The notes: generated by a model from the sequence alone, not told the origin. A DNA stretch of 64,000 nt from an uncultured Campylobacterales bacterium (GCA_903885085.1 CAISHH010000154.1:1694-65693), one strand, 5' to 3'; numbered from the stretch's first letter, positions 1 through 64,000 are shown. Made by a program: numbers and translations.

Positions 1-673
1 CAAGGGCTTCTATAGTTTTTTGAGCTGCACTATCGAGTAACCCTTGCGAACTTTTTATAATTATAATATCTTTTATACTACTATTTTTTAAAAGCGTAAA
101 TTTTACCACAACTTCTCCTTGAATCCCTCTTTTTCTCGCACTCAGTGGATAATAGAAATTCTCTTGTAGCATCGCTCTTATGGCGGAGAGATTTGTCTGA
201 ACATACTGTTTTTGTACGGAGGGTTTTGGAGCTTGTGTTTTGGGTTCTGTACTTTGAAGAGTTTTACTCTCTTGCACTACAGGTTTTGACAGGAGTGTCT
301 TCTCTAGCGTTGGCGCAACGACTACACTGTTTTGCGCTGATGGGTTAGAACTCGGCTGAACTATCTCTTTTTGAACTGTCTTTTGCACTGTATTTTGAGC
401 AACTATCTCTTTTTTTACAGACTCAGGCACTTGTTTGAGAGGAGGCAGTTTTTTAACTTCTTGTTTTGGAGGAGTTTGAATCACTTTTTGAACTGCTGGT
501 TCCTCTTGTGAATTACATGTACAGCTACTTTGAACAACACATTGACAAAGATTGATGGGTATACGCTTTTCTTTTTTTGGCGGTGTTACAAAGCTATATA
601 AAAACAAAGCAAAACTAAGCAGAACCAGATGAACACCAAGAGAGATAAAAAAAGAGCTGCGGCGAGGTATCAT
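1..673 (-). CDS. tonB: TonB-family energy transducer, partial (C-terminal end cut by window edge)
   Basis: Absent from the ORF track because it is open at base 1. My hand translation of the minus strand from ATG (671-673) stays open to base 1. It reads MIPRRSSFFISLGVHLVLLSFALFLY (membrane anchor), then a Pro/Lys/Gln/Val-rich spacer, then YYPLSARKRGIQGEVVVKFTLLKNSSIKDIIIIKSSQGLLDSAAQKTIEAL, a TonB C-terminal domain signature. Confidence 0.8.
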   Translation of the reverse strand, partial: MIPRRSSFFISLGVHLVLLSFALFLYSFVTPPKKEKRIPINLCQCVVQSSCTCNSQEEPAVQKVIQTPPKQEVKKLPPLKQVPESVKKEIVAQNTVQKTVQKEIVQPSSNPSAQNSVVVAPTLEKTLLSKPVVQESKTLQSTEPKTQAPKPSVQKQYVQTNLSAIRAMLQENFYYPLSARKRGIQGEVVVKFTLLKNSSIKDIIIIKSSQGLLDSAAQKTIEAL

Positions 674-692
674 CTTAAAATGATACCGCAGC
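647..692 (-). terminator. Rho-independent terminator after amtB
   Basis: Minus-strand RNA reads GCUGCGGUAUCAU-UUUAAG-AUGAUA(CCUCG)CCGCAGC followed by UCUUUUUUUAUC. That is a 13-bp stem with a 5-nt bulge plus a U7 tract, about 30 nt after the amtB stop. The descending arm contains the tonB ATG. Confidence 0.6.
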
Positions 693-723
693 AACTGTTA
701 CAGTTTTGTTAATACGCAAGAGA

Positions 724-1902
724 TTAGATTGCGCGTCTAAATTCCGGATATGCTTCCACACCACATTCAACGACATCCATACCTTGAACCTGCATATCAT
801 TTTCAGCACGAAATGGAACCAATTTGTTAATACTGTAGATAACAATATAAGAAACTACAAAAGCAAAAACACCGATTTCTACAACACCTTTGAGCTGATC
901 TAAAAATGAGATCTTTGGTGCAAAAATACCAACAGCAAGTGTTCCCCAGATACCATTTACCAAGTGAACTGAAAGTGCACCAACGGGATCATCAAGTCTG
1001 AGTTTATCAAATAATGGAATAGCAAAAACAACTAAAGCTCCACCGATAGCACCGATAAGTAAAGGTGTATGGATATCATACAGATTTGCTCCCGCAGTGA
1101 TAGCTACAAGCCCTCCAAGAGCACCATTTAAGATCATCGTTATATCAAAAAGTTTGTATCTCACATACATAATAACACCACCCACGATTGCACCCGCGAG
1201 ACCTGCTGTGTTGGTGTTAAGAATAGTAAGAGCGACACTATCTGCCATAGCTTTGCTTGAGATCGAACCAACTGATCCGCCATTAAATCCAAACCAACCT
1301 ATCCAAAGCAAAAGTCCACCAAGAACAACAAGAGGGATATTTGATGCAGGGATAACTTTTATCATATCGTTTTTGTATCTGTCTTTACGCGCACCGATGA
1401 TAAAGATCGCCGCTAGTAGTGCCCAGCCTCCAGTTGAATGGATAACAGTCGAACCAGCAAGATCAAACATATGAAGCTCGAGTGGAGTACCTTTTAAAAA
1501 GTTTGCTCCCCAACTGATATTGACAACAAGCGGATAGATCACAGCACCCATAACAACAGCAAAAATAGCAAGAGGAATCATACGCACACGCTCACTCACC
1601 CCGCCACTCATGATGTTGATAGTTTTACCGACAAAGGCCATCTGAAACAAAAAAGCCGCCCACATACTATATTCTACTTTTACCCAAGTTCCAAATGCGA
1701 GTTCATATCCAACAAGCAAGAAAGCTGTAGAAGCAACCCCGTAGATCATCACATTTGTTGTGAGAACTGCCGTAACGTTTTTTGTACGCACAAGTCCCGC
1801 TTCAAGCATCGCAAATCCTGGTACCATAAAGATAATGAGTACCATTGAAAAGAGCATAAAAAATGTATCTATAATATATTTAAAATCTACCTCCGCAACC
1901 AC
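724..1902 (-). CDS. amtB: Ammonium transporter (Amt family)
   Basis: 392 aa polytopic membrane protein with Amt motifs (AGLVRTKN, DLAGSTVIHSTGGWALLAAIFIIGAR, HLVNGIWGTLAVGIF). Its start abuts the stop of the P-II gene. Confidence 0.93.
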   Translation of the reverse strand: MVAEVDFKYIIDTFFMLFSMVLIIFMVPGFAMLEAGLVRTKNVTAVLTTNVMIYGVASTAFLLVGYELAFGTWVKVEYSMWAAFLFQMAFVGKTINIMSGGVSERVRMIPLAIFAVVMGAVIYPLVVNISWGANFLKGTPLELHMFDLAGSTVIHSTGGWALLAAIFIIGARKDRYKNDMIKVIPASNIPLVVLGGLLLWIGWFGFNGGSVGSISSKAMADSVALTILNTNTAGLAGAIVGGVIMYVRYKLFDITMILNGALGGLVAITAGANLYDIHTPLLIGAIGGALVVFAIPLFDKLRLDDPVGALSVHLVNGIWGTLAVGIFAPKISFLDQLKGVVEIGVFAFVVSYIVIYSINKLVPFRAENDMQVQGMDVVECGVEAYPEFRRAI

Positions 1903-2280
<378 letters not shown>

Positions 2281-2364
2281 TTATTATTCCCGATACAAAA
2301 TTTTTTTATGATTAAATTTTAAACAATATGCTATATTTCTGCAAAAAAACAAGGCACTCAACTT

Positions 2365-2838
2365 ATGAATCAAGCAACATTGGAATTATTTAGTACAAAA
2401 TCAGCCGATGATATCGCAACAGCGCTCGATATAACACTTCAAAGTAGAAATGAATCTCCATTTTGGCTAGATAAAGCGATCCCTTTTGCTAAAGCGGTAC
2501 TTTCTATTTTAGTTCCCCTAAGAGAACAAAATCTTTTGTTTGATCCACAAGGAAGATTTCAAGAAAACCTAACGCCTGAACTATTTTTAGAGTGGATGGA
2601 TTTTGTGAGTTTAAAGATGCTGGCTTTTACAATCCAAAAATCAAATGAGAGTTCAAAACTTTTACGAACGTCTTTAAACGAAACGCAGTGTTCAAGTTAT
2701 ACAGCAGTAGATGTCTCTGTCTTAGCGATCTATCTCTCAAAATACAATGTCAATATGCTCGATGAATCTCTTGATTTTCCAATAGCGAACTATAACGTAC
2801 ACCAAGGCGTTAAAAATGTTGTAAAATCACTTTTATAA
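2365..2838 (+). CDS. Hypothetical protein
   Basis: 157-aa ORF in a gap with no competing frame. I recognise no motif. Confidence 0.55.
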   Translation: MNQATLELFSTKSADDIATALDITLQSRNESPFWLDKAIPFAKAVLSILVPLREQNLLFDPQGRFQENLTPELFLEWMDFVSLKMLAFTIQKSNESSKLLRTSLNETQCSSYTAVDVSVLAIYLSKYNVNMLDESLDFPIANYNVHQGVKNVVKSLL

Positions 2839-2850
2839 AAGGAGATTTTT

Positions 2851-3282
2851 ATGCAAGAACATCAAGCTATTAAAACAAATCAGTATCTAGAGATCCCGGA
2901 GATAGAGACAATCCTTGAAGGCGTTGAATACATTATCATGGCAGCACCTTCGCCTGATCATTTTAGTGCAACGCCCGTACATGTAACGATATTTTTAAAC
3001 ACGCAAGAGCGTTTTTCACAAGAGATAAAAGAGATGATCTTTGATAAATTTTGCCAAGACTATAAAATAACAGCCTCAGCGGAAGTGATGAGCCAGCTTA
3101 TGCCCGTGGGCTTTGCAACCACATCTTTAGGTTCTGCGATGCCGATGCTTTTAGTCAAAACACAAGATCAAAATGCCATCCCTCATGTACCCTTACATGT
3201 AATTGATTTTCTTGCTGCTTCAGATCAGTTTGAAGAGGTTGTAGAAAAATCGCTCTCTGGCTGGACTTACGTTCGAGAATAG
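2851..3282 (+). CDS. Hypothetical protein
   Basis: 143-aa ORF 12 nt after the previous stop, with a strong RBS (AAGGAG, 7-nt spacer). No recognisable motif. Confidence 0.6.
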   Translation: MQEHQAIKTNQYLEIPEIETILEGVEYIIMAAPSPDHFSATPVHVTIFLNTQERFSQEIKEMIFDKFCQDYKITASAEVMSQLMPVGFATTSLGSAMPMLLVKTQDQNAIPHVPLHVIDFLAASDQFEEVVEKSLSGWTYVRE

Positions 3283-4589
3283 AGTTCTTCTATCTCGGCA
3301 ACACTCTTAGCAATCCCACAAGAGAGGTTTTCATAACCCTCTTTTATGACTAAAATATCATCTTCTATTCTCACCGCTATGCCTCTGTATTTCTGCGGTA
3401 AATCCACATCATCCAAAGGCAAATACAATCCTGGCTCTATTGTCATCACCATCCCAGCTTGAAGCGGTAGTTCTTTCCCTTTTTTGTCTTTATAAGGACA
3501 GGGATCATGCACATCGATGCCCATCCAATGCCCGATGCCATGAGGAAAATAGCGTTTGTCTTTTTCCTCTTTGATCAGTTCTTTGACATCGCCTTTAAGA
3601 ATCCCAAGCGCAACCATTCCCTCGCACAAAGACTCTCTAGCCATCATCTGAAGATCAGTTCGTAAAACGCCCTCTTTAATCGCCTCTATGACTTTGAGTT
3701 CAGTTTGTAAAACAAGCTCATAAATCTCTTTTTGTGCTTCGCTAAACTTACCATTCACAGGAATCGTTCTTGTGATATCACTCGCATACATCTCAAACTC
3801 GCATCCCGCGTCTATAAGGATAAGTTCACCCTCTTTAAGAATCTCAGAGTTGTTAATGTAATGCAGAGTATTTCCATTGTCACCGCCTGCGATTATGGTT
3901 GTATATGCATCGCTGTAAGCGCCGTTTTTCTTAAACTCATATTCATACACTGCTTGAAGTTCATACTCAAACATTCCACTCTTTTGCATACTCATCACTT
4001 TATGATGTGCCTCTTTTGTAATAGACAAAGCTTTTTTGATAAGTTCTATCTCTACGGGTGTTTTTATAGCTCTCATACTCTGAGTAATTTTCTTTACATG
4101 TAAGAGCTTCATTGAACTTTTTTTTATGAAATCCTTTACACCCTCTGGGCACTTCGCATGTAAGAGTTTTTTCTCTTCGCTAAAGAGATCAAGATAAACT
4201 CTTTTTTTACTTGGTAAAATCTTTTTTAATTTCTTTTCAAAACGCTCAGAAGTACAAACTGTATCGACGTCAAAGCGCTCTTTTGCACCTTCTGCTCCTA
4301 AACGCTTTCCAGTCCAAAGTTCTAAACTCTTATCTTTTTTTTGAACAAATAAAATCTCTTTAACAGACTTTTCTCCCTTTAGTAAAACCAAAATAGCATT
4401 GTCCTCTTTAAAACCAGTGAGATAATAAAAATCGCTATCTTGTCTGTAGGGATACTCAGTATCATTTGAGCGTGTTTTTTGAGTTGCGCTAAAAAGCAAA
4501 GCGACACTGCTCTTTTTCATTTGAACTAAAAAATCTTCTCGTCTACTTTTGTAGATCTGCTCATCCATTATTGAAGCTCTTTTTGACAT
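3267..4589 (-). CDS. pepP: Xaa-Pro aminopeptidase (M24B)
   Basis: 440 aa with an N-terminal creatinase/AMP_N-like domain. M24 metal-ligand motifs are present: IDAGCEFEMYASDITRT, HGIGHWMGIDVHD, TIEPGLY, VRIEDD. Confidence 0.88.
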   Translation of the reverse strand: MSKRASIMDEQIYKSRREDFLVQMKKSSVALLFSATQKTRSNDTEYPYRQDSDFYYLTGFKEDNAILVLLKGEKSVKEILFVQKKDKSLELWTGKRLGAEGAKERFDVDTVCTSERFEKKLKKILPSKKRVYLDLFSEEKKLLHAKCPEGVKDFIKKSSMKLLHVKKITQSMRAIKTPVEIELIKKALSITKEAHHKVMSMQKSGMFEYELQAVYEYEFKKNGAYSDAYTTIIAGGDNGNTLHYINNSEILKEGELILIDAGCEFEMYASDITRTIPVNGKFSEAQKEIYELVLQTELKVIEAIKEGVLRTDLQMMARESLCEGMVALGILKGDVKELIKEEKDKRYFPHGIGHWMGIDVHDPCPYKDKKGKELPLQAGMVMTIEPGLYLPLDDVDLPQKYRGIAVRIEDDILVIKEGYENLSCGIAKSVAEIEELYSRT

Positions 4590-5188
4590 TGATTATTGAG
4601 CCACATATTTGTTTGTTGCATGACATCATTCAGCGCTGCTTGAAGAGCTTTTACTCCCCCTTGTGCATCGAGCGAAGAGGAAGGAACTTTTTTCTCTATG
4701 GTTGTTGCGTAGAGAAGTTTTGAATTGTCGTTTTCAAGAAGTGCAAAATGGATTTTGACTGTTACATACGAGCTTTTCATATCTTCACTAAAATGCTGAA
4801 TAAACTCTCCAACACTATATTCAAGGACATAATCTGGCTTTGCAGACGATTTTGCTAATAATACATCTTTAAATATTTTTGTATCCCGTACACTGCTGAC
4901 AAGTGATACTTCTAATATTTTGTATGGTGCTGCTTCCCAGTTTGAAAGAGCATAGCTTTCAACATTCAGATCTCCTCTTTGGTAGTAGATAGATCGTCCC
5001 ATAATCGGATCATAACTCACAATATTTTTCAATTGCAACACATCATTTTTGCAAGACGGGGCATTGTAATCTTTCACAACCGATGTAACTTGCAATCTGT
5101 ACTGCATGCTTGGAGGAACTTTTGTCTGCAAAGAACATCCAGATATTATGAACACGACCAAACTATATAAAAATATTTTATTCATCAT
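4568..5188 (-). CDS. Lipoprotein, ABC-transport auxiliary component (PqiC/YmbA-like)
   Basis: Lipobox at the N-terminus (LVVFIISGC). It is the last gene of the permease/ATPase/MCE operon, the usual position of DUF330-type lipoproteins. The family call rests on context and size. Confidence 0.55.
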   Translation of the reverse strand: MMNKIFLYSLVVFIISGCSLQTKVPPSMQYRLQVTSVVKDYNAPSCKNDVLQLKNIVSYDPIMGRSIYYQRGDLNVESYALSNWEAAPYKILEVSLVSSVRDTKIFKDVLLAKSSAKPDYVLEYSVGEFIQHFSEDMKSSYVTVKIHFALLENDNSKLLYATTIEKKVPSSSLDAQGGVKALQAALNDVMQQTNMWLNNQCQKELQ

Positions 5189-6150
5189 TTTTCTCCCGGA
5201 CCTTTTTTAATCTCTTGCTTTTTAAACAGTATATCACTTGGACTTGTTTCATATTTTTTTAAGATGCTATCCATCTCTATCATCACATCTTGCAAAGCAC
5301 CGAGCGAACTGTTAAGATTTGTCACCGTGCCTTTTGTGATATCTTTTAGATTAAACTCTCCACTATCAATTGCTCCGTGAAATGCAGCCATCGAGCCTTG
5401 AATAACCTTGTAGCTACTTGCAACTGAAATCATCGATGCAGAAACAGTATCCGCAAAATGACCACTTTTGTCTGCTAAGAGATCTATTTTAGGAAGTGTT
5501 TGTGTGTCTAGCTTTGTCGTTATACTGTCAAGATGCTCCATTGTACTATGAAGATGCTCGATGCTTTTATCATCAAGAAGAGTGTTGAGTCTAGCCATAA
5601 ACTCTTTTGACTCGGCAAGTGTCATCGTCATATTTTTTTGATTTTCTTCTTTTAAGAGTGTATTTGTACCATCGAGTGTTCCTGAAAGTTTTTCAGTCAC
5701 ACTTCCAATCGAGCTCTCAAACCTTTGAAAAAGTGAGGGTTTTGAGTGTATGATCGGATATTTTTCCTCTTCATCTTTCACTAGATCTTTGGAATTTACA
5801 TCGCCTAAAGAAAGATCAATGAAAACAAGTCCTGTAATTCCCTGAGCATTGAGCGTTGCCATCGTTGATTCTTTCACTGGAGTCGTAGCCAAGATAGAGA
5901 TTAAGACCTCTATCTCTTGCGTGTTTTTACTACTTATCTGTATCTCTTCAACTTTTCCGACACTGACACCACGATACTTGACGGGAGAGTTGATGTTGAG
6001 TCCTGAAACAGACTCATTGAAATAGATAAGGTACTCTTTTTGCTTACTTGAATCCGAGGGTTTCATCAACCAATAAATAGAAAATGTCATAACAACGAGT
6101 ATGGCTAAAACAATGGAGCCTACAAAAGTATAATTGACTTTATTATTCAT
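5185..6150 (-). CDS. MCE/MlaD-family substrate-binding protein
   Basis: N-terminal TM helix followed by an MCE domain (GLNINSPVKYRGVSVGKVEEI...) and a long helical C-terminus. Overlaps the ATPase gene by 4 nt. Confidence 0.8.
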   Translation of the reverse strand: MNNKVNYTFVGSIVLAILVVMTFSIYWLMKPSDSSKQKEYLIYFNESVSGLNINSPVKYRGVSVGKVEEIQISSKNTQEIEVLISILATTPVKESTMATLNAQGITGLVFIDLSLGDVNSKDLVKDEEEKYPIIHSKPSLFQRFESSIGSVTEKLSGTLDGTNTLLKEENQKNMTMTLAESKEFMARLNTLLDDKSIEHLHSTMEHLDSITTKLDTQTLPKIDLLADKSGHFADTVSASMISVASSYKVIQGSMAAFHGAIDSGEFNLKDITKGTVTNLNSSLGALQDVMIEMDSILKKYETSPSDILFKKQEIKKGPGEK

Positions 6151-6884
6151 ATATCTGCCTTAAAAAATGTTTGTATAAATTGATTGTCCATAGAAATGAT
6201 ATCATCTAATTTGCCCTGTGCCACGATAACTTTATTATCAATAATAGCAGCGCGGTCAAGTGTATCATAAATCGATTTGAGATCATGAGAGACCATAACA
6301 ACAGTGAGACCCAATAAATCTCGCAATTTTAGGATAAGTTTATCAAATTCGCGTGCGGAGATCGGATCAAGTCCTGATGTAGGCTCATCTAAAAATAGCA
6401 GTTTTGGATCAAGCGACAATGCACGAGCTAAAGCCGCTTTTTTCTTCATTCCGCCGCTGATCTGTGATGGATAGAGAGATGCATCTTTAGGTTTTAAGCC
6501 TACAATATCTATTTTATATGCCACAATTTCAGATATGAGATTTTTATCCAGTTTTGTATACTCTTGCAGGGGAAGTGCTATATTTTCATACAAGGTCAAA
6601 GAGGAAAACAATGCTCCTCCTTGAAATAAAACTCCCCAGTTTTTTCGCAACTCTTGAGCATCATCGTAAGAGATATTTGCCACATCTCGACCAAAAATTT
6701 CTATAGAACCGCCACTGACTTCTTGAAGCATCACCATCTCTCGTAAAACCGTACTCTTTCCGCATCCACTCGGTCCAAGGATTCCGTATATTTCCCCTTC
6801 ATTGATATGAAAGTTGAGTCCTGCATGCACTACATTGGCGCCAAATTGCGTATAAAGATCTTTAACGTCAATTATTTTTTTCAT
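6147..6884 (-). CDS. ABC transporter ATP-binding protein (MlaF-like)
   Basis: Walker A GPSGCGKST, signature SGGMKKKAALARAL, Walker B LLFLDEPTSGLD, H-loop VSHD. Confidence 0.9.
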   Translation of the reverse strand: MKKIIDVKDLYTQFGANVVHAGLNFHINEGEIYGILGPSGCGKSTVLREMVMLQEVSGGSIEIFGRDVANISYDDAQELRKNWGVLFQGGALFSSLTLYENIALPLQEYTKLDKNLISEIVAYKIDIVGLKPKDASLYPSQISGGMKKKAALARALSLDPKLLFLDEPTSGLDPISAREFDKLILKLRDLLGLTVVMVSHDLKSIYDTLDRAAIIDNKVIVAQGKLDDIISMDNQFIQTFFKADI

Positions 6885-8009
6885 CTAGATACCCAAATTT
6901 GTAAAGATGATAGAAAAAACTGCATCACAAACGATAACCGCAAAAATAGATTCAACAACACTTTTGGTTGTATTGATCCCAATGCTTTGCGTGTCATCTT
7001 TCACTAGCATTCCTCGAAATATACCGATAGAAGCGATCAAAAAGGCAAAAAAAGGCCCTTTAGCAATGCCCACAAAGAAATGTTTTGCCGCTACTACTTC
7101 ATTTAAACGGTCTAAAAAAAGTGAAGTTGAGATACCAAGGTCAAGGTTTGCGACAAGCATACCACCTAAAAGTCCAGTGACATCTGAAACAAAAATCAAT
7201 AACGGCATCATCAACATAAGTGCGATAATGCGAGGAATCACCAAAAATACAATAGGATCAAAACCCATAGTACGCATAGCATCAAGTTCCTCTGTTATCT
7301 TCATAGCGCCTATCTGAGCGGTAAAAGAGGAACCGCTTCTTCCTGCAATAACGATTGCGGTAAGTAAGGGCGCAAGCTCACGAAAGATAGAGATTCCGAG
7401 CATATCAACTATAAAAATATTTGCGCCATAGATTTTTAACTGTACAGAGGATTGATATGCCATAACGACACCAACAAGAAAACTCGTCAGAGCAACGATA
7501 CCAAATGCTTTGATCGCATTTTCATTGATCTCAAAAAAAATCTCTTTATATCGAAGTGATCTTAAATGTTTAAAAAGATAAAAAAATCCATAAGAGATTT
7601 GCCCGAAGAAAGAGAGAAATTCAACAAATTTTTTCATCCTTAAAACAGCATCTTCACCCAGTTTTTCGATAAATAAAGGTTGTTTATAAACAAATTCTTC
7701 TAAATCAAGATGTAAAACATGAATTGTTTTGAGGGTACTTATCACTTGCTCATTCTTACATGTAAGAGAAAAAGCAAGTTGCTTTTCAGCAAATGTCTGT
7801 TCCAACTTATTGATATAGATCGCACCTGCCGTATCTATAGAAGTGATATCATCAAGATTTAAAAAGAGTTCAGATCCATTTCGAAGCTTTGACTCAAGCT
7901 CTTTTTCAAAGCTCACTAGAGTATAAAGATTTATTTCACCGGCGAGACTAAAGTCTAACCGATTGTTAGCAAATGAAGAAGTAAAGGAGAGATTTTTTTT
8001 AGATAACAT
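6885..8009 (-). CDS. MlaE-family ABC permease with N-terminal STAS-like domain
   Basis: The C-terminal ~260 aa match MlaE permeases (FRELAPLLTAIVIAGRSGSSFTAQIGAMKITEELDAMRTMGFDP). The N-terminal ~110 aa is soluble and STAS-like. Confidence 0.85.
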   Translation of the reverse strand: MLSKKNLSFTSSFANNRLDFSLAGEINLYTLVSFEKELESKLRNGSELFLNLDDITSIDTAGAIYINKLEQTFAEKQLAFSLTCKNEQVISTLKTIHVLHLDLEEFVYKQPLFIEKLGEDAVLRMKKFVEFLSFFGQISYGFFYLFKHLRSLRYKEIFFEINENAIKAFGIVALTSFLVGVVMAYQSSVQLKIYGANIFIVDMLGISIFRELAPLLTAIVIAGRSGSSFTAQIGAMKITEELDAMRTMGFDPIVFLVIPRIIALMLMMPLLIFVSDVTGLLGGMLVANLDLGISTSLFLDRLNEVVAAKHFFVGIAKGPFFAFLIASIGIFRGMLVKDDTQSIGINTTKSVVESIFAVIVCDAVFSIIFTNLGI

Positions 8010-8020
8010 ACAAAAAAATT

Positions 8021-8518
8021 TTAAAAATCTCTCTCGAGCAATTTGTTGACTTTGAGTATCGTAATGATTCTATCTGATTGTTTTCCAACACCATCGATCA
8101 TAGTTTCGCTATCTTGCATTGTATCGGGCGCTGGTCCGATATCTGATTTTCTGATACGAAGGGCTTCAGTCAGACGATCTATCACAAATCCAGCGACCTC
8201 ATTTCCATCTTTCATAACAATAAAACGGGTTTCATCTGTATGTTTTTTTGTTTGGAGTCCGAATTTTAATCTCAAATCTATAAGAGGGATTACAGAACCG
8301 CGAAGGTTAAAAACACCAAGTACATACGCAGGTGTTTGAGGAACCCTTGTCCAAGAAATAGGTTTGATAATCTCTTGAATATTTAATATAGGCACACTAT
8401 ACTCTTCATCACCTATAATAAATCCAACTAATTGAACAGCATCTTCTAGCTGACTTACAACACCGCGATTTTGCTGTTCACTCTGCTTACTGATAATATT
8501 TTGTAGTTTATCACTCAT
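8021..8518 (-). CDS. cheW: Chemotaxis coupling protein CheW
   Basis: 165 aa CheW domain (EYSVPILNIQEIIKP...VLGVFNLRGSVIPLIDLR). Directly follows cheA. Confidence 0.92.
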   Translation of the reverse strand: MSDKLQNIISKQSEQQNRGVVSQLEDAVQLVGFIIGDEEYSVPILNIQEIIKPISWTRVPQTPAYVLGVFNLRGSVIPLIDLRLKFGLQTKKHTDETRFIVMKDGNEVAGFVIDRLTEALRIRKSDIGPAPDTMQDSETMIDGVGKQSDRIITILKVNKLLERDF

Positions 8519-10902
8519 TATGCTAACTCCGCTTTAAACTTGATATTTCTTTGTACTACACTTGCTAGATAATCAGATGAATAAGGTTTCGTAATATATT
8601 CTACCATTCCAGACTCAACCCCTCGCATACGGTCAGATTTACTTGTACGTGACGTAACTGCTATAAGAGGAAGATTTTTATATTTATTGTATTTTTTGAT
8701 CTCGCCTGCTAATGTATATCCATCCATTCTTGGCATCTCAATATCTATGAGCATCGCATCAAAATGTGTATCACCCTGCTTGAGGATATTTAACGCTTCT
8801 TGACCATCTACGGCTTCAGTAAGAGTTATTCCCATTGGTTCTAAAGCTTTTCTCATAATCGTTCTATCTGTTTTTGAATCATCAACAATCATGACATTAT
8901 AATCACTCGCTTTTGTTTTTTCTTTGGATACAGCCGCTGATTTTGACTCGATCATTGGTTTTGCTTTTACCCCTTTTGCCATCTGCATAAGTGCAGCAAC
9001 ATCGACAATAAGAGTCACACCGCCATCTCCACGGATAGTCGCTCCCGCGATCCCTTCCATTCCTTTGAGATATTCTCCAAGAGATTTAATAACGATCTCT
9101 TCTTGCCCTACAAGTGAATCGACGATAAGACCAAGTTTGCTCTCAGCCAGACCAAGCACAACCACATACGCATGTTCAGCCGCATCTATGATACGCTCAA
9201 CTTCAAAAATATCGCCAATATGAACAAGAGAGAGCACATCATTTCTTAGTCTCATAACAGAGCGGTTATCGACTGTGTAGATCTCATCTTTAGAGATACG
9301 AACAGTTTCTAAAACAGACGCCAGAGGAATAGCATAATACTCCTCTTGCACACCAACTAGAAGTGCTTGAATAATAGCAAGGGTCAAAGGAATCTTCAAT
9401 TTAATCGAAGTTCCACGTCCTACTTCACTGTCGATATCGATGATACCATTGAGTTTTTCAATATTTGTTTTAACAACGTCCATACCGACACCGCGTCCAG
9501 AGACACTTGTAACTTGCGCCGCTGTTGAGAACCCTGGTCTAAAGATGAGAGCAAAGGCTTCTTTATCAGTCATTGCATCAGCTTCTTTTTCTGTAATAAC
9601 CCCTTTTTCAAGAGACTTATTTTTAAGCATAACAGGATCTAGACCTTTTCCATCATCATCAATTTGCACGACAATGTGGTTTCCTTCATTGTAAGCTTTT
9701 AGAATGATAGTACCTGTTTCAGATTTACCAAGGGCAATACGATCAGTAATAGACTCAATCCCATGGTCACAAGAGTTACGGATGATGTGAACTAGCGGAT
9801 CGCCAATCTCTTCAACAATCGACTTATCAAGTTCAGTTTCTTCTCCAAAAATCTCTAGATCTATCTTTTTATTTAGCTCGCGTGAAAGATCACGGATCAT
9901 ACGTGGGAATTTATTGAAAACTTTCCCTATCGGAAGCATTCTTGTTTTCATAACCGCGATTTGAAGGTCAGTTGTAACCAAAGAAACAATTGAGACAACT
10001 TGGTTGAGTTCCTCTAAGAACTCTTCCCCTTCGTAACGCTCTTCAACATCTACATTGATCTTGATAAGACGATTCTTTGCAAGTACAAGTTCGCCGATAA
10101 GGTTCATGAGATGGTCAAGTCTTTTGACATCCACACGAATAGTCTGTTCAACTGTTGTTGCGTTCCCTTTTACAGGAGCGGCCGCTTTTGCATCTTCAGA
10201 GTGTTCTTCAGTTTGTCTTTTTGGAGGCATCGGTGGTTTTACTACCACTGCATTTGTTTGTGGAGCCGGCTCTTTTTTTGGCTCTTCTTCATCACCTTGT
10301 GGCATCTGTGGAACGGCTTCGCCTGCAGCTTGCTTAGCTTTTCTTTTTTTCTGATCTTCTACTTGTCTTTGTGCTAGAAGTCTTTCTATCTCAGCTTCAA
10401 CCTCATCATCACTCATATTGTCATAATCAGGTTCTTCTTCCTCAAGAGATTCTTCTAACTCTTCTTCCTCGGTTTCTTCTTCTATACTTTCTTCTTTTGG
10501 AATTTCTTCTACCGAAGTGCCATTGGATTTTGCGTCAAGTCTCACAACACACATAGAAACATCTACACCAGCATCTGCACCCGTATCACGGATCGTATTT
10601 AAAAGTTCTTTCATGAGATCAATAGATTCTAAAACAACATCCATAACATCAGGCGTTAGTAATAAATCTCCATGTCTTGCTTTATTTAAGATATCTTCCA
10701 TATGGTGAGTAAGATGGGTCAAAACATCAAAATTTAAAAATGATGAAGCGCCTTTTACTGTATGTGCAACACGAAAAATACGATTGAGAAGTTCTAAATC
10801 CTCAGGATCTGTCTCCAACAACACAAGGTCTTGATCCAATTGTTCTAAAAGCTCGAAAGATTCAATTAAAAAATCTTGTAATATCTCTTGAAATTCATCC
10901 AT
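8518..10902 (-). CDS. cheA: Chemotaxis histidine kinase CheA with C-terminal receiver domain (CheAY type)
   Basis: Hpt domain (AHTVKGASSF), dimerisation and HATPase regions (DHGIE..., DDGKGLD, GRGVGMDVV) and a CheW-like domain. A C-terminal REC domain follows (VMIVDDS...DIEMPRMDG...TSR). A long acidic/basic low-complexity linker sits where P2 normally is. Confidence 0.95.
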   Translation of the reverse strand: MDEFQEILQDFLIESFELLEQLDQDLVLLETDPEDLELLNRIFRVAHTVKGASSFLNFDVLTHLTHHMEDILNKARHGDLLLTPDVMDVVLESIDLMKELLNTIRDTGADAGVDVSMCVVRLDAKSNGTSVEEIPKEESIEEETEEEELEESLEEEEPDYDNMSDDEVEAEIERLLAQRQVEDQKKRKAKQAAGEAVPQMPQGDEEEPKKEPAPQTNAVVVKPPMPPKRQTEEHSEDAKAAAPVKGNATTVEQTIRVDVKRLDHLMNLIGELVLAKNRLIKINVDVEERYEGEEFLEELNQVVSIVSLVTTDLQIAVMKTRMLPIGKVFNKFPRMIRDLSRELNKKIDLEIFGEETELDKSIVEEIGDPLVHIIRNSCDHGIESITDRIALGKSETGTIILKAYNEGNHIVVQIDDDGKGLDPVMLKNKSLEKGVITEKEADAMTDKEAFALIFRPGFSTAAQVTSVSGRGVGMDVVKTNIEKLNGIIDIDSEVGRGTSIKLKIPLTLAIIQALLVGVQEEYYAIPLASVLETVRISKDEIYTVDNRSVMRLRNDVLSLVHIGDIFEVERIIDAAEHAYVVVLGLAESKLGLIVDSLVGQEEIVIKSLGEYLKGMEGIAGATIRGDGGVTLIVDVAALMQMAKGVKAKPMIESKSAAVSKEKTKASDYNVMIVDDSKTDRTIMRKALEPMGITLTEAVDGQEALNILKQGDTHFDAMLIDIEMPRMDGYTLAGEIKKYNKYKNLPLIAVTSRTSKSDRMRGVESGMVEYITKPYSSDYLASVVQRNIKFKAELA

Positions 10903-10913
10903 AAACTACTCTC

Positions 10914-11855
10914 CTACTTCATATGTGCACGAACAACGCGTGCGACTTCACCGTAAAACAAATTAGCGTCAAACTTAACCAAGTAGGCTTCAGCACCAGC
11001 ATCTTTGCCACGCATTTCACTAAAATGATCACTAATTGATGAGTTAAAAACTATCGGAATATTTTTATATCTCCCATCTTCTTTAACATTTGCTGCAAAG
11101 TGAAAGCCATCCATCAAAGGCATCTCAATATCTGAGATAATGAGTTTAAGATGATTTGTTATTCCCTCTTCGTACATCGCATAGATATCATCAAGTTTTT
11201 CAAGCCCATCTTGTCCATCACTTGCTTCAACAACATCAAAGCCCATCTTTTCAAGAGCATCTCTTACTATTTTTCTAGCTGTTGAGCTGTCATCAAGCAA
11301 CAATACAAGTCCTGCAAAAGTATCAAGATCTTGAGGAATATCTCCAGTATTTGGTTTATACAGTCCCAAATCTTGGACAACAGCTTCCAAGTCAAGAATC
11401 AAAAGTACCGCATCATCTTCGATACGTGTCACTCCTGTTATCTTACTGCCATCAAATCCCTCTCCTCCGGAAACAAAAGAAGCAGGCTCAATATCTTTCC
11501 AGTTTATACGGCGAATTCGTCTCGCTTCATGAACAATAAAGCCGATAAGAACATTATTAAATTCAGCAATAATGACACGCGCATTTTTTCCAGCATCTTC
11601 AGGAACATTCACACCCATCCAACTAGCTAAATTCACAACAGGAATGACAACACCACGAAGATCAAAAATACCTTCTATAAATTCCGGAACTCCCGGAAGT
11701 TCTGTTAGAGAGGGAACACGAATAATTTCCCGAACTTTAGCGACATTGACACCGTAAATCCCCTCATACACTTCATCATCTTCTTGTTTGAAGATACGAA
11801 AGTCCACAAGTTCCATCTCATTACTGCCAACTTTTAATGTTGCGTTTTCTTTCAT
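10914..11855 (-). CDS. cheV: Chemotaxis protein CheV (CheW-like + REC)
   Basis: N-terminal CheW-like domain (YGVNVAKVREII...DLRGVVIPVVNL) plus a C-terminal receiver (LLLDDSSTARK...SDIEMPLMDG). Confidence 0.92.
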   Translation of the reverse strand: MKENATLKVGSNEMELVDFRIFKQEDDEVYEGIYGVNVAKVREIIRVPSLTELPGVPEFIEGIFDLRGVVIPVVNLASWMGVNVPEDAGKNARVIIAEFNNVLIGFIVHEARRIRRINWKDIEPASFVSGGEGFDGSKITGVTRIEDDAVLLILDLEAVVQDLGLYKPNTGDIPQDLDTFAGLVLLLDDSSTARKIVRDALEKMGFDVVEASDGQDGLEKLDDIYAMYEEGITNHLKLIISDIEMPLMDGFHFAANVKEDGRYKNIPIVFNSSISDHFSEMRGKDAGAEAYLVKFDANLFYGEVARVVRAHMK

Positions 11856-12598
11856 TCACCTAACTCCTTAGAAGCATCGACCTCTAATAATAGCTCTTCT
11901 TGCGGGGATTGTACAATAAAATATCTTTGATTACAAGCAAAAGCAGCCAAATTAATATAGGTAAAATCGTCCACGCCAAAGCTTCTGTTTTGATGAAAAT
12001 GTCCCTCTATAAAATAATCACAGCTATTAGAAAATCTTTTATCTAGACGTGTTGTAATGTATCTTTGAAAACCTTCAAAATTATTACAATCTTCTTTTTT
12101 TTGAAGATACGTATCGAGTTTTTTTAGTATAAAATGATTCCCAAAAAGGTCAATGTATTTCAAACAAGTAAGGATAAATCGGTTTCGTATCAAAGATGTG
12201 TATATTTTATAACCCAAGTCCTCGCCAAAATCACCATGCGCGAGTAAAATCTTCTTATCATTATATTTACATGAGAGAGGCTGAGAGGCAAGCGGATAGA
12301 TCTTAATATTTTCAAATACACCTTCCAAACAAAAATCATGATTTCCTTCAAGATAAATCACTTCTATTTTCTGCGCTATTGAGTTTAGTAAATCTATCAT
12401 TTTTTGGTTACCATCTAAAGTATAAGGGATAGGTCCAAAAAGAGTATCAAAGATATCACCCATCAAAATAAGTTGTGAGGGTTTTAAAACACCAGCATCT
12501 ATCTCTTCTAAAAGAGCCTTTAATTCTGGTCGATGTGGCGAATAATGAGCATCTGAAATAACAAATGCTCCCTCTTTGAGAAGAAAACTATGGGACAT
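11852..12598 (-). CDS. Metallophosphoesterase, UDP-2,3-diacylglucosamine diphosphatase (LpxH)-like
   Basis: Ordered calcineurin-type motifs as in LpxH: ISDAHY, LMGDIFD, GNHDF, AHGD, GHFH. The size (248 aa) also fits. Confidence 0.6.
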   Translation of the reverse strand: MSHSFLLKEGAFVISDAHYSPHRPELKALLEEIDAGVLKPSQLILMGDIFDTLFGPIPYTLDGNQKMIDLLNSIAQKIEVIYLEGNHDFCLEGVFENIKIYPLASQPLSCKYNDKKILLAHGDFGEDLGYKIYTSLIRNRFILTCLKYIDLFGNHFILKKLDTYLQKKEDCNNFEGFQRYITTRLDKRFSNSCDYFIEGHFHQNRSFGVDDFTYINLAAFACNQRYFIVQSPQEELLLEVDASKELGE

Positions 12599-13592
12599 AC
12601 GCTATTGCTGGCAAAGCCGTATGTTCATCATATCCCATCATCAGATTTGCATTTGCAACTGCTGCTGAAGATGCGCCTTTTAGAAGGTTGTCAATAGCTG
12701 ATGAGATAAACAGCGTATCGCCGTTTCTTTTTGCAAAAATATCGCAAAAATGGGTTCCAGCAACACTTTTCATATCAACTGGATTTTCTCTCACACGCAC
12801 GAATCTTTCCTCTTTGTAATACTCTTTTAATACAGCAATAGGATCAAAATCTCCACGCACTTGCATATAAATAGATGAAACCATACCTCTAGTAGCGGGA
12901 ACTAAATGAGGCACAAAACTTACATCTGAGAAATCAATACCAAGTTTTTCGGCTATCTCAGGTGCATGACGATGTCCTAGAGGATTGTACGCGAAAAAGT
13001 TATCGTTAACATTGACAAAATGGGTAATGTCACTGAGTTTTTTACCCGCTCCGCTCACTCCGCTTTTTGCATCGACTATGAAAGGTGAATGCTCTTTTTT
13101 ATACTTCATAAACGGCAATGCGCCAAGAATGACACTTGTCGGATAGCATCCCGGATTTGCGATGAGTTTTGCACTCTTAATCTTTTCGCGGAAGAGTTCA
13201 GGCAAGCCATAAACTGCGTGAGTAAGGTTCTCTTTATCTGTATGCTCACAATAATGCTTTTCATACAGATCAAGCTCGAGTCTATAATCAGCCGAAAGAT
13301 CAACGACTTTCAAACCTTTTTCTAAAAGAGGTTTTACATACGCCATAGCAGTTTGATGTGGAAGAGCCAAAAAGGCAAGCTCACTCACTTTTGCCACCTC
13401 ATCGATATCCGCTTTTTGTATATCACACTCATAAACACCTTTTAGTGAGGGATGAAGCTCTGCTAGACTCATATTTCCTTCACTATTTGCGACATAAGTA
13501 AGTTTAAAATTCGGATGATTAATTAATATCTTTAGAAGCTCAAGCCCTGTGTATCCACTTGCTCCGATGATGGCTACATTAGTGACATTCAA
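12588..13592 (-). CDS. argC: N-acetyl-gamma-glutamyl-phosphate reductase
   Basis: Contains VAIIGASGYTGLELLKIL and the active-site region ANPGCYPTS. The track ORF starts at 13643, inside greA. An in-frame TTG at 13592 is preceded by AGGAG (13600-13604, 7-nt spacer) and gives a normal N-terminus, so I prefer it. The start is uncertain by 51 nt. Confidence 0.88.
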   Translation of the reverse strand: MNVTNVAIIGASGYTGLELLKILINHPNFKLTYVANSEGNMSLAELHPSLKGVYECDIQKADIDEVAKVSELAFLALPHQTAMAYVKPLLEKGLKVVDLSADYRLELDLYEKHYCEHTDKENLTHAVYGLPELFREKIKSAKLIANPGCYPTSVILGALPFMKYKKEHSPFIVDAKSGVSGAGKKLSDITHFVNVNDNFFAYNPLGHRHAPEIAEKLGIDFSDVSFVPHLVPATRGMVSSIYMQVRGDFDPIAVLKEYYKEERFVRVRENPVDMKSVAGTHFCDIFAKRNGDTLFISSAIDNLLKGASSAAVANANLMMGYDEHTALPAIAYVP

Positions 13593-14076
13593 AGACGATC
13601 TCCTGATATCTAACTGATTCGATCTCAAACTCTTTTTCACCATTTGGAAGCTTGACCTTCACCTCATCGCCCTCTTCTCGTCCCAAAAGCTGTTTTGCAA
13701 GCGGAGAGTTAAATGAGATAAGCCCGATATCTGGATTGCTTTCACAGCCACCTACTATCGTATAAGTTTTTTCTTCACCGCTTGCCATGTCACTTAAAGT
13801 TACCGTTGAACCAAAACTCACTTTCGCATGTTCAAGTTCACTTGGATTGACGATCTGCGCATTTGAAATCATTTCTGCTATCTCAATCATTCTTCCATCG
13901 ATGAGTCTTTGTTTCTCTTTTGAAGCGTGATACTCAGCATTTTCTTTCAAGTCTCCATGTTCTAGAGCCTCTTCTATATCTTTTACAGTTTGCGGACGTT
14001 CCACCATTTTAAGGTAAGTGAGCTCAGCTTGAAGTTTTTCATATCCATATTTTGTCATAGGTTCTTGTATTGTCAT
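13579..14076 (-). CDS. greA: Transcription elongation factor GreA
   Basis: MTKYGYEKLQAEL...LKENAEYHASKEKQ (coiled-coil) plus a C-terminal FKBP-like domain (VSFGSTVTL...YTIVG). Confidence 0.92.
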   Translation of the reverse strand: MTIQEPMTKYGYEKLQAELTYLKMVERPQTVKDIEEALEHGDLKENAEYHASKEKQRLIDGRMIEIAEMISNAQIVNPSELEHAKVSFGSTVTLSDMASGEEKTYTIVGGCESNPDIGLISFNSPLAKQLLGREEGDEVKVKLPNGEKEFEIESVRYQEIVFECH

Positions 14077-14183
14077 TATTTCTCTTTTTTCATAGTGTAT
14101 TTAGCTAAAGGATTATATCAAAAAATTAAAACAAAGTTTTGTTATAATTTGTCTAGATTATAAACTTCTATAGAGGATATTTT

Positions 14184-16490
14184 GTGCATATATACAAACA
14201 GCTTAGTGAGGCTTATAATAATTTAACGCTTTCTATCCTTGGAGTCATAGCTAATGCTGCTGTTTTATTTTATATTTTTTTTGGACATACAAATAATACT
14301 ACTCTCATTATCTGGGGAGCTTTTGTCCTATTAATTTCAGTATTTCGTTACTTGACTGTTTTAAAATATAAAGCCGAAAAAACTCTTTTGTACATAGATA
14401 AATGGCAAAAATTACTTTTTATCGGTATTGTTTTATCTGCACTAAGTTGGGGTATAACTCCCTTTCTTTTTTTTGTTCCCGGAAACTATCTATATCAGAT
14501 GGTACTTATTGTAATTTTGGCTGGACTTAGTGCTGGCAGTATCAGTACGCTTGCGCATATCCGTCTCAATATTCAACTCTACTTAGTTGTTCTTATAGTT
14601 CCTCTCATCGTGGAGCTTCTTTTGCAAAAAACTGCAATACATAATGATATGGCCATACTTGTGTCACTTTATCTTCTACTTTTACTTACTGTTTCAAAAA
14701 AATTCAATCAAACTTATCTCGATTCTATCACGTCACATTTGATGTTTGAACAAAAAAGAGAGGAGTTTTTAGAATCTGAACAGAAGTTTAAAGCAATCTT
14801 TAAAAGTGTTCCAATTGGAATATTATTTTACGATACAAACCTCATCATTCAGGAGGTCAATAATAGTTTTGTTGATTTCATCGCAGCTCCCAAAGATTTT
14901 CTTATCGGCTTAGATCTTGAAAAGAGTCGAGATAGAAGCCTTATGCCCACATTTAAAGCAGCCCTTGATGGGATTAGTGGATTTTATGAGGGGCCATACA
15001 CAACACTCTATAAACAAAAAGATCTATGGGTTAGTATGAGTACCTCTCCCCTGCGAAACAGTGATAACGAAATCATCGGCGCAGTCGGTATCATCGCTGA
15101 TATTACAGAAAGGATGTTAATCCAACTTCAAATAGAACATCAGGCAAATCATGATACTCTCACAGATATCCCAAATAGAGCAAACTTAAAACAAGAGATA
15201 GCTAAAAATATTATCCGCTTTCAAAGACATGGAGTGATCTTTGCAATTATCTTTTTGGATCTTGACCATTTTAAAAATATCAACGACTCTTTAGGCCATG
15301 ATGTAGGAGACAAACTTTTAGTACAAACTGCTACTCGTCTTAAAAATACAATAAGAGATGAAGATATGGTTGCTCGAATTGGTGGAGATGAGTTTGTGAT
15401 CTTGCTTCCTGATCTTTCTGCAGATGAATTTGAAGCTGCAAAAAGTGCAGAGATCGTCTCTCAAAAAATTCACGAAACATTTCGTACTCCTTTTGAGATC
15501 GATGGATATAAACTCAATATATCTTCCAGCCTTGGTATTACTCTCATAAATGCTCAATCCCAAAGTGAAGATGCCCTTCTAAAACATGCCGACATTGCCA
15601 TGTATGAATCAAAAAAAGATGGAAGAAATACTACAAGATTTTATCAAGAGAGTATGGATCAATGGATCAAAAGACGTCTTGAAGTAGAAAATGAACTCAA
15701 AAATGCTATTAAAAACAATGAACTCAGACTCGTTTATCAGCCCGTTGTCGAGTTTGCAACTTCTAAAGTTATCGGAATGGAAGCGCTTATAAGGTGGAAA
15801 AGCCAAAAGCTCGGAGATATGTATCCAGATGAATTTATCACCATCGCCGAAGAGAGTGGGATGATTTTATCAATCGGAGAGTGGGTACTTCAAGAGGCCG
15901 TGAGTCAGTTTATGATTTGGCAAAAGCAGTTTGCACACACGATAAATCTGAAAAAAATTGCCGTCAATGTCAGCGTACACCAATTTAACGCTCCTAATTT
16001 TTTAATGCAAGTTGAAAATATCATAGCCCAAAGCGGCATTGTAAAAGAACATCTTGAGCTTGAACTTACAGAGTCTATCATCGTAAAAGATATCTCAGGT
16101 GTGCGCGCTAAGATGCAACAGCTTCGTGATCTTGGCGTCAATCTTTCTATAGATGATTTTGGAACGGGTTATTCTTCGCTCTCATATCTCAAGAAACTCC
16201 CTTTTACAACACTCAAAATCGATAAATCTTTTACTCAGGATATTGGAAATGATGTCGATGACAAAGAACTTATCAGCACCATCATCACCATCGCCGAAAA
16301 CTTCAACCTCGAAGTAGTCATCGAGGGTGTTGAAACTTATGAACAGTATGCTTTTGTGAATGAAAGAAAAGCAACATTTATGCAGGGGTATTTCTGCTCC
16401 AAACCTATGGAAAAAGAGAGTTTTGAAGCGATGCTTGAGTCAAGCAATGGAATCTGCTCTATAATGACTGAGGCAAAGGAAAAAATATGA
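14184..16490 (+). CDS. Membrane-anchored PAS-GGDEF-EAL protein (c-di-GMP turnover)
   Basis: About 6 N-terminal TM helices and a PAS region. Canonical GGDEF (RIGGDEFVILL) and EAL domains (GMEALIRW, DDFGTGYSSLSYL). GTG start. Confidence 0.9.
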   Translation: MHIYKQLSEAYNNLTLSILGVIANAAVLFYIFFGHTNNTTLIIWGAFVLLISVFRYLTVLKYKAEKTLLYIDKWQKLLFIGIVLSALSWGITPFLFFVPGNYLYQMVLIVILAGLSAGSISTLAHIRLNIQLYLVVLIVPLIVELLLQKTAIHNDMAILVSLYLLLLLTVSKKFNQTYLDSITSHLMFEQKREEFLESEQKFKAIFKSVPIGILFYDTNLIIQEVNNSFVDFIAAPKDFLIGLDLEKSRDRSLMPTFKAALDGISGFYEGPYTTLYKQKDLWVSMSTSPLRNSDNEIIGAVGIIADITERMLIQLQIEHQANHDTLTDIPNRANLKQEIAKNIIRFQRHGVIFAIIFLDLDHFKNINDSLGHDVGDKLLVQTATRLKNTIRDEDMVARIGGDEFVILLPDLSADEFEAAKSAEIVSQKIHETFRTPFEIDGYKLNISSSLGITLINAQSQSEDALLKHADIAMYESKKDGRNTTRFYQESMDQWIKRRLEVENELKNAIKNNELRLVYQPVVEFATSKVIGMEALIRWKSQKLGDMYPDEFITIAEESGMILSIGEWVLQEAVSQFMIWQKQFAHTINLKKIAVNVSVHQFNAPNFLMQVENIIAQSGIVKEHLELELTESIIVKDISGVRAKMQQLRDLGVNLSIDDFGTGYSSLSYLKKLPFTTLKIDKSFTQDIGNDVDDKELISTIITIAENFNLEVVIEGVETYEQYAFVNERKATFMQGYFCSKPMEKESFEAMLESSNGICSIMTEAKEKI

Positions 16491-16744
16491 AAATGAAAAA
16501 TATACTACTCGCGTTTACACTTTTAGGCTCTTTGACATCGCTTCTTGGGCAAAGTGCTTTTGAAACACAAGAGAAAAAAACAGCAGTTTCTGCGCTCAAA
16601 GATGCAAAGCATTCACAGCAAAAAAAGGTACAAAAAACGACTCAGCCAGTGATGAAAAAATATGATTCCTACGAGGCTAAAGAGGTTCAAAGCTATAAAA
16701 ATAATAACTCAGGACAGATGCAAGTCAAAATTCCGACGCATTAA
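16487..16744 (+). CDS. Small secreted protein, hypothetical
   Basis: 85 aa with a clear signal peptide (MKMKNILLAFTLLGSLTSLLGQSA) and a Lys/Gln-rich mature part. ATGA overlap with the upstream gene. Confidence 0.55.
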   Translation: MKMKNILLAFTLLGSLTSLLGQSAFETQEKKTAVSALKDAKHSQQKKVQKTTQPVMKKYDSYEAKEVQSYKNNNSGQMQVKIPTH

Positions 16745-17004
16745 TCTTCGATCAAACTCATCTTTGAGAGATCAAACGTCATCTTTTTTTGCTTACATGT
16801 AAAGAGAAGATGACACCTTTTTTTTGAGATACTTTGAGGCTCTTGGAGATTTTCTAAAAGCGTCATCATCTCTTTTGTTGTCGGATCATAAACATTCAAA
16901 GTATCCTTACATGTAAAGAAAATCCGTCCACCGCCGCAACCATCACCGATAATCCCCTCACACCAGCTTGTCGCACCAAAGGGCACAATTACCGTAAAAT
17001 CCAT
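16741..17004 (-). CDS. Hypothetical Cys-containing small protein (87 aa from the internal ATG)
   Basis: The ATG at 17002-17004 overlaps the tcdA stop (TAATG), which suggests translational coupling. The track start at 17043 lies inside tcdA. Two similar segments are present (RIFFTCKDTLNVYD and HLLFTCKQKKMTFD). Confidence 0.55.
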   Translation of the reverse strand: MDFTVIVPFGATSWCEGIIGDGCGGGRIFFTCKDTLNVYDPTTKEMMTLLENLQEPQSISKKRCHLLFTCKQKKMTFDLSKMSLIED

Positions 17005-17651
17005 TATTTTTTCCCTGTAAGTTTTAAGACTGCCTGAGAACACATCGCAAATCCAAATGCACCCGTAACGCCCATAAAACTCCCTTTTTCTTTGATGAGT
17101 GCGGGTTCACTTGAAAAGATGACCGTATAGTTTTTGTCAAACTTTCGCTTTTTGAGTTCATAACGTATCTTCGCGCCAAAGCGGTCTCCGTGTGTTTTCC
17201 AAATGGTCGCGACCTCTATCTTTGTCGGGTCAAGCCTTTTTGCAGAACCCACAGCAGAGATCAGTTTTTTATAGGTTTTTTGAGCCAAATACAACTTTGC
17301 GTGGATATCATCTATCGCATCTAAAACAAGATCATACTCATCAAAATCCACACTGTCTATCCACTCTTTATCGACCCTTATATGTAAGGCTTTTACAGTT
17401 GGATAATGCTGTTTGAGTGCTTCAACTTTCGACTCTCCAAGATGGAGTTCCGACCACATTTGACGGTTTTGATTTGTTTCATCATAAGTGTCACAATCCA
17501 CAATGGTAATGTCTGTGATACCTGTTCTCACTAAACAATCAAGACACACACTCCCTACTCCACCAACTCCCAAAAGAAGGATTTTTGCGTTTTGAAGTTT
17601 GGCAAAATCATCGCCAAAAAGCATCTCGCTTCTTGTGTATCTCAAAGCCAT
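17004..17651 (-). CDS. tcdA: ThiF/MoeB-family protein, tRNA cyclic t6A dehydratase TcdA-like
   Basis: Rossmann motif LLGVGGVGSVCLDCLVRTGITDITIVDCD. The size and lack of a rhodanese or Cys-rich tail fit TcdA/CsdL rather than MoeB/ThiF. Confidence 0.65.
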   Translation of the reverse strand: MALRYTRSEMLFGDDFAKLQNAKILLLGVGGVGSVCLDCLVRTGITDITIVDCDTYDETNQNRQMWSELHLGESKVEALKQHYPTVKALHIRVDKEWIDSVDFDEYDLVLDAIDDIHAKLYLAQKTYKKLISAVGSAKRLDPTKIEVATIWKTHGDRFGAKIRYELKKRKFDKNYTVIFSSEPALIKEKGSFMGVTGAFGFAMCSQAVLKLTGKK

Positions 17652-18415
17652 TCTTCCAACATTTCCATAGAATGATACGCACTCAAGTCCATATGAACAG
17701 GTGTAAGGGAGATAAACCCGCTCTCTATGGCATCATAATCACACAGTCCTTTTTTATCCGCTCTTGGTTTAAATGCCAAAGGATGTAACCCGAGCCAGTA
17801 AAACTCTTCGCCTCTAGGGTTACGATGCAGATGCGCGTCATTGGCATAAAATCTATATCCCGCATAAGTCACAACCATCTTTGCTTCATGTACGCCTGAG
17901 GGAATATTGATATTTAAAAACTCTCTGTGAGGAAGTGGAAAAGTGCCCTCAGTTATCTTTATAACAAGTTCTCTTATCGTCTTTGCTGCTAATGTATAGT
18001 CATTGTTTGAAACAGCAAAATCCACGACTTGAGAGATGGCGATTGCAGGCACATCATGAAGTACCGCCTCCATAGCTCCCGCGCAAGTTCCTGAGTAGGT
18101 AATATCTTCGCCCATATTTGAACCGCGATTGATTCCGCTTATGACAAGATCGGGTTTTGTTCCCTCAAAAAGAGAGTTAAGTGCAAGATAAATACAATCC
18201 GCAGGAGTTCCATCATCAAGCTTATAAAACCCATCATCCACGCCAATAAAACGCAAAGGTCTTGTCAAAGTCAGCGAGTGCGCACAAGCCGATTTTTCCG
18301 TCGCAGGTGCTACTATTGTAAGCTCTGCTATACTTTTGAGCGCATCGATTAAACAGCGCAAACCTTTTGCCTCATACCCATCATCATTCGTTATTAATAT
18401 CTTTAATTTTTTCAT
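17642..18415 (-). CDS. surE: 5'/3'-nucleotidase SurE
   Basis: MKKLKILITNDDGYEAKGL..., SGINRGSNMGEDITYSGTCAGAMEA. Confidence 0.93.
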   Translation of the reverse strand: MKKLKILITNDDGYEAKGLRCLIDALKSIAELTIVAPATEKSACAHSLTLTRPLRFIGVDDGFYKLDDGTPADCIYLALNSLFEGTKPDLVISGINRGSNMGEDITYSGTCAGAMEAVLHDVPAIAISQVVDFAVSNNDYTLAAKTIRELVIKITEGTFPLPHREFLNINIPSGVHEAKMVVTYAGYRFYANDAHLHRNPRGEEFYWLGLHPLAFKPRADKKGLCDYDAIESGFISLTPVHMDLSAYHSMEMLEEWL

Positions 18416-18555
18416 AACGTGATTTTACTATATTATTATATCAATACGAAACACTTAACACTTATTGTTACAAAATCCTACTCTACTTTTATCACATTTT
18501 TTGATATAGCTGTATACTAACAAGCAGAAAACTACACTATAGAGGTTATTTTATT

Positions 18556-19368
18556 ATGAAACAAGAACTGATAAAAGAAATTGAATTGATTCCAATGCTT
18601 CCGGAATCTATCTTAAAAATAGAAAAAGTGTATGCAAATCCAGAAAGCTCAATAAAAGAGATGACGGCGGCGCTTGAAAGTGATCCTTTGATGGTTGCAA
18701 ATATCTTAAAGATTGCCAACTCTCCATTATATGGATTCTCAAGAGAGATCAAAGATATAGCGCAGGCTGTTTCACTTTATGGCAAAGACACTATCCGTTC
18801 TTTTGCACTCAATATCGCGGCAAATAAATGTGTACCAATAAATGTCGATCCATATAGCATCAGCGTGAGCGGATATATTAAGAAAGCTCAAGTGCAAAAC
18901 GCACTTATTACAAATTGGATTGGAAAGACAGATAGACAAGCACTTGCACTTCTTGCTCCAGCTTCATTTTTAGTGGAGATTGGAAAGATTATTATCAGCC
19001 AGTATCTTGAAAAAAACAATCTTTCTTCTGAGTTTAAATCTGATCTCAGTCAAAACCATTCTTATGAAAAAAGTGAACTTCATCTTTGTGGAAGCCGTTC
19101 ATACGACGTAGCAGCGACTATCTTCTTTAACTGGAACTTCAACTCAGATCTTGTTCACCTTGTACGTTACGCTGATGAACCAGATGATGCACTTGATGAA
19201 GAGACAAAACATCTTGCAAAATATCTTAAAATTGCAAAAGATGTCGTAAACTTTAATGGAGAGATCACTGAAGAATCTCTCAAAGAAGCAACAGACTTAA
19301 TAGAAGAGTTTGGTCTTGATCTTGATTCATTCAATAACGCTATAGAAAAAATCCAAAACGCTGCATAA
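18556..19368 (+). CDS. HDOD domain protein
   Basis: LPMLPESILKIEKV...LESDPLMVANILKIANSPLYGFSREIKDIAQAVSLYGKDTIRSFAL is a typical HDOD N-terminal pattern. Confidence 0.8.
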   Translation: MKQELIKEIELIPMLPESILKIEKVYANPESSIKEMTAALESDPLMVANILKIANSPLYGFSREIKDIAQAVSLYGKDTIRSFALNIAANKCVPINVDPYSISVSGYIKKAQVQNALITNWIGKTDRQALALLAPASFLVEIGKIIISQYLEKNNLSSEFKSDLSQNHSYEKSELHLCGSRSYDVAATIFFNWNFNSDLVHLVRYADEPDDALDEETKHLAKYLKIAKDVVNFNGEITEESLKEATDLIEEFGLDLDSFNNAIEKIQNAA

Positions 19369-19376
19369 AACGCTGT

Positions 19377-19394
19377 AAAGGCTTTTTTGCCTTT
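19377..19394. terminator. Hairpin between convergent HDOD and MFS genes
   Basis: AAAGGC-TTTTTT-GCCTTT, a 6-bp stem. The flanking U-tract is weak on either strand. Confidence 0.35.
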
Positions 19395-19401
19395 GCTTCT
19401 T

Positions 19402-20607
19402 CTAAGAACAACGCTCCATTTTTAAAGAAAATAAAAATCCTATTGCTAAACTCACAATCGTTACACTATAAAGTACGTTATATCCAAAATTATCTACGAT
19501 CAAAGCACCTAAAATAGGGAAAAAAAGCCCTATTGATGTCAGATTTGACTGCAAGGCAATATATACTGGACGTTGATGTTGTGGAGCTAATATGAGAATC
19601 ATATTTGAAAAAGCAAGGCGAAGTCCATCCATGGCCGCACCGATAAGAAAGAAAACTACAAAATAAATTTCAGCTCTCTTACTCAGTAACAAAAGCAAAA
19701 TCGCACTAGCATGTAAGCCAAACCCAATCCATACTATAAGACGATTTGAAGAAAGATATCCCCATAAAATATTACTCAGCATTCCACCAGCCATCTGCGC
19801 GGTGATAAGTCCGCCAATGACAAAACCACTCAAAGCTATATGATTTTTGGCATCGAGTACAATAAATGGCAAAGACAGAAGATAAGTGTAGGAGATCAGA
19901 TATACAATAATCTGTTTTTGAAGAGCATCATCATTTTTGAGGATTTTAAAACTGTTATTTAAAAAGTGGCGAAATTTTTCCTCTTTTTGTGTGACCTGCT
20001 CTTTTATAGGTTCAGGTATCGTGGCAAAAGCGTAAATGCCAAGAAGCATCAAAAGAGCACTGAGCATATAAAGCATTCCGTAAGAATCAGGCGCTTTTGT
20101 CACAGACATCACAACGCCCGCAATCCCTCCACTAATGATGGAACCAAGTCCCATAAAAAACTGTCTGTTAGCTATAACACGTCCGCGCACTTTATGAGAA
20201 AACACTTTTGCGACCACTTCATTGAAATAAACCGTGCCAAATCCCGCGGCAAAAGAGAAGATAAAAAGCCCTATTCCTATGCTTGCAAGGGCGACGTTTG
20301 GATGCTTTTCACCGAAAAAGAAGATAACAAAACCTATGCCAAACCAAGATAAAAAACGTGCAGCAAAAACGCGGTGGAGATAGGGCATCATTCGAGGATA
20401 GCTCTGCGCATAAAAAGCTGCAAAAAGCTGGACTAAAATAGAACCCCCTTTAATAAGAGAGGTAAAAAAACCTATAAGAAGATGTGAGCCTCCAAAGAAA
20501 CTGACCATCAAAGGAAGGATGGTCGAAGGTTCAGCAATGGTTGTTGCAACAGAGATAAAAAAGCCATGAATGGCGTACTTTTTATTGCTTGAAAGAGGTT
20601 TTTTCAA
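19402..20607 (-). CDS. MFS transporter
   Basis: 401 aa with about 12 TM helices in a 6+6 arrangement and a central cytoplasmic loop (KEQVTQKEEKFRHF). Confidence 0.75.
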   Translation of the reverse strand: MKKPLSSNKKYAIHGFFISVATTIAEPSTILPLMVSFFGGSHLLIGFFTSLIKGGSILVQLFAAFYAQSYPRMMPYLHRVFAARFLSWFGIGFVIFFFGEKHPNVALASIGIGLFIFSFAAGFGTVYFNEVVAKVFSHKVRGRVIANRQFFMGLGSIISGGIAGVVMSVTKAPDSYGMLYMLSALLMLLGIYAFATIPEPIKEQVTQKEEKFRHFLNNSFKILKNDDALQKQIIVYLISYTYLLSLPFIVLDAKNHIALSGFVIGGLITAQMAGGMLSNILWGYLSSNRLIVWIGFGLHASAILLLLLSKRAEIYFVVFFLIGAAMDGLRLAFSNMILILAPQHQRPVYIALQSNLTSIGLFFPILGALIVDNFGYNVLYSVTIVSLAIGFLFSLKMERCS

Positions 20608-22361
20608 ATCTTAGATTGCACCGTTATCTTCGTTGCTTCAAAAAGTTCTGCCGCTTTTTGGATCATCGGCTCTTCTAAGATTGAGGCGCCGTCAAACTCT
20701 TTGACAGATTCATCGCCCTCTGAACAGTTTGCAACACAGCTTCCAGTTCCTACTTCACTCTCTTCGACCATTGAAGAAACCTGAAGAATCTCTTCAGGTG
20801 CTTCAAACTTTGGGCGGCTTGGTTCCTCTTGCTTTGTACATGGAAGATTTTTCATCACAGTTTCAAAGCCAAACACTTCACGCACAAGCTGTTTGATCAC
20901 ACTAAAACCATGCCCAAGCGCTTTTTTACACTCTTCATCAACACAGCTTTCCCATGTCAAAACACCATCAACAAATGAGACAAAACGGATATGTTTTACA
21001 AAACATTCTCCAAGCTGTATATTTCTATCCATAATAATTACCACTAACTTCTCATAAAGTTCTAAAGATGGATCTTCTACTATCTCTTCATATAAAGTCT
21101 CGTCCTGCCATAACGCTTCTTCTTCATGTAAAGTACCCTCTTCTTCAATTGAGAGTTCAGGCTCGCTCATCTGTGGTTGCGGTATCTTCTCTTGTGCGAG
21201 AGAAGGTTCAACTTCACTCACTTTTGGTTCACTCGGTTTTATCTCTGCGATTTTTGAAACGGGAATATCAAGATTTACGATATCCACGCGCTTCACCTCT
21301 TTTTGCAAAGACTCAATCATCTGGTCTATCTCTTTGATACGAAGCGCTTCGACCATTTTGAAAAGTATCAAAGAGAGAACAAAACCTCCATCTGCATTCA
21401 TATAAAAAAGTGTTTTTGAATCGCTTAAAATCCTAAAAAATCTATCCAGAATCAAAGTAGAAAAAAGTGGATCTTGCTCAAACATCCGCTCTTTTAGATA
21501 GATAATGAGTTCATCAACGACCATTTCAGCTTCATACTCTTCAAGCAGTTTTGCTATCTCAACGAGTGCGGCATAATCTTTTTTAAACACCGCTTTGAAG
21601 ATATTTGCGATGAAATGTGGATCAACAAGTCCTAGCATATCGGTGACAGTTTTAACATCTACAAAATTTTTAGAGTAGATGATCGCCTGATCCAAAAGCG
21701 TGAGCGTATCACGAAGACTTCCATTTCCACTACGTGCTAAAATCTCGAGTGCTTGAGGTTCATACTCAATGTTTTCAAGATGCAAAATATGAGAAAGATG
21801 TTGCACAACTTTCACGCTCGAGATACGCTTAAAACGAAAATGCTGAGTACGTGAGAGAATGGTCGCAGGAAGTTTGAGTGGATCGGTTGTCGCTAAGATA
21901 AATTTCACATATTCAGGCGGCTCTTCAAGGGTTTTTAAAAGCGCGTTAAAGGCCTGAGGAGTGAGCATATGAACCTCATCGATAATGAAGATCTTATATG
22001 CTGCTGAGGCTGGTTTATACTTTGTTTGTTCGACAAGATCACGGATATCATCAATCCCACGATTTGATGCAGCGTCCATCTCTATGATATCCATATGACG
22101 GTTTTGTGCGGCCATCACACAGTGAGTACAAACACCGCAAGGATTTGAAGTTGGGCCATTATCACAGATAAGTGCTTTTGCAAAGATACGTGCTGTAGAG
22201 GTTTTTCCGCTCCCTCGTAGTCCAGAAAAAAGGTAGGCATGAGAGAGTCTTTTTGAATCAAGAGCGAGTGAAAGTGTTTGAGATATCGATTCTTGCCCTA
22301 TCAACTCGTCAAAACTGTTTGGACGGTATTTGAGTGCCAATACTTCTGAATTTTCTTTCAC
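20604..22361 (-). CDS. dnaX: DNA polymerase III subunit gamma/tau
   Basis: ALKYRP, Walker A GLRGSGKTS, Zn module CGVCTHC, DEVHML, SRTQHF, plus a variable acidic C-terminal half. Confidence 0.95.
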   Translation of the reverse strand: MKENSEVLALKYRPNSFDELIGQESISQTLSLALDSKRLSHAYLFSGLRGSGKTSTARIFAKALICDNGPTSNPCGVCTHCVMAAQNRHMDIIEMDAASNRGIDDIRDLVEQTKYKPASAAYKIFIIDEVHMLTPQAFNALLKTLEEPPEYVKFILATTDPLKLPATILSRTQHFRFKRISSVKVVQHLSHILHLENIEYEPQALEILARSGNGSLRDTLTLLDQAIIYSKNFVDVKTVTDMLGLVDPHFIANIFKAVFKKDYAALVEIAKLLEEYEAEMVVDELIIYLKERMFEQDPLFSTLILDRFFRILSDSKTLFYMNADGGFVLSLILFKMVEALRIKEIDQMIESLQKEVKRVDIVNLDIPVSKIAEIKPSEPKVSEVEPSLAQEKIPQPQMSEPELSIEEEGTLHEEEALWQDETLYEEIVEDPSLELYEKLVVIIMDRNIQLGECFVKHIRFVSFVDGVLTWESCVDEECKKALGHGFSVIKQLVREVFGFETVMKNLPCTKQEEPSRPKFEAPEEILQVSSMVEESEVGTGSCVANCSEGDESVKEFDGASILEEPMIQKAAELFEATKITVQSKI

Positions 22362-22446
22362 ATCACGCTCCCATATATTTTAGGGGATTTTATCATTAAA
22401 AAAATTAAGAGTTACTATAAAACCAAGAGAAAGAGAGTATAATTTT

Positions 22447-22546
22447 TGCTCAAAATCTCTTAAACGGGATCGTGTATTTGGTGTCTGTGTTTGAATATTT
22501 TCAAACTTTTCAGAGTGACTTTTAGAGCACTTTTTTTATTTTTTTT
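22447..22546 (+). ncRNA. Candidate ~100-nt structured RNA or leader ending in an intrinsic terminator
   Basis: TATAAT at 22438-22443. The 5' UGCUC-AAAA-CUCU (22447-22460) can pair with the 3' AGAG...UUUU-A-GAGCA (22512-22529). The stem encloses a perfect hairpin GUUUGAA-UAUU-UUCAAAC (22489-22506). A run of U7-A-U8 follows (22531-22546), ending 5 nt before the RBS (GAGGA, 22551-22555) of the 22560 ORF. No known family recognised. Confidence 0.3.
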
Positions 22547-22559
22547 GTAAGAGGAATGA

Positions 22560-22796
22560 ATGAAAATTTCTGATATTAAATTAGAAATGGAACTGTACGG
22601 CGTTGATTTGGAAGATATAACTGAAATCTTGGAAATTTGTAAAGCTCAGGGTTATGATATACAAGCCCTCGATGAAGAGCTTGAGAAAAAAGGTTATGAA
22701 CGTATTTTCTCTATTCATGATGAAGAGGATGACGATTTTGATGATGAGTATCCAGTAATAGAAAAATTCGGTCACAAAAAAAATTACATAGATTAA
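22560..22796 (+). CDS. Hypothetical acidic small protein
   Basis: 78 aa with RBS GAGGA and an acidic tail (HDEEDDDFDDEY). Confidence 0.55.
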   Translation: MKISDIKLEMELYGVDLEDITEILEICKAQGYDIQALDEELEKKGYERIFSIHDEEDDDFDDEYPVIEKFGHKKNYID

Positions 22797-22802
22797 AGAA
22801 GT

Positions 22803-23204
22803 ATGATGGACAATAAACAATTAGTCAGTGAGTATTATGCTATGTGGAATAGCCATGATTTCTCAAAGGCAGAACAACTACTAGATAACGATATTCGGTT
22901 CCATGGTTCACTTGATATCGTAGCAAATGGAATAGAAGGTTTTAAAGACTACGCAGTCATACTTTTTGAAGCATTTCCAAATCTTTATCATGCAGTGGAA
23001 ATGGTAGTTTCAGAGGACAATCTTGCTGCGGCTTACGTTACCTATTCTGGCACGCATGCAGGAAAACTGTTAAACTATGAAGCGACAAAAAAACGTATCT
23101 GTTACTCAGGTGCATCTTTTTTTCATTTTAAAAATGGAAAAATTTCCAGTATAAACGTCTTGGGTGACTTACACTCTCTTTATAAACAGATTAGTCAAGC
23201 CTAA
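22803..23204 (+). CDS. SnoaL-like / ester cyclase (NTF2-fold) protein
   Basis: 133 aa. YYAMWNSHDFSKAEQLL...FEAFPNLYHAVE...YSGTHAGKLLNYEATKKRICYSGASFF..NGKI matches the ester-cyclase pattern. Confidence 0.65.
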   Translation: MMDNKQLVSEYYAMWNSHDFSKAEQLLDNDIRFHGSLDIVANGIEGFKDYAVILFEAFPNLYHAVEMVVSEDNLAAAYVTYSGTHAGKLLNYEATKKRICYSGASFFHFKNGKISSINVLGDLHSLYKQISQA

Positions 23205-23215
23205 AAGGGCTTGAC
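23194..23215. terminator. Bidirectional hairpin between convergent genes
   Basis: GTCAAGCC-TAAAAG-GGCTTGAC, a perfect 8-bp stem. It spans the stop of the 22803 ORF and ends 2 nt before the stop of the 23217 ORF. Confidence 0.5.
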
Positions 23216-23216
23216 T

Positions 23217-24989
23217 CTATATTATTGTGCTAATACAGATTTTTCCTAGCTCTTTTTTTGCACACTTCTTTTGAAGCGAAAGAATGGCATTGATATCTTC
23301 TGTATCTTTTTTTGTCTTTGCTTTGACAACAACAACAGAAGCACTCACACTTAAAAGATCAAACTCTTTGGTATTTCCATCTCTGTCTTTTGCAATGATA
23401 TGACCTCTGTCTATATCCTCTTTAGTATAAAAAGCTTTTACATCCTCTGCAAACTTGGCAATGATCTCTTTGATATCTTCTATATATTTCATCTGATCTT
23501 TTTTACGGAACTCCACTGCCACAAAAAAATCATCTCCGCCGATATGTGCTTTAAAAAATTCAGCCAAAAGATTTTGTCTTAAAATATCAGCAAAAAGCAT
23601 AATCACTCTGTCTCCGTTTCTAAAGCCATAGTTGTCGTTATAGGCTTTAAAATTATCTAGATCAAAATAGCAAAGAAGAGAGTTTTCATCACTAAGATGA
23701 GCTAGATATCTCTCGATAGCAATATTTCCAGGAAGTTTTGTAAGAGGATTTTGTTCTCTTGCGTAAACAATATTTTGCTCATTCATAATCGTGATAATTG
23801 CACGTGCAGATAAAAAGCCCAAATATTTAGAGTTTTTAGTTATCAAAATTCCCACAGACTCAGGATTATTTGAAAAAAGTTCTATGATTGTCGAGATATC
23901 ACTGCCAAGATCAGCACTACCGCAAGGCGTCATGAGATTTTTTAGCTTTGTCTTTTCTGTAAACTCATTATTGAGAAGTGCCATTCCATATGGAGAATAA
24001 AGAAAATGTTTTAGTTCTTCTTCTTGCAAAACGCCCAAAGTCTCCCCTAAAGAATTGACAATAGGGATAATACTGACATCTGGATTATTTTTTAAATAGT
24101 TTACTACTTCAGAAGTTTTAGATTTAATATCAAAAGCTTTGGCTTTATCGATATATGAGAGTGTTTGATGATTAATCTCTTTGGTTCTCTTATCACTTTT
24201 AAGAATCTCTTTTATATGTTCATATTTATATTGTATCTCTTTGGTGTTTAGTGTCGGTCTTTGGACAAGATACCCTTGAACAAAATGACATCCAATATCT
24301 CTACATGTAAGCAGTTCCGCCCTAGTTTCTACTCCCTCCGCAACAACCTTTATGCCAAACTGAATCGCAAGGTTTGTAATGTTGCGAACCAGCAGTTTTT
24401 TCTTGATATTATTTTCTATATTACTTAAAAAAAATCTGTCGATTTTGATAACTTCAGGCGTACTTTCATAAAGAAGCTTATATCCAGAGTGTCCTATCCC
24501 AAAATCATCGATAGCAATACAAAAATCCTCATCCTGATAGTGTTTTAATACCGTTGAAATATCACACTCTTGCGTTATCTCATGACGTTCTGAAATTTCA
24601 AAACAGAGATTGTCTTTTGGAATATTGAATTTTTCAAGTAATTTTTTCGTGTTGCCGTGAGAGTAGTTTTGTATCTCAAAAAGACGATTATCAAGATTGT
24701 AAAAGAGTTTTATCTTTTCATAGCTTTCAATAGTTGTAAATTTTCTAAAAGCTATCTCACGTAACTCTATATCAAAAGGATAAAGCATTCCCTCTTTATA
24801 CACTTTATCAAACAGGGAAAAAATCGATTTAAACCCTGCATCTTCTACATTGCGTAGAAGTGCTTCCACTGCATAAATCTTACCGGTGTTGATATTGAGA
24901 ATGGGCTGAAAAGCGATATCTAAAACTTTTAATCTATCCAGCCATATCTGTGTGAGTTGTGTTTGCATAAGCGCAATATAACAAACCAT
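23217..24989 (-). CDS. EAL - CBS-pair-like - degenerate GGDEF protein
   Basis: N-terminal EAL domain (AVEALLR, DDFGIGHSGYKLL). The central part is CBS-like (IIPIVNSLGETLGVL, VGILITKNSKYLGFL). The C-terminal GGDEF-type domain has the motif GGDDF (HIGGDDFFVAV). Confidence 0.8.
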   Translation of the reverse strand: MVCYIALMQTQLTQIWLDRLKVLDIAFQPILNINTGKIYAVEALLRNVEDAGFKSIFSLFDKVYKEGMLYPFDIELREIAFRKFTTIESYEKIKLFYNLDNRLFEIQNYSHGNTKKLLEKFNIPKDNLCFEISERHEITQECDISTVLKHYQDEDFCIAIDDFGIGHSGYKLLYESTPEVIKIDRFFLSNIENNIKKKLLVRNITNLAIQFGIKVVAEGVETRAELLTCRDIGCHFVQGYLVQRPTLNTKEIQYKYEHIKEILKSDKRTKEINHQTLSYIDKAKAFDIKSKTSEVVNYLKNNPDVSIIPIVNSLGETLGVLQEEELKHFLYSPYGMALLNNEFTEKTKLKNLMTPCGSADLGSDISTIIELFSNNPESVGILITKNSKYLGFLSARAIITIMNEQNIVYAREQNPLTKLPGNIAIERYLAHLSDENSLLCYFDLDNFKAYNDNYGFRNGDRVIMLFADILRQNLLAEFFKAHIGGDDFFVAVEFRKKDQMKYIEDIKEIIAKFAEDVKAFYTKEDIDRGHIIAKDRDGNTKEFDLLSVSASVVVVKAKTKKDTEDINAILSLQKKCAKKELGKICISTII

Positions 24990-25056
24990 AATTTCAAAAT
25001 GGTTACACTGTATTTATCGAATTTAAACAGGTTAAATTGTTCAAAAATTTGGATTA

Positions 25057-26619
25057 TTATATTCCTGGAGCTTTCCACATAGAAGTTGTCACGCCCTCAT
25101 ATACAAGAGCAAGTTGTGCTTTATACGCGAGTTCAAACTTTTGCTTTTGCTCATCATAGATTTTTTTATTTAGCTCATTTGGCTCATAGATTTTATCCCA
25201 GACGACCAGCTCTTTTGAGGCTGAAATCATATCTTTGTAGATACAAGCACCCACACCAGCGGCCATCGCAGCGCCCAAAGCTGTGGCTTCTGTGACTTTT
25301 GGTATTTTGACTTTGCATCCTGTGACATCGCTAAGTATCTGTGACCACAAAGCTCCCTTGCTCGCACCTCCGGCAAAAACAATAGTATCTATCTCGATGC
25401 CACTAAAGCGTTTTATCTTTTCAAGATTAATGCTAGAAACAATTGCCGCATTCTCTTGCAGGCTTCGAAACATCGAAGCACGGTTACAGATAAGAGGATC
25501 AAGAGAAAGATTTATAAAACTTGGAGCTGCGTGATACCATTTTCCATAGTTCATGGCGTCTGAAAATATTGGGATGATTCCGTATGATCCTGCGGGAACT
25601 TTCAAGGCTTTTTCTTCTAAAACTGCGTAAACATCCATATTTCTTTGCTCAGCTTCAAGCATTTCCATCTCACAAAAAGCATCTCGAAACCAGCGCATAA
25701 TAAGACCAGAAAAAAAAGTGATTCCCTCCGCTTGAGATTGTCCGGCTACAACATGCGGATTCACACGAACCGACATATCTTTTGGAGGAGTCAAATCGCT
25801 TGGAATGTTGACAACCTGCTGCCAAAACGATCCGCCAAGTACAGCAACATCTCCGAGATTGACCACGCCAAGTCCTGCACTTCCAAGCTGAACATCACCG
25901 CCACCCATTACGACTTTTGTATTTTTTGAGAGTCCTGTTTCTTTGGAAGCCTTTTCGCTCACAGTTCCCATAAGCGTGCCGACTTCTAAGCATGGAGGAA
26001 AAATATCATCTTTAATTCCCACTTTTTTAGCCATCGAAGCATCCCAGTTGCGTTCTTTTAAAGAAAAAATTCCCGTTGTTCCGCCGTTACTTGGGTCTGT
26101 CGCTAAAATACCGCTGAGGCGGAAAAGTATCCAATCGCCTATCATGGAGATAGCAGCTACTTTTTCATACAGATCAGGTTTGTTATTTTTAAGCCATAGT
26201 ATACGAGGAAGTGCGCCGAGTGCGAAAGTCTGTCCTGAACTTTCATAAAACTCAGCTTCCATATCTGGAAAGTTTTCTTTGAGATATCGTACCTCTTTGT
26301 CTGCTCTTGCATCCACATTTGCTACTGCAAAGAGTTCATTTCCATCTTTATCGTACAGAACGATCCCCTCACGCATACTTGTCGCAGAGAGTGCTATGAT
26401 ATCTTCGCCACTAAGATTTGCAAGTGCTAAAGAGTCACGAATACACTTACATGTAAGACCCCAATTATTCTCACAATCAAAACTCATAGAGTTAGGCACA
26501 CCGCCCTCTTGCGAGTGCGTCCACTCACTTTGAGAGACACTTATCTGATTGCCCTTGGTATCAAATATTACCGCACGAACACTGCCAGTTCCAGCATCAA
26601 TCGCCATTAAGTAGGACAT
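25057..26619 (-). CDS. lsrK: FGGY-family kinase, autoinducer-2 kinase LsrK-like
   Basis: From memory, long colinear blocks resemble E. coli LsrK: YLMAIDAGTGSVRAVIFD, SMREGIVLYD, ANVDARA, GGGDVQLG..GLGVV, VLGGSFWQQVVN, VRVNPHV, MRWFRDAFC, WYHAAPSFINLS, FAGGASKGALWSQIL, and the C-terminal TTSMWKAPGI. Needs an alignment to confirm. Confidence 0.75.
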   Translation of the reverse strand: MSYLMAIDAGTGSVRAVIFDTKGNQISVSQSEWTHSQEGGVPNSMSFDCENNWGLTCKCIRDSLALANLSGEDIIALSATSMREGIVLYDKDGNELFAVANVDARADKEVRYLKENFPDMEAEFYESSGQTFALGALPRILWLKNNKPDLYEKVAAISMIGDWILFRLSGILATDPSNGGTTGIFSLKERNWDASMAKKVGIKDDIFPPCLEVGTLMGTVSEKASKETGLSKNTKVVMGGGDVQLGSAGLGVVNLGDVAVLGGSFWQQVVNIPSDLTPPKDMSVRVNPHVVAGQSQAEGITFFSGLIMRWFRDAFCEMEMLEAEQRNMDVYAVLEEKALKVPAGSYGIIPIFSDAMNYGKWYHAAPSFINLSLDPLICNRASMFRSLQENAAIVSSINLEKIKRFSGIEIDTIVFAGGASKGALWSQILSDVTGCKVKIPKVTEATALGAAMAAGVGACIYKDMISASKELVVWDKIYEPNELNKKIYDEQKQKFELAYKAQLALVYEGVTTSMWKAPGI

Positions 26620-27794
26620 TATTTTCTCAGTTTCGCTTGTTCAAGTTCCCAGTATTCCATCGCAAAACTCTCGGCTACGTTGATACTTTTGTATCCGCCA
26701 AGCTGATCGGCTCGAAGAACGGCGAGCATCGTATGTTCAACGATATCATTGATGATAGAAGCCTCTTTTTCATTTTTTCCAAAACAGATAATTCCATAAT
26801 CTTTTACAACGGCGTAGTTTGGAGCAGGATTTAAGCATATCTCATTTGTGGCAAAAATCTCAAAATAGCTTTTATAAAACTCTTCATACTCCAATATCGC
26901 TTTTTCAAAATTACTATCTTGAAGGACTAAAGGTTTTCTCTTTGTTCTTATAATATGTTCAGGAGTTAACACGCCTCTTCGTACGGCACTGTAAAGATCC
27001 GACTGCGAGGCATAAGTATAGGCGAGATTTGATCTGTTTACATGTAAGACAACTTTATGCCCTTTATGTTCACAAATCAGTTTTTCCAATTTTTTAAGAT
27101 CGATCTCTTTTTTAGAGTTTGAAAGTTTGAGTGTCACTTTTGCATTCTCTGCCAAAAACTCTTCCGCTTTTGTCACTGCATCTATCATCTTTGTATATGA
27201 GTTTTTTGCATCATCATCGAAAGTAAAGATACCATGATTGTGAAGAATGATTCCAGCACATTTTGACCAATCCAAATCCTTTGTCTTTTTATAGATCTTC
27301 TGAGCCAAGAGAAATCCGGGCATCACATAAGGAATGATTAGAAAATTTGGAAACAGTTTTTTGATATTTTCAATACCACTTACAGAATTTGAAATAGTCA
27401 CAACAGCGTCCGCATGCGTATGATCTACAAATTTAAAAGGGATAATAGCGTGTAATATGGCTTCTACAGAAGGGTTTGGGGCAGATTTATCAATCATGGC
27501 GGCTTTTTGCAGCATAACCATATTACTGTCACTGAGAGTCGGAAGTTTTGCCATTTCCCAGAGCGCTTCGAGTTTTACAGGTGCAAAACCCTCACGCTTT
27601 ATACTGACTAAATCCCAGCCACTGCCTTTAACATAAAGAATATCTTCATCCTCTACTTCCACTTTGACAGAAGTATTTCCGCCTCCATGAAGCACAAGCT
27701 CATCACTCTGCCCTAAAAGATTTGAAGTATAAACTCTTAAGTCTAAATCACTCGTAAACTTTTTTGATTCTTCATCAGACCAAAGATTTTTCAT
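26619..27794 (-). CDS. Class II aldolase/adducin-domain protein (like the aldolase half of bifunctional aldolase/SDR proteins)
   Basis: MKNLWSDEESKKF..DLDLRVYTSNLLGQ...LHGGGNTSVK...YVKGSGWDL...PSVEAILHA..VDHTHADAV. The protein is 391 aa and has no SDR half. Confidence 0.65.
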   Translation of the reverse strand: MKNLWSDEESKKFTSDLDLRVYTSNLLGQSDELVLHGGGNTSVKVEVEDEDILYVKGSGWDLVSIKREGFAPVKLEALWEMAKLPTLSDSNMVMLQKAAMIDKSAPNPSVEAILHAIIPFKFVDHTHADAVVTISNSVSGIENIKKLFPNFLIIPYVMPGFLLAQKIYKKTKDLDWSKCAGIILHNHGIFTFDDDAKNSYTKMIDAVTKAEEFLAENAKVTLKLSNSKKEIDLKKLEKLICEHKGHKVVLHVNRSNLAYTYASQSDLYSAVRRGVLTPEHIIRTKRKPLVLQDSNFEKAILEYEEFYKSYFEIFATNEICLNPAPNYAVVKDYGIICFGKNEKEASIINDIVEHTMLAVLRADQLGGYKSINVAESFAMEYWELEQAKLRK

Positions 27795-27797
27795 CTT

Positions 27798-28085
27798 CTA
27801 ACCTAAAACTTCAAGCTCGTCTGTGTATTTACTCAGACAGTATGGCTCATAACTTGATTTGTAAACCGCATAGTGTGCAGAGTTTTTATGTCCATCAAGC
27901 GCGGCTTCATCTCTCCAGCTCTCATACGCCATAAATTTTTCTGGTTTGTTTTCATACTGAAAAATCTCATAAAAAAGACAACCATCTTCTGCTTTTGAAG
28001 GTTCGACCATCGCGCTTAAAAGCTTTTTCATCATCTCTATTGCCTCTGGTTTTGCTATAAAAGTCACACGTTTTGTAATTGCCAT
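27798..28085 (-). CDS. Antibiotic-biosynthesis-monooxygenase (ABM) fold protein, LsrG-like by context
   Basis: 95 aa with a single ABM/ferredoxin-like domain (FYEIFQYENKPEKFMAYESWRDEAALDGHKNSAHY). Stop is 3 nt from the aldolase start, in the same operon as lsrK. Confidence 0.55.
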   Translation of the reverse strand: MAITKRVTFIAKPEAIEMMKKLLSAMVEPSKAEDGCLFYEIFQYENKPEKFMAYESWRDEAALDGHKNSAHYAVYKSSYEPYCLSKYTDELEVLG

Positions 28086-28102
28086 TTTTTGTTCCTAATT
28101 TT

Positions 28103-28846
28103 TTATAATTTTAACCATTTTTTGGCAATTTTTCGAAGTGCTTCAGGGTTTTCTGAGGCAAAAAATTTGATCTCTGGGTTTGGATAACGCTCTATAAAAT
28201 CAAACTCTTTTTCCAAATACTGAGCAATCGCATCACCTGAATGGATCAACTGACACTTTTCGCCAAAATAGTTTTGCAAAGCGGGTGCGATAAGCGGGAA
28301 ATGGGTACATCCGAGGATAAGCGCATCGGGAGATTTGATATCTTCAAAATAGTGTTTGAAAGTAGATTCTAAAATCTCGCCCTCATAAATCTCCTCTTCA
28401 ACAAGCGGCACAAAAAGACCTGTCGCTTTTGCTTCTAAGTTATTGTAGCCAAGAGAGTGGAGTTCATCTTCGTAAGATTTGGAGTTTACGGTCGCTTTTG
28501 TACCGATAATGAGGATATTTGCATCCTTACATGTAAGGGCATTTTTGGCTGCAAGTGCGCCTGATTCTATCACGCCGACAACCGGACAAGTCGCGTTTTC
28601 GCGCATCTCTGTGAGTGCATACGCGCTGACGGTATTGCACGCGACTACGATAAGATCAAGTTCGAAGTTTTTGAAAAACTCTACGGCTTCTATAGCGTAA
28701 CGGATGATAGTATTTTTATCTTTAATCCCATAAGGCACACGTGCAGTGTCACCAAAATAGATGATCTCTTCAAAAAATTGGTGTTCTAACAGTGACTTAA
28801 CAACCGTCAATCCGCCGATTCCGCTATCAAAAACACCTACTTTCAT
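28103..28846 (-). CDS. murI: Glutamate racemase
   Basis: VGVFDSGIGGLTV, VVACNTVSA and LGCTHFPL (the two catalytic Cys motifs). Confidence 0.93.
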   Translation of the reverse strand: MKVGVFDSGIGGLTVVKSLLEHQFFEEIIYFGDTARVPYGIKDKNTIIRYAIEAVEFFKNFELDLIVVACNTVSAYALTEMRENATCPVVGVIESGALAAKNALTCKDANILIIGTKATVNSKSYEDELHSLGYNNLEAKATGLFVPLVEEEIYEGEILESTFKHYFEDIKSPDALILGCTHFPLIAPALQNYFGEKCQLIHSGDAIAQYLEKEFDFIERYPNPEIKFFASENPEALRKIAKKWLKL

Positions 28847-30180
28847 TACTGGTTATTCATACTTTCTAAGAACTCTGCATTCGTTTTATTTTTCATCATC
28901 GTTGTATATAAGAAACGAAGTGCTTCGACCTCATCATCTTGCTTATGAAGCATAGAGCGAAGAATAAACACTTTTTGAAGTATTTCAGGAGAGATAAGAA
29001 GCTCCTCTTTACGAGTTCCTGATTTTAGAATATCGATAGCTGGATAGATACGACGTTCTGAAATTTTACGGCTGAGGACTAACTCCGAGTTCCCCGTACC
29101 TTTAAACTCTTCAAAGATGACCTCGTCCATTTTTGAACCTGTCTCGATGAGTGCAGTCGCGATAATCGTTAAACTTCCGCCATTTTCAATATTACGAGCC
29201 GCTCCAAAAAAGCGTTTTGGTTTGTGAAGTGCATTTGCATCAACCCCGCCTGAGAGTACTTTTCCACTTGATGGCGTGACAGTGTTATATGCACGAGCAA
29301 GACGTGTGATAGAATCAAGCAAGATAACGACATGATGTCCAAGTTCCACGCGGCGTTTTGCACGTTCGATCACCATTTCAGCCACTTTTACGTGGTTTTT
29401 TGCAGGCATATCAAAAGTCGAGCTGTAAACTTCGCCTCTAACACTTCGCTCCATATCCGTAACCTCTTCAGGTCGCTCATCTACAAGTAAGACCATCAAG
29501 TCCATATCTGCATGATTGTGCGTGATACCGTTTGCAATCTCTTTTAGAAGTTCAGTTTTACCCGTTCTAGGAGGTGCAACTACAAGTCCACGCTGACCGC
29601 GACCGATAGGAGCAAAAAGATCCATCATACGACCAGTGAGTTTGTTTGCTTGGTATTCGAGCTTGATTTGACTTGTTGCATAAATAGGTGTGAGGTTTTC
29701 AAAAAGAGGACGCTTTTTGCTCTCTTCAGGTGGAAGGTAGTTGATCGCTTCGATTTTTAGAAGTGCATAATAACGCTCTTGCTCTTTTGGAGGACGCACT
29801 TGACCTGTAACGCTGTCTCCATTACGAAGGGCAAAACGCTTGATCTGTGTACTTGAAACATACGCATCATGAACACTGTCACCGAAATCTTTATCTATAG
29901 TACGTAAAAATCCGTAACCATCAGACATCATCTCTAAGATACCCGTAAATAGGATGAATCCACCCTGTTCTACTTGTGCTTTTAGGATTTCAAAAATAAT
30001 ATCCTGACGTATAAGCTCATTTGGGTTTTCAACATTGAGTTCATTTGCGATCACTACAAGTTCTGCTGTAGTCTTCGTTCTGAGATCTTCTATTTTATGA
30101 CCTACAACGGGCGTGTGGGTTCTATTTTTCGTACTTTTTTTGTTTGGTGTCGGAGTTTGTTCAGCCATTAATTGCTTCAC
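28846..30180 (-). CDS. rho: Transcription termination factor Rho
   Basis: N-terminal RNA-binding domain ([14 protein letters not shown]), Walker [44 protein letters not shown]. Confidence 0.96.
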
Positions 30181-30316
30181 CTTGTTTAAGTTAGATTTAT
30201 TGCGAATATGAAAGATTTGTATAGATTTTGAAGTATTGTTTTACACTTTTAGTAATCGTATTTTACCCTCATTTATGTTATTATGTCAAGAACTCACTCA
30301 AATTAAGGTTTAAACC

Positions 30317-31522
30317 ATGAAAAATAGGTTTTATTTTGACACCAAACCAAACGAAAATATTCTTGAATTGATTAAAGCTGAAAGAGAAGAGATAGGCTTT
30401 TATGAACTTTGCCATAACGATGTAAGTGAATATGAAGCATACGCAAAGAGCATAGATGCGCAAGACATCGTCGTTGTCGGTATTGGTGGCAGTGCACTTG
30501 GAACCTCTGCAATTTACAAATTTTTAAAATATACCAACCATTTTTCAAAAAAACTCCATGTTATAGAAACAACAGACCCTCTTGTTATCACTGATGAAAT
30601 GGAACATATCGATCTTCAAAATGCTCATTTTCTTATTATCAGTAAATCGGGAACGACGGTTGAGACGATCTCTGTTTATAAATATATCGCTTCAATCATA
30701 GAAATCACTTCTAAAAACTGTACCATTATTACCGATGAGGGCTCACTTCTTGAAAAGCACGCAATTGACAGTGATATCAAAGTGTTTCATATTCCTCATA
30801 ATGTCGGCGGAAGATTTTCAGTTTTAAGTGCCGTGGGACTTGTACCTTTAGCTATGATTGGCATCGATATCAGGTCTCTTTTAGATGGCGCAAAAAAGAT
30901 CTATAACTCATTTTTCAATCAAGAGGGTTATGATACTTCACTTTTGAAAAAAGCAACTTATTATGCTCAAACTGCAAATACTTATAATATTAATTGTTTA
31001 TTTAGCTACTCAGAAGTTTTTCGGGAGTTCAACGCATGGTATGTGCAACTTTGGGGAGAAAGCCTTGGGAAAAAACAGATCCATTCACAGTTACATGTAG
31101 GCCTAACTCCAGTCGGACTTATCGGGCCCACAGATCAGCACTCTTTTTTACAACTTATCGTTGATGGAAAACGTGATAAAAGTGTGACTGTAATCAAGAT
31201 AAATAATTTTGAAAACGCAATGGAAGTGCCAAATAACTCATTGAAACATTTAGAGTCTTTGGATGTTTTGAATGGATATAAATTTTCAGAGATTATCAAT
31301 ATGCAAGCTGATTCTATTGTCGAATCTCTTCTCTCACTTGAACATATCCCTCTCGATGTTATCGAAATCTCTCAAATCAATGCCCATTCTATCGGTGAAC
31401 TTATCTACTATTATGAGCTTCTAGCAGCGCTTGTTGGAAAAATGCTTGATATCAACACTTATGACCAACCTGGCGTAGAGATGGGCAAGATCATCCTCAA
31501 AGAGAAACTAAACAAAAAATAA
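30317..31522 (+). CDS. pgi: Glucose-6-phosphate isomerase (short type)
   Basis: VVGIGGSALG, ISKSGTTVET, GGRFSVLSAVGL, QLWGESLGK, TDQHSFLQL. Confidence 0.88.
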   Translation: MKNRFYFDTKPNENILELIKAEREEIGFYELCHNDVSEYEAYAKSIDAQDIVVVGIGGSALGTSAIYKFLKYTNHFSKKLHVIETTDPLVITDEMEHIDLQNAHFLIISKSGTTVETISVYKYIASIIEITSKNCTIITDEGSLLEKHAIDSDIKVFHIPHNVGGRFSVLSAVGLVPLAMIGIDIRSLLDGAKKIYNSFFNQEGYDTSLLKKATYYAQTANTYNINCLFSYSEVFREFNAWYVQLWGESLGKKQIHSQLHVGLTPVGLIGPTDQHSFLQLIVDGKRDKSVTVIKINNFENAMEVPNNSLKHLESLDVLNGYKFSEIINMQADSIVESLLSLEHIPLDVIEISQINAHSIGELIYYYELLAALVGKMLDINTYDQPGVEMGKIILKEKLNKK

Positions 31523-31523
31523 C

Positions 31524-32813
31524 TTAAGATTCTTTGTAAGTATCTCTTGCAAAGATAAAACGGTTGATACCGTTGTCATACTCATAAGCTAACACTTGCT
31601 TATGAGCTTTTAATATTGAATCCACAAGATATAAACCCAAACCAAAACTGTTTTGTGATGAAGACTCTTTTGTAAATGGTTCTATATAAAAGTTAAGTGG
31701 ATACTTCAGCCTCGCGCCTTTGCTTTCAAAACAGAGTTCCGCATCGACGATCACTATGTTAATATGCTTATCTGGCGAATATTTCATCGCATTGTCAATC
31801 ATATTTTTAATAGCAGTCGTATAAAGTCTATAATTTGCCACGAGCTTAGCCGAGCTTTTAATATCAACTTCTATATGCTCAGGTTCCACCATCGACATAT
31901 CTATCGCACCATCTATGATATCTACTATTCTGTATTCGGAAAATTCTTTTCTACTTGTCAGCGAAGTCACCTCTTCTATCATGGCAAAATCATTCACAAG
32001 TGTTTCTAGTCGACCAAAAATAGAGGTAAATCTATCGCGCTGTTTTTGTGATTCAAGCATCTGTGTCGCGATAGTTCCCTTTGCGATGGGAGTTTTAAGC
32101 TCATGCATAATATTGCGTAAGAAAAGAGTCCGAGCGCTCAGCATAGAGTTAATCTTCAGTCTCGCAGTCTCAAGCTCATTGGCGATAACTGCTATTTCAT
32201 CTTTTCCCTTCACTTTAAAAGAGACATTCAAATTTCCCGCACCAAAAAGTGCAATTCTTTGAAATAAGCGTATTAAGGGGCGAAGTCTTTGCAATATAAG
32301 CATAAACGATATGATGATAATAGAGGTAATACTCACATAACTCGAAATTAAACTCCACGGTTTATAGGGTTTAAGCGTCGAATCGATCACCATGATAGAG
32401 CCCATATTTGTACGTATATAAAAATAGATGGCATTTTGATACTGAAGCATCACTGTTTTTACACGCGATGATCCTTGATACATCATATTTGTATTTTCTG
32501 CCAAATCATCATTACGCCTAACATTTCTACTTTCTTGTGTCAGAATCTTCCCTATTTTTAAAATCTGTTGTGCTTTTTTCTCAGGAATCGCAGAAAGATT
32601 ATAGATAGCAAGATTGGCATCAAAAATAGCCGTTGAGCTTTGATTTTGCTGATATTCGTGAAAAAGCTGGGTGATTACAGAGTGTTTTGCGAAGATATTG
32701 GTGACATACCTTGTATAGTTTAGCTGATAAAACTGCCAAAAAACATAACTCACGCTCACGAGCGTTACAAAAAGCGCAAATAAAACGGTGAGTAAAACTG
32801 CGTGGCGTCTCAT
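31524..32813 (-). CDS. Sensor histidine kinase (two TM, HAMP, HisKA, HATPase_c)
   Basis: H-box FLRNIMHELKTPI, N-box IDNAMKYS, G-box GLGLYLV. Overlaps the response regulator gene by 4 nt. Confidence 0.88.
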   Translation of the reverse strand: MRRHAVLLTVLFALFVTLVSVSYVFWQFYQLNYTRYVTNIFAKHSVITQLFHEYQQNQSSTAIFDANLAIYNLSAIPEKKAQQILKIGKILTQESRNVRRNDDLAENTNMMYQGSSRVKTVMLQYQNAIYFYIRTNMGSIMVIDSTLKPYKPWSLISSYVSITSIIIISFMLILQRLRPLIRLFQRIALFGAGNLNVSFKVKGKDEIAVIANELETARLKINSMLSARTLFLRNIMHELKTPIAKGTIATQMLESQKQRDRFTSIFGRLETLVNDFAMIEEVTSLTSRKEFSEYRIVDIIDGAIDMSMVEPEHIEVDIKSSAKLVANYRLYTTAIKNMIDNAMKYSPDKHINIVIVDAELCFESKGARLKYPLNFYIEPFTKESSSQNSFGLGLYLVDSILKAHKQVLAYEYDNGINRFIFARDTYKES

Positions 32814-33472
32814 TTTATGAGTTTATATCCCACGCCTCGAACAGATTCTATGAGTGATTTATCTCCAAGCTTATTTCTAATACGCCCAACCATTACATCG
32901 ATACTTTTATTTGATGAATCTTCATTAATGGCATTGACATTATGGATAAGATCTTCACGTGATACAACATTGCCCTGTTTTTGGATCATATATGACAAGA
33001 TGCCATACTCTGCATTTGTCAGATCAAGCGAACGTCCTTTATAATGTATCTGCATTGAAGAAGTATCACATTTAAAATCACTCTTCATCTCATCTTTTTG
33101 AGATACTTTTGTTTCGTATCTGCGAAGAACAGAGTGAATGCGTGCTTCAAGCTCACGCGGATCATATGGTTTTGGCAGATAATCATCCGCTCCGAGCGCA
33201 AGTGCTGTAACTTTATCTGTCACATCGCTTCTTGCTGAAGAAATAATAATAGGAATATCTTGACGCTCACGGATTGCTTCGCATACTTCCAAACCATCCA
33301 TTCCCGGAAGTGTAAGGTCAAGGATAACCAAATCAAAAGGTTCTAATTTTAAGATACTCACAGCTTTGAAAGGATCATCCTCCGTCACTATCTTAAAATC
33401 AAACTGTTCGAGATACTCTGTGAGTATCTCTGCTAATTCCAAATCATCTTCTATCATAAGTATTTTATTCAT
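32810..33472 (-). CDS. OmpR-family response regulator
   Basis: REC domain (ILMIEDD...LVILDLTLPGMDG...SAR) plus a winged-helix output (LTNAEYGILSYMI...VGRIRNKL...VRGVGYKL). Confidence 0.92.
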   Translation of the reverse strand: MNKILMIEDDLELAEILTEYLEQFDFKIVTEDDPFKAVSILKLEPFDLVILDLTLPGMDGLEVCEAIRERQDIPIIISSARSDVTDKVTALALGADDYLPKPYDPRELEARIHSVLRRYETKVSQKDEMKSDFKCDTSSMQIHYKGRSLDLTNAEYGILSYMIQKQGNVVSREDLIHNVNAINEDSSNKSIDVMVGRIRNKLGDKSLIESVRGVGYKLIK

Positions 33473-33529
33473 AATGATACTTTAACGCATTTCTCTTAAT
33501 GTTTGGATAATAAAGTGATATTCCATTAT

Positions 33530-33544
33530 TGATAACAATTATCA
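33530..33544. promoter_or_regulatory. Fur-box-like palindrome upstream of the porin-feoAB operon
   Basis: TGATAA-CAA-TTATCA has perfect 6-bp arms. It matches 12 of 14 positions of the core TGATAATCATTATC of the classical Fur box GATAATGATAATCATTATC. It lies 27 nt upstream of the likely GTG start. Confidence 0.55.
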
Positions 33545-33570
33545 TTACAAAAATAAAAGAAGGATTGATT

Positions 33571-34770
33571 GTGAAATTAATAGCAAAAGTTTTTTTGATA
33601 TGCGCATATACTCTTAATCTCTCTGCTCAAACTCAGCTTATAGATATTTTCAAAGATGGGGTGGTGTCAGGACAAATAGACTCTACATACATACAGCAAA
33701 ATTTTCAAAATGCGACAGACACGAACAACTATGCAACCGCGCTTGGCGGAAAACTAAAATATGAAACAGCTTCATTTGAAGGATTCAATACGGCGGTTGC
33801 TTTTTATACCTCGCAAGATATAAATTTTGCCACAGGAGATCGTTCTAAAGGGAAACAAAATAGTGAGCTCTCTTCAGACAAAGGAAGTTATACTCAGGCG
33901 GCTGAAGCTTATATCAATTATGGATATGAAGGTTTCAATCTCCGCGCAGGACGTCAAGTTATTGACACGCCTTTAGCAGATAGCGATTCAATCCGTATCA
34001 TACAAAATACGTTTGAAGCCTACATCGCAACTTATACAAATGATGCATTAACGTTTCAAGCTGGAAAACTTGTAAGCTGGCAAGGTTATGATGCGGGATT
34101 GGAAAATGGTTTTACACCAGTCGGTAAACAAGGCGCTTGGCTAGGCTCTGCCTCTTTTTCAAACAACCTTTTTGATGCAAGTGCATGGTTTTATAATGTA
34201 ACTGATTTTTCAAATCTCTTTTACACAGATGCAGGTACGCACATACACGTCAACAATGATGTACTCTTACATGTAAGGGCGCAATATATCAACGAACAAG
34301 AGTTAAAACAAAGTACAATAAATGCACAACTTTATGGAGTTAAAAGTACAGTCGAATTTGAGGGATTTGCTATAAGTACTGCTTATAACAAAGCTTTAGT
34401 AGGTAAAGATAAAACGAGTTTCAGCGGTTTTGGCGGCGGAGCCTTATATACAAATATGGATACAATGATTTTAAAAGAAATCGCTACAGACCGCGATGCA
34501 GAAGCTTTTGTTGGTGGAATCAGTTATACCTACGATAATATCAAACTCATTTACGCTTATGGAGATTTTCACGGTAGTGCAAATAGTTTAGGAGAAAAAG
34601 CGGATATCATTGAGCATAACATAGGTTTTGAATATAATATCAATAATGATTTGAAACTTTCTGCAATTTATGCAAAAGATATCGATAAGATTGACCCAAA
34701 TAATACACAAACCAATTGGGATAGGGTACAAATAAATATAGCATACAATTTTGGAGGCAAAAGCAAATGA
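33571..34770 (+). CDS. Outer-membrane porin (OprD-like beta-barrel)
   Basis: GTG at 33571 is preceded by AAGGA (6-nt spacer) and gives the signal peptide MKLIAKVFLICAYTLNLSAQ. The track start at 33529 (TTG) overlaps the Fur box. The sequence has alternating beta-strand character and ends in an aromatic-rich strand (INIAYNFGG). Confidence 0.6.
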   Translation: MKLIAKVFLICAYTLNLSAQTQLIDIFKDGVVSGQIDSTYIQQNFQNATDTNNYATALGGKLKYETASFEGFNTAVAFYTSQDINFATGDRSKGKQNSELSSDKGSYTQAAEAYINYGYEGFNLRAGRQVIDTPLADSDSIRIIQNTFEAYIATYTNDALTFQAGKLVSWQGYDAGLENGFTPVGKQGAWLGSASFSNNLFDASAWFYNVTDFSNLFYTDAGTHIHVNNDVLLHVRAQYINEQELKQSTINAQLYGVKSTVEFEGFAISTAYNKALVGKDKTSFSGFGGGALYTNMDTMILKEIATDRDAEAFVGGISYTYDNIKLIYAYGDFHGSANSLGEKADIIEHNIGFEYNINNDLKLSAIYAKDIDKIDPNNTQTNWDRVQINIAYNFGGKSK

Positions 34771-34991
34771 ATCTTTTAGAGTGTAAACAAAATGATATTT
34801 TAGAGGTCGTCAAACTTAATACACAAGGTGAATTAAGACAAAGACTTGTCTCTTTTGGTGTTTTAAAAGGAGCAACCATTAGCTTACTTGGATATTCTCC
34901 GACAAAAAGTACGGTTGAGATCAAAGTGGGCAAGATGAATATAGCGCTTCGCAAAGACGAAGCCAAAGCAATCGAGGTAAAAACAATATGA
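34767..34991 (+). CDS. feoA: Ferrous iron transport protein A
   Basis: 74-aa FeoA/SH3-like protein (LRQRLVSFGVLKGATISL). Overlaps both neighbours by 4 nt. Confidence 0.85.
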   Translation: MNLLECKQNDILEVVKLNTQGELRQRLVSFGVLKGATISLLGYSPTKSTVEIKVGKMNIALRKDEAKAIEVKTI

Positions 34992-37099
34992 AAAAAATAA
35001 AAATAGCTCTTGTCGGACAACCCAATGTGGGCAAAAGTATGCTCATTAACTCCATCTCAAATGCTCACTTACATGTAGGCAATTTTACGGGTGTTACAGT
35101 TGAAAAGAGTGAAGTGCTTTTCAACTATGAAGGCTATAAAGTCAACATTGTCGATCTTCCAGGGACTTATATGCTGAGTGAATACTCCATCGAAGAGAAA
35201 GTCACTACGAACTTTTTATGTGAAGAAGAGTATGACATCATCGTCAATGTTGTAGATTCCACTAACTTGCAGAGAAATCTTCAGCTCACCTCAGAACTTC
35301 TAAACATGAATAAAAAGCTCGTCATCGCGCTCAACATGAGCGATGAAGCAAAAAAAGAGGGAATTCATATAAATACAAAACTCTTTTCAGAGCTTTTAGG
35401 TGTAAAAACTATTGCTGTTTCTGCGGCTACAAAAGAGGGAATCAAAACATTGCTTGACGCAATTATTCAAACTTTTGAAAGCCCTCTTGATGAATCTAAA
35501 CTTATCTTCAGCGAGCCGATAGAAGAAGAGATTGAAAATATCATCACTTGTTTTACAAATCACCATTTTAAATCTCATAACTCTTTTCGACGTATTGCAA
35601 TCAATCTTTTACAAAATAAAGAAAAAACATACAAAAAGATGCATGATGATCCTATTTGGATAGAGCTTCAGCCCATCTTACATGAAGCAAACAAACACTT
35701 TGCATTGCACCATAGAACAGAAGATATTCAAGATATCTTTGCAGAGGAGTATATGGCATTTAATAAAGGTATTGTCGCAGAAGTACTGACACAGGATAAT
35801 TTAGTCCTTCAAGAGATAAGCACAACAGATAAAATAGATAAAATCCTTATTCATCCCGTTCTTGGAATCCCGATTTTTCTCTTTTTGATGTGGGGACTTT
35901 TCCAACTAACCTTTACACTTGGTTCTATCCCGATGGTATGGATTGATGAATTTTTTAAATGGTTTGGAACCGTTGTTGGAGCTACTATTCCTAATGATGA
36001 AGTAAAATCACTCATAGTTGATGGTCTTATTTCCGGTGTTGGCGCAGTCGTAATGTTTGTACCAAATATTGTCATTTTATTTATCGGTATTGCTCTTTTA
36101 GAATCTACGGGTTATATGAGTCGTGTTGCTTTCTTACTTGATGGTTTTTTCCACCGTTTTGGCTTACATGGGCAATCTTTTATCCCTCTAGTCACGGGTT
36201 TTGGATGTTCTATTCCAGCTTATATGAGTGCTAGAATCTTAAAAAATGACCGTGACAGACTTCTCACTCTTTTTATTATCGGGTTTATGAGTTGTGGTGC
36301 AAGACTTCCTGTATATGTTCTTTTTGCTGGAGCTTTCTTTGGTGCCAATAGTGCTGGAAATGTTTTATTTGCCATCTATATTAGCGGTGCAATTATCGGA
36401 CTTATAGCGGCAAAAGTATTAAAGATGACAGCATTTAAAGGCAGAGATGAACCTTTTGTTATGGAGATGCCAAAATATCGTCTTCCATCTTTTTCACTTA
36501 TCTGGCATACAGTTAAGACAAAGACGTACATGTACATCAAAAAGGCAGGAACTTTTATCGCCGCAGCATCAATGCTTGTGTGGTTTTTAAGTAATTATCC
36601 GCATAATGCTCAAATGATTGCAGCTCAAAATGCAAAGATAGATCTCGTAACTAATGCAGAAGAAAAAAAGGCATTGCAAACCTCAATGAGTGAAAATCTT
36701 CTTGAACAAAGTTTTTTAGGTCGCATTGGTAAGTTTATAGAACCTGTATTTCAACCTATCGGAATGGACTGGAAAATGGCTGTTGCTTTGCAAACTGGAC
36801 TTGCTGCTAAAGAGGTTGTCGTCTCTACCCTTGGTGTTTTATATTCCGTAGGAGCCGATGCGGATGAGCATAATGACGGATTAATGCAAAGGTTACATGC
36901 AAATATCTCTTTTGCTTCAGCGGTAGCATTTATCGTCATCATTATGACTTATCTGCCATGTTTTGCTGCAACCACTGTTTTTACAAGAGAAGCTGGCGGC
37001 ATTAAATACGGAGTTTATCTCTTTTTACTCACGACAATAGTCGCATATTCTTTGGCATTTTTAGCATATAAAAGTGTTCTTCTTTTAGGCATTTCGTAG
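34988..37099 (+). CDS. feoB: Ferrous iron transporter FeoB
   Basis: N-terminal G domain (GQPNVGKS, DLPGTY, NMSD) plus a polytopic permease with gate motifs. Confidence 0.95.
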   Translation: MKKIKIALVGQPNVGKSMLINSISNAHLHVGNFTGVTVEKSEVLFNYEGYKVNIVDLPGTYMLSEYSIEEKVTTNFLCEEEYDIIVNVVDSTNLQRNLQLTSELLNMNKKLVIALNMSDEAKKEGIHINTKLFSELLGVKTIAVSAATKEGIKTLLDAIIQTFESPLDESKLIFSEPIEEEIENIITCFTNHHFKSHNSFRRIAINLLQNKEKTYKKMHDDPIWIELQPILHEANKHFALHHRTEDIQDIFAEEYMAFNKGIVAEVLTQDNLVLQEISTTDKIDKILIHPVLGIPIFLFLMWGLFQLTFTLGSIPMVWIDEFFKWFGTVVGATIPNDEVKSLIVDGLISGVGAVVMFVPNIVILFIGIALLESTGYMSRVAFLLDGFFHRFGLHGQSFIPLVTGFGCSIPAYMSARILKNDRDRLLTLFIIGFMSCGARLPVYVLFAGAFFGANSAGNVLFAIYISGAIIGLIAAKVLKMTAFKGRDEPFVMEMPKYRLPSFSLIWHTVKTKTYMYIKKAGTFIAAASMLVWFLSNYPHNAQMIAAQNAKIDLVTNAEEKKALQTSMSENLLEQSFLGRIGKFIEPVFQPIGMDWKMAVALQTGLAAKEVVVSTLGVLYSVGADADEHNDGLMQRLHANISFASAVAFIVIIMTYLPCFAATTVFTREAGGIKYGVYLFLLTTIVAYSLAFLAYKSVLLLGIS

Positions 37100-37114
37100 G
37101 TATTTTTTACCTAC
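37096..37114 (+). terminator. Hairpin overlapping the feoB stop
   Basis: GTAGGTA-TTTTT-TACCTAC, a perfect 7-bp stem that includes the TAG stop. No U-tract follows, so terminator function is uncertain. Confidence 0.35.
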
Positions 37115-37117
37115 TGA

Positions 37118-37126
37118 TGCTATAAT
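37118..37126 (+). promoter_or_regulatory. Extended -10 promoter (TGcTATAAT) for the downstream phosphatidyltransferase gene
   Basis: TGCTATAAT lies 18 nt upstream of the ATG at 37145, with RBS AGGA in between. Confidence 0.45.
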
Positions 37127-37144
37127 TGCGCAAAAAGGACAGAG

Positions 37145-37699
37145 ATGAAATTTTTGTGGCAATCTACTTCTCACTTCAATCTTGCAAACCTCTTTACAAT
37201 GGTCAATATTACAGCTGGTTTGATGGCAACTTACTTTATTACTCAAAACAATTTTTTTCTTGCAATCATCCTAGCGTGGGTTGGAGGAGCTTTTGATATC
37301 TTCGATGGCAAGATCGCTAGAAAATATAAACTTTCAAATGAGTTTGGCATTCAACTTGATAGTTTTGCAGACTTCTTATCTTTTGTTCTTGTTCCGGTAT
37401 TTTTGATCTTTCAAGCGGTATATGCAAAAACTGAGGGAGCGATCATCATAGTCGCTTCTGTTATTAGCATTTACTATGTTATTTCAGGACTTCGACGTCT
37501 TATTCAGTTTAACATCAATGCAGACGCTGGTGAAGTTTCTAAGTTTTTTACAGGCGTACCTACTCCACTTGGTGCCATCTTGCTTTGGCTTGTCTATCTT
37601 GCAAACTCTTACACACTGATCCCTGCAGTCGCTGTTGTTTTTTTAATGGCCCTCATTGGATGGAGTTTAAACTCTACACTTAAAGTTCCACATCCATAA
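37145..37699 (+). CDS. CDP-alcohol phosphatidyltransferase family protein (PssA-like)
   Basis: Exact family motif D-G-x2-A-R-x8-G-x3-D-x3-D in FDGKIARKYKLSNEFGIQLDSFAD. Several TM helices. Confidence 0.8.
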   Translation: MKFLWQSTSHFNLANLFTMVNITAGLMATYFITQNNFFLAIILAWVGGAFDIFDGKIARKYKLSNEFGIQLDSFADFLSFVLVPVFLIFQAVYAKTEGAIIIVASVISIYYVISGLRRLIQFNINADAGEVSKFFTGVPTPLGAILLWLVYLANSYTLIPAVAVVFLMALIGWSLNSTLKVPHP

Positions 37700-37717
37700 A
37701 TCAACTAAAGGCTTACT

Positions 37718-39850
37718 ATGAAAAATGTCAGTATCAGCAGAAAGATTCAGATACCCCTAATTATATCTATCCTCATCGGATTTGTGATTATTGCGATCAA
37801 CTATTTTTATTCTATCAACAATATGAAAGATGATATATATAAGAAAGAAAACAGTTCACTGCGTTCGCTCTATACTGATCTTTTTAATAGTAAAAAAGAT
37901 ATTGGCTTAACAAATGCTATTAACATCGCCGAAAACTACTATGCGATAAGAGCTTTAAAAGAAAACGACAGAACTATCGCAATGGACGGTCTTAGTTCTC
38001 TTTCCAAAACATTCAAAGACAATACTGATTTTAATAATGTGAAGATCCATATTCATGATGCCCATATCAAAAGTTTTCTAAGATCTTGGAGTCCCCAAAA
38101 GTATGGTGATGATCTCAGTGGCTTTAGAAAAAGTATAGTTCAAGTAAAAGAAACCAACAAACCTCTTGTGACTATAGAAGTAGGAAAAGCAGGACTAGTT
38201 CTTAGAGGTATCTCGCCTGTCATGGTATCAGGAGCTTATCTGGGCTCAGTGGAATTTATTCAAGGTTTAAACTCTATTATCAGTTCTGCAAAAAAAAGTG
38301 ACAATGTTGATATCATTGTTCTTCTTGATAATAAATATTTATCTACTGCAACAGATCTTAAAGATGCTCCTAAAGTAAATGATTTTACTCTTGCAGTGAA
38401 AAAAGAAGCTATAAATAGTTCCTTTTTTGATGAGCTTTCTGCTGTAGATCCTAAAGATGTTACATCACTTCAAAAATCAAAAAACTATTTTATCTCTTCT
38501 GTGCCTATCAAAGATTTTTCAAACAATGTTGTAGGCTATGCAATGGTTGGTAAACTTAAAACTGAAGTTGAAGCAACGATTCAAGATTCAGAGAGATCAT
38601 TACTAAGACAAATATTTATCGTCGCTTTGATAAATATTTTCATTGTATTATTTTTACTTTTTATCATCAAAAAAGCTGTTATTAATCCTATCGTCAATCT
38701 TGATAAAGTGGCAAAAGAGCTTACTATAGGAGATGCAGATCTTTCTAGGAGACTTCCGATTGTCTCACATGATGAACTAGGGAGTGCAAGTCAAAGCTTT
38801 AATGCCTTCTTGGACATCGTAGAGGGAATCTCGAATGAAGCCAAACGTGAAGCACTCAGAGCACAAGAAATATCTCAACAGATAGCAAAGGCTCAAGAAA
38901 AAAATGAACTAAATCTTAATCTTTCTCATGAGATGATCTCAGGTTCAGTCTCAAATGCAACAAATCTTCAAACAAGTATGAAAGATAATATTCAAAATGT
39001 AGACCAAGTCAATAAACTCAATGATGAAACGGGAGATATTATCACCAAAGTCACAAAGTCAACTGATGAGATTATCGATAATATTGCCCATATTACAGAG
39101 ATGATCAGTGATTCCAAAAACTCTGCAGATCAGCTTAATACAAATGTTGCAGAGATTTTTAATGTTATCACGCTCATCAAAGATATCTCAGATCAAACAA
39201 ATCTTCTAGCACTCAATGCTGCCATAGAAGCCGCGCGTGCTGGTGAACACGGAAGAGGATTTGCCGTTGTTGCTGATGAAGTAAGAAAACTTGCAGAACG
39301 CACGCAAAAAGCAACAAGTGAAGTGGAAGCCAATATCAGCGTCTTAAAACAAAACTCGATCGCCATGACAGAAAATAGTGAGAGAATCGATCTCTCTGCA
39401 TCAGAGTCTCAAAGCAAACTCGACGCATTTAAAATCACGCTCCACGAAATGATTCGAAATGTAAATAAAATCAAAGATGATAGTCAAAAAATAGGGTATG
39501 AACTCTTTGCAAATATGGCAAAACTCGATCACATGATCTTTAAATCTACTTCTTACTCAACAGTATTAGATGGAAAAGTAGATAAAAATCTTAATGATCA
39601 CCTTACATGTAATCTTGGAAAATGGTATAACGCGGAGGGCAGAGAGTTGTTTTCACATAGTTCTGCATTTACTACTATAGAAAAGCCGCATGCAACCATT
39701 CATGGAAATATCAAAAAAGCAATGGAGCTTCTCGAAAGAGGTAATGCAACGAATACAGAAATTGTAAATTTATTTAAAGAATCAGAATTAGCATCACAGG
39801 AGCTGTTTGGATATCTTGACTCAATGGTCAAAGATGCTAAAAAGGGCTAG
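37718..39850 (+). CDS. Methyl-accepting chemotaxis protein with Cache-type periplasmic domain and C-terminal CZB zinc-binding domain
   Basis: TM1, a ~265-aa periplasmic region ([21 protein letters not shown]...) and TM2, then HAMP. The MCP core follows ([34 protein letters not shown]). The C-terminal CZB pattern is DHMIFK...[11 protein letters not shown]...PHATIHG. Confidence 0.88.
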
Positions 39851-39859
39851 TCGCCCTTT
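39841..39859. terminator. Hairpin shared by two convergent stop codons
   Basis: AAAGGGC-TAGTC-GCCCTTT then TT. The loop contains both the MCP stop (39848-39850) and the stop of the minus-strand small ORF (39847-39849). Confidence 0.45.
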
Positions 39860-40035
39860 TTAAATCTACAAGAACCTACAGTAATTGTTTTACCGCTCTT
39901 GCAGATTTCTTTCACATAAGAGAGTGTGCCCTCGGCTGCTTCTTCTCCCACTTCTTCTTTTAGCATTCTCAGTAGATCTTCATCTCTTGTGATCTGCCAA
40001 GTTTTTTCATAGCTATACTGTGTAGCAATTTTCAT
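39847..40035 (-). CDS. Hypothetical small protein (62 aa from the ATG)
   Basis: The ATG at 40033-40035 lies 2 nt after the YceI-like gene stop. The track start at 40047 is a TTG inside that gene. No motif recognised. Confidence 0.45.
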
Positions 40036-40037
40036 AA

Positions 40038-40637
40038 CTATTGGCAATCTGCTTGAATATTCATATTAAAACTGATAGTAACATCTGACCATGTTTTGCC
40101 TTTATGTAGATCATAACATGCTTTGTTAATAGAGGAAAGAGCACCAAGCGCTTTATAGTCACCAAGGTCAATCACACCATCAGCTTGTAAGACACCCTTT
40201 TCATAATTAAATTTCATCTCTGCTGGATGGGAAACATTATTCATCTTGATATCTACAAAGACTACTCCTGTAGTTTTTCCTGTTGCATCCACTTTATCAA
40301 CCTTAAGATCAGTGATTTTTGCCAAGATCTCTTTTTGAGTCATTGTGTTAAAGAAAAAATCAACTAGTTTTTTATCACGCGCCGGATTTGCGCTATCGAC
40401 ACTTCCTGTATTGATATTGACTGTTGCACCTTTTAAAAGAGTTGAGAGATCTTTTGCAAATTTGGTGTTATTTACATACTCGACATTATTAAATTCACCG
40501 CCGACTCCGATTTTGAGTGGTGTCTTATAAGCTTGAAAGCCAACTATAATATCTCCATTTTGCCCATACTCACACGTACCGAAAAGTGAACTTGACAATA
40601 AAACCGCTGTGACAACGCTTATTAAACCTTTATTCAT
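40038..40637 (-). CDS. YceI-like periplasmic protein
   Basis: Signal peptide plus the YceI pattern (FQAYKTP...VNINTGSVDSANPARDKKLVDFFF). Confidence 0.7.
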   Translation of the reverse strand: MNKGLISVVTAVLLSSSLFGTCEYGQNGDIIVGFQAYKTPLKIGVGGEFNNVEYVNNTKFAKDLSTLLKGATVNINTGSVDSANPARDKKLVDFFFNTMTQKEILAKITDLKVDKVDATGKTTGVVFVDIKMNNVSHPAEMKFNYEKGVLQADGVIDLGDYKALGALSSINKACYDLHKGKTWSDVTISFNMNIQADCQ

Positions 40638-40832
40638 GGCTGACTCCTATTATTTTTTACACATATTATATGCTTTATTTCTTAATTATAAACTAATATA
40701 TATATTAAGCCTTACTTATAAGGTTATTTAGATATAATTCCATTCCGCAAAAAAATGGCGGTAAAATTTAACTAGGGCACCTCTAAACTCTATGCGTAGA
40801 GTTGAGTCGTGTCCTTAAGCAATGGGATTTAC

Positions 40833-42458
40833 ATGCAAGAAGAAACACAAATTCAGGAAACTGAAGCACCAACTATAACTTTTGAATCATTCGGATTCAA
40901 AAAAGATTTACTAAGAGCTATCGATCACGCTGGCTTTAAAGTACCAAGCCCTATCCAAGCAGAAGCTATACCTTTAGTTATGCAAGGTCGTGATATTGTT
41001 GGACAAGCACACACAGGTACAGGTAAAACTGCAGCATTTGGCTTACCAGCATTAAATATGATGGATATGAAATCAGGCGTTGAAATTCTTGTTATCACTC
41101 CGACTCGCGAACTTGCAACTCAGGTAAGTGATGAACTTTTCAAATACGGACGTAACCTAGGCGCAAACACTGTAACAATATTTGGTGGTAGTTCATACAA
41201 CCGTCAACTTGACCTTATCAAACGTGGCGCACAAGTTGTTGTTGCTACACCAGGTCGTTTACTTGACCTTTTAAAACGCAATATGCTTACCAACTTCGCT
41301 CCAAAAATCGTTGTTTTGGATGAAGCGGATGAGATGCTAGATATGGGATTTTTGGATGATATCAATGAAATCTTCACATATCTTCCAACAAGTCGTCAAA
41401 CATTACTATTCTCAGCAACTATGCCTGCACCAATTAAAGTTCTTGCAGAGCGTATTTTACAAAACCCTGCGTTTGTTTCTATCACTAAAGGTGAAACAAC
41501 AAACAAAGATATTACTCAAGAGTATTATGTTATCGAAGAGAGCGAGCGTGATGCTGCAATCATCCGTTTGATGGAATCTGAAGACATGGATAAAGCGATC
41601 GTATTTTGTCGTACAAAACGCGAAGTTGATCGTCTTGCAAATGTTCTTTCAGCTGCAGGATTTATCGCAAACGGTCTTCATGGAGATATGGAACAACGTC
41701 AACGTGAAACTGTTATCAAAGCTGTAAAAGCTGGAAATGTACAAGTTCTTGTAGCAACAGACGTTGCGGCGCGTGGTATACATGTAAATGATATCACTCA
41801 CGTATTTAACTACCATATTCCTTTTGATCCTGAGAGTTATGTTCACCGTATCGGGAGAACTGGCCGTGCTGGTAAAGAGGGAAAAGCGATCACTTTACTA
41901 ACTCCTTTAGAGTTTAAAGAATTGCAACGTATCAAAGCTAAAGTTGGAACAACTATGGCTCACGCTTATATTCCAAGTAAAAATGATATGAAAAAATCAA
42001 CTATCGATACTTTGGTTGCTTCAATCGAAGAACAACATATTTTTGATGAAGCGCATATGATTTTAGACAAACTTAAACAAGATATTGATGAAGAAACAAT
42101 GCTTTTCAAAATGATCTCTATGTTATTAGAAAAACAATCAATCCAAGGGCCAAACAACATCGGTATTCCTGCTGATAGACTTGAAGGAATTCTTGCTCGT
42201 ATCAATAACCGTGGAAACGACAGAGGTGGCGATAGAAATCGTGGCGGCGGACAACGTCGTGGCGGATACAGAGGCAACAACAGTAATAGTAGCCGTCCAA
42301 GCGGAAGCGGTGACAGAAGCCGTTCTGATAGAGACAGAAACAGTGCTGGCGGAGATCGTCCAAGTGGAAGTCGTCCAGACAGAGCTCCACGTGGAGATCG
42401 TCCTGCAGGTGACAGAAACCGTCCAAGCGGCGATAGAAATCGTGGACCAAGAGCGTAA
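40833..42458 (+). CDS. DEAD-box ATP-dependent RNA helicase with Gly/Asp/Arg-rich C-terminal tail
   Basis: Q motif (FESFGF...PSPIQ), AHTGTGKT, PTRELA, DEAD (VLDEADEM), SAT, ARGIH, HRIGRTGRAG. The tail has repeated GDR/RGG units. ATG 40833 is preferred to the track GTG at 40809, but the start is uncertain. Confidence 0.92.
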   Translation: MQEETQIQETEAPTITFESFGFKKDLLRAIDHAGFKVPSPIQAEAIPLVMQGRDIVGQAHTGTGKTAAFGLPALNMMDMKSGVEILVITPTRELATQVSDELFKYGRNLGANTVTIFGGSSYNRQLDLIKRGAQVVVATPGRLLDLLKRNMLTNFAPKIVVLDEADEMLDMGFLDDINEIFTYLPTSRQTLLFSATMPAPIKVLAERILQNPAFVSITKGETTNKDITQEYYVIEESERDAAIIRLMESEDMDKAIVFCRTKREVDRLANVLSAAGFIANGLHGDMEQRQRETVIKAVKAGNVQVLVATDVAARGIHVNDITHVFNYHIPFDPESYVHRIGRTGRAGKEGKAITLLTPLEFKELQRIKAKVGTTMAHAYIPSKNDMKKSTIDTLVASIEEQHIFDEAHMILDKLKQDIDEETMLFKMISMLLEKQSIQGPNNIGIPADRLEGILARINNRGNDRGGDRNRGGGQRRGGYRGNNSNSSRPSGSGDRSRSDRDRNSAGGDRPSGSRPDRAPRGDRPAGDRNRPSGDRNRGPRA

Positions 42459-42461
42459 GCT

Positions 42462-42836
42462 ATGAAAATCTACGAGGATGACGACTTTTTTATCGAGAGT
42501 GAAAAAAGTGAGATTCCTTGGCTGAAGATCTTTACAAAAATAGAATACAAAGAGCTAAGTGAGCTTCCAAAGCCGCTTCGACTCAAACTCTTCGAACTCT
42601 ACGATATCGTAGAGCTAGAGATGCTTTTCTACTTCAAACCACACAAAATCAATATGGCTTCTTTTGCAAATATCCTCCCGCGTGTACACTTACATGTAAT
42701 GGCAAGATATCAAAATGACAGTTATTTTCCAAATCCAATGTGGGGAGAAAAACAGCGCGAAGCGAAACTGGAACTTCCAGAATTTGAACTGTTTTATGCA
42801 AAACTACAAAAAACTCTTGAAGGATTTAATTCTTAA
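42462..42836 (+). CDS. HIT-family protein
   Basis: 124 aa with the histidine triad in LPRVHLHVMAR. Confidence 0.7.
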   Translation: MKIYEDDDFFIESEKSEIPWLKIFTKIEYKELSELPKPLRLKLFELYDIVELEMLFYFKPHKINMASFANILPRVHLHVMARYQNDSYFPNPMWGEKQREAKLELPEFELFYAKLQKTLEGFNS

Positions 42837-43161
42837 ATCGAAATCCAAGCTCTTGTAAATTAGTTTTTAATTTCTCTTGCGCTTCACCTTGAAACTCCAT
42901 CCAGCCATCTTTATAAGTTCCACCGCAGGCAAGCTTTTTCTTTAGAGTTTTTAGTGTCTCATTCCCATCATCTTCATTTAGAAAAAATTCACCGACAAGC
43001 GTCACAACTTTCCCTCGACGTTTCTCTTTTCTAAAAACTAGAAAGTGCTTCGATGGTACTTTTATTTCTTCTGCAACTTCACTTCTTCGCTCAACTATTT
43101 CACTCCAGCCAGCATCTATCTCAGTACCTATGAAGAGATCAAGCTTTGTTCCTCGAGACAC
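42826..43161 (-). CDS. yciH: Translation initiation factor SUI1/YciH family
   Basis: 111 aa. KRRGKVVTLV...LKKKLACGGTYKDGWMEFQGE...L..LGF is the SUI1 domain pattern. Confidence 0.82.
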   Translation of the reverse strand: MSRGTKLDLFIGTEIDAGWSEIVERRSEVAEEIKVPSKHFLVFRKEKRRGKVVTLVGEFFLNEDDGNETLKTLKKKLACGGTYKDGWMEFQGEAQEKLKTNLQELGFRFKN

Positions 43162-43163
43162 TG

Positions 43164-43988
43164 TTAAAGAACCTTTTGAGCTAAAACACTCATTCCTTCA
43201 GCCTCATATTCACCTGCTACTACTTTAGACATAATTGGATTTTTACAGTAAAGGTTGTTGTCATATAAAGCCACGATCACCTCATCTCCACTTTGTAAAA
43301 ATGTATGCTCTCCATATTCAGTATAGCGAGTAGCACCTATTGAGATAATCATCTCCGGCGGATATGAAGCCTCTTTGATAAGCGCTAAAACATCCTGAAG
43401 CGGTCCAAAATCTTTTTGCGTATTGATCTGATTTTTTATCCAGTCCAAAAGTGTTTCATGAAAATAACTGTATCCTGTGAGTGCTACATCTTCGCCATAA
43501 CGAAAAACGTTCCCATCTCTGCGTAAAAAGCTACAGATACGATAGTTGTCGATATTTGAACCCTCTTTGAAACTCTCTATCTCGATGAGTTTAGAACTGA
43601 TCCCTTTAGAAGAAGCACCCCAGTTCTTTTTGAGACTAATCTTTGGAGCATTTTTTCTAAGCGAAGTGTCATTGTAAGCAGCAAAATGTGTAGGTATTAT
43701 AGAAGCTATCTTTCCATCTTCATAAACTATCTTACATATAAGCCCTACTTCGGGTTCTGCCTGGACGTTTACAACTGCATCAGGGAGAGCAATGGTATCA
43801 TTTGAAAGCGGATACGTTCCCAAAAATGTAGAATTATTTGGAATATAAAAGGGAAAGATCCCTTTTGGAGCGGCTTCATCTGCTGTGATAATATCTTTAA
43901 AATCTTCAAGCTCGCCAGCTTGCTTCAAATGAAGTGCAAAGTTTCCAGCGATTCCTAAACCTAAGAAATTTTTATAATCTTTCTCCAA
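43164..43988 (-). CDS. Conserved hypothetical protein (possible fumarylacetoacetate-hydrolase-like fold)
   Basis: 274 aa. Weak pattern similarity to FAH-family motifs (GIAGNFALHLKQAGE; AEPEVGLICKI; YNDTSLRKN; KNWGASSKG). Not verified. Confidence 0.35.
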   Translation of the reverse strand: MEKDYKNFLGLGIAGNFALHLKQAGELEDFKDIITADEAAPKGIFPFYIPNNSTFLGTYPLSNDTIALPDAVVNVQAEPEVGLICKIVYEDGKIASIIPTHFAAYNDTSLRKNAPKISLKKNWGASSKGISSKLIEIESFKEGSNIDNYRICSFLRRDGNVFRYGEDVALTGYSYFHETLLDWIKNQINTQKDFGPLQDVLALIKEASYPPEMIISIGATRYTEYGEHTFLQSGDEVIVALYDNNLYCKNPIMSKVVAGEYEAEGMSVLAQKVL

Positions 43989-44012
43989 AACAGATCCTTT
44001 TTTTAAAAAGTT

Positions 44013-45626
44013 TTATACGTAATCTAGTGTACCGGCGTGCTTCGCTTCAGCATACTCTTCATAAGTGCCTTTAAAATCTATATATCTTCCATCAGGCATA
44101 ATCTCGATAATACGATTTGCAAATGCATCAAGTAGTTCACGGTCATGTGACACACAGATAACATTTCCTTCAAAGTTGAAAAGTCCTTCACCGAGTGCAA
44201 CGATAGCTTCAAGGTCAAGGTGGTTACTTGGCTCATCGAGAACTAAAAAGTTTCCTTGTTCAAGCATCAACTTTGAAAGCATCATTCTATGTTTTTCACC
44301 ACCTGAGATTTTTTCAACAGATTTTTCTTGTTGTTCTCCAGAAAAAAGCATACGTCCCAAACAATTTCTTATCTCTGAGATATCACGTTTTGGATCGTAT
44401 CCACGTAACCACTCATACAATGTTCCATCACCAGAGATTTGATCTGCAGTATCTTGAGGAAAGTAACTTTGCTCAACAGTTGCGCCCCATTGTACAGTTC
44501 CTGAACTCGGTTTTATCTCTTCCATGATCACTTTACATAAAGTAGTTTTACCGACACCATTTCCGCCGATAAGCGCTATCTTTTCACCCGGCTCTATTCT
44601 GATGGTCATATCTTTTAAAACATCCAAATCTCCATATGAGAGAGAAATGTTTTCTACTACCAAGGCTTCATCGCCCATCTGACGTTTTGCTTTAAAGACG
44701 ATACTTGGATCACGGCGAGAAGATGGTTTGATATCTTCTATAGTTAATTTATCAAGTTGTTTTTGTCTTGAAGTTGCTTGTTTTGCTTTCGATGCATTTG
44801 CGCTAAAACGGCGAACGAAAGCTTCTAAATCCTCTTTTTCTTTCACTTTTTTAGCATTGTCAGCTTCCATTTGACTCGCAATCACATTTGCCGCAAGATA
44901 CCAGTCATCATACGTTCCAGTAAACTCACGAATTTTTTGATAATCAACATCTAAAATGTGTGTTACAACAGAGTTCAAAAAGTGTCTATCATGAGAGATA
45001 ACGACAAGTGTTCCCTCGTGGCGTTGCAACTCATTTTCTAGCCAAGCAATTGACTCCATATCGAGGTTATTCGTAGGCTCATCGAGGAATAAGATATCAG
45101 GTTTTGGAAATAAAACCTGTGCAAGTAAAACTTTAAATTTATCAGAACTTTTCAAACTTGACATAAGGTCATAATGATGCTCAGAACCAATCCCAACGTT
45201 TTCTAAAACTTTTGCTATATTGATCTCATACTCGTAAGTCGGATCTTCTTCAACAGAGATCATCTCTAATTCTGCCAGACGATTATTTACAGCATCATCT
45301 TCAAAATCGCCTGTCTCGTAAAGCTTTTCTTTCTCTTTAACTGCGTCATATAAACGTTTGTTTCCAAATAAAACAGCGTCCATAATGGTGTAGTTTTCAT
45401 AAGCAAACTGGTTTTGTCCCAAAGTCCCGACTTTAAGACCTGAACCAATGATGATATCACCTTCGTACTCTTTATTTTCACCACTGAGGATATTTAAAAA
45501 AGTTGTTTTTCCAGCACCGTTTGCACCGATAAGACCATATCTTTTATGACGGTCAAGTTTAATATTGATATTTTCAAATAGGATTCTATTTCCGAATCTT
45601 TTCGTGAGTTTTATTGTTTTTAGCAT
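44013..45626 (-). CDS. ABC-F family ATPase (two ABC domains, no TM)
   Basis: Two Walker A motifs (GANGAGKTT, GGNGVGKTT), two signatures (SSDKFKV.., SGGEKHRMMLSKL) and two Walker B motifs (LFLDEPTNNLD, LVLDEPSNHLD), plus a charged linker. ATG 45626 (MLKTIKL) is preferred to the track start at 45653. Confidence 0.9.
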   Translation of the reverse strand: MLKTIKLTKRFGNRILFENINIKLDRHKRYGLIGANGAGKTTFLNILSGENKEYEGDIIIGSGLKVGTLGQNQFAYENYTIMDAVLFGNKRLYDAVKEKEKLYETGDFEDDAVNNRLAELEMISVEEDPTYEYEINIAKVLENVGIGSEHHYDLMSSLKSSDKFKVLLAQVLFPKPDILFLDEPTNNLDMESIAWLENELQRHEGTLVVISHDRHFLNSVVTHILDVDYQKIREFTGTYDDWYLAANVIASQMEADNAKKVKEKEDLEAFVRRFSANASKAKQATSRQKQLDKLTIEDIKPSSRRDPSIVFKAKRQMGDEALVVENISLSYGDLDVLKDMTIRIEPGEKIALIGGNGVGKTTLCKVIMEEIKPSSGTVQWGATVEQSYFPQDTADQISGDGTLYEWLRGYDPKRDISEIRNCLGRMLFSGEQQEKSVEKISGGEKHRMMLSKLMLEQGNFLVLDEPSNHLDLEAIVALGEGLFNFEGNVICVSHDRELLDAFANRIIEIMPDGRYIDFKGTYEEYAEAKHAGTLDYV

Positions 45627-45809
45627 CTTCTTCTCTCTTATTGGTATCACCAAAAATTTGGCAATTAAATTATCGCGATTATATCTAAGAGATCATTAAT
45701 AGGCCATTAAACGCTAAATTATAGACCGGATTTTACAAAAAAATACTGCAATCAAAGCGTAACAATCCAATATTAGAATGCGCTCAAATTTGTATTGGAG
45801 TATTTCTAA

Positions 45810-47426
45810 ATGCTAAAAAATCTAAATGTCAAAACAAAACTGATCTTATTAGTTGGTATCGCAATAACTGGAATGATTCTCATCATTGCTATTGGACTTT
45901 ATGCAAGCAGCAATATGAAAGCCAGTATGGACACTGTTATGATCCAAGACCAGCAAACGAGACTGGCAGAAAAGCTACGTATGTCAATATTGAAAATGCA
46001 GAATAATGAAAACAATACTATTTTGGTAAAGACCTTTAGTGGTAAAGATGAGTATGCGACAGCTTTTGAAAAAAATAGAACCGATTTTAATAACAATATA
46101 AAGCAACTAAAAAGTATTTCTCAATCAAAAAATACACAATATATCTTGGCTTGTGAAAAATATGTCAATAACGAATATGCACCGGTATTTAAACAAATCT
46201 ATACTGCAACAAAATTTGGTGATGATCATGGTGCTTTGGATTTGAGTGAAACCGAAGCAAAGCCAATCATAGAAAAATGTAATAAAGCACTTGACATTAT
46301 CATTAGTAATAATGAAAAAAACCTAAAAGCCGCAACAGAAGATAGTGCCGCGCAATACATCTTTGGCAGAAACTCTATCATTATGATCTCTATTTTGTCT
46401 CTTGTTATCTCGGTTGTCGTAACATTTATTATTGTTACGCTAATTATAAACTCACTTGTCACTATTCAAAGTGCACTTGATTCATTTTTCAAATTTCTCA
46501 ATCGTCAGACACACAAAGTAGAATCGATTGAACTTCATCTAGAAGATGAGTTTGGTCAAATGGCGAAGATGATCAATGAAAATATTACACTTATAGAGAA
46601 AAGTTTTATTGCAGATTCAAATGTTGCCAAGGAGATGGTGCAAATTGCAGAGCAGATAACAAGAGGAAATTATTCTGTAAGAATCAAGAGTGACTCACCT
46701 ACAGAAAATATGCATCTTTTAAGAGATAGTATGAACAATATGCTTGCATCATCAGAAAACAATCTCGATAATGCAATTACAACACTTAAACATCTTGCAA
46801 ATGGAAAATTTGATGTAAGAAACAGTGTAAGTGTACAAGCAAATATGGGTGAACTCCTAGAAAATATCAATCTTTTAGGAGAATCTCTTCAAAATATGAA
46901 ATCCCAGAATGATGATTCAAATAAAACTATTATGGATTCATCCACGCGTCTTAATAAAACAATTGAAGAGATCACAAACACTACTGTCGTAGATTATAAA
47001 AATATGATCAATGATATAGTTGGCAAAGTATATAATGTATCTCAAAGAGAAAATAATCTGGTAGATAATCTAGATCAACTTACATTGCACGCAAAAGAAA
47101 CAAAGGCTATACTTCAAACAATCGGAGATATTGCAAACCAAACCAATCTCTTAGCACTCAATGCTGCCATAGAAGCAGCACGTGCGGGAGAACATGGGCG
47201 TGGATTCGCCGTGGTTGCAGATGAAGTCAGAAAGCTTGCAGAACGTACACAAAAAAGTTTAACAGAAACAACAAGTACTACAAATGTTCTCATTCAGTCT
47301 ATTTCCCATGTATCTGAGAGTTTAAACCAAAATGCAGAAGATGTAAATACTATATCAAATGAAGTAAGTGAAGTAAGCAATAAAATGGATGAAATTATAG
47401 TCGCACTTCAACACTTGAGCAAATGA
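45810..47426 (+). CDS. Methyl-accepting chemotaxis protein (helical-bundle sensor)
   Basis: TM1, a ~170-aa helical periplasmic region, TM2 and a long HAMP-like linker. MCP core [34 protein letters not shown]. Confidence 0.9.
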
Positions 47427-47472
47427 AATTTCCTTTTTGTTGGTGTCTTTAGTTATTAATTACTATTTTTTT

Positions 47473-47937
47473 TCAGTACGCTATTAAGTGCTTTTTGCAC
47501 TTTTTATATTTTAGACCAGAACCGCATGGACAAAGGTCGTTTCGCTCAATTTTTGAGTTGATAAAGCTCCCTTTGTCATATTCCCAGATTCCATCGCTTT
47601 TTATAAAATCACTTCTTTCATGAAGCAAAACGATTTCACTGTTTTCAAGATAATAGGCTTTAAATTCAACGATACCATCAAACTCATTTTGACTTGCATG
47701 TAGGAGTTCCAACTTCAGCCATTTCACATTTTTACAAAACTCTTCAATGAGTAAAATATCATCCTCGTATCTATGCTCTTTTGTCGCACTTTTTACAAGG
47801 TAACTTCCATCTGCTATCACATATGCGCTATAACGAGAGCGCATCAACTCTTCAGGGTTCAAAGCAATTTTTTCACCTGATATAACAGCTCCACAACACT
47901 CCTCAAAACTTTTATTTAAACCACAAAAACATTTCAT
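47473..47937 (-). CDS. ychJ: YchJ-family (UPF0225) protein with SEC-C motifs
   Basis: N-terminal CFCGLNKSFEECCG and C-terminal CPCGSGLKYKKCKKH flank an NTF2-like core. Confidence 0.75.
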   Translation of the reverse strand: MKCFCGLNKSFEECCGAVISGEKIALNPEELMRSRYSAYVIADGSYLVKSATKEHRYEDDILLIEEFCKNVKWLKLELLHASQNEFDGIVEFKAYYLENSEIVLLHERSDFIKSDGIWEYDKGSFINSKIERNDLCPCGSGLKYKKCKKHLIAY

Positions 47938-48031
47938 TTCAATCCATTTTGTTTTATTTTTTCATAAGCATTAAAGAAATAATATTATAGTATGATTAGC
48001 CTAGAAAATGTAATAAAATTGTAACAATAAA

Positions 48032-50167
48032 GTGATAAAATATATGGAAATTTTTTCAAAACTCAATATTAAAGAAGTTTTAAACTACCTGCCAGATCCG
48101 ATTATCATCGTTGATTCTTTAGGTAATATACGCTTTGCAAACAACCCTTTTTCTACTCTGCTCGGCTACAATGAAGATGAGCTTAATAATAAAAATATCA
48201 CTCATTACCTTTTAGATAATAGTATTTTCGAAAAATGTATTACAAGTATTAAAGGGAGTAACGCTTCTTCAGATCAAACAACTATATTTGTAGCTAAAAA
48301 TGGGCAACACATCTACACAACTAAGAATGTACGATTTCTCAAAATTGACGATCAAGAATGTATTTTTGTAAATATTCGCAATGTAAGCAATATTGATAAA
48401 CTCAATTATGAACTTCACAGCTCAAAAAAAGAGCTTGAAGCAAAGTCAAAAGAACTCTCAACACTTCTAGATGATCACAAAAAACAAATTATAGCAAAAC
48501 AACTTCAACTCGATGAGATAGTAAATATTATAGACGAGATCATCTGGTATATTGATGATCAAACTATGGCCATCAAATATGTTTCAAATGCTATTGAGAG
48601 AATTTTTGGCGAAAATAAGAATAGTTTTTTAAATGGCTCTTCCCTTTGGATGGATATGATTCATCCCGAGGATCAGCCAAAAGTTCAAAAGTTTTTTCAT
48701 ACCATTCAACCAAGCCATTCTGCCATCATCGAATTTAGAATGATTAAAAAAGATGGCTCTGTACGTTGGCTTTCAAGTACGATCAATCATCACAAATCTC
48801 TCAACTTTTTCATAGGTGTTACCCGAGATATCACGCATGACAAAGAGGTTCAAGAAGAGATGGAATTTATGGCGTTTCATGATGTACTCACAAAACTGCC
48901 AAACAGATCTCTTTTAAAAAATGAGATTAATGCCCTACTGCAAAAATCAAGCACTATTGAGCAACATTTTGCTGTGCTCTTTTTAGATCTTGATAATTTT
49001 AAATATATCAATGATTCTATGGGACATGATGTTGGCGATGAGATTCTCGTTGAAGTAGCCGACAAACTTAGACATAGTGTTGGTAAAAATGGAATCTGTA
49101 CAAGATTTGGCGGTGATGAGTTTGTTATCATCAGTAAAATACAAAACAAAAAGGATATTGCAATTAAAGCACAAAAGATCATAGATGTACTGAATGAACC
49201 TTTTATTGTCAATGACCATGAGTTTTTTATCTCATCTTCCATTGGTATCTCGCTCTACCCTGAAGATGCTGCTAGTGCTACTGGACTTATAAAATCCGCA
49301 GATACTGCGATGTATGAAGCAAAATTAGCCGGAAAAAACAGATTTAGCTTTTTTGACAAATCGATGAACACTAATATTCAAGAGTTTCTTGATATGGAGA
49401 CGCTCATCAAAGATGCGCTCTTACACAACTATTTTGAACTTTACTTTCAACCGCTTATTGATTCATCAACATCTACCCTTTATGGATTTGAAGCGCTTCT
49501 TAGACTGATCCATCCCGAACATGGATTTATCTCTCCTGATAAGTTTATCCCAGTTGCTGAAGCGACAGGTGATATCTTAAAAATCAGTGCTTTTGTTATG
49601 AAAAGTGCTTGTCAATTTTCAAGCGAAATAAACGCTTTGAGCTCACATGATATTTTTGTTTCTGTAAATATCTCTGCTAGACAATTTAAAGAAAAACAGT
49701 TTGCCAGAGAGTTTTTAAAATGTGCTGCGGATTATGGGGCAAATCCTCGTCTTTTAAAAGTGGAAATGACAGAATCAGTGGTTATGGATAACATTACTCT
49801 TGCTATAAAAGAGTTGGATATCTTACGAAAAGCTGGAGTTCAAGTGGCGCTTGATGATTTTGGGACAGGATACTCATCTTTTGAATATCTCGCACAGCTT
49901 CCAATAAACACCATAAAAATCGATAAATCATTTATAATTCCTGTCTTTGACAAAAAAAGCAACGAACATATCGTTGTGGCTATCACATCCTTAGCACATG
50001 CACTCAATATGGATGTCATTGCAGAGGGTGTTGAAACAAACGAACATGTAGACTATCTTAGAAACAACAAGGTCGATATTTTACAAGGCTTTTATTATTC
50101 CAAGGCAATACCTGCAAAACAGATTATCGACAATATAGGCGAGTATAAAAAATTATTTAACCTCTAG
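48032..50167 (+). CDS. Cytoplasmic PAS-PAS-GGDEF-EAL protein
   Basis: Two PAS regions. Canonical GGDEF (RFGGDEFVIIS) and EAL (GFEALLRL, DDFGTGYSSFEYL). The start may be ATG 48044 rather than GTG 48032. Confidence 0.9.
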   Translation: MIKYMEIFSKLNIKEVLNYLPDPIIIVDSLGNIRFANNPFSTLLGYNEDELNNKNITHYLLDNSIFEKCITSIKGSNASSDQTTIFVAKNGQHIYTTKNVRFLKIDDQECIFVNIRNVSNIDKLNYELHSSKKELEAKSKELSTLLDDHKKQIIAKQLQLDEIVNIIDEIIWYIDDQTMAIKYVSNAIERIFGENKNSFLNGSSLWMDMIHPEDQPKVQKFFHTIQPSHSAIIEFRMIKKDGSVRWLSSTINHHKSLNFFIGVTRDITHDKEVQEEMEFMAFHDVLTKLPNRSLLKNEINALLQKSSTIEQHFAVLFLDLDNFKYINDSMGHDVGDEILVEVADKLRHSVGKNGICTRFGGDEFVIISKIQNKKDIAIKAQKIIDVLNEPFIVNDHEFFISSSIGISLYPEDAASATGLIKSADTAMYEAKLAGKNRFSFFDKSMNTNIQEFLDMETLIKDALLHNYFELYFQPLIDSSTSTLYGFEALLRLIHPEHGFISPDKFIPVAEATGDILKISAFVMKSACQFSSEINALSSHDIFVSVNISARQFKEKQFAREFLKCAADYGANPRLLKVEMTESVVMDNITLAIKELDILRKAGVQVALDDFGTGYSSFEYLAQLPINTIKIDKSFIIPVFDKKSNEHIVVAITSLAHALNMDVIAEGVETNEHVDYLRNNKVDILQGFYYSKAIPAKQIIDNIGEYKKLFNL

Positions 50168-50176
50168 GAGCACCTC

Positions 50177-52261
50177 ATGAAGAGTATCTACATTGCCTCA
50201 AGTAGTCAAAATGCAGGTAGCTTACTTGTCACCATGGGACTTATGGATATCATCAGTCGTAAAATCCATAAAGTTGCTTTTTTTAAACCCATCATTTCAA
50301 ATGTAAAAGACTTAGATATCGAGTTTATTCGATCACGATATGCGCTTGATGTGAGCTACGAAGAGAGCTATGGCTTTGAGCTCTCTTATGTTCAAATGAT
50401 GATTGCTAAAAATCAAACTGATGAACTCATCGAAGAACTCATCCTAAAATACAAACGACTTGAAGAAAAATATGATTTTATAGTCTGCCAAGGGATACAA
50501 AAAAGTTCTCTTATCCCCTCTTTTGACTTTGATATCAATATAAAAATAGCTCAGAATTTTGCAACCCCTTTTGTCAATGTGATCAATGCAAAAGGCTTAC
50601 ATGCGGAGTGCTCTCTGGGCGTAAGTGAACTCATAGAAACTTATGAGATTGATAAACAAAATATTCTCTCGCAAAAATGCTTTCATTTCGCAACTTTTAT
50701 CAACCGTATTAATCCTCTTTGCTATGAAGAGTTACAAGCGAAACTTCCAAAAGAAAATCTCTATCTTCTGCGAGAGATTCCTGAGCTCGACACTCCAACC
50801 ATCGGAGATATCATAGATAATTTGGAAGCAAAAAAAGTTCTTCTAAAAAATGAAGATAGAGCGAAACTGGTCAAACAGATCAAAGTCGCAGCCCTTACTT
50901 TGGATAATTTTTTAGATCATATAGAAGATGGAGATCTTGTTATTGTCCCAGCAGATAGATCTGAGATTATCGTCGGACTTTTATGTGCTTTGCAATCTCA
51001 AAATTTTGCAAGTATCTCTGGAGTTATCATCCCATTTGATATGGAAATACACCCAAATATCTTAGCGCTTATCAATGGTGTCAATGAATGCAGTTTTCCC
51101 ATCATCCGCGTTGCCACTGACACCTATACAACAGCACTCAACATTACCGCAACAAAAGCAAAACTCAAATCCTATGATGAAAGAAAGATTGCCCTTTCTC
51201 TGGGACTTTTTAATGAAAACGTAGACATTAATGCCATCGAGGCAAGGATCAGAATCACGACTTCACAAATTATGACACCGATGATGTTTGAATACAAAAT
51301 CTCCTATATGGCAAAAAATGCCAAAAAAACTATCGTACTACCGGAGAGTGAAGATGACAGAATCCTTCGTGCAACGGAGATTATCCTAAGACGCCACCTT
51401 GCCAAGATCATCCTTTTAGGCGATAGTGAAACCATAAAACAAAGATCTTTGCAACTAGGACTTGATATCTCTCAAGCTACAATCATCAATCCTCTTGAGA
51501 GTGAAAAACTTCAACAATATTCTGAGATTTTTTATGAATCCAGAAAAGCAAAAGGTCTCTCTTTGCAAGCCGCTAAAGATGCTTTGAATCATAAAACCTA
51601 TTTCGCGACGATGATGGTTCACACCGGAGAAGCAGATGCTATGGTCAGCGGAGCTTCGCACACCACAGCGGACACAATTCGTCCAGCCCTTCAGATCATC
51701 AAGACACATCCAGATGTTTCCATCGTTTCAAGCCTCTTTTTTATGTGTTTAGATACGCAAGTATTAGTCTACGCCGATTGTGCCGTCAATCAAGACCCGA
51801 CCGCCGAAGAACTTGCACAAATAGCGATCTCGACAGCAAAAACAGCATCACAGTTTGCCATTGAGCCAAAAATAGCGATGCTTTCCTATTCGACTGGTGA
51901 TTCTGGAAGTGGCGATGATGTGGACAAAGTAAAAAAAGCGACTGAAATTATAAAAAAACAATATCCCTCTTTACTCATCGATGGACCCATCCAGTATGAT
52001 GCGGCCATCGATAAAGGAGTTGCAAAAGCAAAACTTCCCAATTCAAAAGTGGCGGGCGAGGCAAATATATTTATCTTTCCCGATCTCAACACCGGAAACA
52101 ATACCTATAAAGCTGTTCAACGCTCAACTGGAGCCATCGCCATTGGGCCGATACTTCAAGGACTAAACAAACCTGTGAACGATCTCAGCCGTGGATGCAG
52201 TGTTGCCGACATTGTAAACACTGTAGCCATTACGGCAATACAAGCAGGACAGATACAATGA
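50177..52261 (+). CDS. pta: Phosphate acetyltransferase (long form)
   Basis: 694 aa with an N-terminal regulatory half and a C-terminal PTA_PTB domain (YADCAVNQDP, GEANIFIFPDLNTGNNTYKAVQR). Confidence 0.93.
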   Translation: MKSIYIASSSQNAGSLLVTMGLMDIISRKIHKVAFFKPIISNVKDLDIEFIRSRYALDVSYEESYGFELSYVQMMIAKNQTDELIEELILKYKRLEEKYDFIVCQGIQKSSLIPSFDFDINIKIAQNFATPFVNVINAKGLHAECSLGVSELIETYEIDKQNILSQKCFHFATFINRINPLCYEELQAKLPKENLYLLREIPELDTPTIGDIIDNLEAKKVLLKNEDRAKLVKQIKVAALTLDNFLDHIEDGDLVIVPADRSEIIVGLLCALQSQNFASISGVIIPFDMEIHPNILALINGVNECSFPIIRVATDTYTTALNITATKAKLKSYDERKIALSLGLFNENVDINAIEARIRITTSQIMTPMMFEYKISYMAKNAKKTIVLPESEDDRILRATEIILRRHLAKIILLGDSETIKQRSLQLGLDISQATIINPLESEKLQQYSEIFYESRKAKGLSLQAAKDALNHKTYFATMMVHTGEADAMVSGASHTTADTIRPALQIIKTHPDVSIVSSLFFMCLDTQVLVYADCAVNQDPTAEELAQIAISTAKTASQFAIEPKIAMLSYSTGDSGSGDDVDKVKKATEIIKKQYPSLLIDGPIQYDAAIDKGVAKAKLPNSKVAGEANIFIFPDLNTGNNTYKAVQRSTGAIAIGPILQGLNKPVNDLSRGCSVADIVNTVAITAIQAGQIQ

Positions 52262-53361
52262 GAGCACTTGTTCTAAACTCTGGCAGTTCTTCCATAAAAT
52301 TTAAAATATTTGATATGGGTTCTCAAAAAGTTCTAAATAAAGGAACTATAGAAGAGCTCAAAGGCAACCGGCATAAAGAGCTTGAAAAGATTATTAACTC
52401 TATGGAGAGGATTGATTTTATCGCTCATCGCGTTGTTCACGGCGGTCATACTTTTACACAAGCCACCATTATCGATGACGCAGTCATAAAAGCGATAGAT
52501 GAGCTTTCCCCTCTCGCTCCTTTACATAATCCTGCAAATTTGGATGGCATATTGACGGCAAAAGCTCTCGCTCCAAACACCCTACAAATAGCCGTTTTTG
52601 ATACAGCCTTTCATGAAGATATGCCGCCTTCATCTTACATGTACGCCTTGCCGCAGGAACTTTATACCAAATATAATGTTCGTCGTTACGGTTTTCACGG
52701 AACTTCACACAACTATCTTTTAAAAGAGTGCGCAAGGCTGATGAAAAAAGATATAAATGAGCTCAATATCATCACTCTCCATCTTGGAAATGGGGCGAGT
52801 GCTACGGCTATAAAAAATGGAAAATCTTATGACACATCTATGGGTTTTACTCCGCTTGAAGGTCTTGTAATGGGAACAAGAAGCGGTGACTTTGATCCGG
52901 CGATACTTTTGTATCTTCACAAATTCGGGCTTAACTATAAAGAGCTCGATGAACTTGTCAATCAAAAAAGCGGACTCCTTGGAATCTGCGGTAGTAGTGA
53001 TGTGAGAGAGATTCTAAGTAGAGATGATGAAGATGCAAAACTGGCACTAGCGATCATGACACAAAGAGTAAAAAAATATATTGGCTCTTATATCGCGATT
53101 CTTGGACGTGTTGATGCCATCGTCTTTAGCGGAGGAATTGGAGAGCATAGCTATCATGTAAGGAAAATGATACTTGATGGATTCGATGAAGCGTTTGATA
53201 TTTATATGGATGATGAAAAAAATAACAACGTAAAAACTAGCGCTACTCTTATCTCACAGGAGAAAAGTAAAATCGCTCTCTATGTTATCCCAACTGATGA
53301 AGAGTTGGAGATTGCACATCAAGCTTTTGCTCTTTTAAAAGAGGATACACTCATAAAATAG
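52258..53361 (+). CDS. ackA: Acetate kinase
   Basis: MRALVLNSGSSSIKFKIF, HRVVHGG, RYGFHGTSH, HLGNGASA, FSGGIGE. The ATG at 52258 overlaps the pta stop (ATGA). The track start at 52195 lies inside pta. Confidence 0.93.
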   Translation: MRALVLNSGSSSIKFKIFDMGSQKVLNKGTIEELKGNRHKELEKIINSMERIDFIAHRVVHGGHTFTQATIIDDAVIKAIDELSPLAPLHNPANLDGILTAKALAPNTLQIAVFDTAFHEDMPPSSYMYALPQELYTKYNVRRYGFHGTSHNYLLKECARLMKKDINELNIITLHLGNGASATAIKNGKSYDTSMGFTPLEGLVMGTRSGDFDPAILLYLHKFGLNYKELDELVNQKSGLLGICGSSDVREILSRDDEDAKLALAIMTQRVKKYIGSYIAILGRVDAIVFSGGIGEHSYHVRKMILDGFDEAFDIYMDDEKNNNVKTSATLISQEKSKIALYVIPTDEELEIAHQAFALLKEDTLIK

Positions 53362-54392
53362 AATATACCTATCCATAAAATCATGCTGCTGGCAATCGAG
53401 ATAATTCCACCGTTTTCTTCTGCATGTAAGAGTGATTTGGGATTAATATTCAAACTGCTAAAAAGATAATCAAGACTGAGTCCAAAGATCACGCTTCCAA
53501 AAACTATGCTACTGAGATAAATGATCATTGAGCGTTTTCCTAACATCTTTTTTACCACGCCAATCGTCACAGTATTTGTAGCTGGACCCGCACTTAAAAA
53601 CACAAATGCCGCTCCCGCACTTACACCTGAGAGCATCAGCGCCGCAGCAATCGGCAGTGACGCCGTAGCACAAACATACATAGGTACTGCAATAGCAATA
53701 GCAATGATATATGAAAGCCAAGAGTATTCAATCAAAATATCACTCAAATTTTGAGGGATAAAAGAGCTTATTAACGCTCCAATGACCAAACCCCAAAACA
53801 GAGGTTTTGCTATATCTCCAAGAAGAGTCACAAAAGCATATTTTATTGCCCTCTTCATAGAAAATTTTGTTTTTTCACTTGATGAACTACAACAAGAAGA
53901 TGTTGAACAGCAACTTGCCGTCGCGGAGTTGTCTGATGAGAGAGAAAATTTAGGCTTAACAATTTCTTCTTCTTTATCAAAAATATTTGTAAGGATACCC
54001 GCTATCACAGCTATGACCATAGAAGTAAAAACTCTATAAAAAGTAAATATCCATCCAAACATTCCGTAAGTTGCAAGTATGGAATCAACTCCTGTTATCG
54101 GTGTTGAGATCAAAAATGAAAGAGTGGCTCCGCGACTTGCACCGCTTTTTTTGATGCTTGTTGCAAGTGGAATGACACCACATGAGCACACCGGCAAAGG
54201 AACTCCAAAAAGTGTTGCTTTGAGTACAGAAGAGATACTCTCCTTGCCTAAGTGTTTTGTAACTAAACTCTCAGGAACCACCTCATGTAAGACTCCGGCA
54301 AATAAAAGTCCAAATAAAATATAGGGTGCCATTGCATTGCTAAGACTCATCAGGGAGTCTAAAAATATTGATATATATATTCCATCGTGCAT
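53319..54392 (-). CDS. Permease of the ArsP/DUF318 type (putative metal-ion transporter) with Cys-rich loop
   Basis: LFGVPLPVCSCGVIPLATS...GASRGATLSFLISTPITGVDSI is typical of this family. Central loop ASCCSTSSCCSSSS. The 3' end overlaps ackA convergently by 43 nt. Confidence 0.65.
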   Translation of the reverse strand: MHDGIYISIFLDSLMSLSNAMAPYILFGLLFAGVLHEVVPESLVTKHLGKESISSVLKATLFGVPLPVCSCGVIPLATSIKKSGASRGATLSFLISTPITGVDSILATYGMFGWIFTFYRVFTSMVIAVIAGILTNIFDKEEEIVKPKFSLSSDNSATASCCSTSSCCSSSSEKTKFSMKRAIKYAFVTLLGDIAKPLFWGLVIGALISSFIPQNLSDILIEYSWLSYIIAIAIAVPMYVCATASLPIAAALMLSGVSAGAAFVFLSAGPATNTVTIGVVKKMLGKRSMIIYLSSIVFGSVIFGLSLDYLFSSLNINPKSLLHAEENGGIISIASSMILWIGIFYFMSVSSFKRAKA

Positions 54393-54518
54393 ACCTTTTT
54401 ATAATTCTGGGATTGTATTCCTTTGTACTTCAAAAGAGATAAATAAAAAAATATAAATTTTACTAAAAGTTTCTATGACCGATGTTATTTGCATAAAAGT
54501 AACTGAAAAAGGATTATC

Positions 54519-55061
54519 ATGCAAGTCAATACAAATATAAATAAAACAGATCTTTATACAAAATATGAAGAGGTAAAAATTCAAAAGAAAGAAGAGGTAA
54601 AAAGCAGTTATAGTGATCTCAGATCACAGCTTCAAAAAAATTCTATGGGATTTAGTAGCCTTTCAATGGATGCTCAGGCAAAAGTTTCTGGCAGTGCTAA
54701 GGGACAAATGGATCTAAATCAAAAAGATTTTCAAAGTTTTCTAAAAGATATAGGCTATAACGGCAAAAATATCGCAGATCTCTCACAAAGTGAAGCGAAG
54801 AAACTTGTAGCTGATGATGGTTTTTTTGGCGTTACGAAGACTGCACAAAGAATAGCTGATTTTGTCATCAACGGTGCTGGAGATAATGAGGGGATGCTTC
54901 GTGCTGGACGATCTGGAATCATGCAGGGTTTTAATGATGCACAAAAAGCTTGGGGTGACAAACTTCCCGATATCAGCCAACAAACAATTACAAAAGCGAC
55001 AGACCTCATCAACCAAAAGATGACTGATCTTGGATATTCTGTCTTGGACACGAATGCTTAA
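54519..55061 (+). CDS. Hypothetical protein
   Basis: 180 aa, no TM. The segment DGFFGVTKTAQRIADFVINGAG... reminds me of a conserved domain of unknown function, but I cannot name it reliably. Confidence 0.55.
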   Translation: MQVNTNINKTDLYTKYEEVKIQKKEEVKSSYSDLRSQLQKNSMGFSSLSMDAQAKVSGSAKGQMDLNQKDFQSFLKDIGYNGKNIADLSQSEAKKLVADDGFFGVTKTAQRIADFVINGAGDNEGMLRAGRSGIMQGFNDAQKAWGDKLPDISQQTITKATDLINQKMTDLGYSVLDTNA

Positions 55062-55140
55062 TTTATAAGCAATTCTCTGTTTCATATATACTCTTTCATC
55101 GATATACTTTCGCTATAAGTAGTTATAGCAAGGAAAAAAG

Positions 55141-56019
55141 ATGAAAGAATATATCGAAATATATAACAAAAACAGAGAGAAAATTGAGACTATTATAGAA
55201 AATAGTATTGAAGGTCTCGGTAAGATCAACAATGAAGCACATAACTTTTATAAAAAACTTTTTGTCACTTTTCCCTCACTTGAAATCATATATATTGTCG
55301 ATGCAACAACAAAGGTTCAAACATCTGCAAATATCTACAGTCAATATAACGACGACTCTGAGAGACAAAAAAGCAGAAGTTACCTCATCAATAAACTTCA
55401 AATCAAAGAAAACAACTTTGCATTTACAAACCCTTACCAAAGTTCAACAACAGGAACTCTTTGCATCACTGTTTCAAAAAAAGAGGGAAATGAGATTATC
55501 TTTATGGATTTTGCTTTAGAGAAGTTGCTTGAACGTGTCGGGCTTATCGAAAAACATGTTTACTTTAGCAAGATAATCAAATCCTTCTATTTTATAGCTG
55601 GTTTTTTTATGATGTTACTTTCTATGGCAGCAATCATTTATGGTGGATATGATTTTATAAGTACCATTACTCAAAATAGTTTGAACATTGATGCTATATT
55701 TAAACCTGTTATCGCAACGACTCTTGGTCTTGCTATCTTTGACTTAGCAAAAACAGTGCTTGAACAGGAAGTATTCTTTAAAAGTTATTCAAAAGATTCA
55801 CGTATCGAGATAAAGATACTCACAAAATTTCTTATCACTATTTTGATAGCGCTTTCTATTGAGACACTGATGGTCGTATTTAAAATAGCAATAGAAAACT
55901 ATGACAAGATGATCAATGCACTGTATCTTATGGGTGGGATCTCATTTATCATCATCTCTCTTGCTCTTCTTATTTTCTTAACAAAAGAGAAGAAAGAGAT
56001 TACTACTGTTAATGACTAA
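55141..56019 (+). CDS. Hypothetical membrane protein (soluble ~135-aa N-domain plus ~4 TM helices)
   Basis: 292-aa ORF with RBS AAGGAAAAAAG. The hydrophobic C-terminal half has four helices. Confidence 0.55.
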   Translation: MKEYIEIYNKNREKIETIIENSIEGLGKINNEAHNFYKKLFVTFPSLEIIYIVDATTKVQTSANIYSQYNDDSERQKSRSYLINKLQIKENNFAFTNPYQSSTTGTLCITVSKKEGNEIIFMDFALEKLLERVGLIEKHVYFSKIIKSFYFIAGFFMMLLSMAAIIYGGYDFISTITQNSLNIDAIFKPVIATTLGLAIFDLAKTVLEQEVFFKSYSKDSRIEIKILTKFLITILIALSIETLMVVFKIAIENYDKMINALYLMGGISFIIISLALLIFLTKEKKEITTVND

Positions 56020-56329
56020 CTAATTTTAATCCCACAATAGAGCCTATGAGAGTACAAAGAAAAAATATTCTCATAGCACTAGCAGGTTCGTCATATATTA
56101 TTATCCCAACAATAGCGGCTCCCGTTGCGCCAATACCCGTCCAAACTGCATAAGCTGTCCCAACTGGAATATGCTCAATCGCTTTTGTCAGCATGTAAAA
56201 ACTACTTACCGCAAATATTAAAAAGGCGATTGTCGGTATTAACTTCGTAAAGTTTTCTGTTAACTTCATGGTTGATGCAAAGCCAATCTCTAAAATGCCT
56301 GCAAATATCAAATATGTCCATTCTGACAT
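56009..56329 (-). CDS. sugE: SMR-family small multidrug/guanidinium exporter (SugE/Gdx-like)
   Basis: 106 aa with 4 TM helices. Conserved Glu in TM1 (AGILEIGFA) and PVGTAYAVWTGIGA. Confidence 0.85.
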   Translation of the reverse strand: MSEWTYLIFAGILEIGFASTMKLTENFTKLIPTIAFLIFAVSSFYMLTKAIEHIPVGTAYAVWTGIGATGAAIVGIIIYDEPASAMRIFFLCTLIGSIVGLKLVSH

Positions 56330-56408
56330 CGTATCTCCTGGAAATAGCTTTTTAAAAATAGAACATAAAGTGAAAAAGTATGGTTTGGAAAAATTTTAAA
56401 GGAGGTTT

Positions 56409-56433
56409 GAAACTCCTGAAGATAAGGAGTTTC
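56409..56433 (-). terminator. Hairpin downstream of groEL
   Basis: GAAACTCCT-7 nt-AGGAGTTTC, a perfect 9-bp stem 19 nt after the groEL stop. The T-rich tract is not immediately adjacent. Confidence 0.45.
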
Positions 56434-56451
56434 GGAGGATGACTAAGATGA

Positions 56452-58077
<1,626 letters not shown>

Positions 58078-58209
58078 AAATTTATTCCTTAATTTTATTT
58101 TGTAAAATGAAGAGAATCCTTCATTTATTTATTACGGTCAAGGAATAAAATCCCTTAACTTGCGTTAACACTAGGTTTCCTTCAGCAGGAAGATCAATAG
58201 GTCAATCTT

Positions 58210-58470
58210 TTATTTCACGATTCCAAAAACGTCATCAACGTCAATCACGATATACTTAGTGCCACCAAAAGACAACTCATTTCCACTATATTTTCCAAAT
58301 ACGACAGTATCTCCATTTGTGATACTTTTCACTTCTTCACTAACTGCAACTACTTTGCCTTGAGACGGCTTTTCTTTCGCATTATCTGGGATTATTATAC
58401 CAGTAGATGTAGTGCTAGCCTCTTCCATACGCTCAACTAAAATACGGTTTCCTAGTGGTTGAAAATTCAT
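58210..58470 (-). CDS. groES: Co-chaperonin GroES
   Basis: 86 aa. [14 protein letters not shown]...[20 protein letters not shown].... Confidence 0.97.
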
Positions 58471-58497
58471 ATATTTTCTCCTAAATAATTTTAAGAG

Positions 58498-58526
58498 ATT
58501 TTACAAGATTTAAGTAACAATGTCAA
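58498..58526 (-). promoter_or_regulatory. Sigma-70-type promoter of groES-groEL
   Basis: Minus strand reads TTGACA (58526-58521), a 17-nt spacer, then TAAAAT (58503-58498). AGGAG follows at 58482-58478, 7 nt before the ATG. Confidence 0.6.
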
Positions 58527-58685
58527 CGAATTGAGTCAAATAGACTAAGAGATATTTATTGTTTATGACTATAGTTTATAAATTATTCAAATAAAAACGT
58601 ACTTGAAAAGAAATTTAATGAAGAAAAAAACTCATTTTAAGAATTATAAAGGTTTACTAATATATAATTCTGCCTCTAAAAAGAT

Positions 58686-58762
58686 GTCAAGGTAGCTCAG
58701 CTGGTTAGAGCACTGGTCTCATAAGCCGGGGGTCGCGGGTTCAAGTCCCGCTCTTGACACCA
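58686..58762 (+). tRNA. tRNA with CAT anticodon (Met; lysidine-type Ile2 not excluded)
   Basis: 77-nt cloverleaf folded by hand. Acceptor GTCAAGG/TCTTGAC, D arm GCTC..GAGC, anticodon stem CTGGT/GCCGG with loop CTCATAA (CAT at 58720-58722), T arm GCGGG-TTCAAGT-CCCGC, and encoded CCA. It is not initiator-like, as it lacks the GGG/CCC anticodon stem. Confidence 0.9.
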
Positions 58763-58767
58763 CCAAC
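58758..58767 (+). repeat. Left copy of 10-bp direct repeat CACCACCAAC (candidate att core at the tRNA 3' end)
   Basis: The same 10-mer occurs at 62840-62849. It covers the last 5 nt of the tRNA (C-A-CCA) plus 5 nt downstream. Confidence 0.35.
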
Positions 58768-58810
58768 AAACTCCCTATTTTACGCAACAAAATCAACTTT
58801 TAGCTTAAAC

Positions 58811-60070
58811 CTAAACAGTCATGTTTTTTGAAGTGTCACCGAAAGTGTCACCAAACAAGTTTATATTTTTATCTGCACTCAAAGCTTTATTGCTTATATA
58901 TCTCGCATAATGTTTGATCAACATCTGCAATGAACCATGTCCTAACATATTTGCAATTTCTTGCATCGTGAACTTTTTTGACTCAAGAGCTGCGACTGCA
59001 AATGTATGGCGACAGTTTTTTAGATCGCGGCGTTCAAGCTTACAATCACGTAGCAACCTATACCACTTAGTGTTGTTTTTAATTTTTTTGCTATCTTTGA
59101 TAATTTCACTTTCTCCACGAATGTCTTCGATATCATTCAAATGAACTCCATCTATTGAACTAAATAACCAAATAGACTTTTTTTTCTTCGCTTGGTCCAA
59201 CAAATCCTCAATATAAGGCAATGTAGAATTAAAAATTGGTATCACTCTATCCCGGTAGACCGTCTTGGTCTCTTTTATTTTGCCTTTTGTGATGTTGCGC
59301 TTGATACTGATAGTTTGATTTACTAAGTCAACATCGCCAGATTGAAGACCTAAAATCTCGCTCGGGCTCATCCCTTGATTGAATGCTACCCCAAGGTATA
59401 CGTGCAATAAATTACCATATTTTTCAGTGTCTTGGCTGTTTTGAAACAAAATACCGACTTCATCTTTTGTAAAAGGCCTGACAGTATTTATATCTCGTTG
59501 ATTTTTACCATCAATTTTAATTTCATCGGCAATATTTGTACCTATCAAATTATCGTCTGCCGCCAGCTCAAAAATACCGCGAAATATACGCAGATACTTG
59601 AGCTTAGTATTTTTAGACAGTTCCTTATCTGTTGAAGAATTACGCAAATTATTTATAAATTGCTTGATTTCAAGTTTTGTAATTTTGCGAATATCGATTT
59701 TATTAAACTCGACTAAAATGCGTTTTGTACGATAGTTCACATTTGAATAATCATGAAATTGCTCATAATTTTTTAGAAAAATATTTGCATAAAAACCAAA
59801 TTCAAAATTTTTAACCTGTTGAACTTTGAGCTTATCTTTCTTCCGCGCGATCCATGCGGGTAGGAATACCTGTTGCATGAATTGTAACTCTTTTTCCGTT
59901 TTTAAGATTTTTGTACTCTCTTCGCCATTTTTAACATTACCATTTTGAAATAACACCTGGTACTTAATGTACCAGAATTTACGATTGCCTCTTGCCAAAA
60001 TAGAAGCTTTTAGATCTTGCACGTTTTCTCCTTTTTTAAGAAAGGAAGTGCCACTTACAATTAACGACAT
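58811..60070 (-). CDS. Tyrosine-type site-specific integrase
   Basis: 419 aa. The C-terminal catalytic region has CRHTFAVAAL...MLGHGSLQMLIKHYARY (R..H-x-x-R..Y pattern). An N-terminal SAM-like core-binding domain is also present. Confidence 0.88.
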   Translation of the reverse strand: MSLIVSGTSFLKKGENVQDLKASILARGNRKFWYIKYQVLFQNGNVKNGEESTKILKTEKELQFMQQVFLPAWIARKKDKLKVQQVKNFEFGFYANIFLKNYEQFHDYSNVNYRTKRILVEFNKIDIRKITKLEIKQFINNLRNSSTDKELSKNTKLKYLRIFRGIFELAADDNLIGTNIADEIKIDGKNQRDINTVRPFTKDEVGILFQNSQDTEKYGNLLHVYLGVAFNQGMSPSEILGLQSGDVDLVNQTISIKRNITKGKIKETKTVYRDRVIPIFNSTLPYIEDLLDQAKKKKSIWLFSSIDGVHLNDIEDIRGESEIIKDSKKIKNNTKWYRLLRDCKLERRDLKNCRHTFAVAALESKKFTMQEIANMLGHGSLQMLIKHYARYISNKALSADKNINLFGDTFGDTSKNMTV

Positions 60071-60147
60071 GATTATACCTACCTAGTTTAAATTTTTTTA
60101 TTGAATATATTTTTATTTCATCTTTATCTATACGCAAATTTACAATA

Positions 60148-60156
60148 TGCTATAAT
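60148..60156 (+). promoter_or_regulatory. Extended -10 promoter (TGcTATAAT) giving a probably leaderless mRNA
   Basis: The TATAAT ends 5 nt before the ATG at 60162 and there is no Shine-Dalgarno sequence. A start 6-8 nt after the -10 would coincide with the ATG. Confidence 0.45.
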
Positions 60157-60161
60157 TACGC

Positions 60162-60395
60162 ATGAGTAAATTAGATGAATTAAAAGGTGAAGTTGATTGG
60201 TTGGGCCGATGGCTCAATGTATCAATAATCACTGATTTTGCATTAATCGGGTGGACTGCACTAAACTACGATACACAAAAAGATATACTTGTGTACTCAG
60301 CAATAGGTGCGATCTTTGGATTATCAATTGCTGTTTTAATGATTAACAAATCAGCAATGAAAAAAATTCGAGCAATGAAGGAAATAAAAAAATGA
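60162..60395 (+). CDS. Small two-TM membrane protein with basic C-terminal tail (holin-like topology), hypothetical
   Basis: 77 aa. Two hydrophobic helices (VSIITDFALIGWTAL; ILVYSAIGAIFGLSIAVLMI) and the tail KSAMKKIRAMKEIKK. Confidence 0.5.
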   Translation: MSKLDELKGEVDWLGRWLNVSIITDFALIGWTALNYDTQKDILVYSAIGAIFGLSIAVLMINKSAMKKIRAMKEIKK

Positions 60396-60484
60396 AAGAA
60401 GCCCTCTTGATAAGTGCGTTTGTTTTCACAATAGGTGTAATGATTTACAGCAGTTGGAAAGCTACACATATTTCGGACTCTTAA
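60392..60484 (+). CDS. 30-aa hydrophobic peptide ORF overlapping the previous stop (ATGA)
   Basis: Hand-translated as MKEALLISAFVFTIGVMIYSSWKATHISDS. It is below the ORF-track size cutoff. Support is the ATGA coupling and one predicted TM helix. Confidence 0.3.
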   Translation: MKEALLISAFVFTIGVMIYSSWKATHISDS

Positions 60485-60504
60485 TAATATCAACATTGTA
60501 TAAC

Positions 60505-60741
60505 CTACCTACGGTTTAAGAGACTGTTGAGCTCATCATTTTGCACCACTGCACGATTGCCTCGGATCCATTCCTCGACTTTTTGCACGTCCCAAAAAAC
60601 CACTTTTTTTGTTTTGCTCGACTTTATCGGCACAAAAAAGTGTATATCTTCAAAAAAATCGACTCCGATTCGATTTTTGAAGTAATCGACAGAGACGTCA
60701 AAAATCGTTGGCAAGTTGTGTTGTTGGACATATTTTTTCAT
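60505..60741 (-). CDS. Excisionase/AlpA-like small DNA-binding protein (putative)
   Basis: 78 aa, located between the rep-like genes and int. The C-terminal KKVVFWDVQKVEEWIRG resembles the Xis/AlpA wing region. Weak. Confidence 0.4.
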   Translation of the reverse strand: MKKYVQQHNLPTIFDVSVDYFKNRIGVDFFEDIHFFVPIKSSKTKKVVFWDVQKVEEWIRGNRAVVQNDELNSLLNRR

Positions 60742-60742
60742 T

Positions 60743-61393
60743 TTAAGCCCCTATTTTTTGGGGTTTTAAAAGCCCTATTACGCTTTGATTGAACTCTTCA
60801 ATCTTTTCATTTTCGATTATTTTTTGAGGACTTAAAAGCAAATATTTTTGTGTAATTGAATTTTTTATGACATTTTCAATTTTATCAATTACATCTTTTT
60901 TGCTCAAATAATAAGAAATATCCATCAAAAATTGACCCGCACCAAGAGATTTTAAAACATAAAGCTCTTGCGCGGTGAATACTTTTTCGCCTTTTATATT
61001 TTTCAAATTTTCAAATTTTTGTCCACAAAAAAAGTCATGATCGCTTGGATTTAAGCCACGATTAAGGCGCACGTATTCAAACATTTGACAGCTTTGCGCA
61101 TAAAACTTGGTGTACATTTGCTCTGCAATTAATCGCGTTTTTGAAAAAAGCTCTTCTTTTTTTTCATTTTGTAATTTTTGAACCGCTATTGTGAGGGCCT
61201 TTAAGCCGTTGCCATAAGCCTCGACTTGGATAGCGCATTGAAAAAGAGCAGAAAGTTCTTGATTTTTAAAATTTTGCACTTGAGCCTCAATTGCACCAAG
61301 TGCAAAGATGTTTGGCTCAATTTTTAAAGCTGATACGATAGCTTTTACAAACTCGTTTTTTGGATCAATATTATTTTGGCCGACACTAAACAT
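60743..61393 (-). CDS. Hypothetical protein (island)
   Basis: 216-aa ORF that overlaps the rep-like gene by 8 nt and ends 1 nt before the Xis-like start. No motif recognised. Confidence 0.6.
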   Translation of the reverse strand: MFSVGQNNIDPKNEFVKAIVSALKIEPNIFALGAIEAQVQNFKNQELSALFQCAIQVEAYGNGLKALTIAVQKLQNEKKEELFSKTRLIAEQMYTKFYAQSCQMFEYVRLNRGLNPSDHDFFCGQKFENLKNIKGEKVFTAQELYVLKSLGAGQFLMDISYYLSKKDVIDKIENVIKNSITQKYLLLSPQKIIENEKIEEFNQSVIGLLKPQKIGA

Positions 61394-62219
61394 TGCTGGC
61401 CCCCATCGCTGTTAAAACTTGTGTTGCGGTGTAACCAGAACAGTATAAATTATTTACTGCATTGACACCTTTTGCTTTTTGTGCACCGCTCGATTTTGCT
61501 TGTATAAACATAGTGTCAAAATTTTTGCGCAGTTTTGCACCGCTTAAAACGATTTGTTGCCAAAATGCTCCAGCTGGAGAGTAGATCCACTCGATACATT
61601 GCTCAAGCTCGCCGGCTGTACGGCCGTCAACCCTGATGGCTAGGTCAATATCTTTAACCCAAATTTTTAGGTTTGGTTGCTTGAATGATGGGTTGATTGT
61701 TTTTATTTTTTCAAGCAAATATTTCGAAATTTGCGAAGATGAGAGAGAAAAAGAGACATCTTTTTCTTTTTCTTTTTCTTTTTGATCATTTGTAACACTT
61801 ATAAGATTGGTATTATTATATGTCGGATTTTTTTCCGCGTTTTTTTCGGATTTTTTTCCGTTTTTTGTCGGATTTTTTTCCGTTTTTTCATCTAAGTCGG
61901 ATTTTTTTATGACATAGTAGCTTTTGCCCAGCTGCGTCAATCGCACGCAGTCTTTTTTACCAACTTTTAAATAATGAATTAAGCCTAATTTAAGCAAAGC
62001 TTTTAAATGCCTGTAAACACTGTCCGGCTTTAAGTCAAGCAGTGGCAACTCTTTTGCTATTTTCGTCCTGGAGACCCAATAGTACACCTTTCCATCCACT
62101 ATTTCGGCATCTGCCCACGTCGGCGACCCATTAATTAGATCGAGTATAATAGCTTGAGTAACACTCTGCAGGCCTAGTTCAATTGCCTGCTTTTGATTGA
62201 TGGATATAGTATATCTCAT
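61386..62219 (-). CDS. Putative replication initiator (N-terminal winged-helix domain, repeat-encoded linker, C-terminal domain)
   Basis: The N-terminus is wHTH-like (VSRTKIAKELP..KPDSVYRHLKALLKLGLI). The central linker is Lys/Glu/Asn-rich and encoded by DNA repeats. The C-terminus has VDGRTAGELEQCIEWIY...FWQQIVLSGAKLRKNFDTM, a pattern I associate with phage/plasmid DnaD- or O-like replication proteins. Unverified. Confidence 0.45.
   Translation of the reverse strand: MRYTISINQKQAIELGLQSVTQAIILDLINGSPTWADAEIVDGKVYYWVSRTKIAKELPLLDLKPDSVYRHLKALLKLGLIHYLKVGKKDCVRLTQLGKSYYVIKKSDLDEKTEKNPTKNGKKSEKNAEKNPTYNNTNLISVTNDQKEKEKEKDVSFSLSSSQISKYLLEKIKTINPSFKQPNLKIWVKDIDLAIRVDGRTAGELEQCIEWIYSPAGAFWQQIVLSGAKLRKNFDTMFIQAKSSGAQKAKGVNAVNNLYCSGYTATQVLTAMGASNV
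61823..61908. repeat. Iteron-like direct repeats TCGGATTTTTTTCCG (3 full + 1 partial) inside the rep-like gene
   Basis: Full copies at 61823-61837, 61846-61860 and 61868-61882, plus a partial copy at 61897-61908. Spacings are 23, 22 and 29 bp. Copies 2 and 3 share 21 identical nt. A (CTTTTT)x4 tract sits at 61760-61783. Confidence 0.75.
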
Positions 62220-62551
62220 TATTCCATCTCCATCACGAGTTGTTTACTCGTGCGTGGCGCAGGTTTTCTGCGCTGCTTACCGAACTTTCGACGTTCGACA
62301 GTTGATCGACTCATAATCAGGACTTCTACCATCTTTATCTCGAGTTCTTTAACCTCTTCGATTTCAACCTCGTGGTCAATCTCGTAAAACTTATCCAGCA
62401 CCTCGACTAAAGCGTTCACCTCGCGATGATCCACGAGAGCTATAACTGTGTGACGATCGAACCCACAGAACACGTAGATAAACGAATCCACATCATCATT
62501 GCTAAAATCGCTTGACTGGGCTATATACGTGCTATAAGTATTTGTTTTCAT
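62219..62551 (-). CDS. Hypothetical protein (island), 110 aa from the ATG
   Basis: ATG 62551 (MKTNTYSTY...) is preferred to the track TTG at 62623. Acidic core and a basic C-terminal tail (RRKFGKQRRKPAPRTSK). The stop overlaps the rep-like start by 1 nt. Confidence 0.5.
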   Translation of the reverse strand: MKTNTYSTYIAQSSDFSNDDVDSFIYVFCGFDRHTVIALVDHREVNALVEVLDKFYEIDHEVEIEEVKELEIKMVEVLIMSRSTVERRKFGKQRRKPAPRTSKQLVMEME

Positions 62552-62839
62552 TTTTTGAAAATTCCTTTTTTTAAAGCACCTGAACTTTGGTCGGCTGGGG
62601 CGCTTTTTTTGAGAAATAAACAAATCTCTCTTTATTTCTCTGTCTATAATATGTTTTTACATGCAATTTTCTGCAAGAGAATGCTGTTTTTTTTTTGCAA
62701 TTTGTTTTAAAATATAATTTTCGTAATATTTGCTCAGGATTTTCATGTTTTTTTCACCTGAGCTTTTTGATTTATTTTTACAATTTGTTCAGGATAAGGA
62801 TGTATTTTCTATCGCAGGCTTTATCCTATATATTAGCCG

Positions 62840-62849
62840 CACCACCAAC
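62840..62849 (+). repeat. Right copy of 10-bp direct repeat CACCACCAAC (candidate att core)
   Basis: Identical to 58758-58767. It lies in the AT-rich intergenic region upstream of the rep-like operon. Confidence 0.35.
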
Positions 62850-62951
62850 GCCATTGACTTAAGAGAATAGAAGTTGCCTTTGTAAAGAAAAAATGGAAGT
62901 AAAAAGAATGAAAGATATAAAAAAAGACCGATGTTCTTGAGGGTCTTATAG

Positions 62952-63563
62952 TGTCATAAAGAAAAAATAACAGATTTTACAAGAGATAGAAAGCTTGGAT
63001 TTATAACGACCATCAACATAATGCTGAAAAAAAGTAGTAAATCATTACAGAATACACTCAATGATGCGAAAGCAAAACTGATAATTTTTTCACAAAAAAC
63101 TTATGAAAGTGTCACTGCAAGCGCTTATACAAGAGTGAGATCAAAATTAAATTATACGGCATTTATTGAGTTATACAGAGTTGTTTGAGAACAATTTTAT
63201 GAGGATGGAGAGTATCATCGATATAAAGGATTTAGACTTTTAGCAATCGATGGCTCTAACATCATATTACCAAATAGTGAGAACATCAAAAAAAGATTCA
63301 CCTCGACTATAGCAAAAAATCAGATAGCTGAATTTTCTAAAGAAGTCGTGCAGGCTTGTGCATCCGTACTCTATGACTTGCTCAATAATATTGTGATAGA
63401 TGCTGTATTAGAAGATAAAGCTTATGGAGAAAGAGTATTAGCAACTTCTCATTTGCAATATACTCAAAAAAATGATCTTATCATTTTTGACAGAGGGTAT
63501 CCATCGATTGAACTTTTTGCACATCTTATGAAAAGTGATACTGGAATGACCCCTATAAAGTAG
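62952..63563 (+). pseudogene. Decayed IS4-type DDE transposase fragment
   Basis: A single frame reads ...ITDFTRDRKLGFITTINIMLKKSSKSLQ...RVV*EQFYEDGEYHRYKGFRLLAIDGSNIILP...LIIFDRGYPSIELF.... It has no start codon (TAG at 62949-62951), an in-frame TGA at 63186-63188, and ends before the third catalytic residue region. Confidence 0.7.
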
Positions 63564-63797
63564 ACAGATTTTTAATCAGTTAATTTGATAAAATAGTAAG
63601 AGCATTTAGCAGGTATTTGTCATATCTCTTGACAGATGTTTTTCTATTTTTTAAAGTCCATATTTTAGAAGGTTTAAAATTCTAAGATTTTACTGTCAAG
63701 CTATATGAGATATTTTATTACAATGTCCTATTTATAGTAATTTCTCAAACTATATCACCTAAAATTAGGTGCGAAAGCTCAGTTGCCAAATAAAACA

Positions 63798-64000
63798 CTA
63801 AAGTGCTACAAAATCTGGAGTACAACCAGTTGCTTCAATATACTCTTTATAGCGTCCCAAACCAAAAACAATCTGCTTTAGCTTATCCTTTTTGGTGATA
63901 TTTTCAAGCACTTGAAATCTTTGAGGCTGTATGATTTTTTTTATTGCTGACTCGGAGAACGGAACTGCTGAGAAGCGCTTAATGTTCTCTCCATTTTGAA
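63798..64000 (-). CDS. Unknown protein, C-terminal 66 aa only (gene continues beyond the window)
   Basis: The minus-strand frame is open from base 63998 to the TAG at 63800-63798: ...NGENIKRFSAVPFSESAIKKIIQPQRFQVLENITKKDKLKQIVFGLGRYKEYIEATGCTPDFVAL. It is not in the ORF track because it is open at the edge. Confidence 0.5.
   Translation of the reverse strand, partial: QNGENIKRFSAVPFSESAIKKIIQPQRFQVLENITKKDKLKQIVFGLGRYKEYIEATGCTPDFVAL

Follow-up and report, generated by a model that had tools for sequence, protein, structure and literature searches.

Is the short palindrome that recurs in unrelated genes of an uncultured member of the Sulfurimonadaceae kept for the peptides it encodes or as a DNA word, how widely is it used, and what could read it? 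The question arises from a 64,000 bp stretch of DNA (the window) for which the original prediction listed 11 exact copies of the 10-mer TTACATGTAA, all intragenic, where about 0.2 would be expected. All 11 are present, ten of them at the start positions listed; the copy given at 26457 begins at 26447, a typographical error that likewise moves the start of its 12-mer from 26456 to 26446, and the 12-mer CTTACATGTAAG does account for four of the 11. Dinucleotide-preserving shuffles yield the 10-mer 0.18 times on average (maximum 2), in agreement with the predicted expectation. An unbiased k-mer scan of the window ranks the TACATGTA word family first, this being the most over-represented 8-mer, with 19 copies where 0.37 are expected (~0.4-0.5 with an order-3 Markov model), and the true unit is the 8-mer core TACATGTA with soft flanks extending to 12 bp, not the 10-mer. 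The half-sites CTTACATG and CATGTAAG, estimated by eye at about 25, occur 14 and 12 times (26 in the window) and are mostly components of full sites. Twelve one-mismatch relatives of the 10-mer were counted where 11 had been noted, the additional one being at 36893. TACATGTA is also present elsewhere in the genome of the window's species.

The intact and decayed sites of the window are listed below with their coding contexts (coordinates are those of the core; no strand is assigned; L numbers are our handles for the sequences compared).

514..521: core TACATGTA, the only intergenic copy in the window (aatTACATGTAcag).
2978..2985: core in the 143-aa ORF at 2851-3282, read as V-H-V; common to L231 only.
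3194..3201: core of the 10-mer TTACATGTAA in the 143-aa ORF at 2851-3282, read as L-H-V; M-H-V in relatives.
4095..4102: core of a 10-mer in the M24 aminopeptidase gene, L-H-V; the same in 5/5 clade 1 lineages, outgroups being without it.
4155..4162: CGCATGTA(AG), a probable decayed copy; sisters have an intact second site ~69 bp from the 4095..4102 site.
7757..7764: core of the 12-mer CTTACATGTAAG in mlaE, L-T-C-K; present in 4/5 lineages, outgroups reading STVLK/QIVCE.
12268..12275: TACATGAG, decayed; L231, L232 and L233 retain the intact site.
16794..16801: core of a 10-mer in the small ORF at 16741-17043, F-T-C-K; the same in 5/5 lineages.
16908..16915: core of a 10-mer, second copy in the small ORF at 16741-17043, 114 bp away, F-T-C-K; the same in 5/5 lineages.
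17379..17386: TATATGTA (TTATATGTAA at 17378), a copy decayed by one transition; intact in L231, L233 and L235.
24302..24309: core in an EAL-GGDEF gene, L-T-C-R, on the peptide LL[TVI]C[KR].
26448..26455: core of a 12-mer in an FGGY kinase gene, L-T-C-K; kept in L085 and L086.
27039..27046: core of a 10-mer in a class II aldolase-like gene, L-H-V; kept in L085 and L086.
28528..28535: core of a 12-mer in murI, L-T-C-K; L-[KQE..]-[ND]-K, without Cys, in 37 relatives.
31092..31099: core in pgi, L-H-V; kept in L085 and L086.
34268..34275: core of a 12-mer in a 413-aa ORF of unknown family, L-H-V; L086 has TACATGCA.
35070..35077: core in feoB, L-H-V; kept in L085 and L086.
36527..36534: core in feoB, Y-M-Y frame, lacking the dialect flanks; L086 has lost it.
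39604..39611: core of a 10-mer in an MCP gene, covering the cysteine codon in the CZB zinc-binding motif, L-T-C-N-L-G-K-W.
41779..41786: core in a DEAD-box helicase gene, I-H-V.
42691..42698: core of a 10-mer on the HIT histidine motif, H-L-H-V; H-I-H-V in relatives.
52636..52643: core in ackA, Y-M-Y frame, the sole copy between 43 and 64 kb; L001-L004 have it too.

Beyond the window, TACATGTA behaves as a genomic watermark of the HIP type, about 50-fold enriched at ~0.4 copies per kb. In the ~0.2 Mb of motif-positive DNA, from partial genomes, that underlies all of our counts, the window's clade (clade 1) contains 64 copies in 152 kb where 1.3 are expected (0.42 per kb, observed/expected ~48; 1 copy per ~2.4 kb, or ~420 per Mb), and a second clade with the same core has 20 copies where 0.41 are expected. 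Five lineages, reaching down to 85% CheA identity, carry it at equal density, and at 80% CheA identity, the cultured Sulfurimonas paralvinellae included, it is at chance level; motif-free relatives contain seven copies in 490 kb where 5.6 are expected. The boundary thus falls between 85% and 80% CheA identity, and the trait switches sharply on and off between close relatives. The two motif-positive clades are separate in the MurI tree.

All 11 10-mers of the window fall within ORFs and are read only as L-H-V or x-T-C-x, as had been claimed, and the placements on the CZB cysteine and the HIT motif are both real. In clade 1, 61/64 copies are within ORFs and are read as x-H-V 32 times and as x-T-C-x 28 times, although the intragenic fraction is merely proportional because coding sequence makes up 92-96% of the DNA. 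Neither composition nor codon usage accounts for the counts: with 300 shuffles for each codon-aware null, synonymous-codon shuffling gives means of 1.43 (maximum 5) against 11 for the 10-mer and 3.55 (maximum 8) against 19 for the 8-mer, and codon permutation gives 0.06 and 1.78 respectively, so that these nulls, like the dinucleotide and Markov models, all fall short of what is observed. The site at 24302..24309 was made by codon choice alone, since LL[TVI]C[KR] is already present in relatives, and elsewhere the proteins have changed to fit. MurI has LTCK where 37 relatives have L[KQE][ND]K (LKDK to LTCK, for example), MlaE has SLTCK where outgroups have STVLK/QIVCE, and in the small ORF FFTCK occurs twice, opposite TIRTK/FIIEE; protein alignments show no indels at word sites, with substitutions only and length unchanged. 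The word has been written into genes by substitutions, often at a cost in amino acids.

The intragenic location could be taken to favor an RNA or protein signal, namely a site UACAUGUA for an RNA-binding protein or ribonuclease, or functional recurring peptides. Some MazF toxins cleave at UACAU, and a palindromic word puts UACAUGUA into every transcript whatever the direction of the gene; the sites are not assignable to one strand, and gene orientation does not exclude RNA. However, a role for the peptides is excluded because the same word encodes two unrelated ones, flank symmetry on either side of the core indicates a dimer on duplex DNA, and a 4-5 bp A/U-rich stem would be too weak to matter. 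We consider such a signal extremely unlikely.

Individual sites are held by purifying selection or an equivalent restoring drive. Across lineages at 73-82% nucleotide identity, all 20 ordered pairs among five lineages show conservation of sites above background (P<0.035); the best pair keeps 7/7 sites against a background of 0.13 (P=7e-7), and 3/10 site columns are identical across five lineages compared with 1.85% of background 8-mers. Together with the failure of the codon-aware nulls and the altered proteins, this bears out the proposal that the DNA word, and not the protein, is kept, and TACATGTA is very probably a HIP-type element selected at the DNA level. A neutral by-product of context-specific mutation or repair bias, such as very-short-patch repair with a cytosine methyltransferase converting near-misses, would be lineage-restricted in the manner of a horizontally acquired repair or methylase gene and would affect all resident DNA, which fits the presence of the word in phage-like contigs (see below). 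It nonetheless predicts sites at new positions, whereas the same positions are kept; the specificity spans 12-14 bp, site building took several substitutions, some of them non-synonymous, and the C>T neighbors TATATGTA and TACATATA are at expectation (2 against 2.9). This explanation is already disfavored and appears highly unlikely.

The near-miss words bear on a role for methylation. One-mismatch words of the core are at expectation (19 against 20.9) and its transition neighbors are not depleted. The suggestion that two near-misses reflect deamination of a methylated cytosine is correct in so far as TTATATGTAA at 17378 is a decayed copy, but it gains no specific support: each of the five core one-offs is a transition (T>C in three), and C>T neighbors are not in excess. 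CATG is depleted in the window (148 against 182-195 expected). The count of about 21 ACATGT hexamers is accurate; the accompanying statement that this matches composition conceals a strong depletion, hidden because 19/21 fall within TACATGTA. Bare ACATGT occurs twice where ~23 are expected in the window, L085 and L086 together, and is depleted three-fold family-wide (ratio 0.34 in motif-free relatives), more strongly in motif-positive clades. ACATGT outside the word therefore behaves as an avoided target, yet the word is enriched ~50-fold, and TACATGTA as a restriction-modification target avoided by its host is rejected on that enrichment.

The word could instead be the target of an orphan DNA methyltransferase serving strand discrimination in repair or epigenetic control, with no role in uptake, new copies arising by a repair-linked mutational ratchet as in Elhai's model for HIP1. 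CATG and ACATGT, both classic methyltransferase and restriction targets, are nested in the word; RCATGY palindromes are avoided in the family (ratios 0.31-0.34), where enzymes of this kind are therefore probably widespread, and matching methyltransferases are found alongside both HIP1 and alternative HIPs (PMC4390886). Against this, a 12-14 bp specificity with lineage-specific flanks exceeds typical Type II methyltransferase sites, transition neighbors are not depleted, and near-miss words lack the enrichment that a ratchet working through intermediates might predict. Moreover, the window genes scanned and the precomputed Pfam tables for CheA- and GroEL-anchored loci, which do not extend to the ORFs of MurI-anchored and viral loci, yielded no recognizable gene for a methyltransferase, restriction enzyme, Vsr or competence function. 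An orphan methyltransferase on its own thus seems improbable. When ORFs were sought that the two motif-positive clades have in common and motif-free relatives lack, phage genes were the only ones recovered.

The core is all-or-none, and the flanks are softer and symmetric. In clade 1 the flanks form a CT-core-AG dialect (T in 77% at -1, C in 64% at -2), and in the second clade a CTC-core-GAG dialect (C in 95% at -1, T in 81% at -2, C in 64% at -3). These extensions preserve the palindrome and carry <0.45 bits beyond position -3, so the word is not part of a longer repeat; the copies are dispersed and single, with no mobile element. REP- or MITE-type repeats (at least 20 bp, imperfect, intergenic and transposed) are rejected, the sites being 8-14 bp, ~95% intragenic and made by substitution.

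These properties are close to those of HIP1 (GCGATCGC), an octamer palindrome present at 300-2700 copies per Mb (observed/expected 55-228) with lineage-specific palindromic extensions and nested methyltransferase sites (PMC4390886), and whose sites are also conserved by selection (PMC5861425). Like HIP1, TACATGTA is a hyper-abundant, intragenic octamer, enriched about 50-fold in the window, clade 1 and clade 2 and present at hundreds of copies per Mb; its extensions differ between lineages, some relatives are without it, its sites are conserved beyond background as in Xu et al. (2018), and its core nests shorter palindromes of restriction or methylation type (PMC4390886, PMC5861425). Unlike HIP1, it is AT-rich and different in sequence, is confined to narrow clades with sharp boundaries in another phylum rather than being nearly phylum-wide, has an inner hexamer, ACATGT, that Sulfurimonadaceae otherwise avoid, and lacks enrichment of one-mismatch variants, which for HIP1 are common and conserved. 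HIP1 proper (cyanobacterial GCGATCGC, with nested GATC/CGATCG sites of DmtA/DmtC) is therefore rejected and, being TACATGTA in Campylobacterota, the word is an analogue of HIP1 and not a member. No account of this word in Campylobacterota was found in the searchable literature, consistent with the original prediction, whose comparison to HIP1 or uptake sequences is also upheld by the lineage dialects around a constant core, as in HIP1 extensions and DUS dialects.

Uptake sequences are the second point of comparison. DUS dialects combine a constant core with lineage-specific flanks (PMC3630211), as seen here among related lineages, and the DUS of Neisseriaceae and USS of Pasteurellaceae are likewise short words with hundreds to thousands of copies, placed in permissive frames of genes with the proteome accommodating them; a drive arising from transmission can account for their build-up as well as their conservation. 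In contrast, known uptake sequences are non-palindromic, Neisseria DUS often form inverted pairs in terminators where ~95% of the sites here are intragenic single copies, and the word here is carried by temperate phage-like contigs. Within the same phylum, Campylobacter jejuni uptake is limited to RAATTY-methylated DNA (PMC10046745), a palindrome whose methylation (by CtsM) marks self for uptake (PMC10046745) and which provides a precedent in Campylobacterota for tagging by methylation. RAATTY is, however, a degenerate 6-mer frequent by composition, not a 50-fold enriched 8-14-mer. We know of no description of its accumulation across genomes or of conserved sites. HIP1 enhances transformation, an effect that depends on methylation (bioRxiv 10.1101/2024.09.10.611283; 10.64898/2026.06.24.733823). 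For Sulfurimonas competence, nothing is documented in the searchable literature.

By analogy with HIP1 and RAATTY, we tentatively favor a methylation-based self-tag acting in uptake or recombination, an account that we place somewhat short of probable; the HIP-type element and this mechanism taken as one reading are evenly balanced. A clade-specific methyltransferase or reader would mark the word as own DNA, the marked DNA would then be favored in uptake and/or recombination, and word-bearing alleles would therefore spread and persist. The reader would probably be a symmetric (dimeric) sequence-specific protein acting on double-stranded DNA, which the occurrence of half-sites mostly within full sites fits, and its gene would be restricted to the motif-positive clades. 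Methylation would also account for the tolerance of a word built on the avoided ACATGT. It is possible, though doubtful, that a mobile reader or methyltransferase entered the Sulfurimonadaceae at least twice, or passed between clades, each time driving hundreds of codons across the genome to be rewritten into its own palindrome, the flanks preferred differing slightly; the word would then belong to a self-propagating system of DNA watermarking that operates across phyla and is represented in cyanobacteria by HIP1. Given the sharp differences between close relatives in the presence of the word, simple phyletic profiling could identify the responsible gene.

The arrangement of sites bears on whether the word instead binds a nucleoid-associated or chromosome-organizing protein (a dimer similar to Noc, SlmA or MatP, or the basis of the 10-90 kb periodicity reported for HIP1), with site density and placement shaping folding or segregation and uptake uninvolved. 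Such words, like Chi, are genome-wide, often intragenic and protein-read, and mark the chromosome; the Noc, SlmA and MatP sites are dimer-bound palindromes of 12-16 bp, with tens of sites per genome conserved across whole families. A symmetric 12-14 bp site suits a dimeric HTH-type protein, individual positions are conserved, and gene function, frame and strand make no difference to where sites lie. Density along the window is uneven, with 18 core copies in the first 43 kb and one in the last 21 kb, and local gaps look near-Poisson (CV 1.09), with more close pairs (<250 bp) than expected (25% against 11%). The ~420 sites per Mb are, however, roughly ten-fold above the known Noc, SlmA and MatP sets, patchiness among close relatives is unexpected of core chromosome machinery, and the word is also found in temperate phage-like contigs. 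An organizing role is the reading preferred for HIP1 by Xu et al. (PMC5861425), and for the word described here we regard it as rather unlikely.

As a counterpart of HIP1 in another phylum, in a clade of sulfur-oxidizing Campylobacterota, TACATGTA offers a useful contrast. HIP1 has been known for ~30 years with its function unsettled, in part because it is near-universal in cyanobacteria and gives comparative genomics little to compare, whereas here a sharp boundary separates motif-rich lineages (at least 85% CheA identity) from motif-free ones (~80%, including the cultured S. paralvinellae). The two separate clades with their different flank dialects, and the phage-like contigs with one of them, are further handles, and with the sharp boundary they make both determinant and function directly testable. 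The word also illustrates that protein sequence can give way to a signal in the DNA at hundreds of sites, gaining Cys and His codons, with consequences for how substitutions and codon usage in Sulfurimonadaceae genomes are read, and it is a ready marker of native versus foreign DNA in Sulfurimonadaceae metagenome bins.

Mobile DNA gives a mixed picture. The tRNA-Met island has no copies in 5.2 kb, an absence that is not significant, as was recognized when it was first noted. An uptake drive makes no specific prediction that phages should carry the word as densely as hosts do, and such carriage brings in a Chi-like self signal that would attenuate a helicase-nuclease (AddAB/RecBCD) and stimulate recombinational repair, such that any replicon in these hosts, phages included, would gain by carrying the word. 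The ~1 copy per 2.4 kb resembles Chi density, and phage-like contigs have a similar density. Chi is nevertheless asymmetric, strand-oriented and few-fold enriched where TACATGTA is a perfect palindrome enriched ~50-fold, and AddAB-type enzymes are expected family-wide where the word is patchy. Chi proper, with its strand orientation bias, is rejected on the perfect palindromy of the word and the symmetry of its flanks, and the broader Chi-like role is quite improbable, although HIP1 in transformation has been noted as Chi-like by Kamoku and Nielsen (10.1101/2024.09.10.611283). The clade 2 dialect is the one present in the temperate phage-like contigs, L223 and L190, whose GC content matches that of clade 2.

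The 10-mer TTACATGTAA is present in 11 exact copies in the window, at the start positions originally predicted save for one (26447 rather than 26457), and four of these are the 12-mer CTTACATGTAAG; in 100 dinucleotide-preserving shuffles it averages 0.18 copies and never exceeds 2. When all k-mers of the window are compared with an order-3 Markov expectation, the word family ranks first among 8-mers and 10-mers alike, and its sharpest unit is the palindromic 8-mer core TACATGTA (hereafter the word), with 19 copies seen and ~0.4 expected. The window contains 21 ACATGT hexamers, 19 of them within the word, and 148 copies of CATG, which is depleted overall (182–195 expected). Two codon-aware nulls also fall short. 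Synonymous shuffling within each gene, which leaves the proteins unchanged, yields means of 1.43 (maximum 5) for the 10-mer and 3.55 (maximum 8) for the 8-mer, and codon permutation yields means of 0.06 and 1.78, so that both codon choice and amino-acid sequences have been bent towards the word. Together, these four nulls rule out chance, composition and codon usage as its source.

The core is all-or-none, in that exact copies number 19 (0.37 expected) and sequences with one or two mismatches are near expectation (19 vs 20.9 and 278 vs 305 respectively). The flanks in clade 1 – the lineage of the window and those relatives sharing its CT..AG flanks, termed dialect 1 – are softer than the core and symmetric, with T at -1 in 77% and C at -2 in 64% of half-sites, and there is no flank information past position -3; these flanks and the lack of indels at the sites rule out that the word is part of a longer repeat or mobile element. 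Twelve one-mismatch relatives of TTACATGTAA are present, of which seven differ in a flank base only and five in the core, all by transitions. The broader T-RCATGY-A was rejected as the true motif, since its G/C variants are only ~3.7-fold enriched, a level that fits decay, as compared to ~48-fold for the exact word.

Copies of the word lie on both strands, in open reading frames with unrelated functions, and an action through RNA is unlikely. The two frames used are those left open where the flanks create TAA or TAG in the third, and the tally in clade 1 is 32 x-H-V, 28 x-T-C-x and one Y-M-Y. A role for the encoded residues as a peptide is excluded, because the word is read in two frames. Intergenic copies (3 of 64 in clade 1) are in proportion to the 92–96% coding density.

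By its GroEL, CheA and MurI sequences, the window belongs to uncultured Sulfurimonadaceae (Campylobacterota). Its species turns up in a number of metagenome assemblies from ENA and JGI, and the word is also found in other parts of this species' genome, beyond the window. On syntenic contigs ordered by their CheA orthologues, lineages at 92, 86, 86 and 85% CheA identity contain 12, 9, 14 and 10 copies per ~22 kb respectively, all of one dialect. At 80% identity, S. paralvinellae has none in 22 kb and a further relative has one in 16 kb. In total, the word is present 64 times in the 152 kb of clade-1 DNA (0.42 per kb; 1.3 expected) and 7 times in 490 kb of the motif-free relatives (5.6 expected). 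The GroEL-anchored contigs among the matches listed are mostly from distant phyla and serve as a negative control, with 4 chance copies in ~1.2 Mb. One clade-1 contig (L232, ERZ23486256 scaffold_15) has 42% rather than 37% G+C and still carries 9 copies of the AT-rich word per 22 kb; most of the sites that it has lost now read as more GC-rich variants, TGCATGCA and GACATGCA among them.

A second motif-rich group (L115, L117, L154 and L135; clade 2) was found among 80 MurI-anchored metagenome contigs. It has the same core but CTC..GAG flanks (dialect 2), and its top 10-mer, CTACATGTAG, is present in 19 copies in 30 kb (~0.03 expected). A fluke at the species level is ruled out by the five clade-1 lineages and this second clade. 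The two clades are separated by many motif-free lineages on a single-gene, neighbour-joining MurI tree, suggesting that the word either has two origins or was transferred between them. A third dialect in L144 (FLOH01000061.1, 1–20723) was ruled out: ACATGT is over-represented there (16 vs ~6 expected), opposite to the family trend, with random flanks, and this contig simply lacks ACATGT avoidance.

It was originally proposed that the DNA word, not the protein, is what is kept, and orthologues bear this out, both in proteins altered to hold the word and in sites conserved beyond background. MurI reads L-T-C-K in the window's clade and L-[K/Q/E]-[N/D]-K in 37 relatives, and at another position S-T-C-R in clade 2 only and A-T-[F/L]-K in the others. 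Similarly, the word-bearing MlaE has SLTCK where orthologues have STVLK or QIVCE, an M24 peptidase has LHV in place of a gap or FAQ, a HIT protein has HLHV in place of HIHV, and a small ORF has FFTCK twice in place of TIRTK or FIIEE. Where the peptide pre-existed, the word is made by codon choice alone (LLTCK in an EAL protein, and the Cys ligand of a CZB domain). No indels are present at the sites, which indicates that they arose by substitution. The small ORF (16741–17043; 85–100 aa) has no Pfam hit, adjoins thiF/surE and is kept in all five clade-1 lineages; its two copies are each read F-T-C-K, and residues at the matching positions in S. paralvinellae are unrelated.

The five clade-1 lineages are mutually 73–82% nucleotide-identical. 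A first test of site conservation used close relatives only and was underpowered, a deficiency remedied by the CheA series, in which word sites are identical in 50–100% of pairwise comparisons and background 8-mers in 10–26% (P<0.035 in 20 of 20 ordered lineage pairs). Clade-1 members L231 and L233 have all seven sites in common (P = 7e-7), and at three of ten site columns all five lineages agree, compared with 1.85% of background 8-mers; outgroups have unrelated sequence at these positions. Decay is seen as well, in that sister lineages retain at least three sites that are no longer intact in the window (4155, 12268 and 17379). The last of these, TTATATGTAA, had been noted as a possible product of cytosine deamination, and it is a decayed copy of a site kept in the sisters, but a deamination or VSP signature finds no specific support, as transition neighbours are at expectation. 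That the word is the product of a purely neutral repair bias is disfavoured on three counts: positions are conserved between lineages, the symmetric specificity spans 12–14 bp, and transition neighbours are undepleted.

In the motif-free relatives, palindromic RCATGY sequences are the most depleted of the CATG-containing words (ACATGT at 0.34 and GCATGC at 0.31 of expectation), as is typical under restriction pressure. In the motif-rich clades, bare ACATGT is no less scarce (2 vs ~23 in the window and its word-carrying relatives L085 and L086; 2 vs ~8 in clade 2), so a hyper-abundant word is built around a hexamer that the family avoids. The simplest reading is that those clades which carry the word would protect it, by methylation for instance. 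CATG is depleted family-wide (motif-free Sulfurimonas-like loci L087–L164, L234 and L236), which suggests widespread NspI/PciI/SphI-like restriction pressure in the Sulfurimonadaceae, and its density differs 5-fold among lineages (0.9–4.5 per kb).

The word is a HIP-type element (highly iterated palindrome), with all of the testable defining features of that class (Elhai 2015, PMC4390886; Xu et al. 2018, PMC5861425): it is an octamer palindrome, tens-of-fold enriched to hundreds of copies per Mb and dispersed as single copies, with palindromic, lineage-specific extensions and conserved sites. It is not the cyanobacterial HIP1 itself, because sequence and phylum differ, and its 'dialect' behaviour is similar to that of the neisserial DNA uptake sequence (PMC3630211). 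We are highly confident that it is a clade-specific element of this type selected at the DNA level. HIP1 has been tied to a methylation-dependent boost of natural transformation (bioRxiv 10.1101/2024.09.10.611283; 10.64898/2026.06.24.733823), and C. jejuni, of the same phylum as the window organism, takes up only RAATTY-methylated DNA (PMC10046745). With the HIP-type features, these precedents make a self-DNA watermark the best explanation: the word would be a clade-specific mark read by a protein and probably methylated, with marked DNA probably favoured in uptake and/or recombination. We advance this mechanism tentatively, by analogy. The likeliest of its rivals is a site of nucleoid or chromosome architecture, followed by a methyl-mark serving repair or regulation alone, and then by a Chi-like attenuator of nucleases.

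Pfam scans of ~58 window ORFs recognised no methyltransferase, nuclease, Vsr or competence gene, and none is listed in the precomputed Pfam tables for the CheA- and GroEL-anchored loci. When ORFs were compared all against all, those common to both motif-positive clades but missing from 690 kb of motif-free DNA were phage genes only. The original prediction knew of no equivalent in Campylobacterota, and full-text literature searches likewise yielded no report of the words, or of any HIP-like element, in this phylum; the literature on the words themselves gave no bacterial-genome context. The value of the system lies in three natural contrasts, namely the switch from presence to absence between 85% and 80% CheA identity, the existence of two dialects, and the occurrence of the word on phage-like contigs, which make the long-open HIP question tractable.

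IMG/VR matches to the dialect-2 14-mer are mostly single and attributable to chance, and three loci stand out, with host-like word density and G+C similar to clade 2:

L223: 5 copies in 7.4 kb; primase, ParA/ParB, integrase
L190: 4 copies in 13.9 kb; large terminase, integrase, exonuclease VIII, replication initiator
L177: integrase

Dialect and composition point to clade 2 as their probable hosts. Viral matches to the dialect-1 14-mer are also mostly single chance matches, and contigs L368 and L256 are only suggestive as carriers. L368 (108–1660) and L190 (1155–2770) have a common recombination module (exonuclease VIII-like plus a partner, 28–61% identity); the L368 copies are dialect-1-like and those of L190 dialect-2, which raises the possibility that hosts of the two dialects are infected by related temperate phages.

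A tRNA-Met gene precedes a tyrosine-integrase island at 58686–64000 of the window; the island has no copy of the word, as first noted, and is too short for this absence to carry meaning. Same-species strains either lack the island at this site (L001) or have a different integrase (L002), and island ORFs 58811–60070 and 60743–61393 are similar to genes on L190, a temperate phage contig. Upstream of greA, in a place that other genes occupy in clade-1 genomes, the motif-free L236 (1–4100) has a defence-type insert that encodes DndB, a GIY-YIG nuclease and a toxin-antitoxin pair of the HepT/nucleotidyltransferase kind.

The word is unevenly placed, with 18 copies in the first 43 kb of the window and one (52636) in the last 21 kb (43000–64000), a stretch with ABC-F, MCP, GGDEF-EAL, pta-ackA and groESL; the scarcity there may reflect gene constraint, recent acquisition or a real domain structure. 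Close pairs 69, 114, 142 and 216 bp apart are present (window 16794/16908, 2978/3194 and 4095/4155; L231 8487/8629 and 16758/16827), several of them conserved across all five clade-1 lineages. Gaps below 250 bp make up 25% of the total (11% for Poisson), an excess that is only suggestive since the lineages are not independent, and it may hint at cooperative binding. The window is also unusually rich in genes for c-di-GMP turnover (three GGDEF/EAL proteins) and chemotaxis (CheA, two CheW, a CheV-like protein and two MCPs):

14184–16490, 23217–24989, 48032–50167, 8021–11855, 37718–39850 and 45810–47426: c-di-GMP and chemotaxis genes
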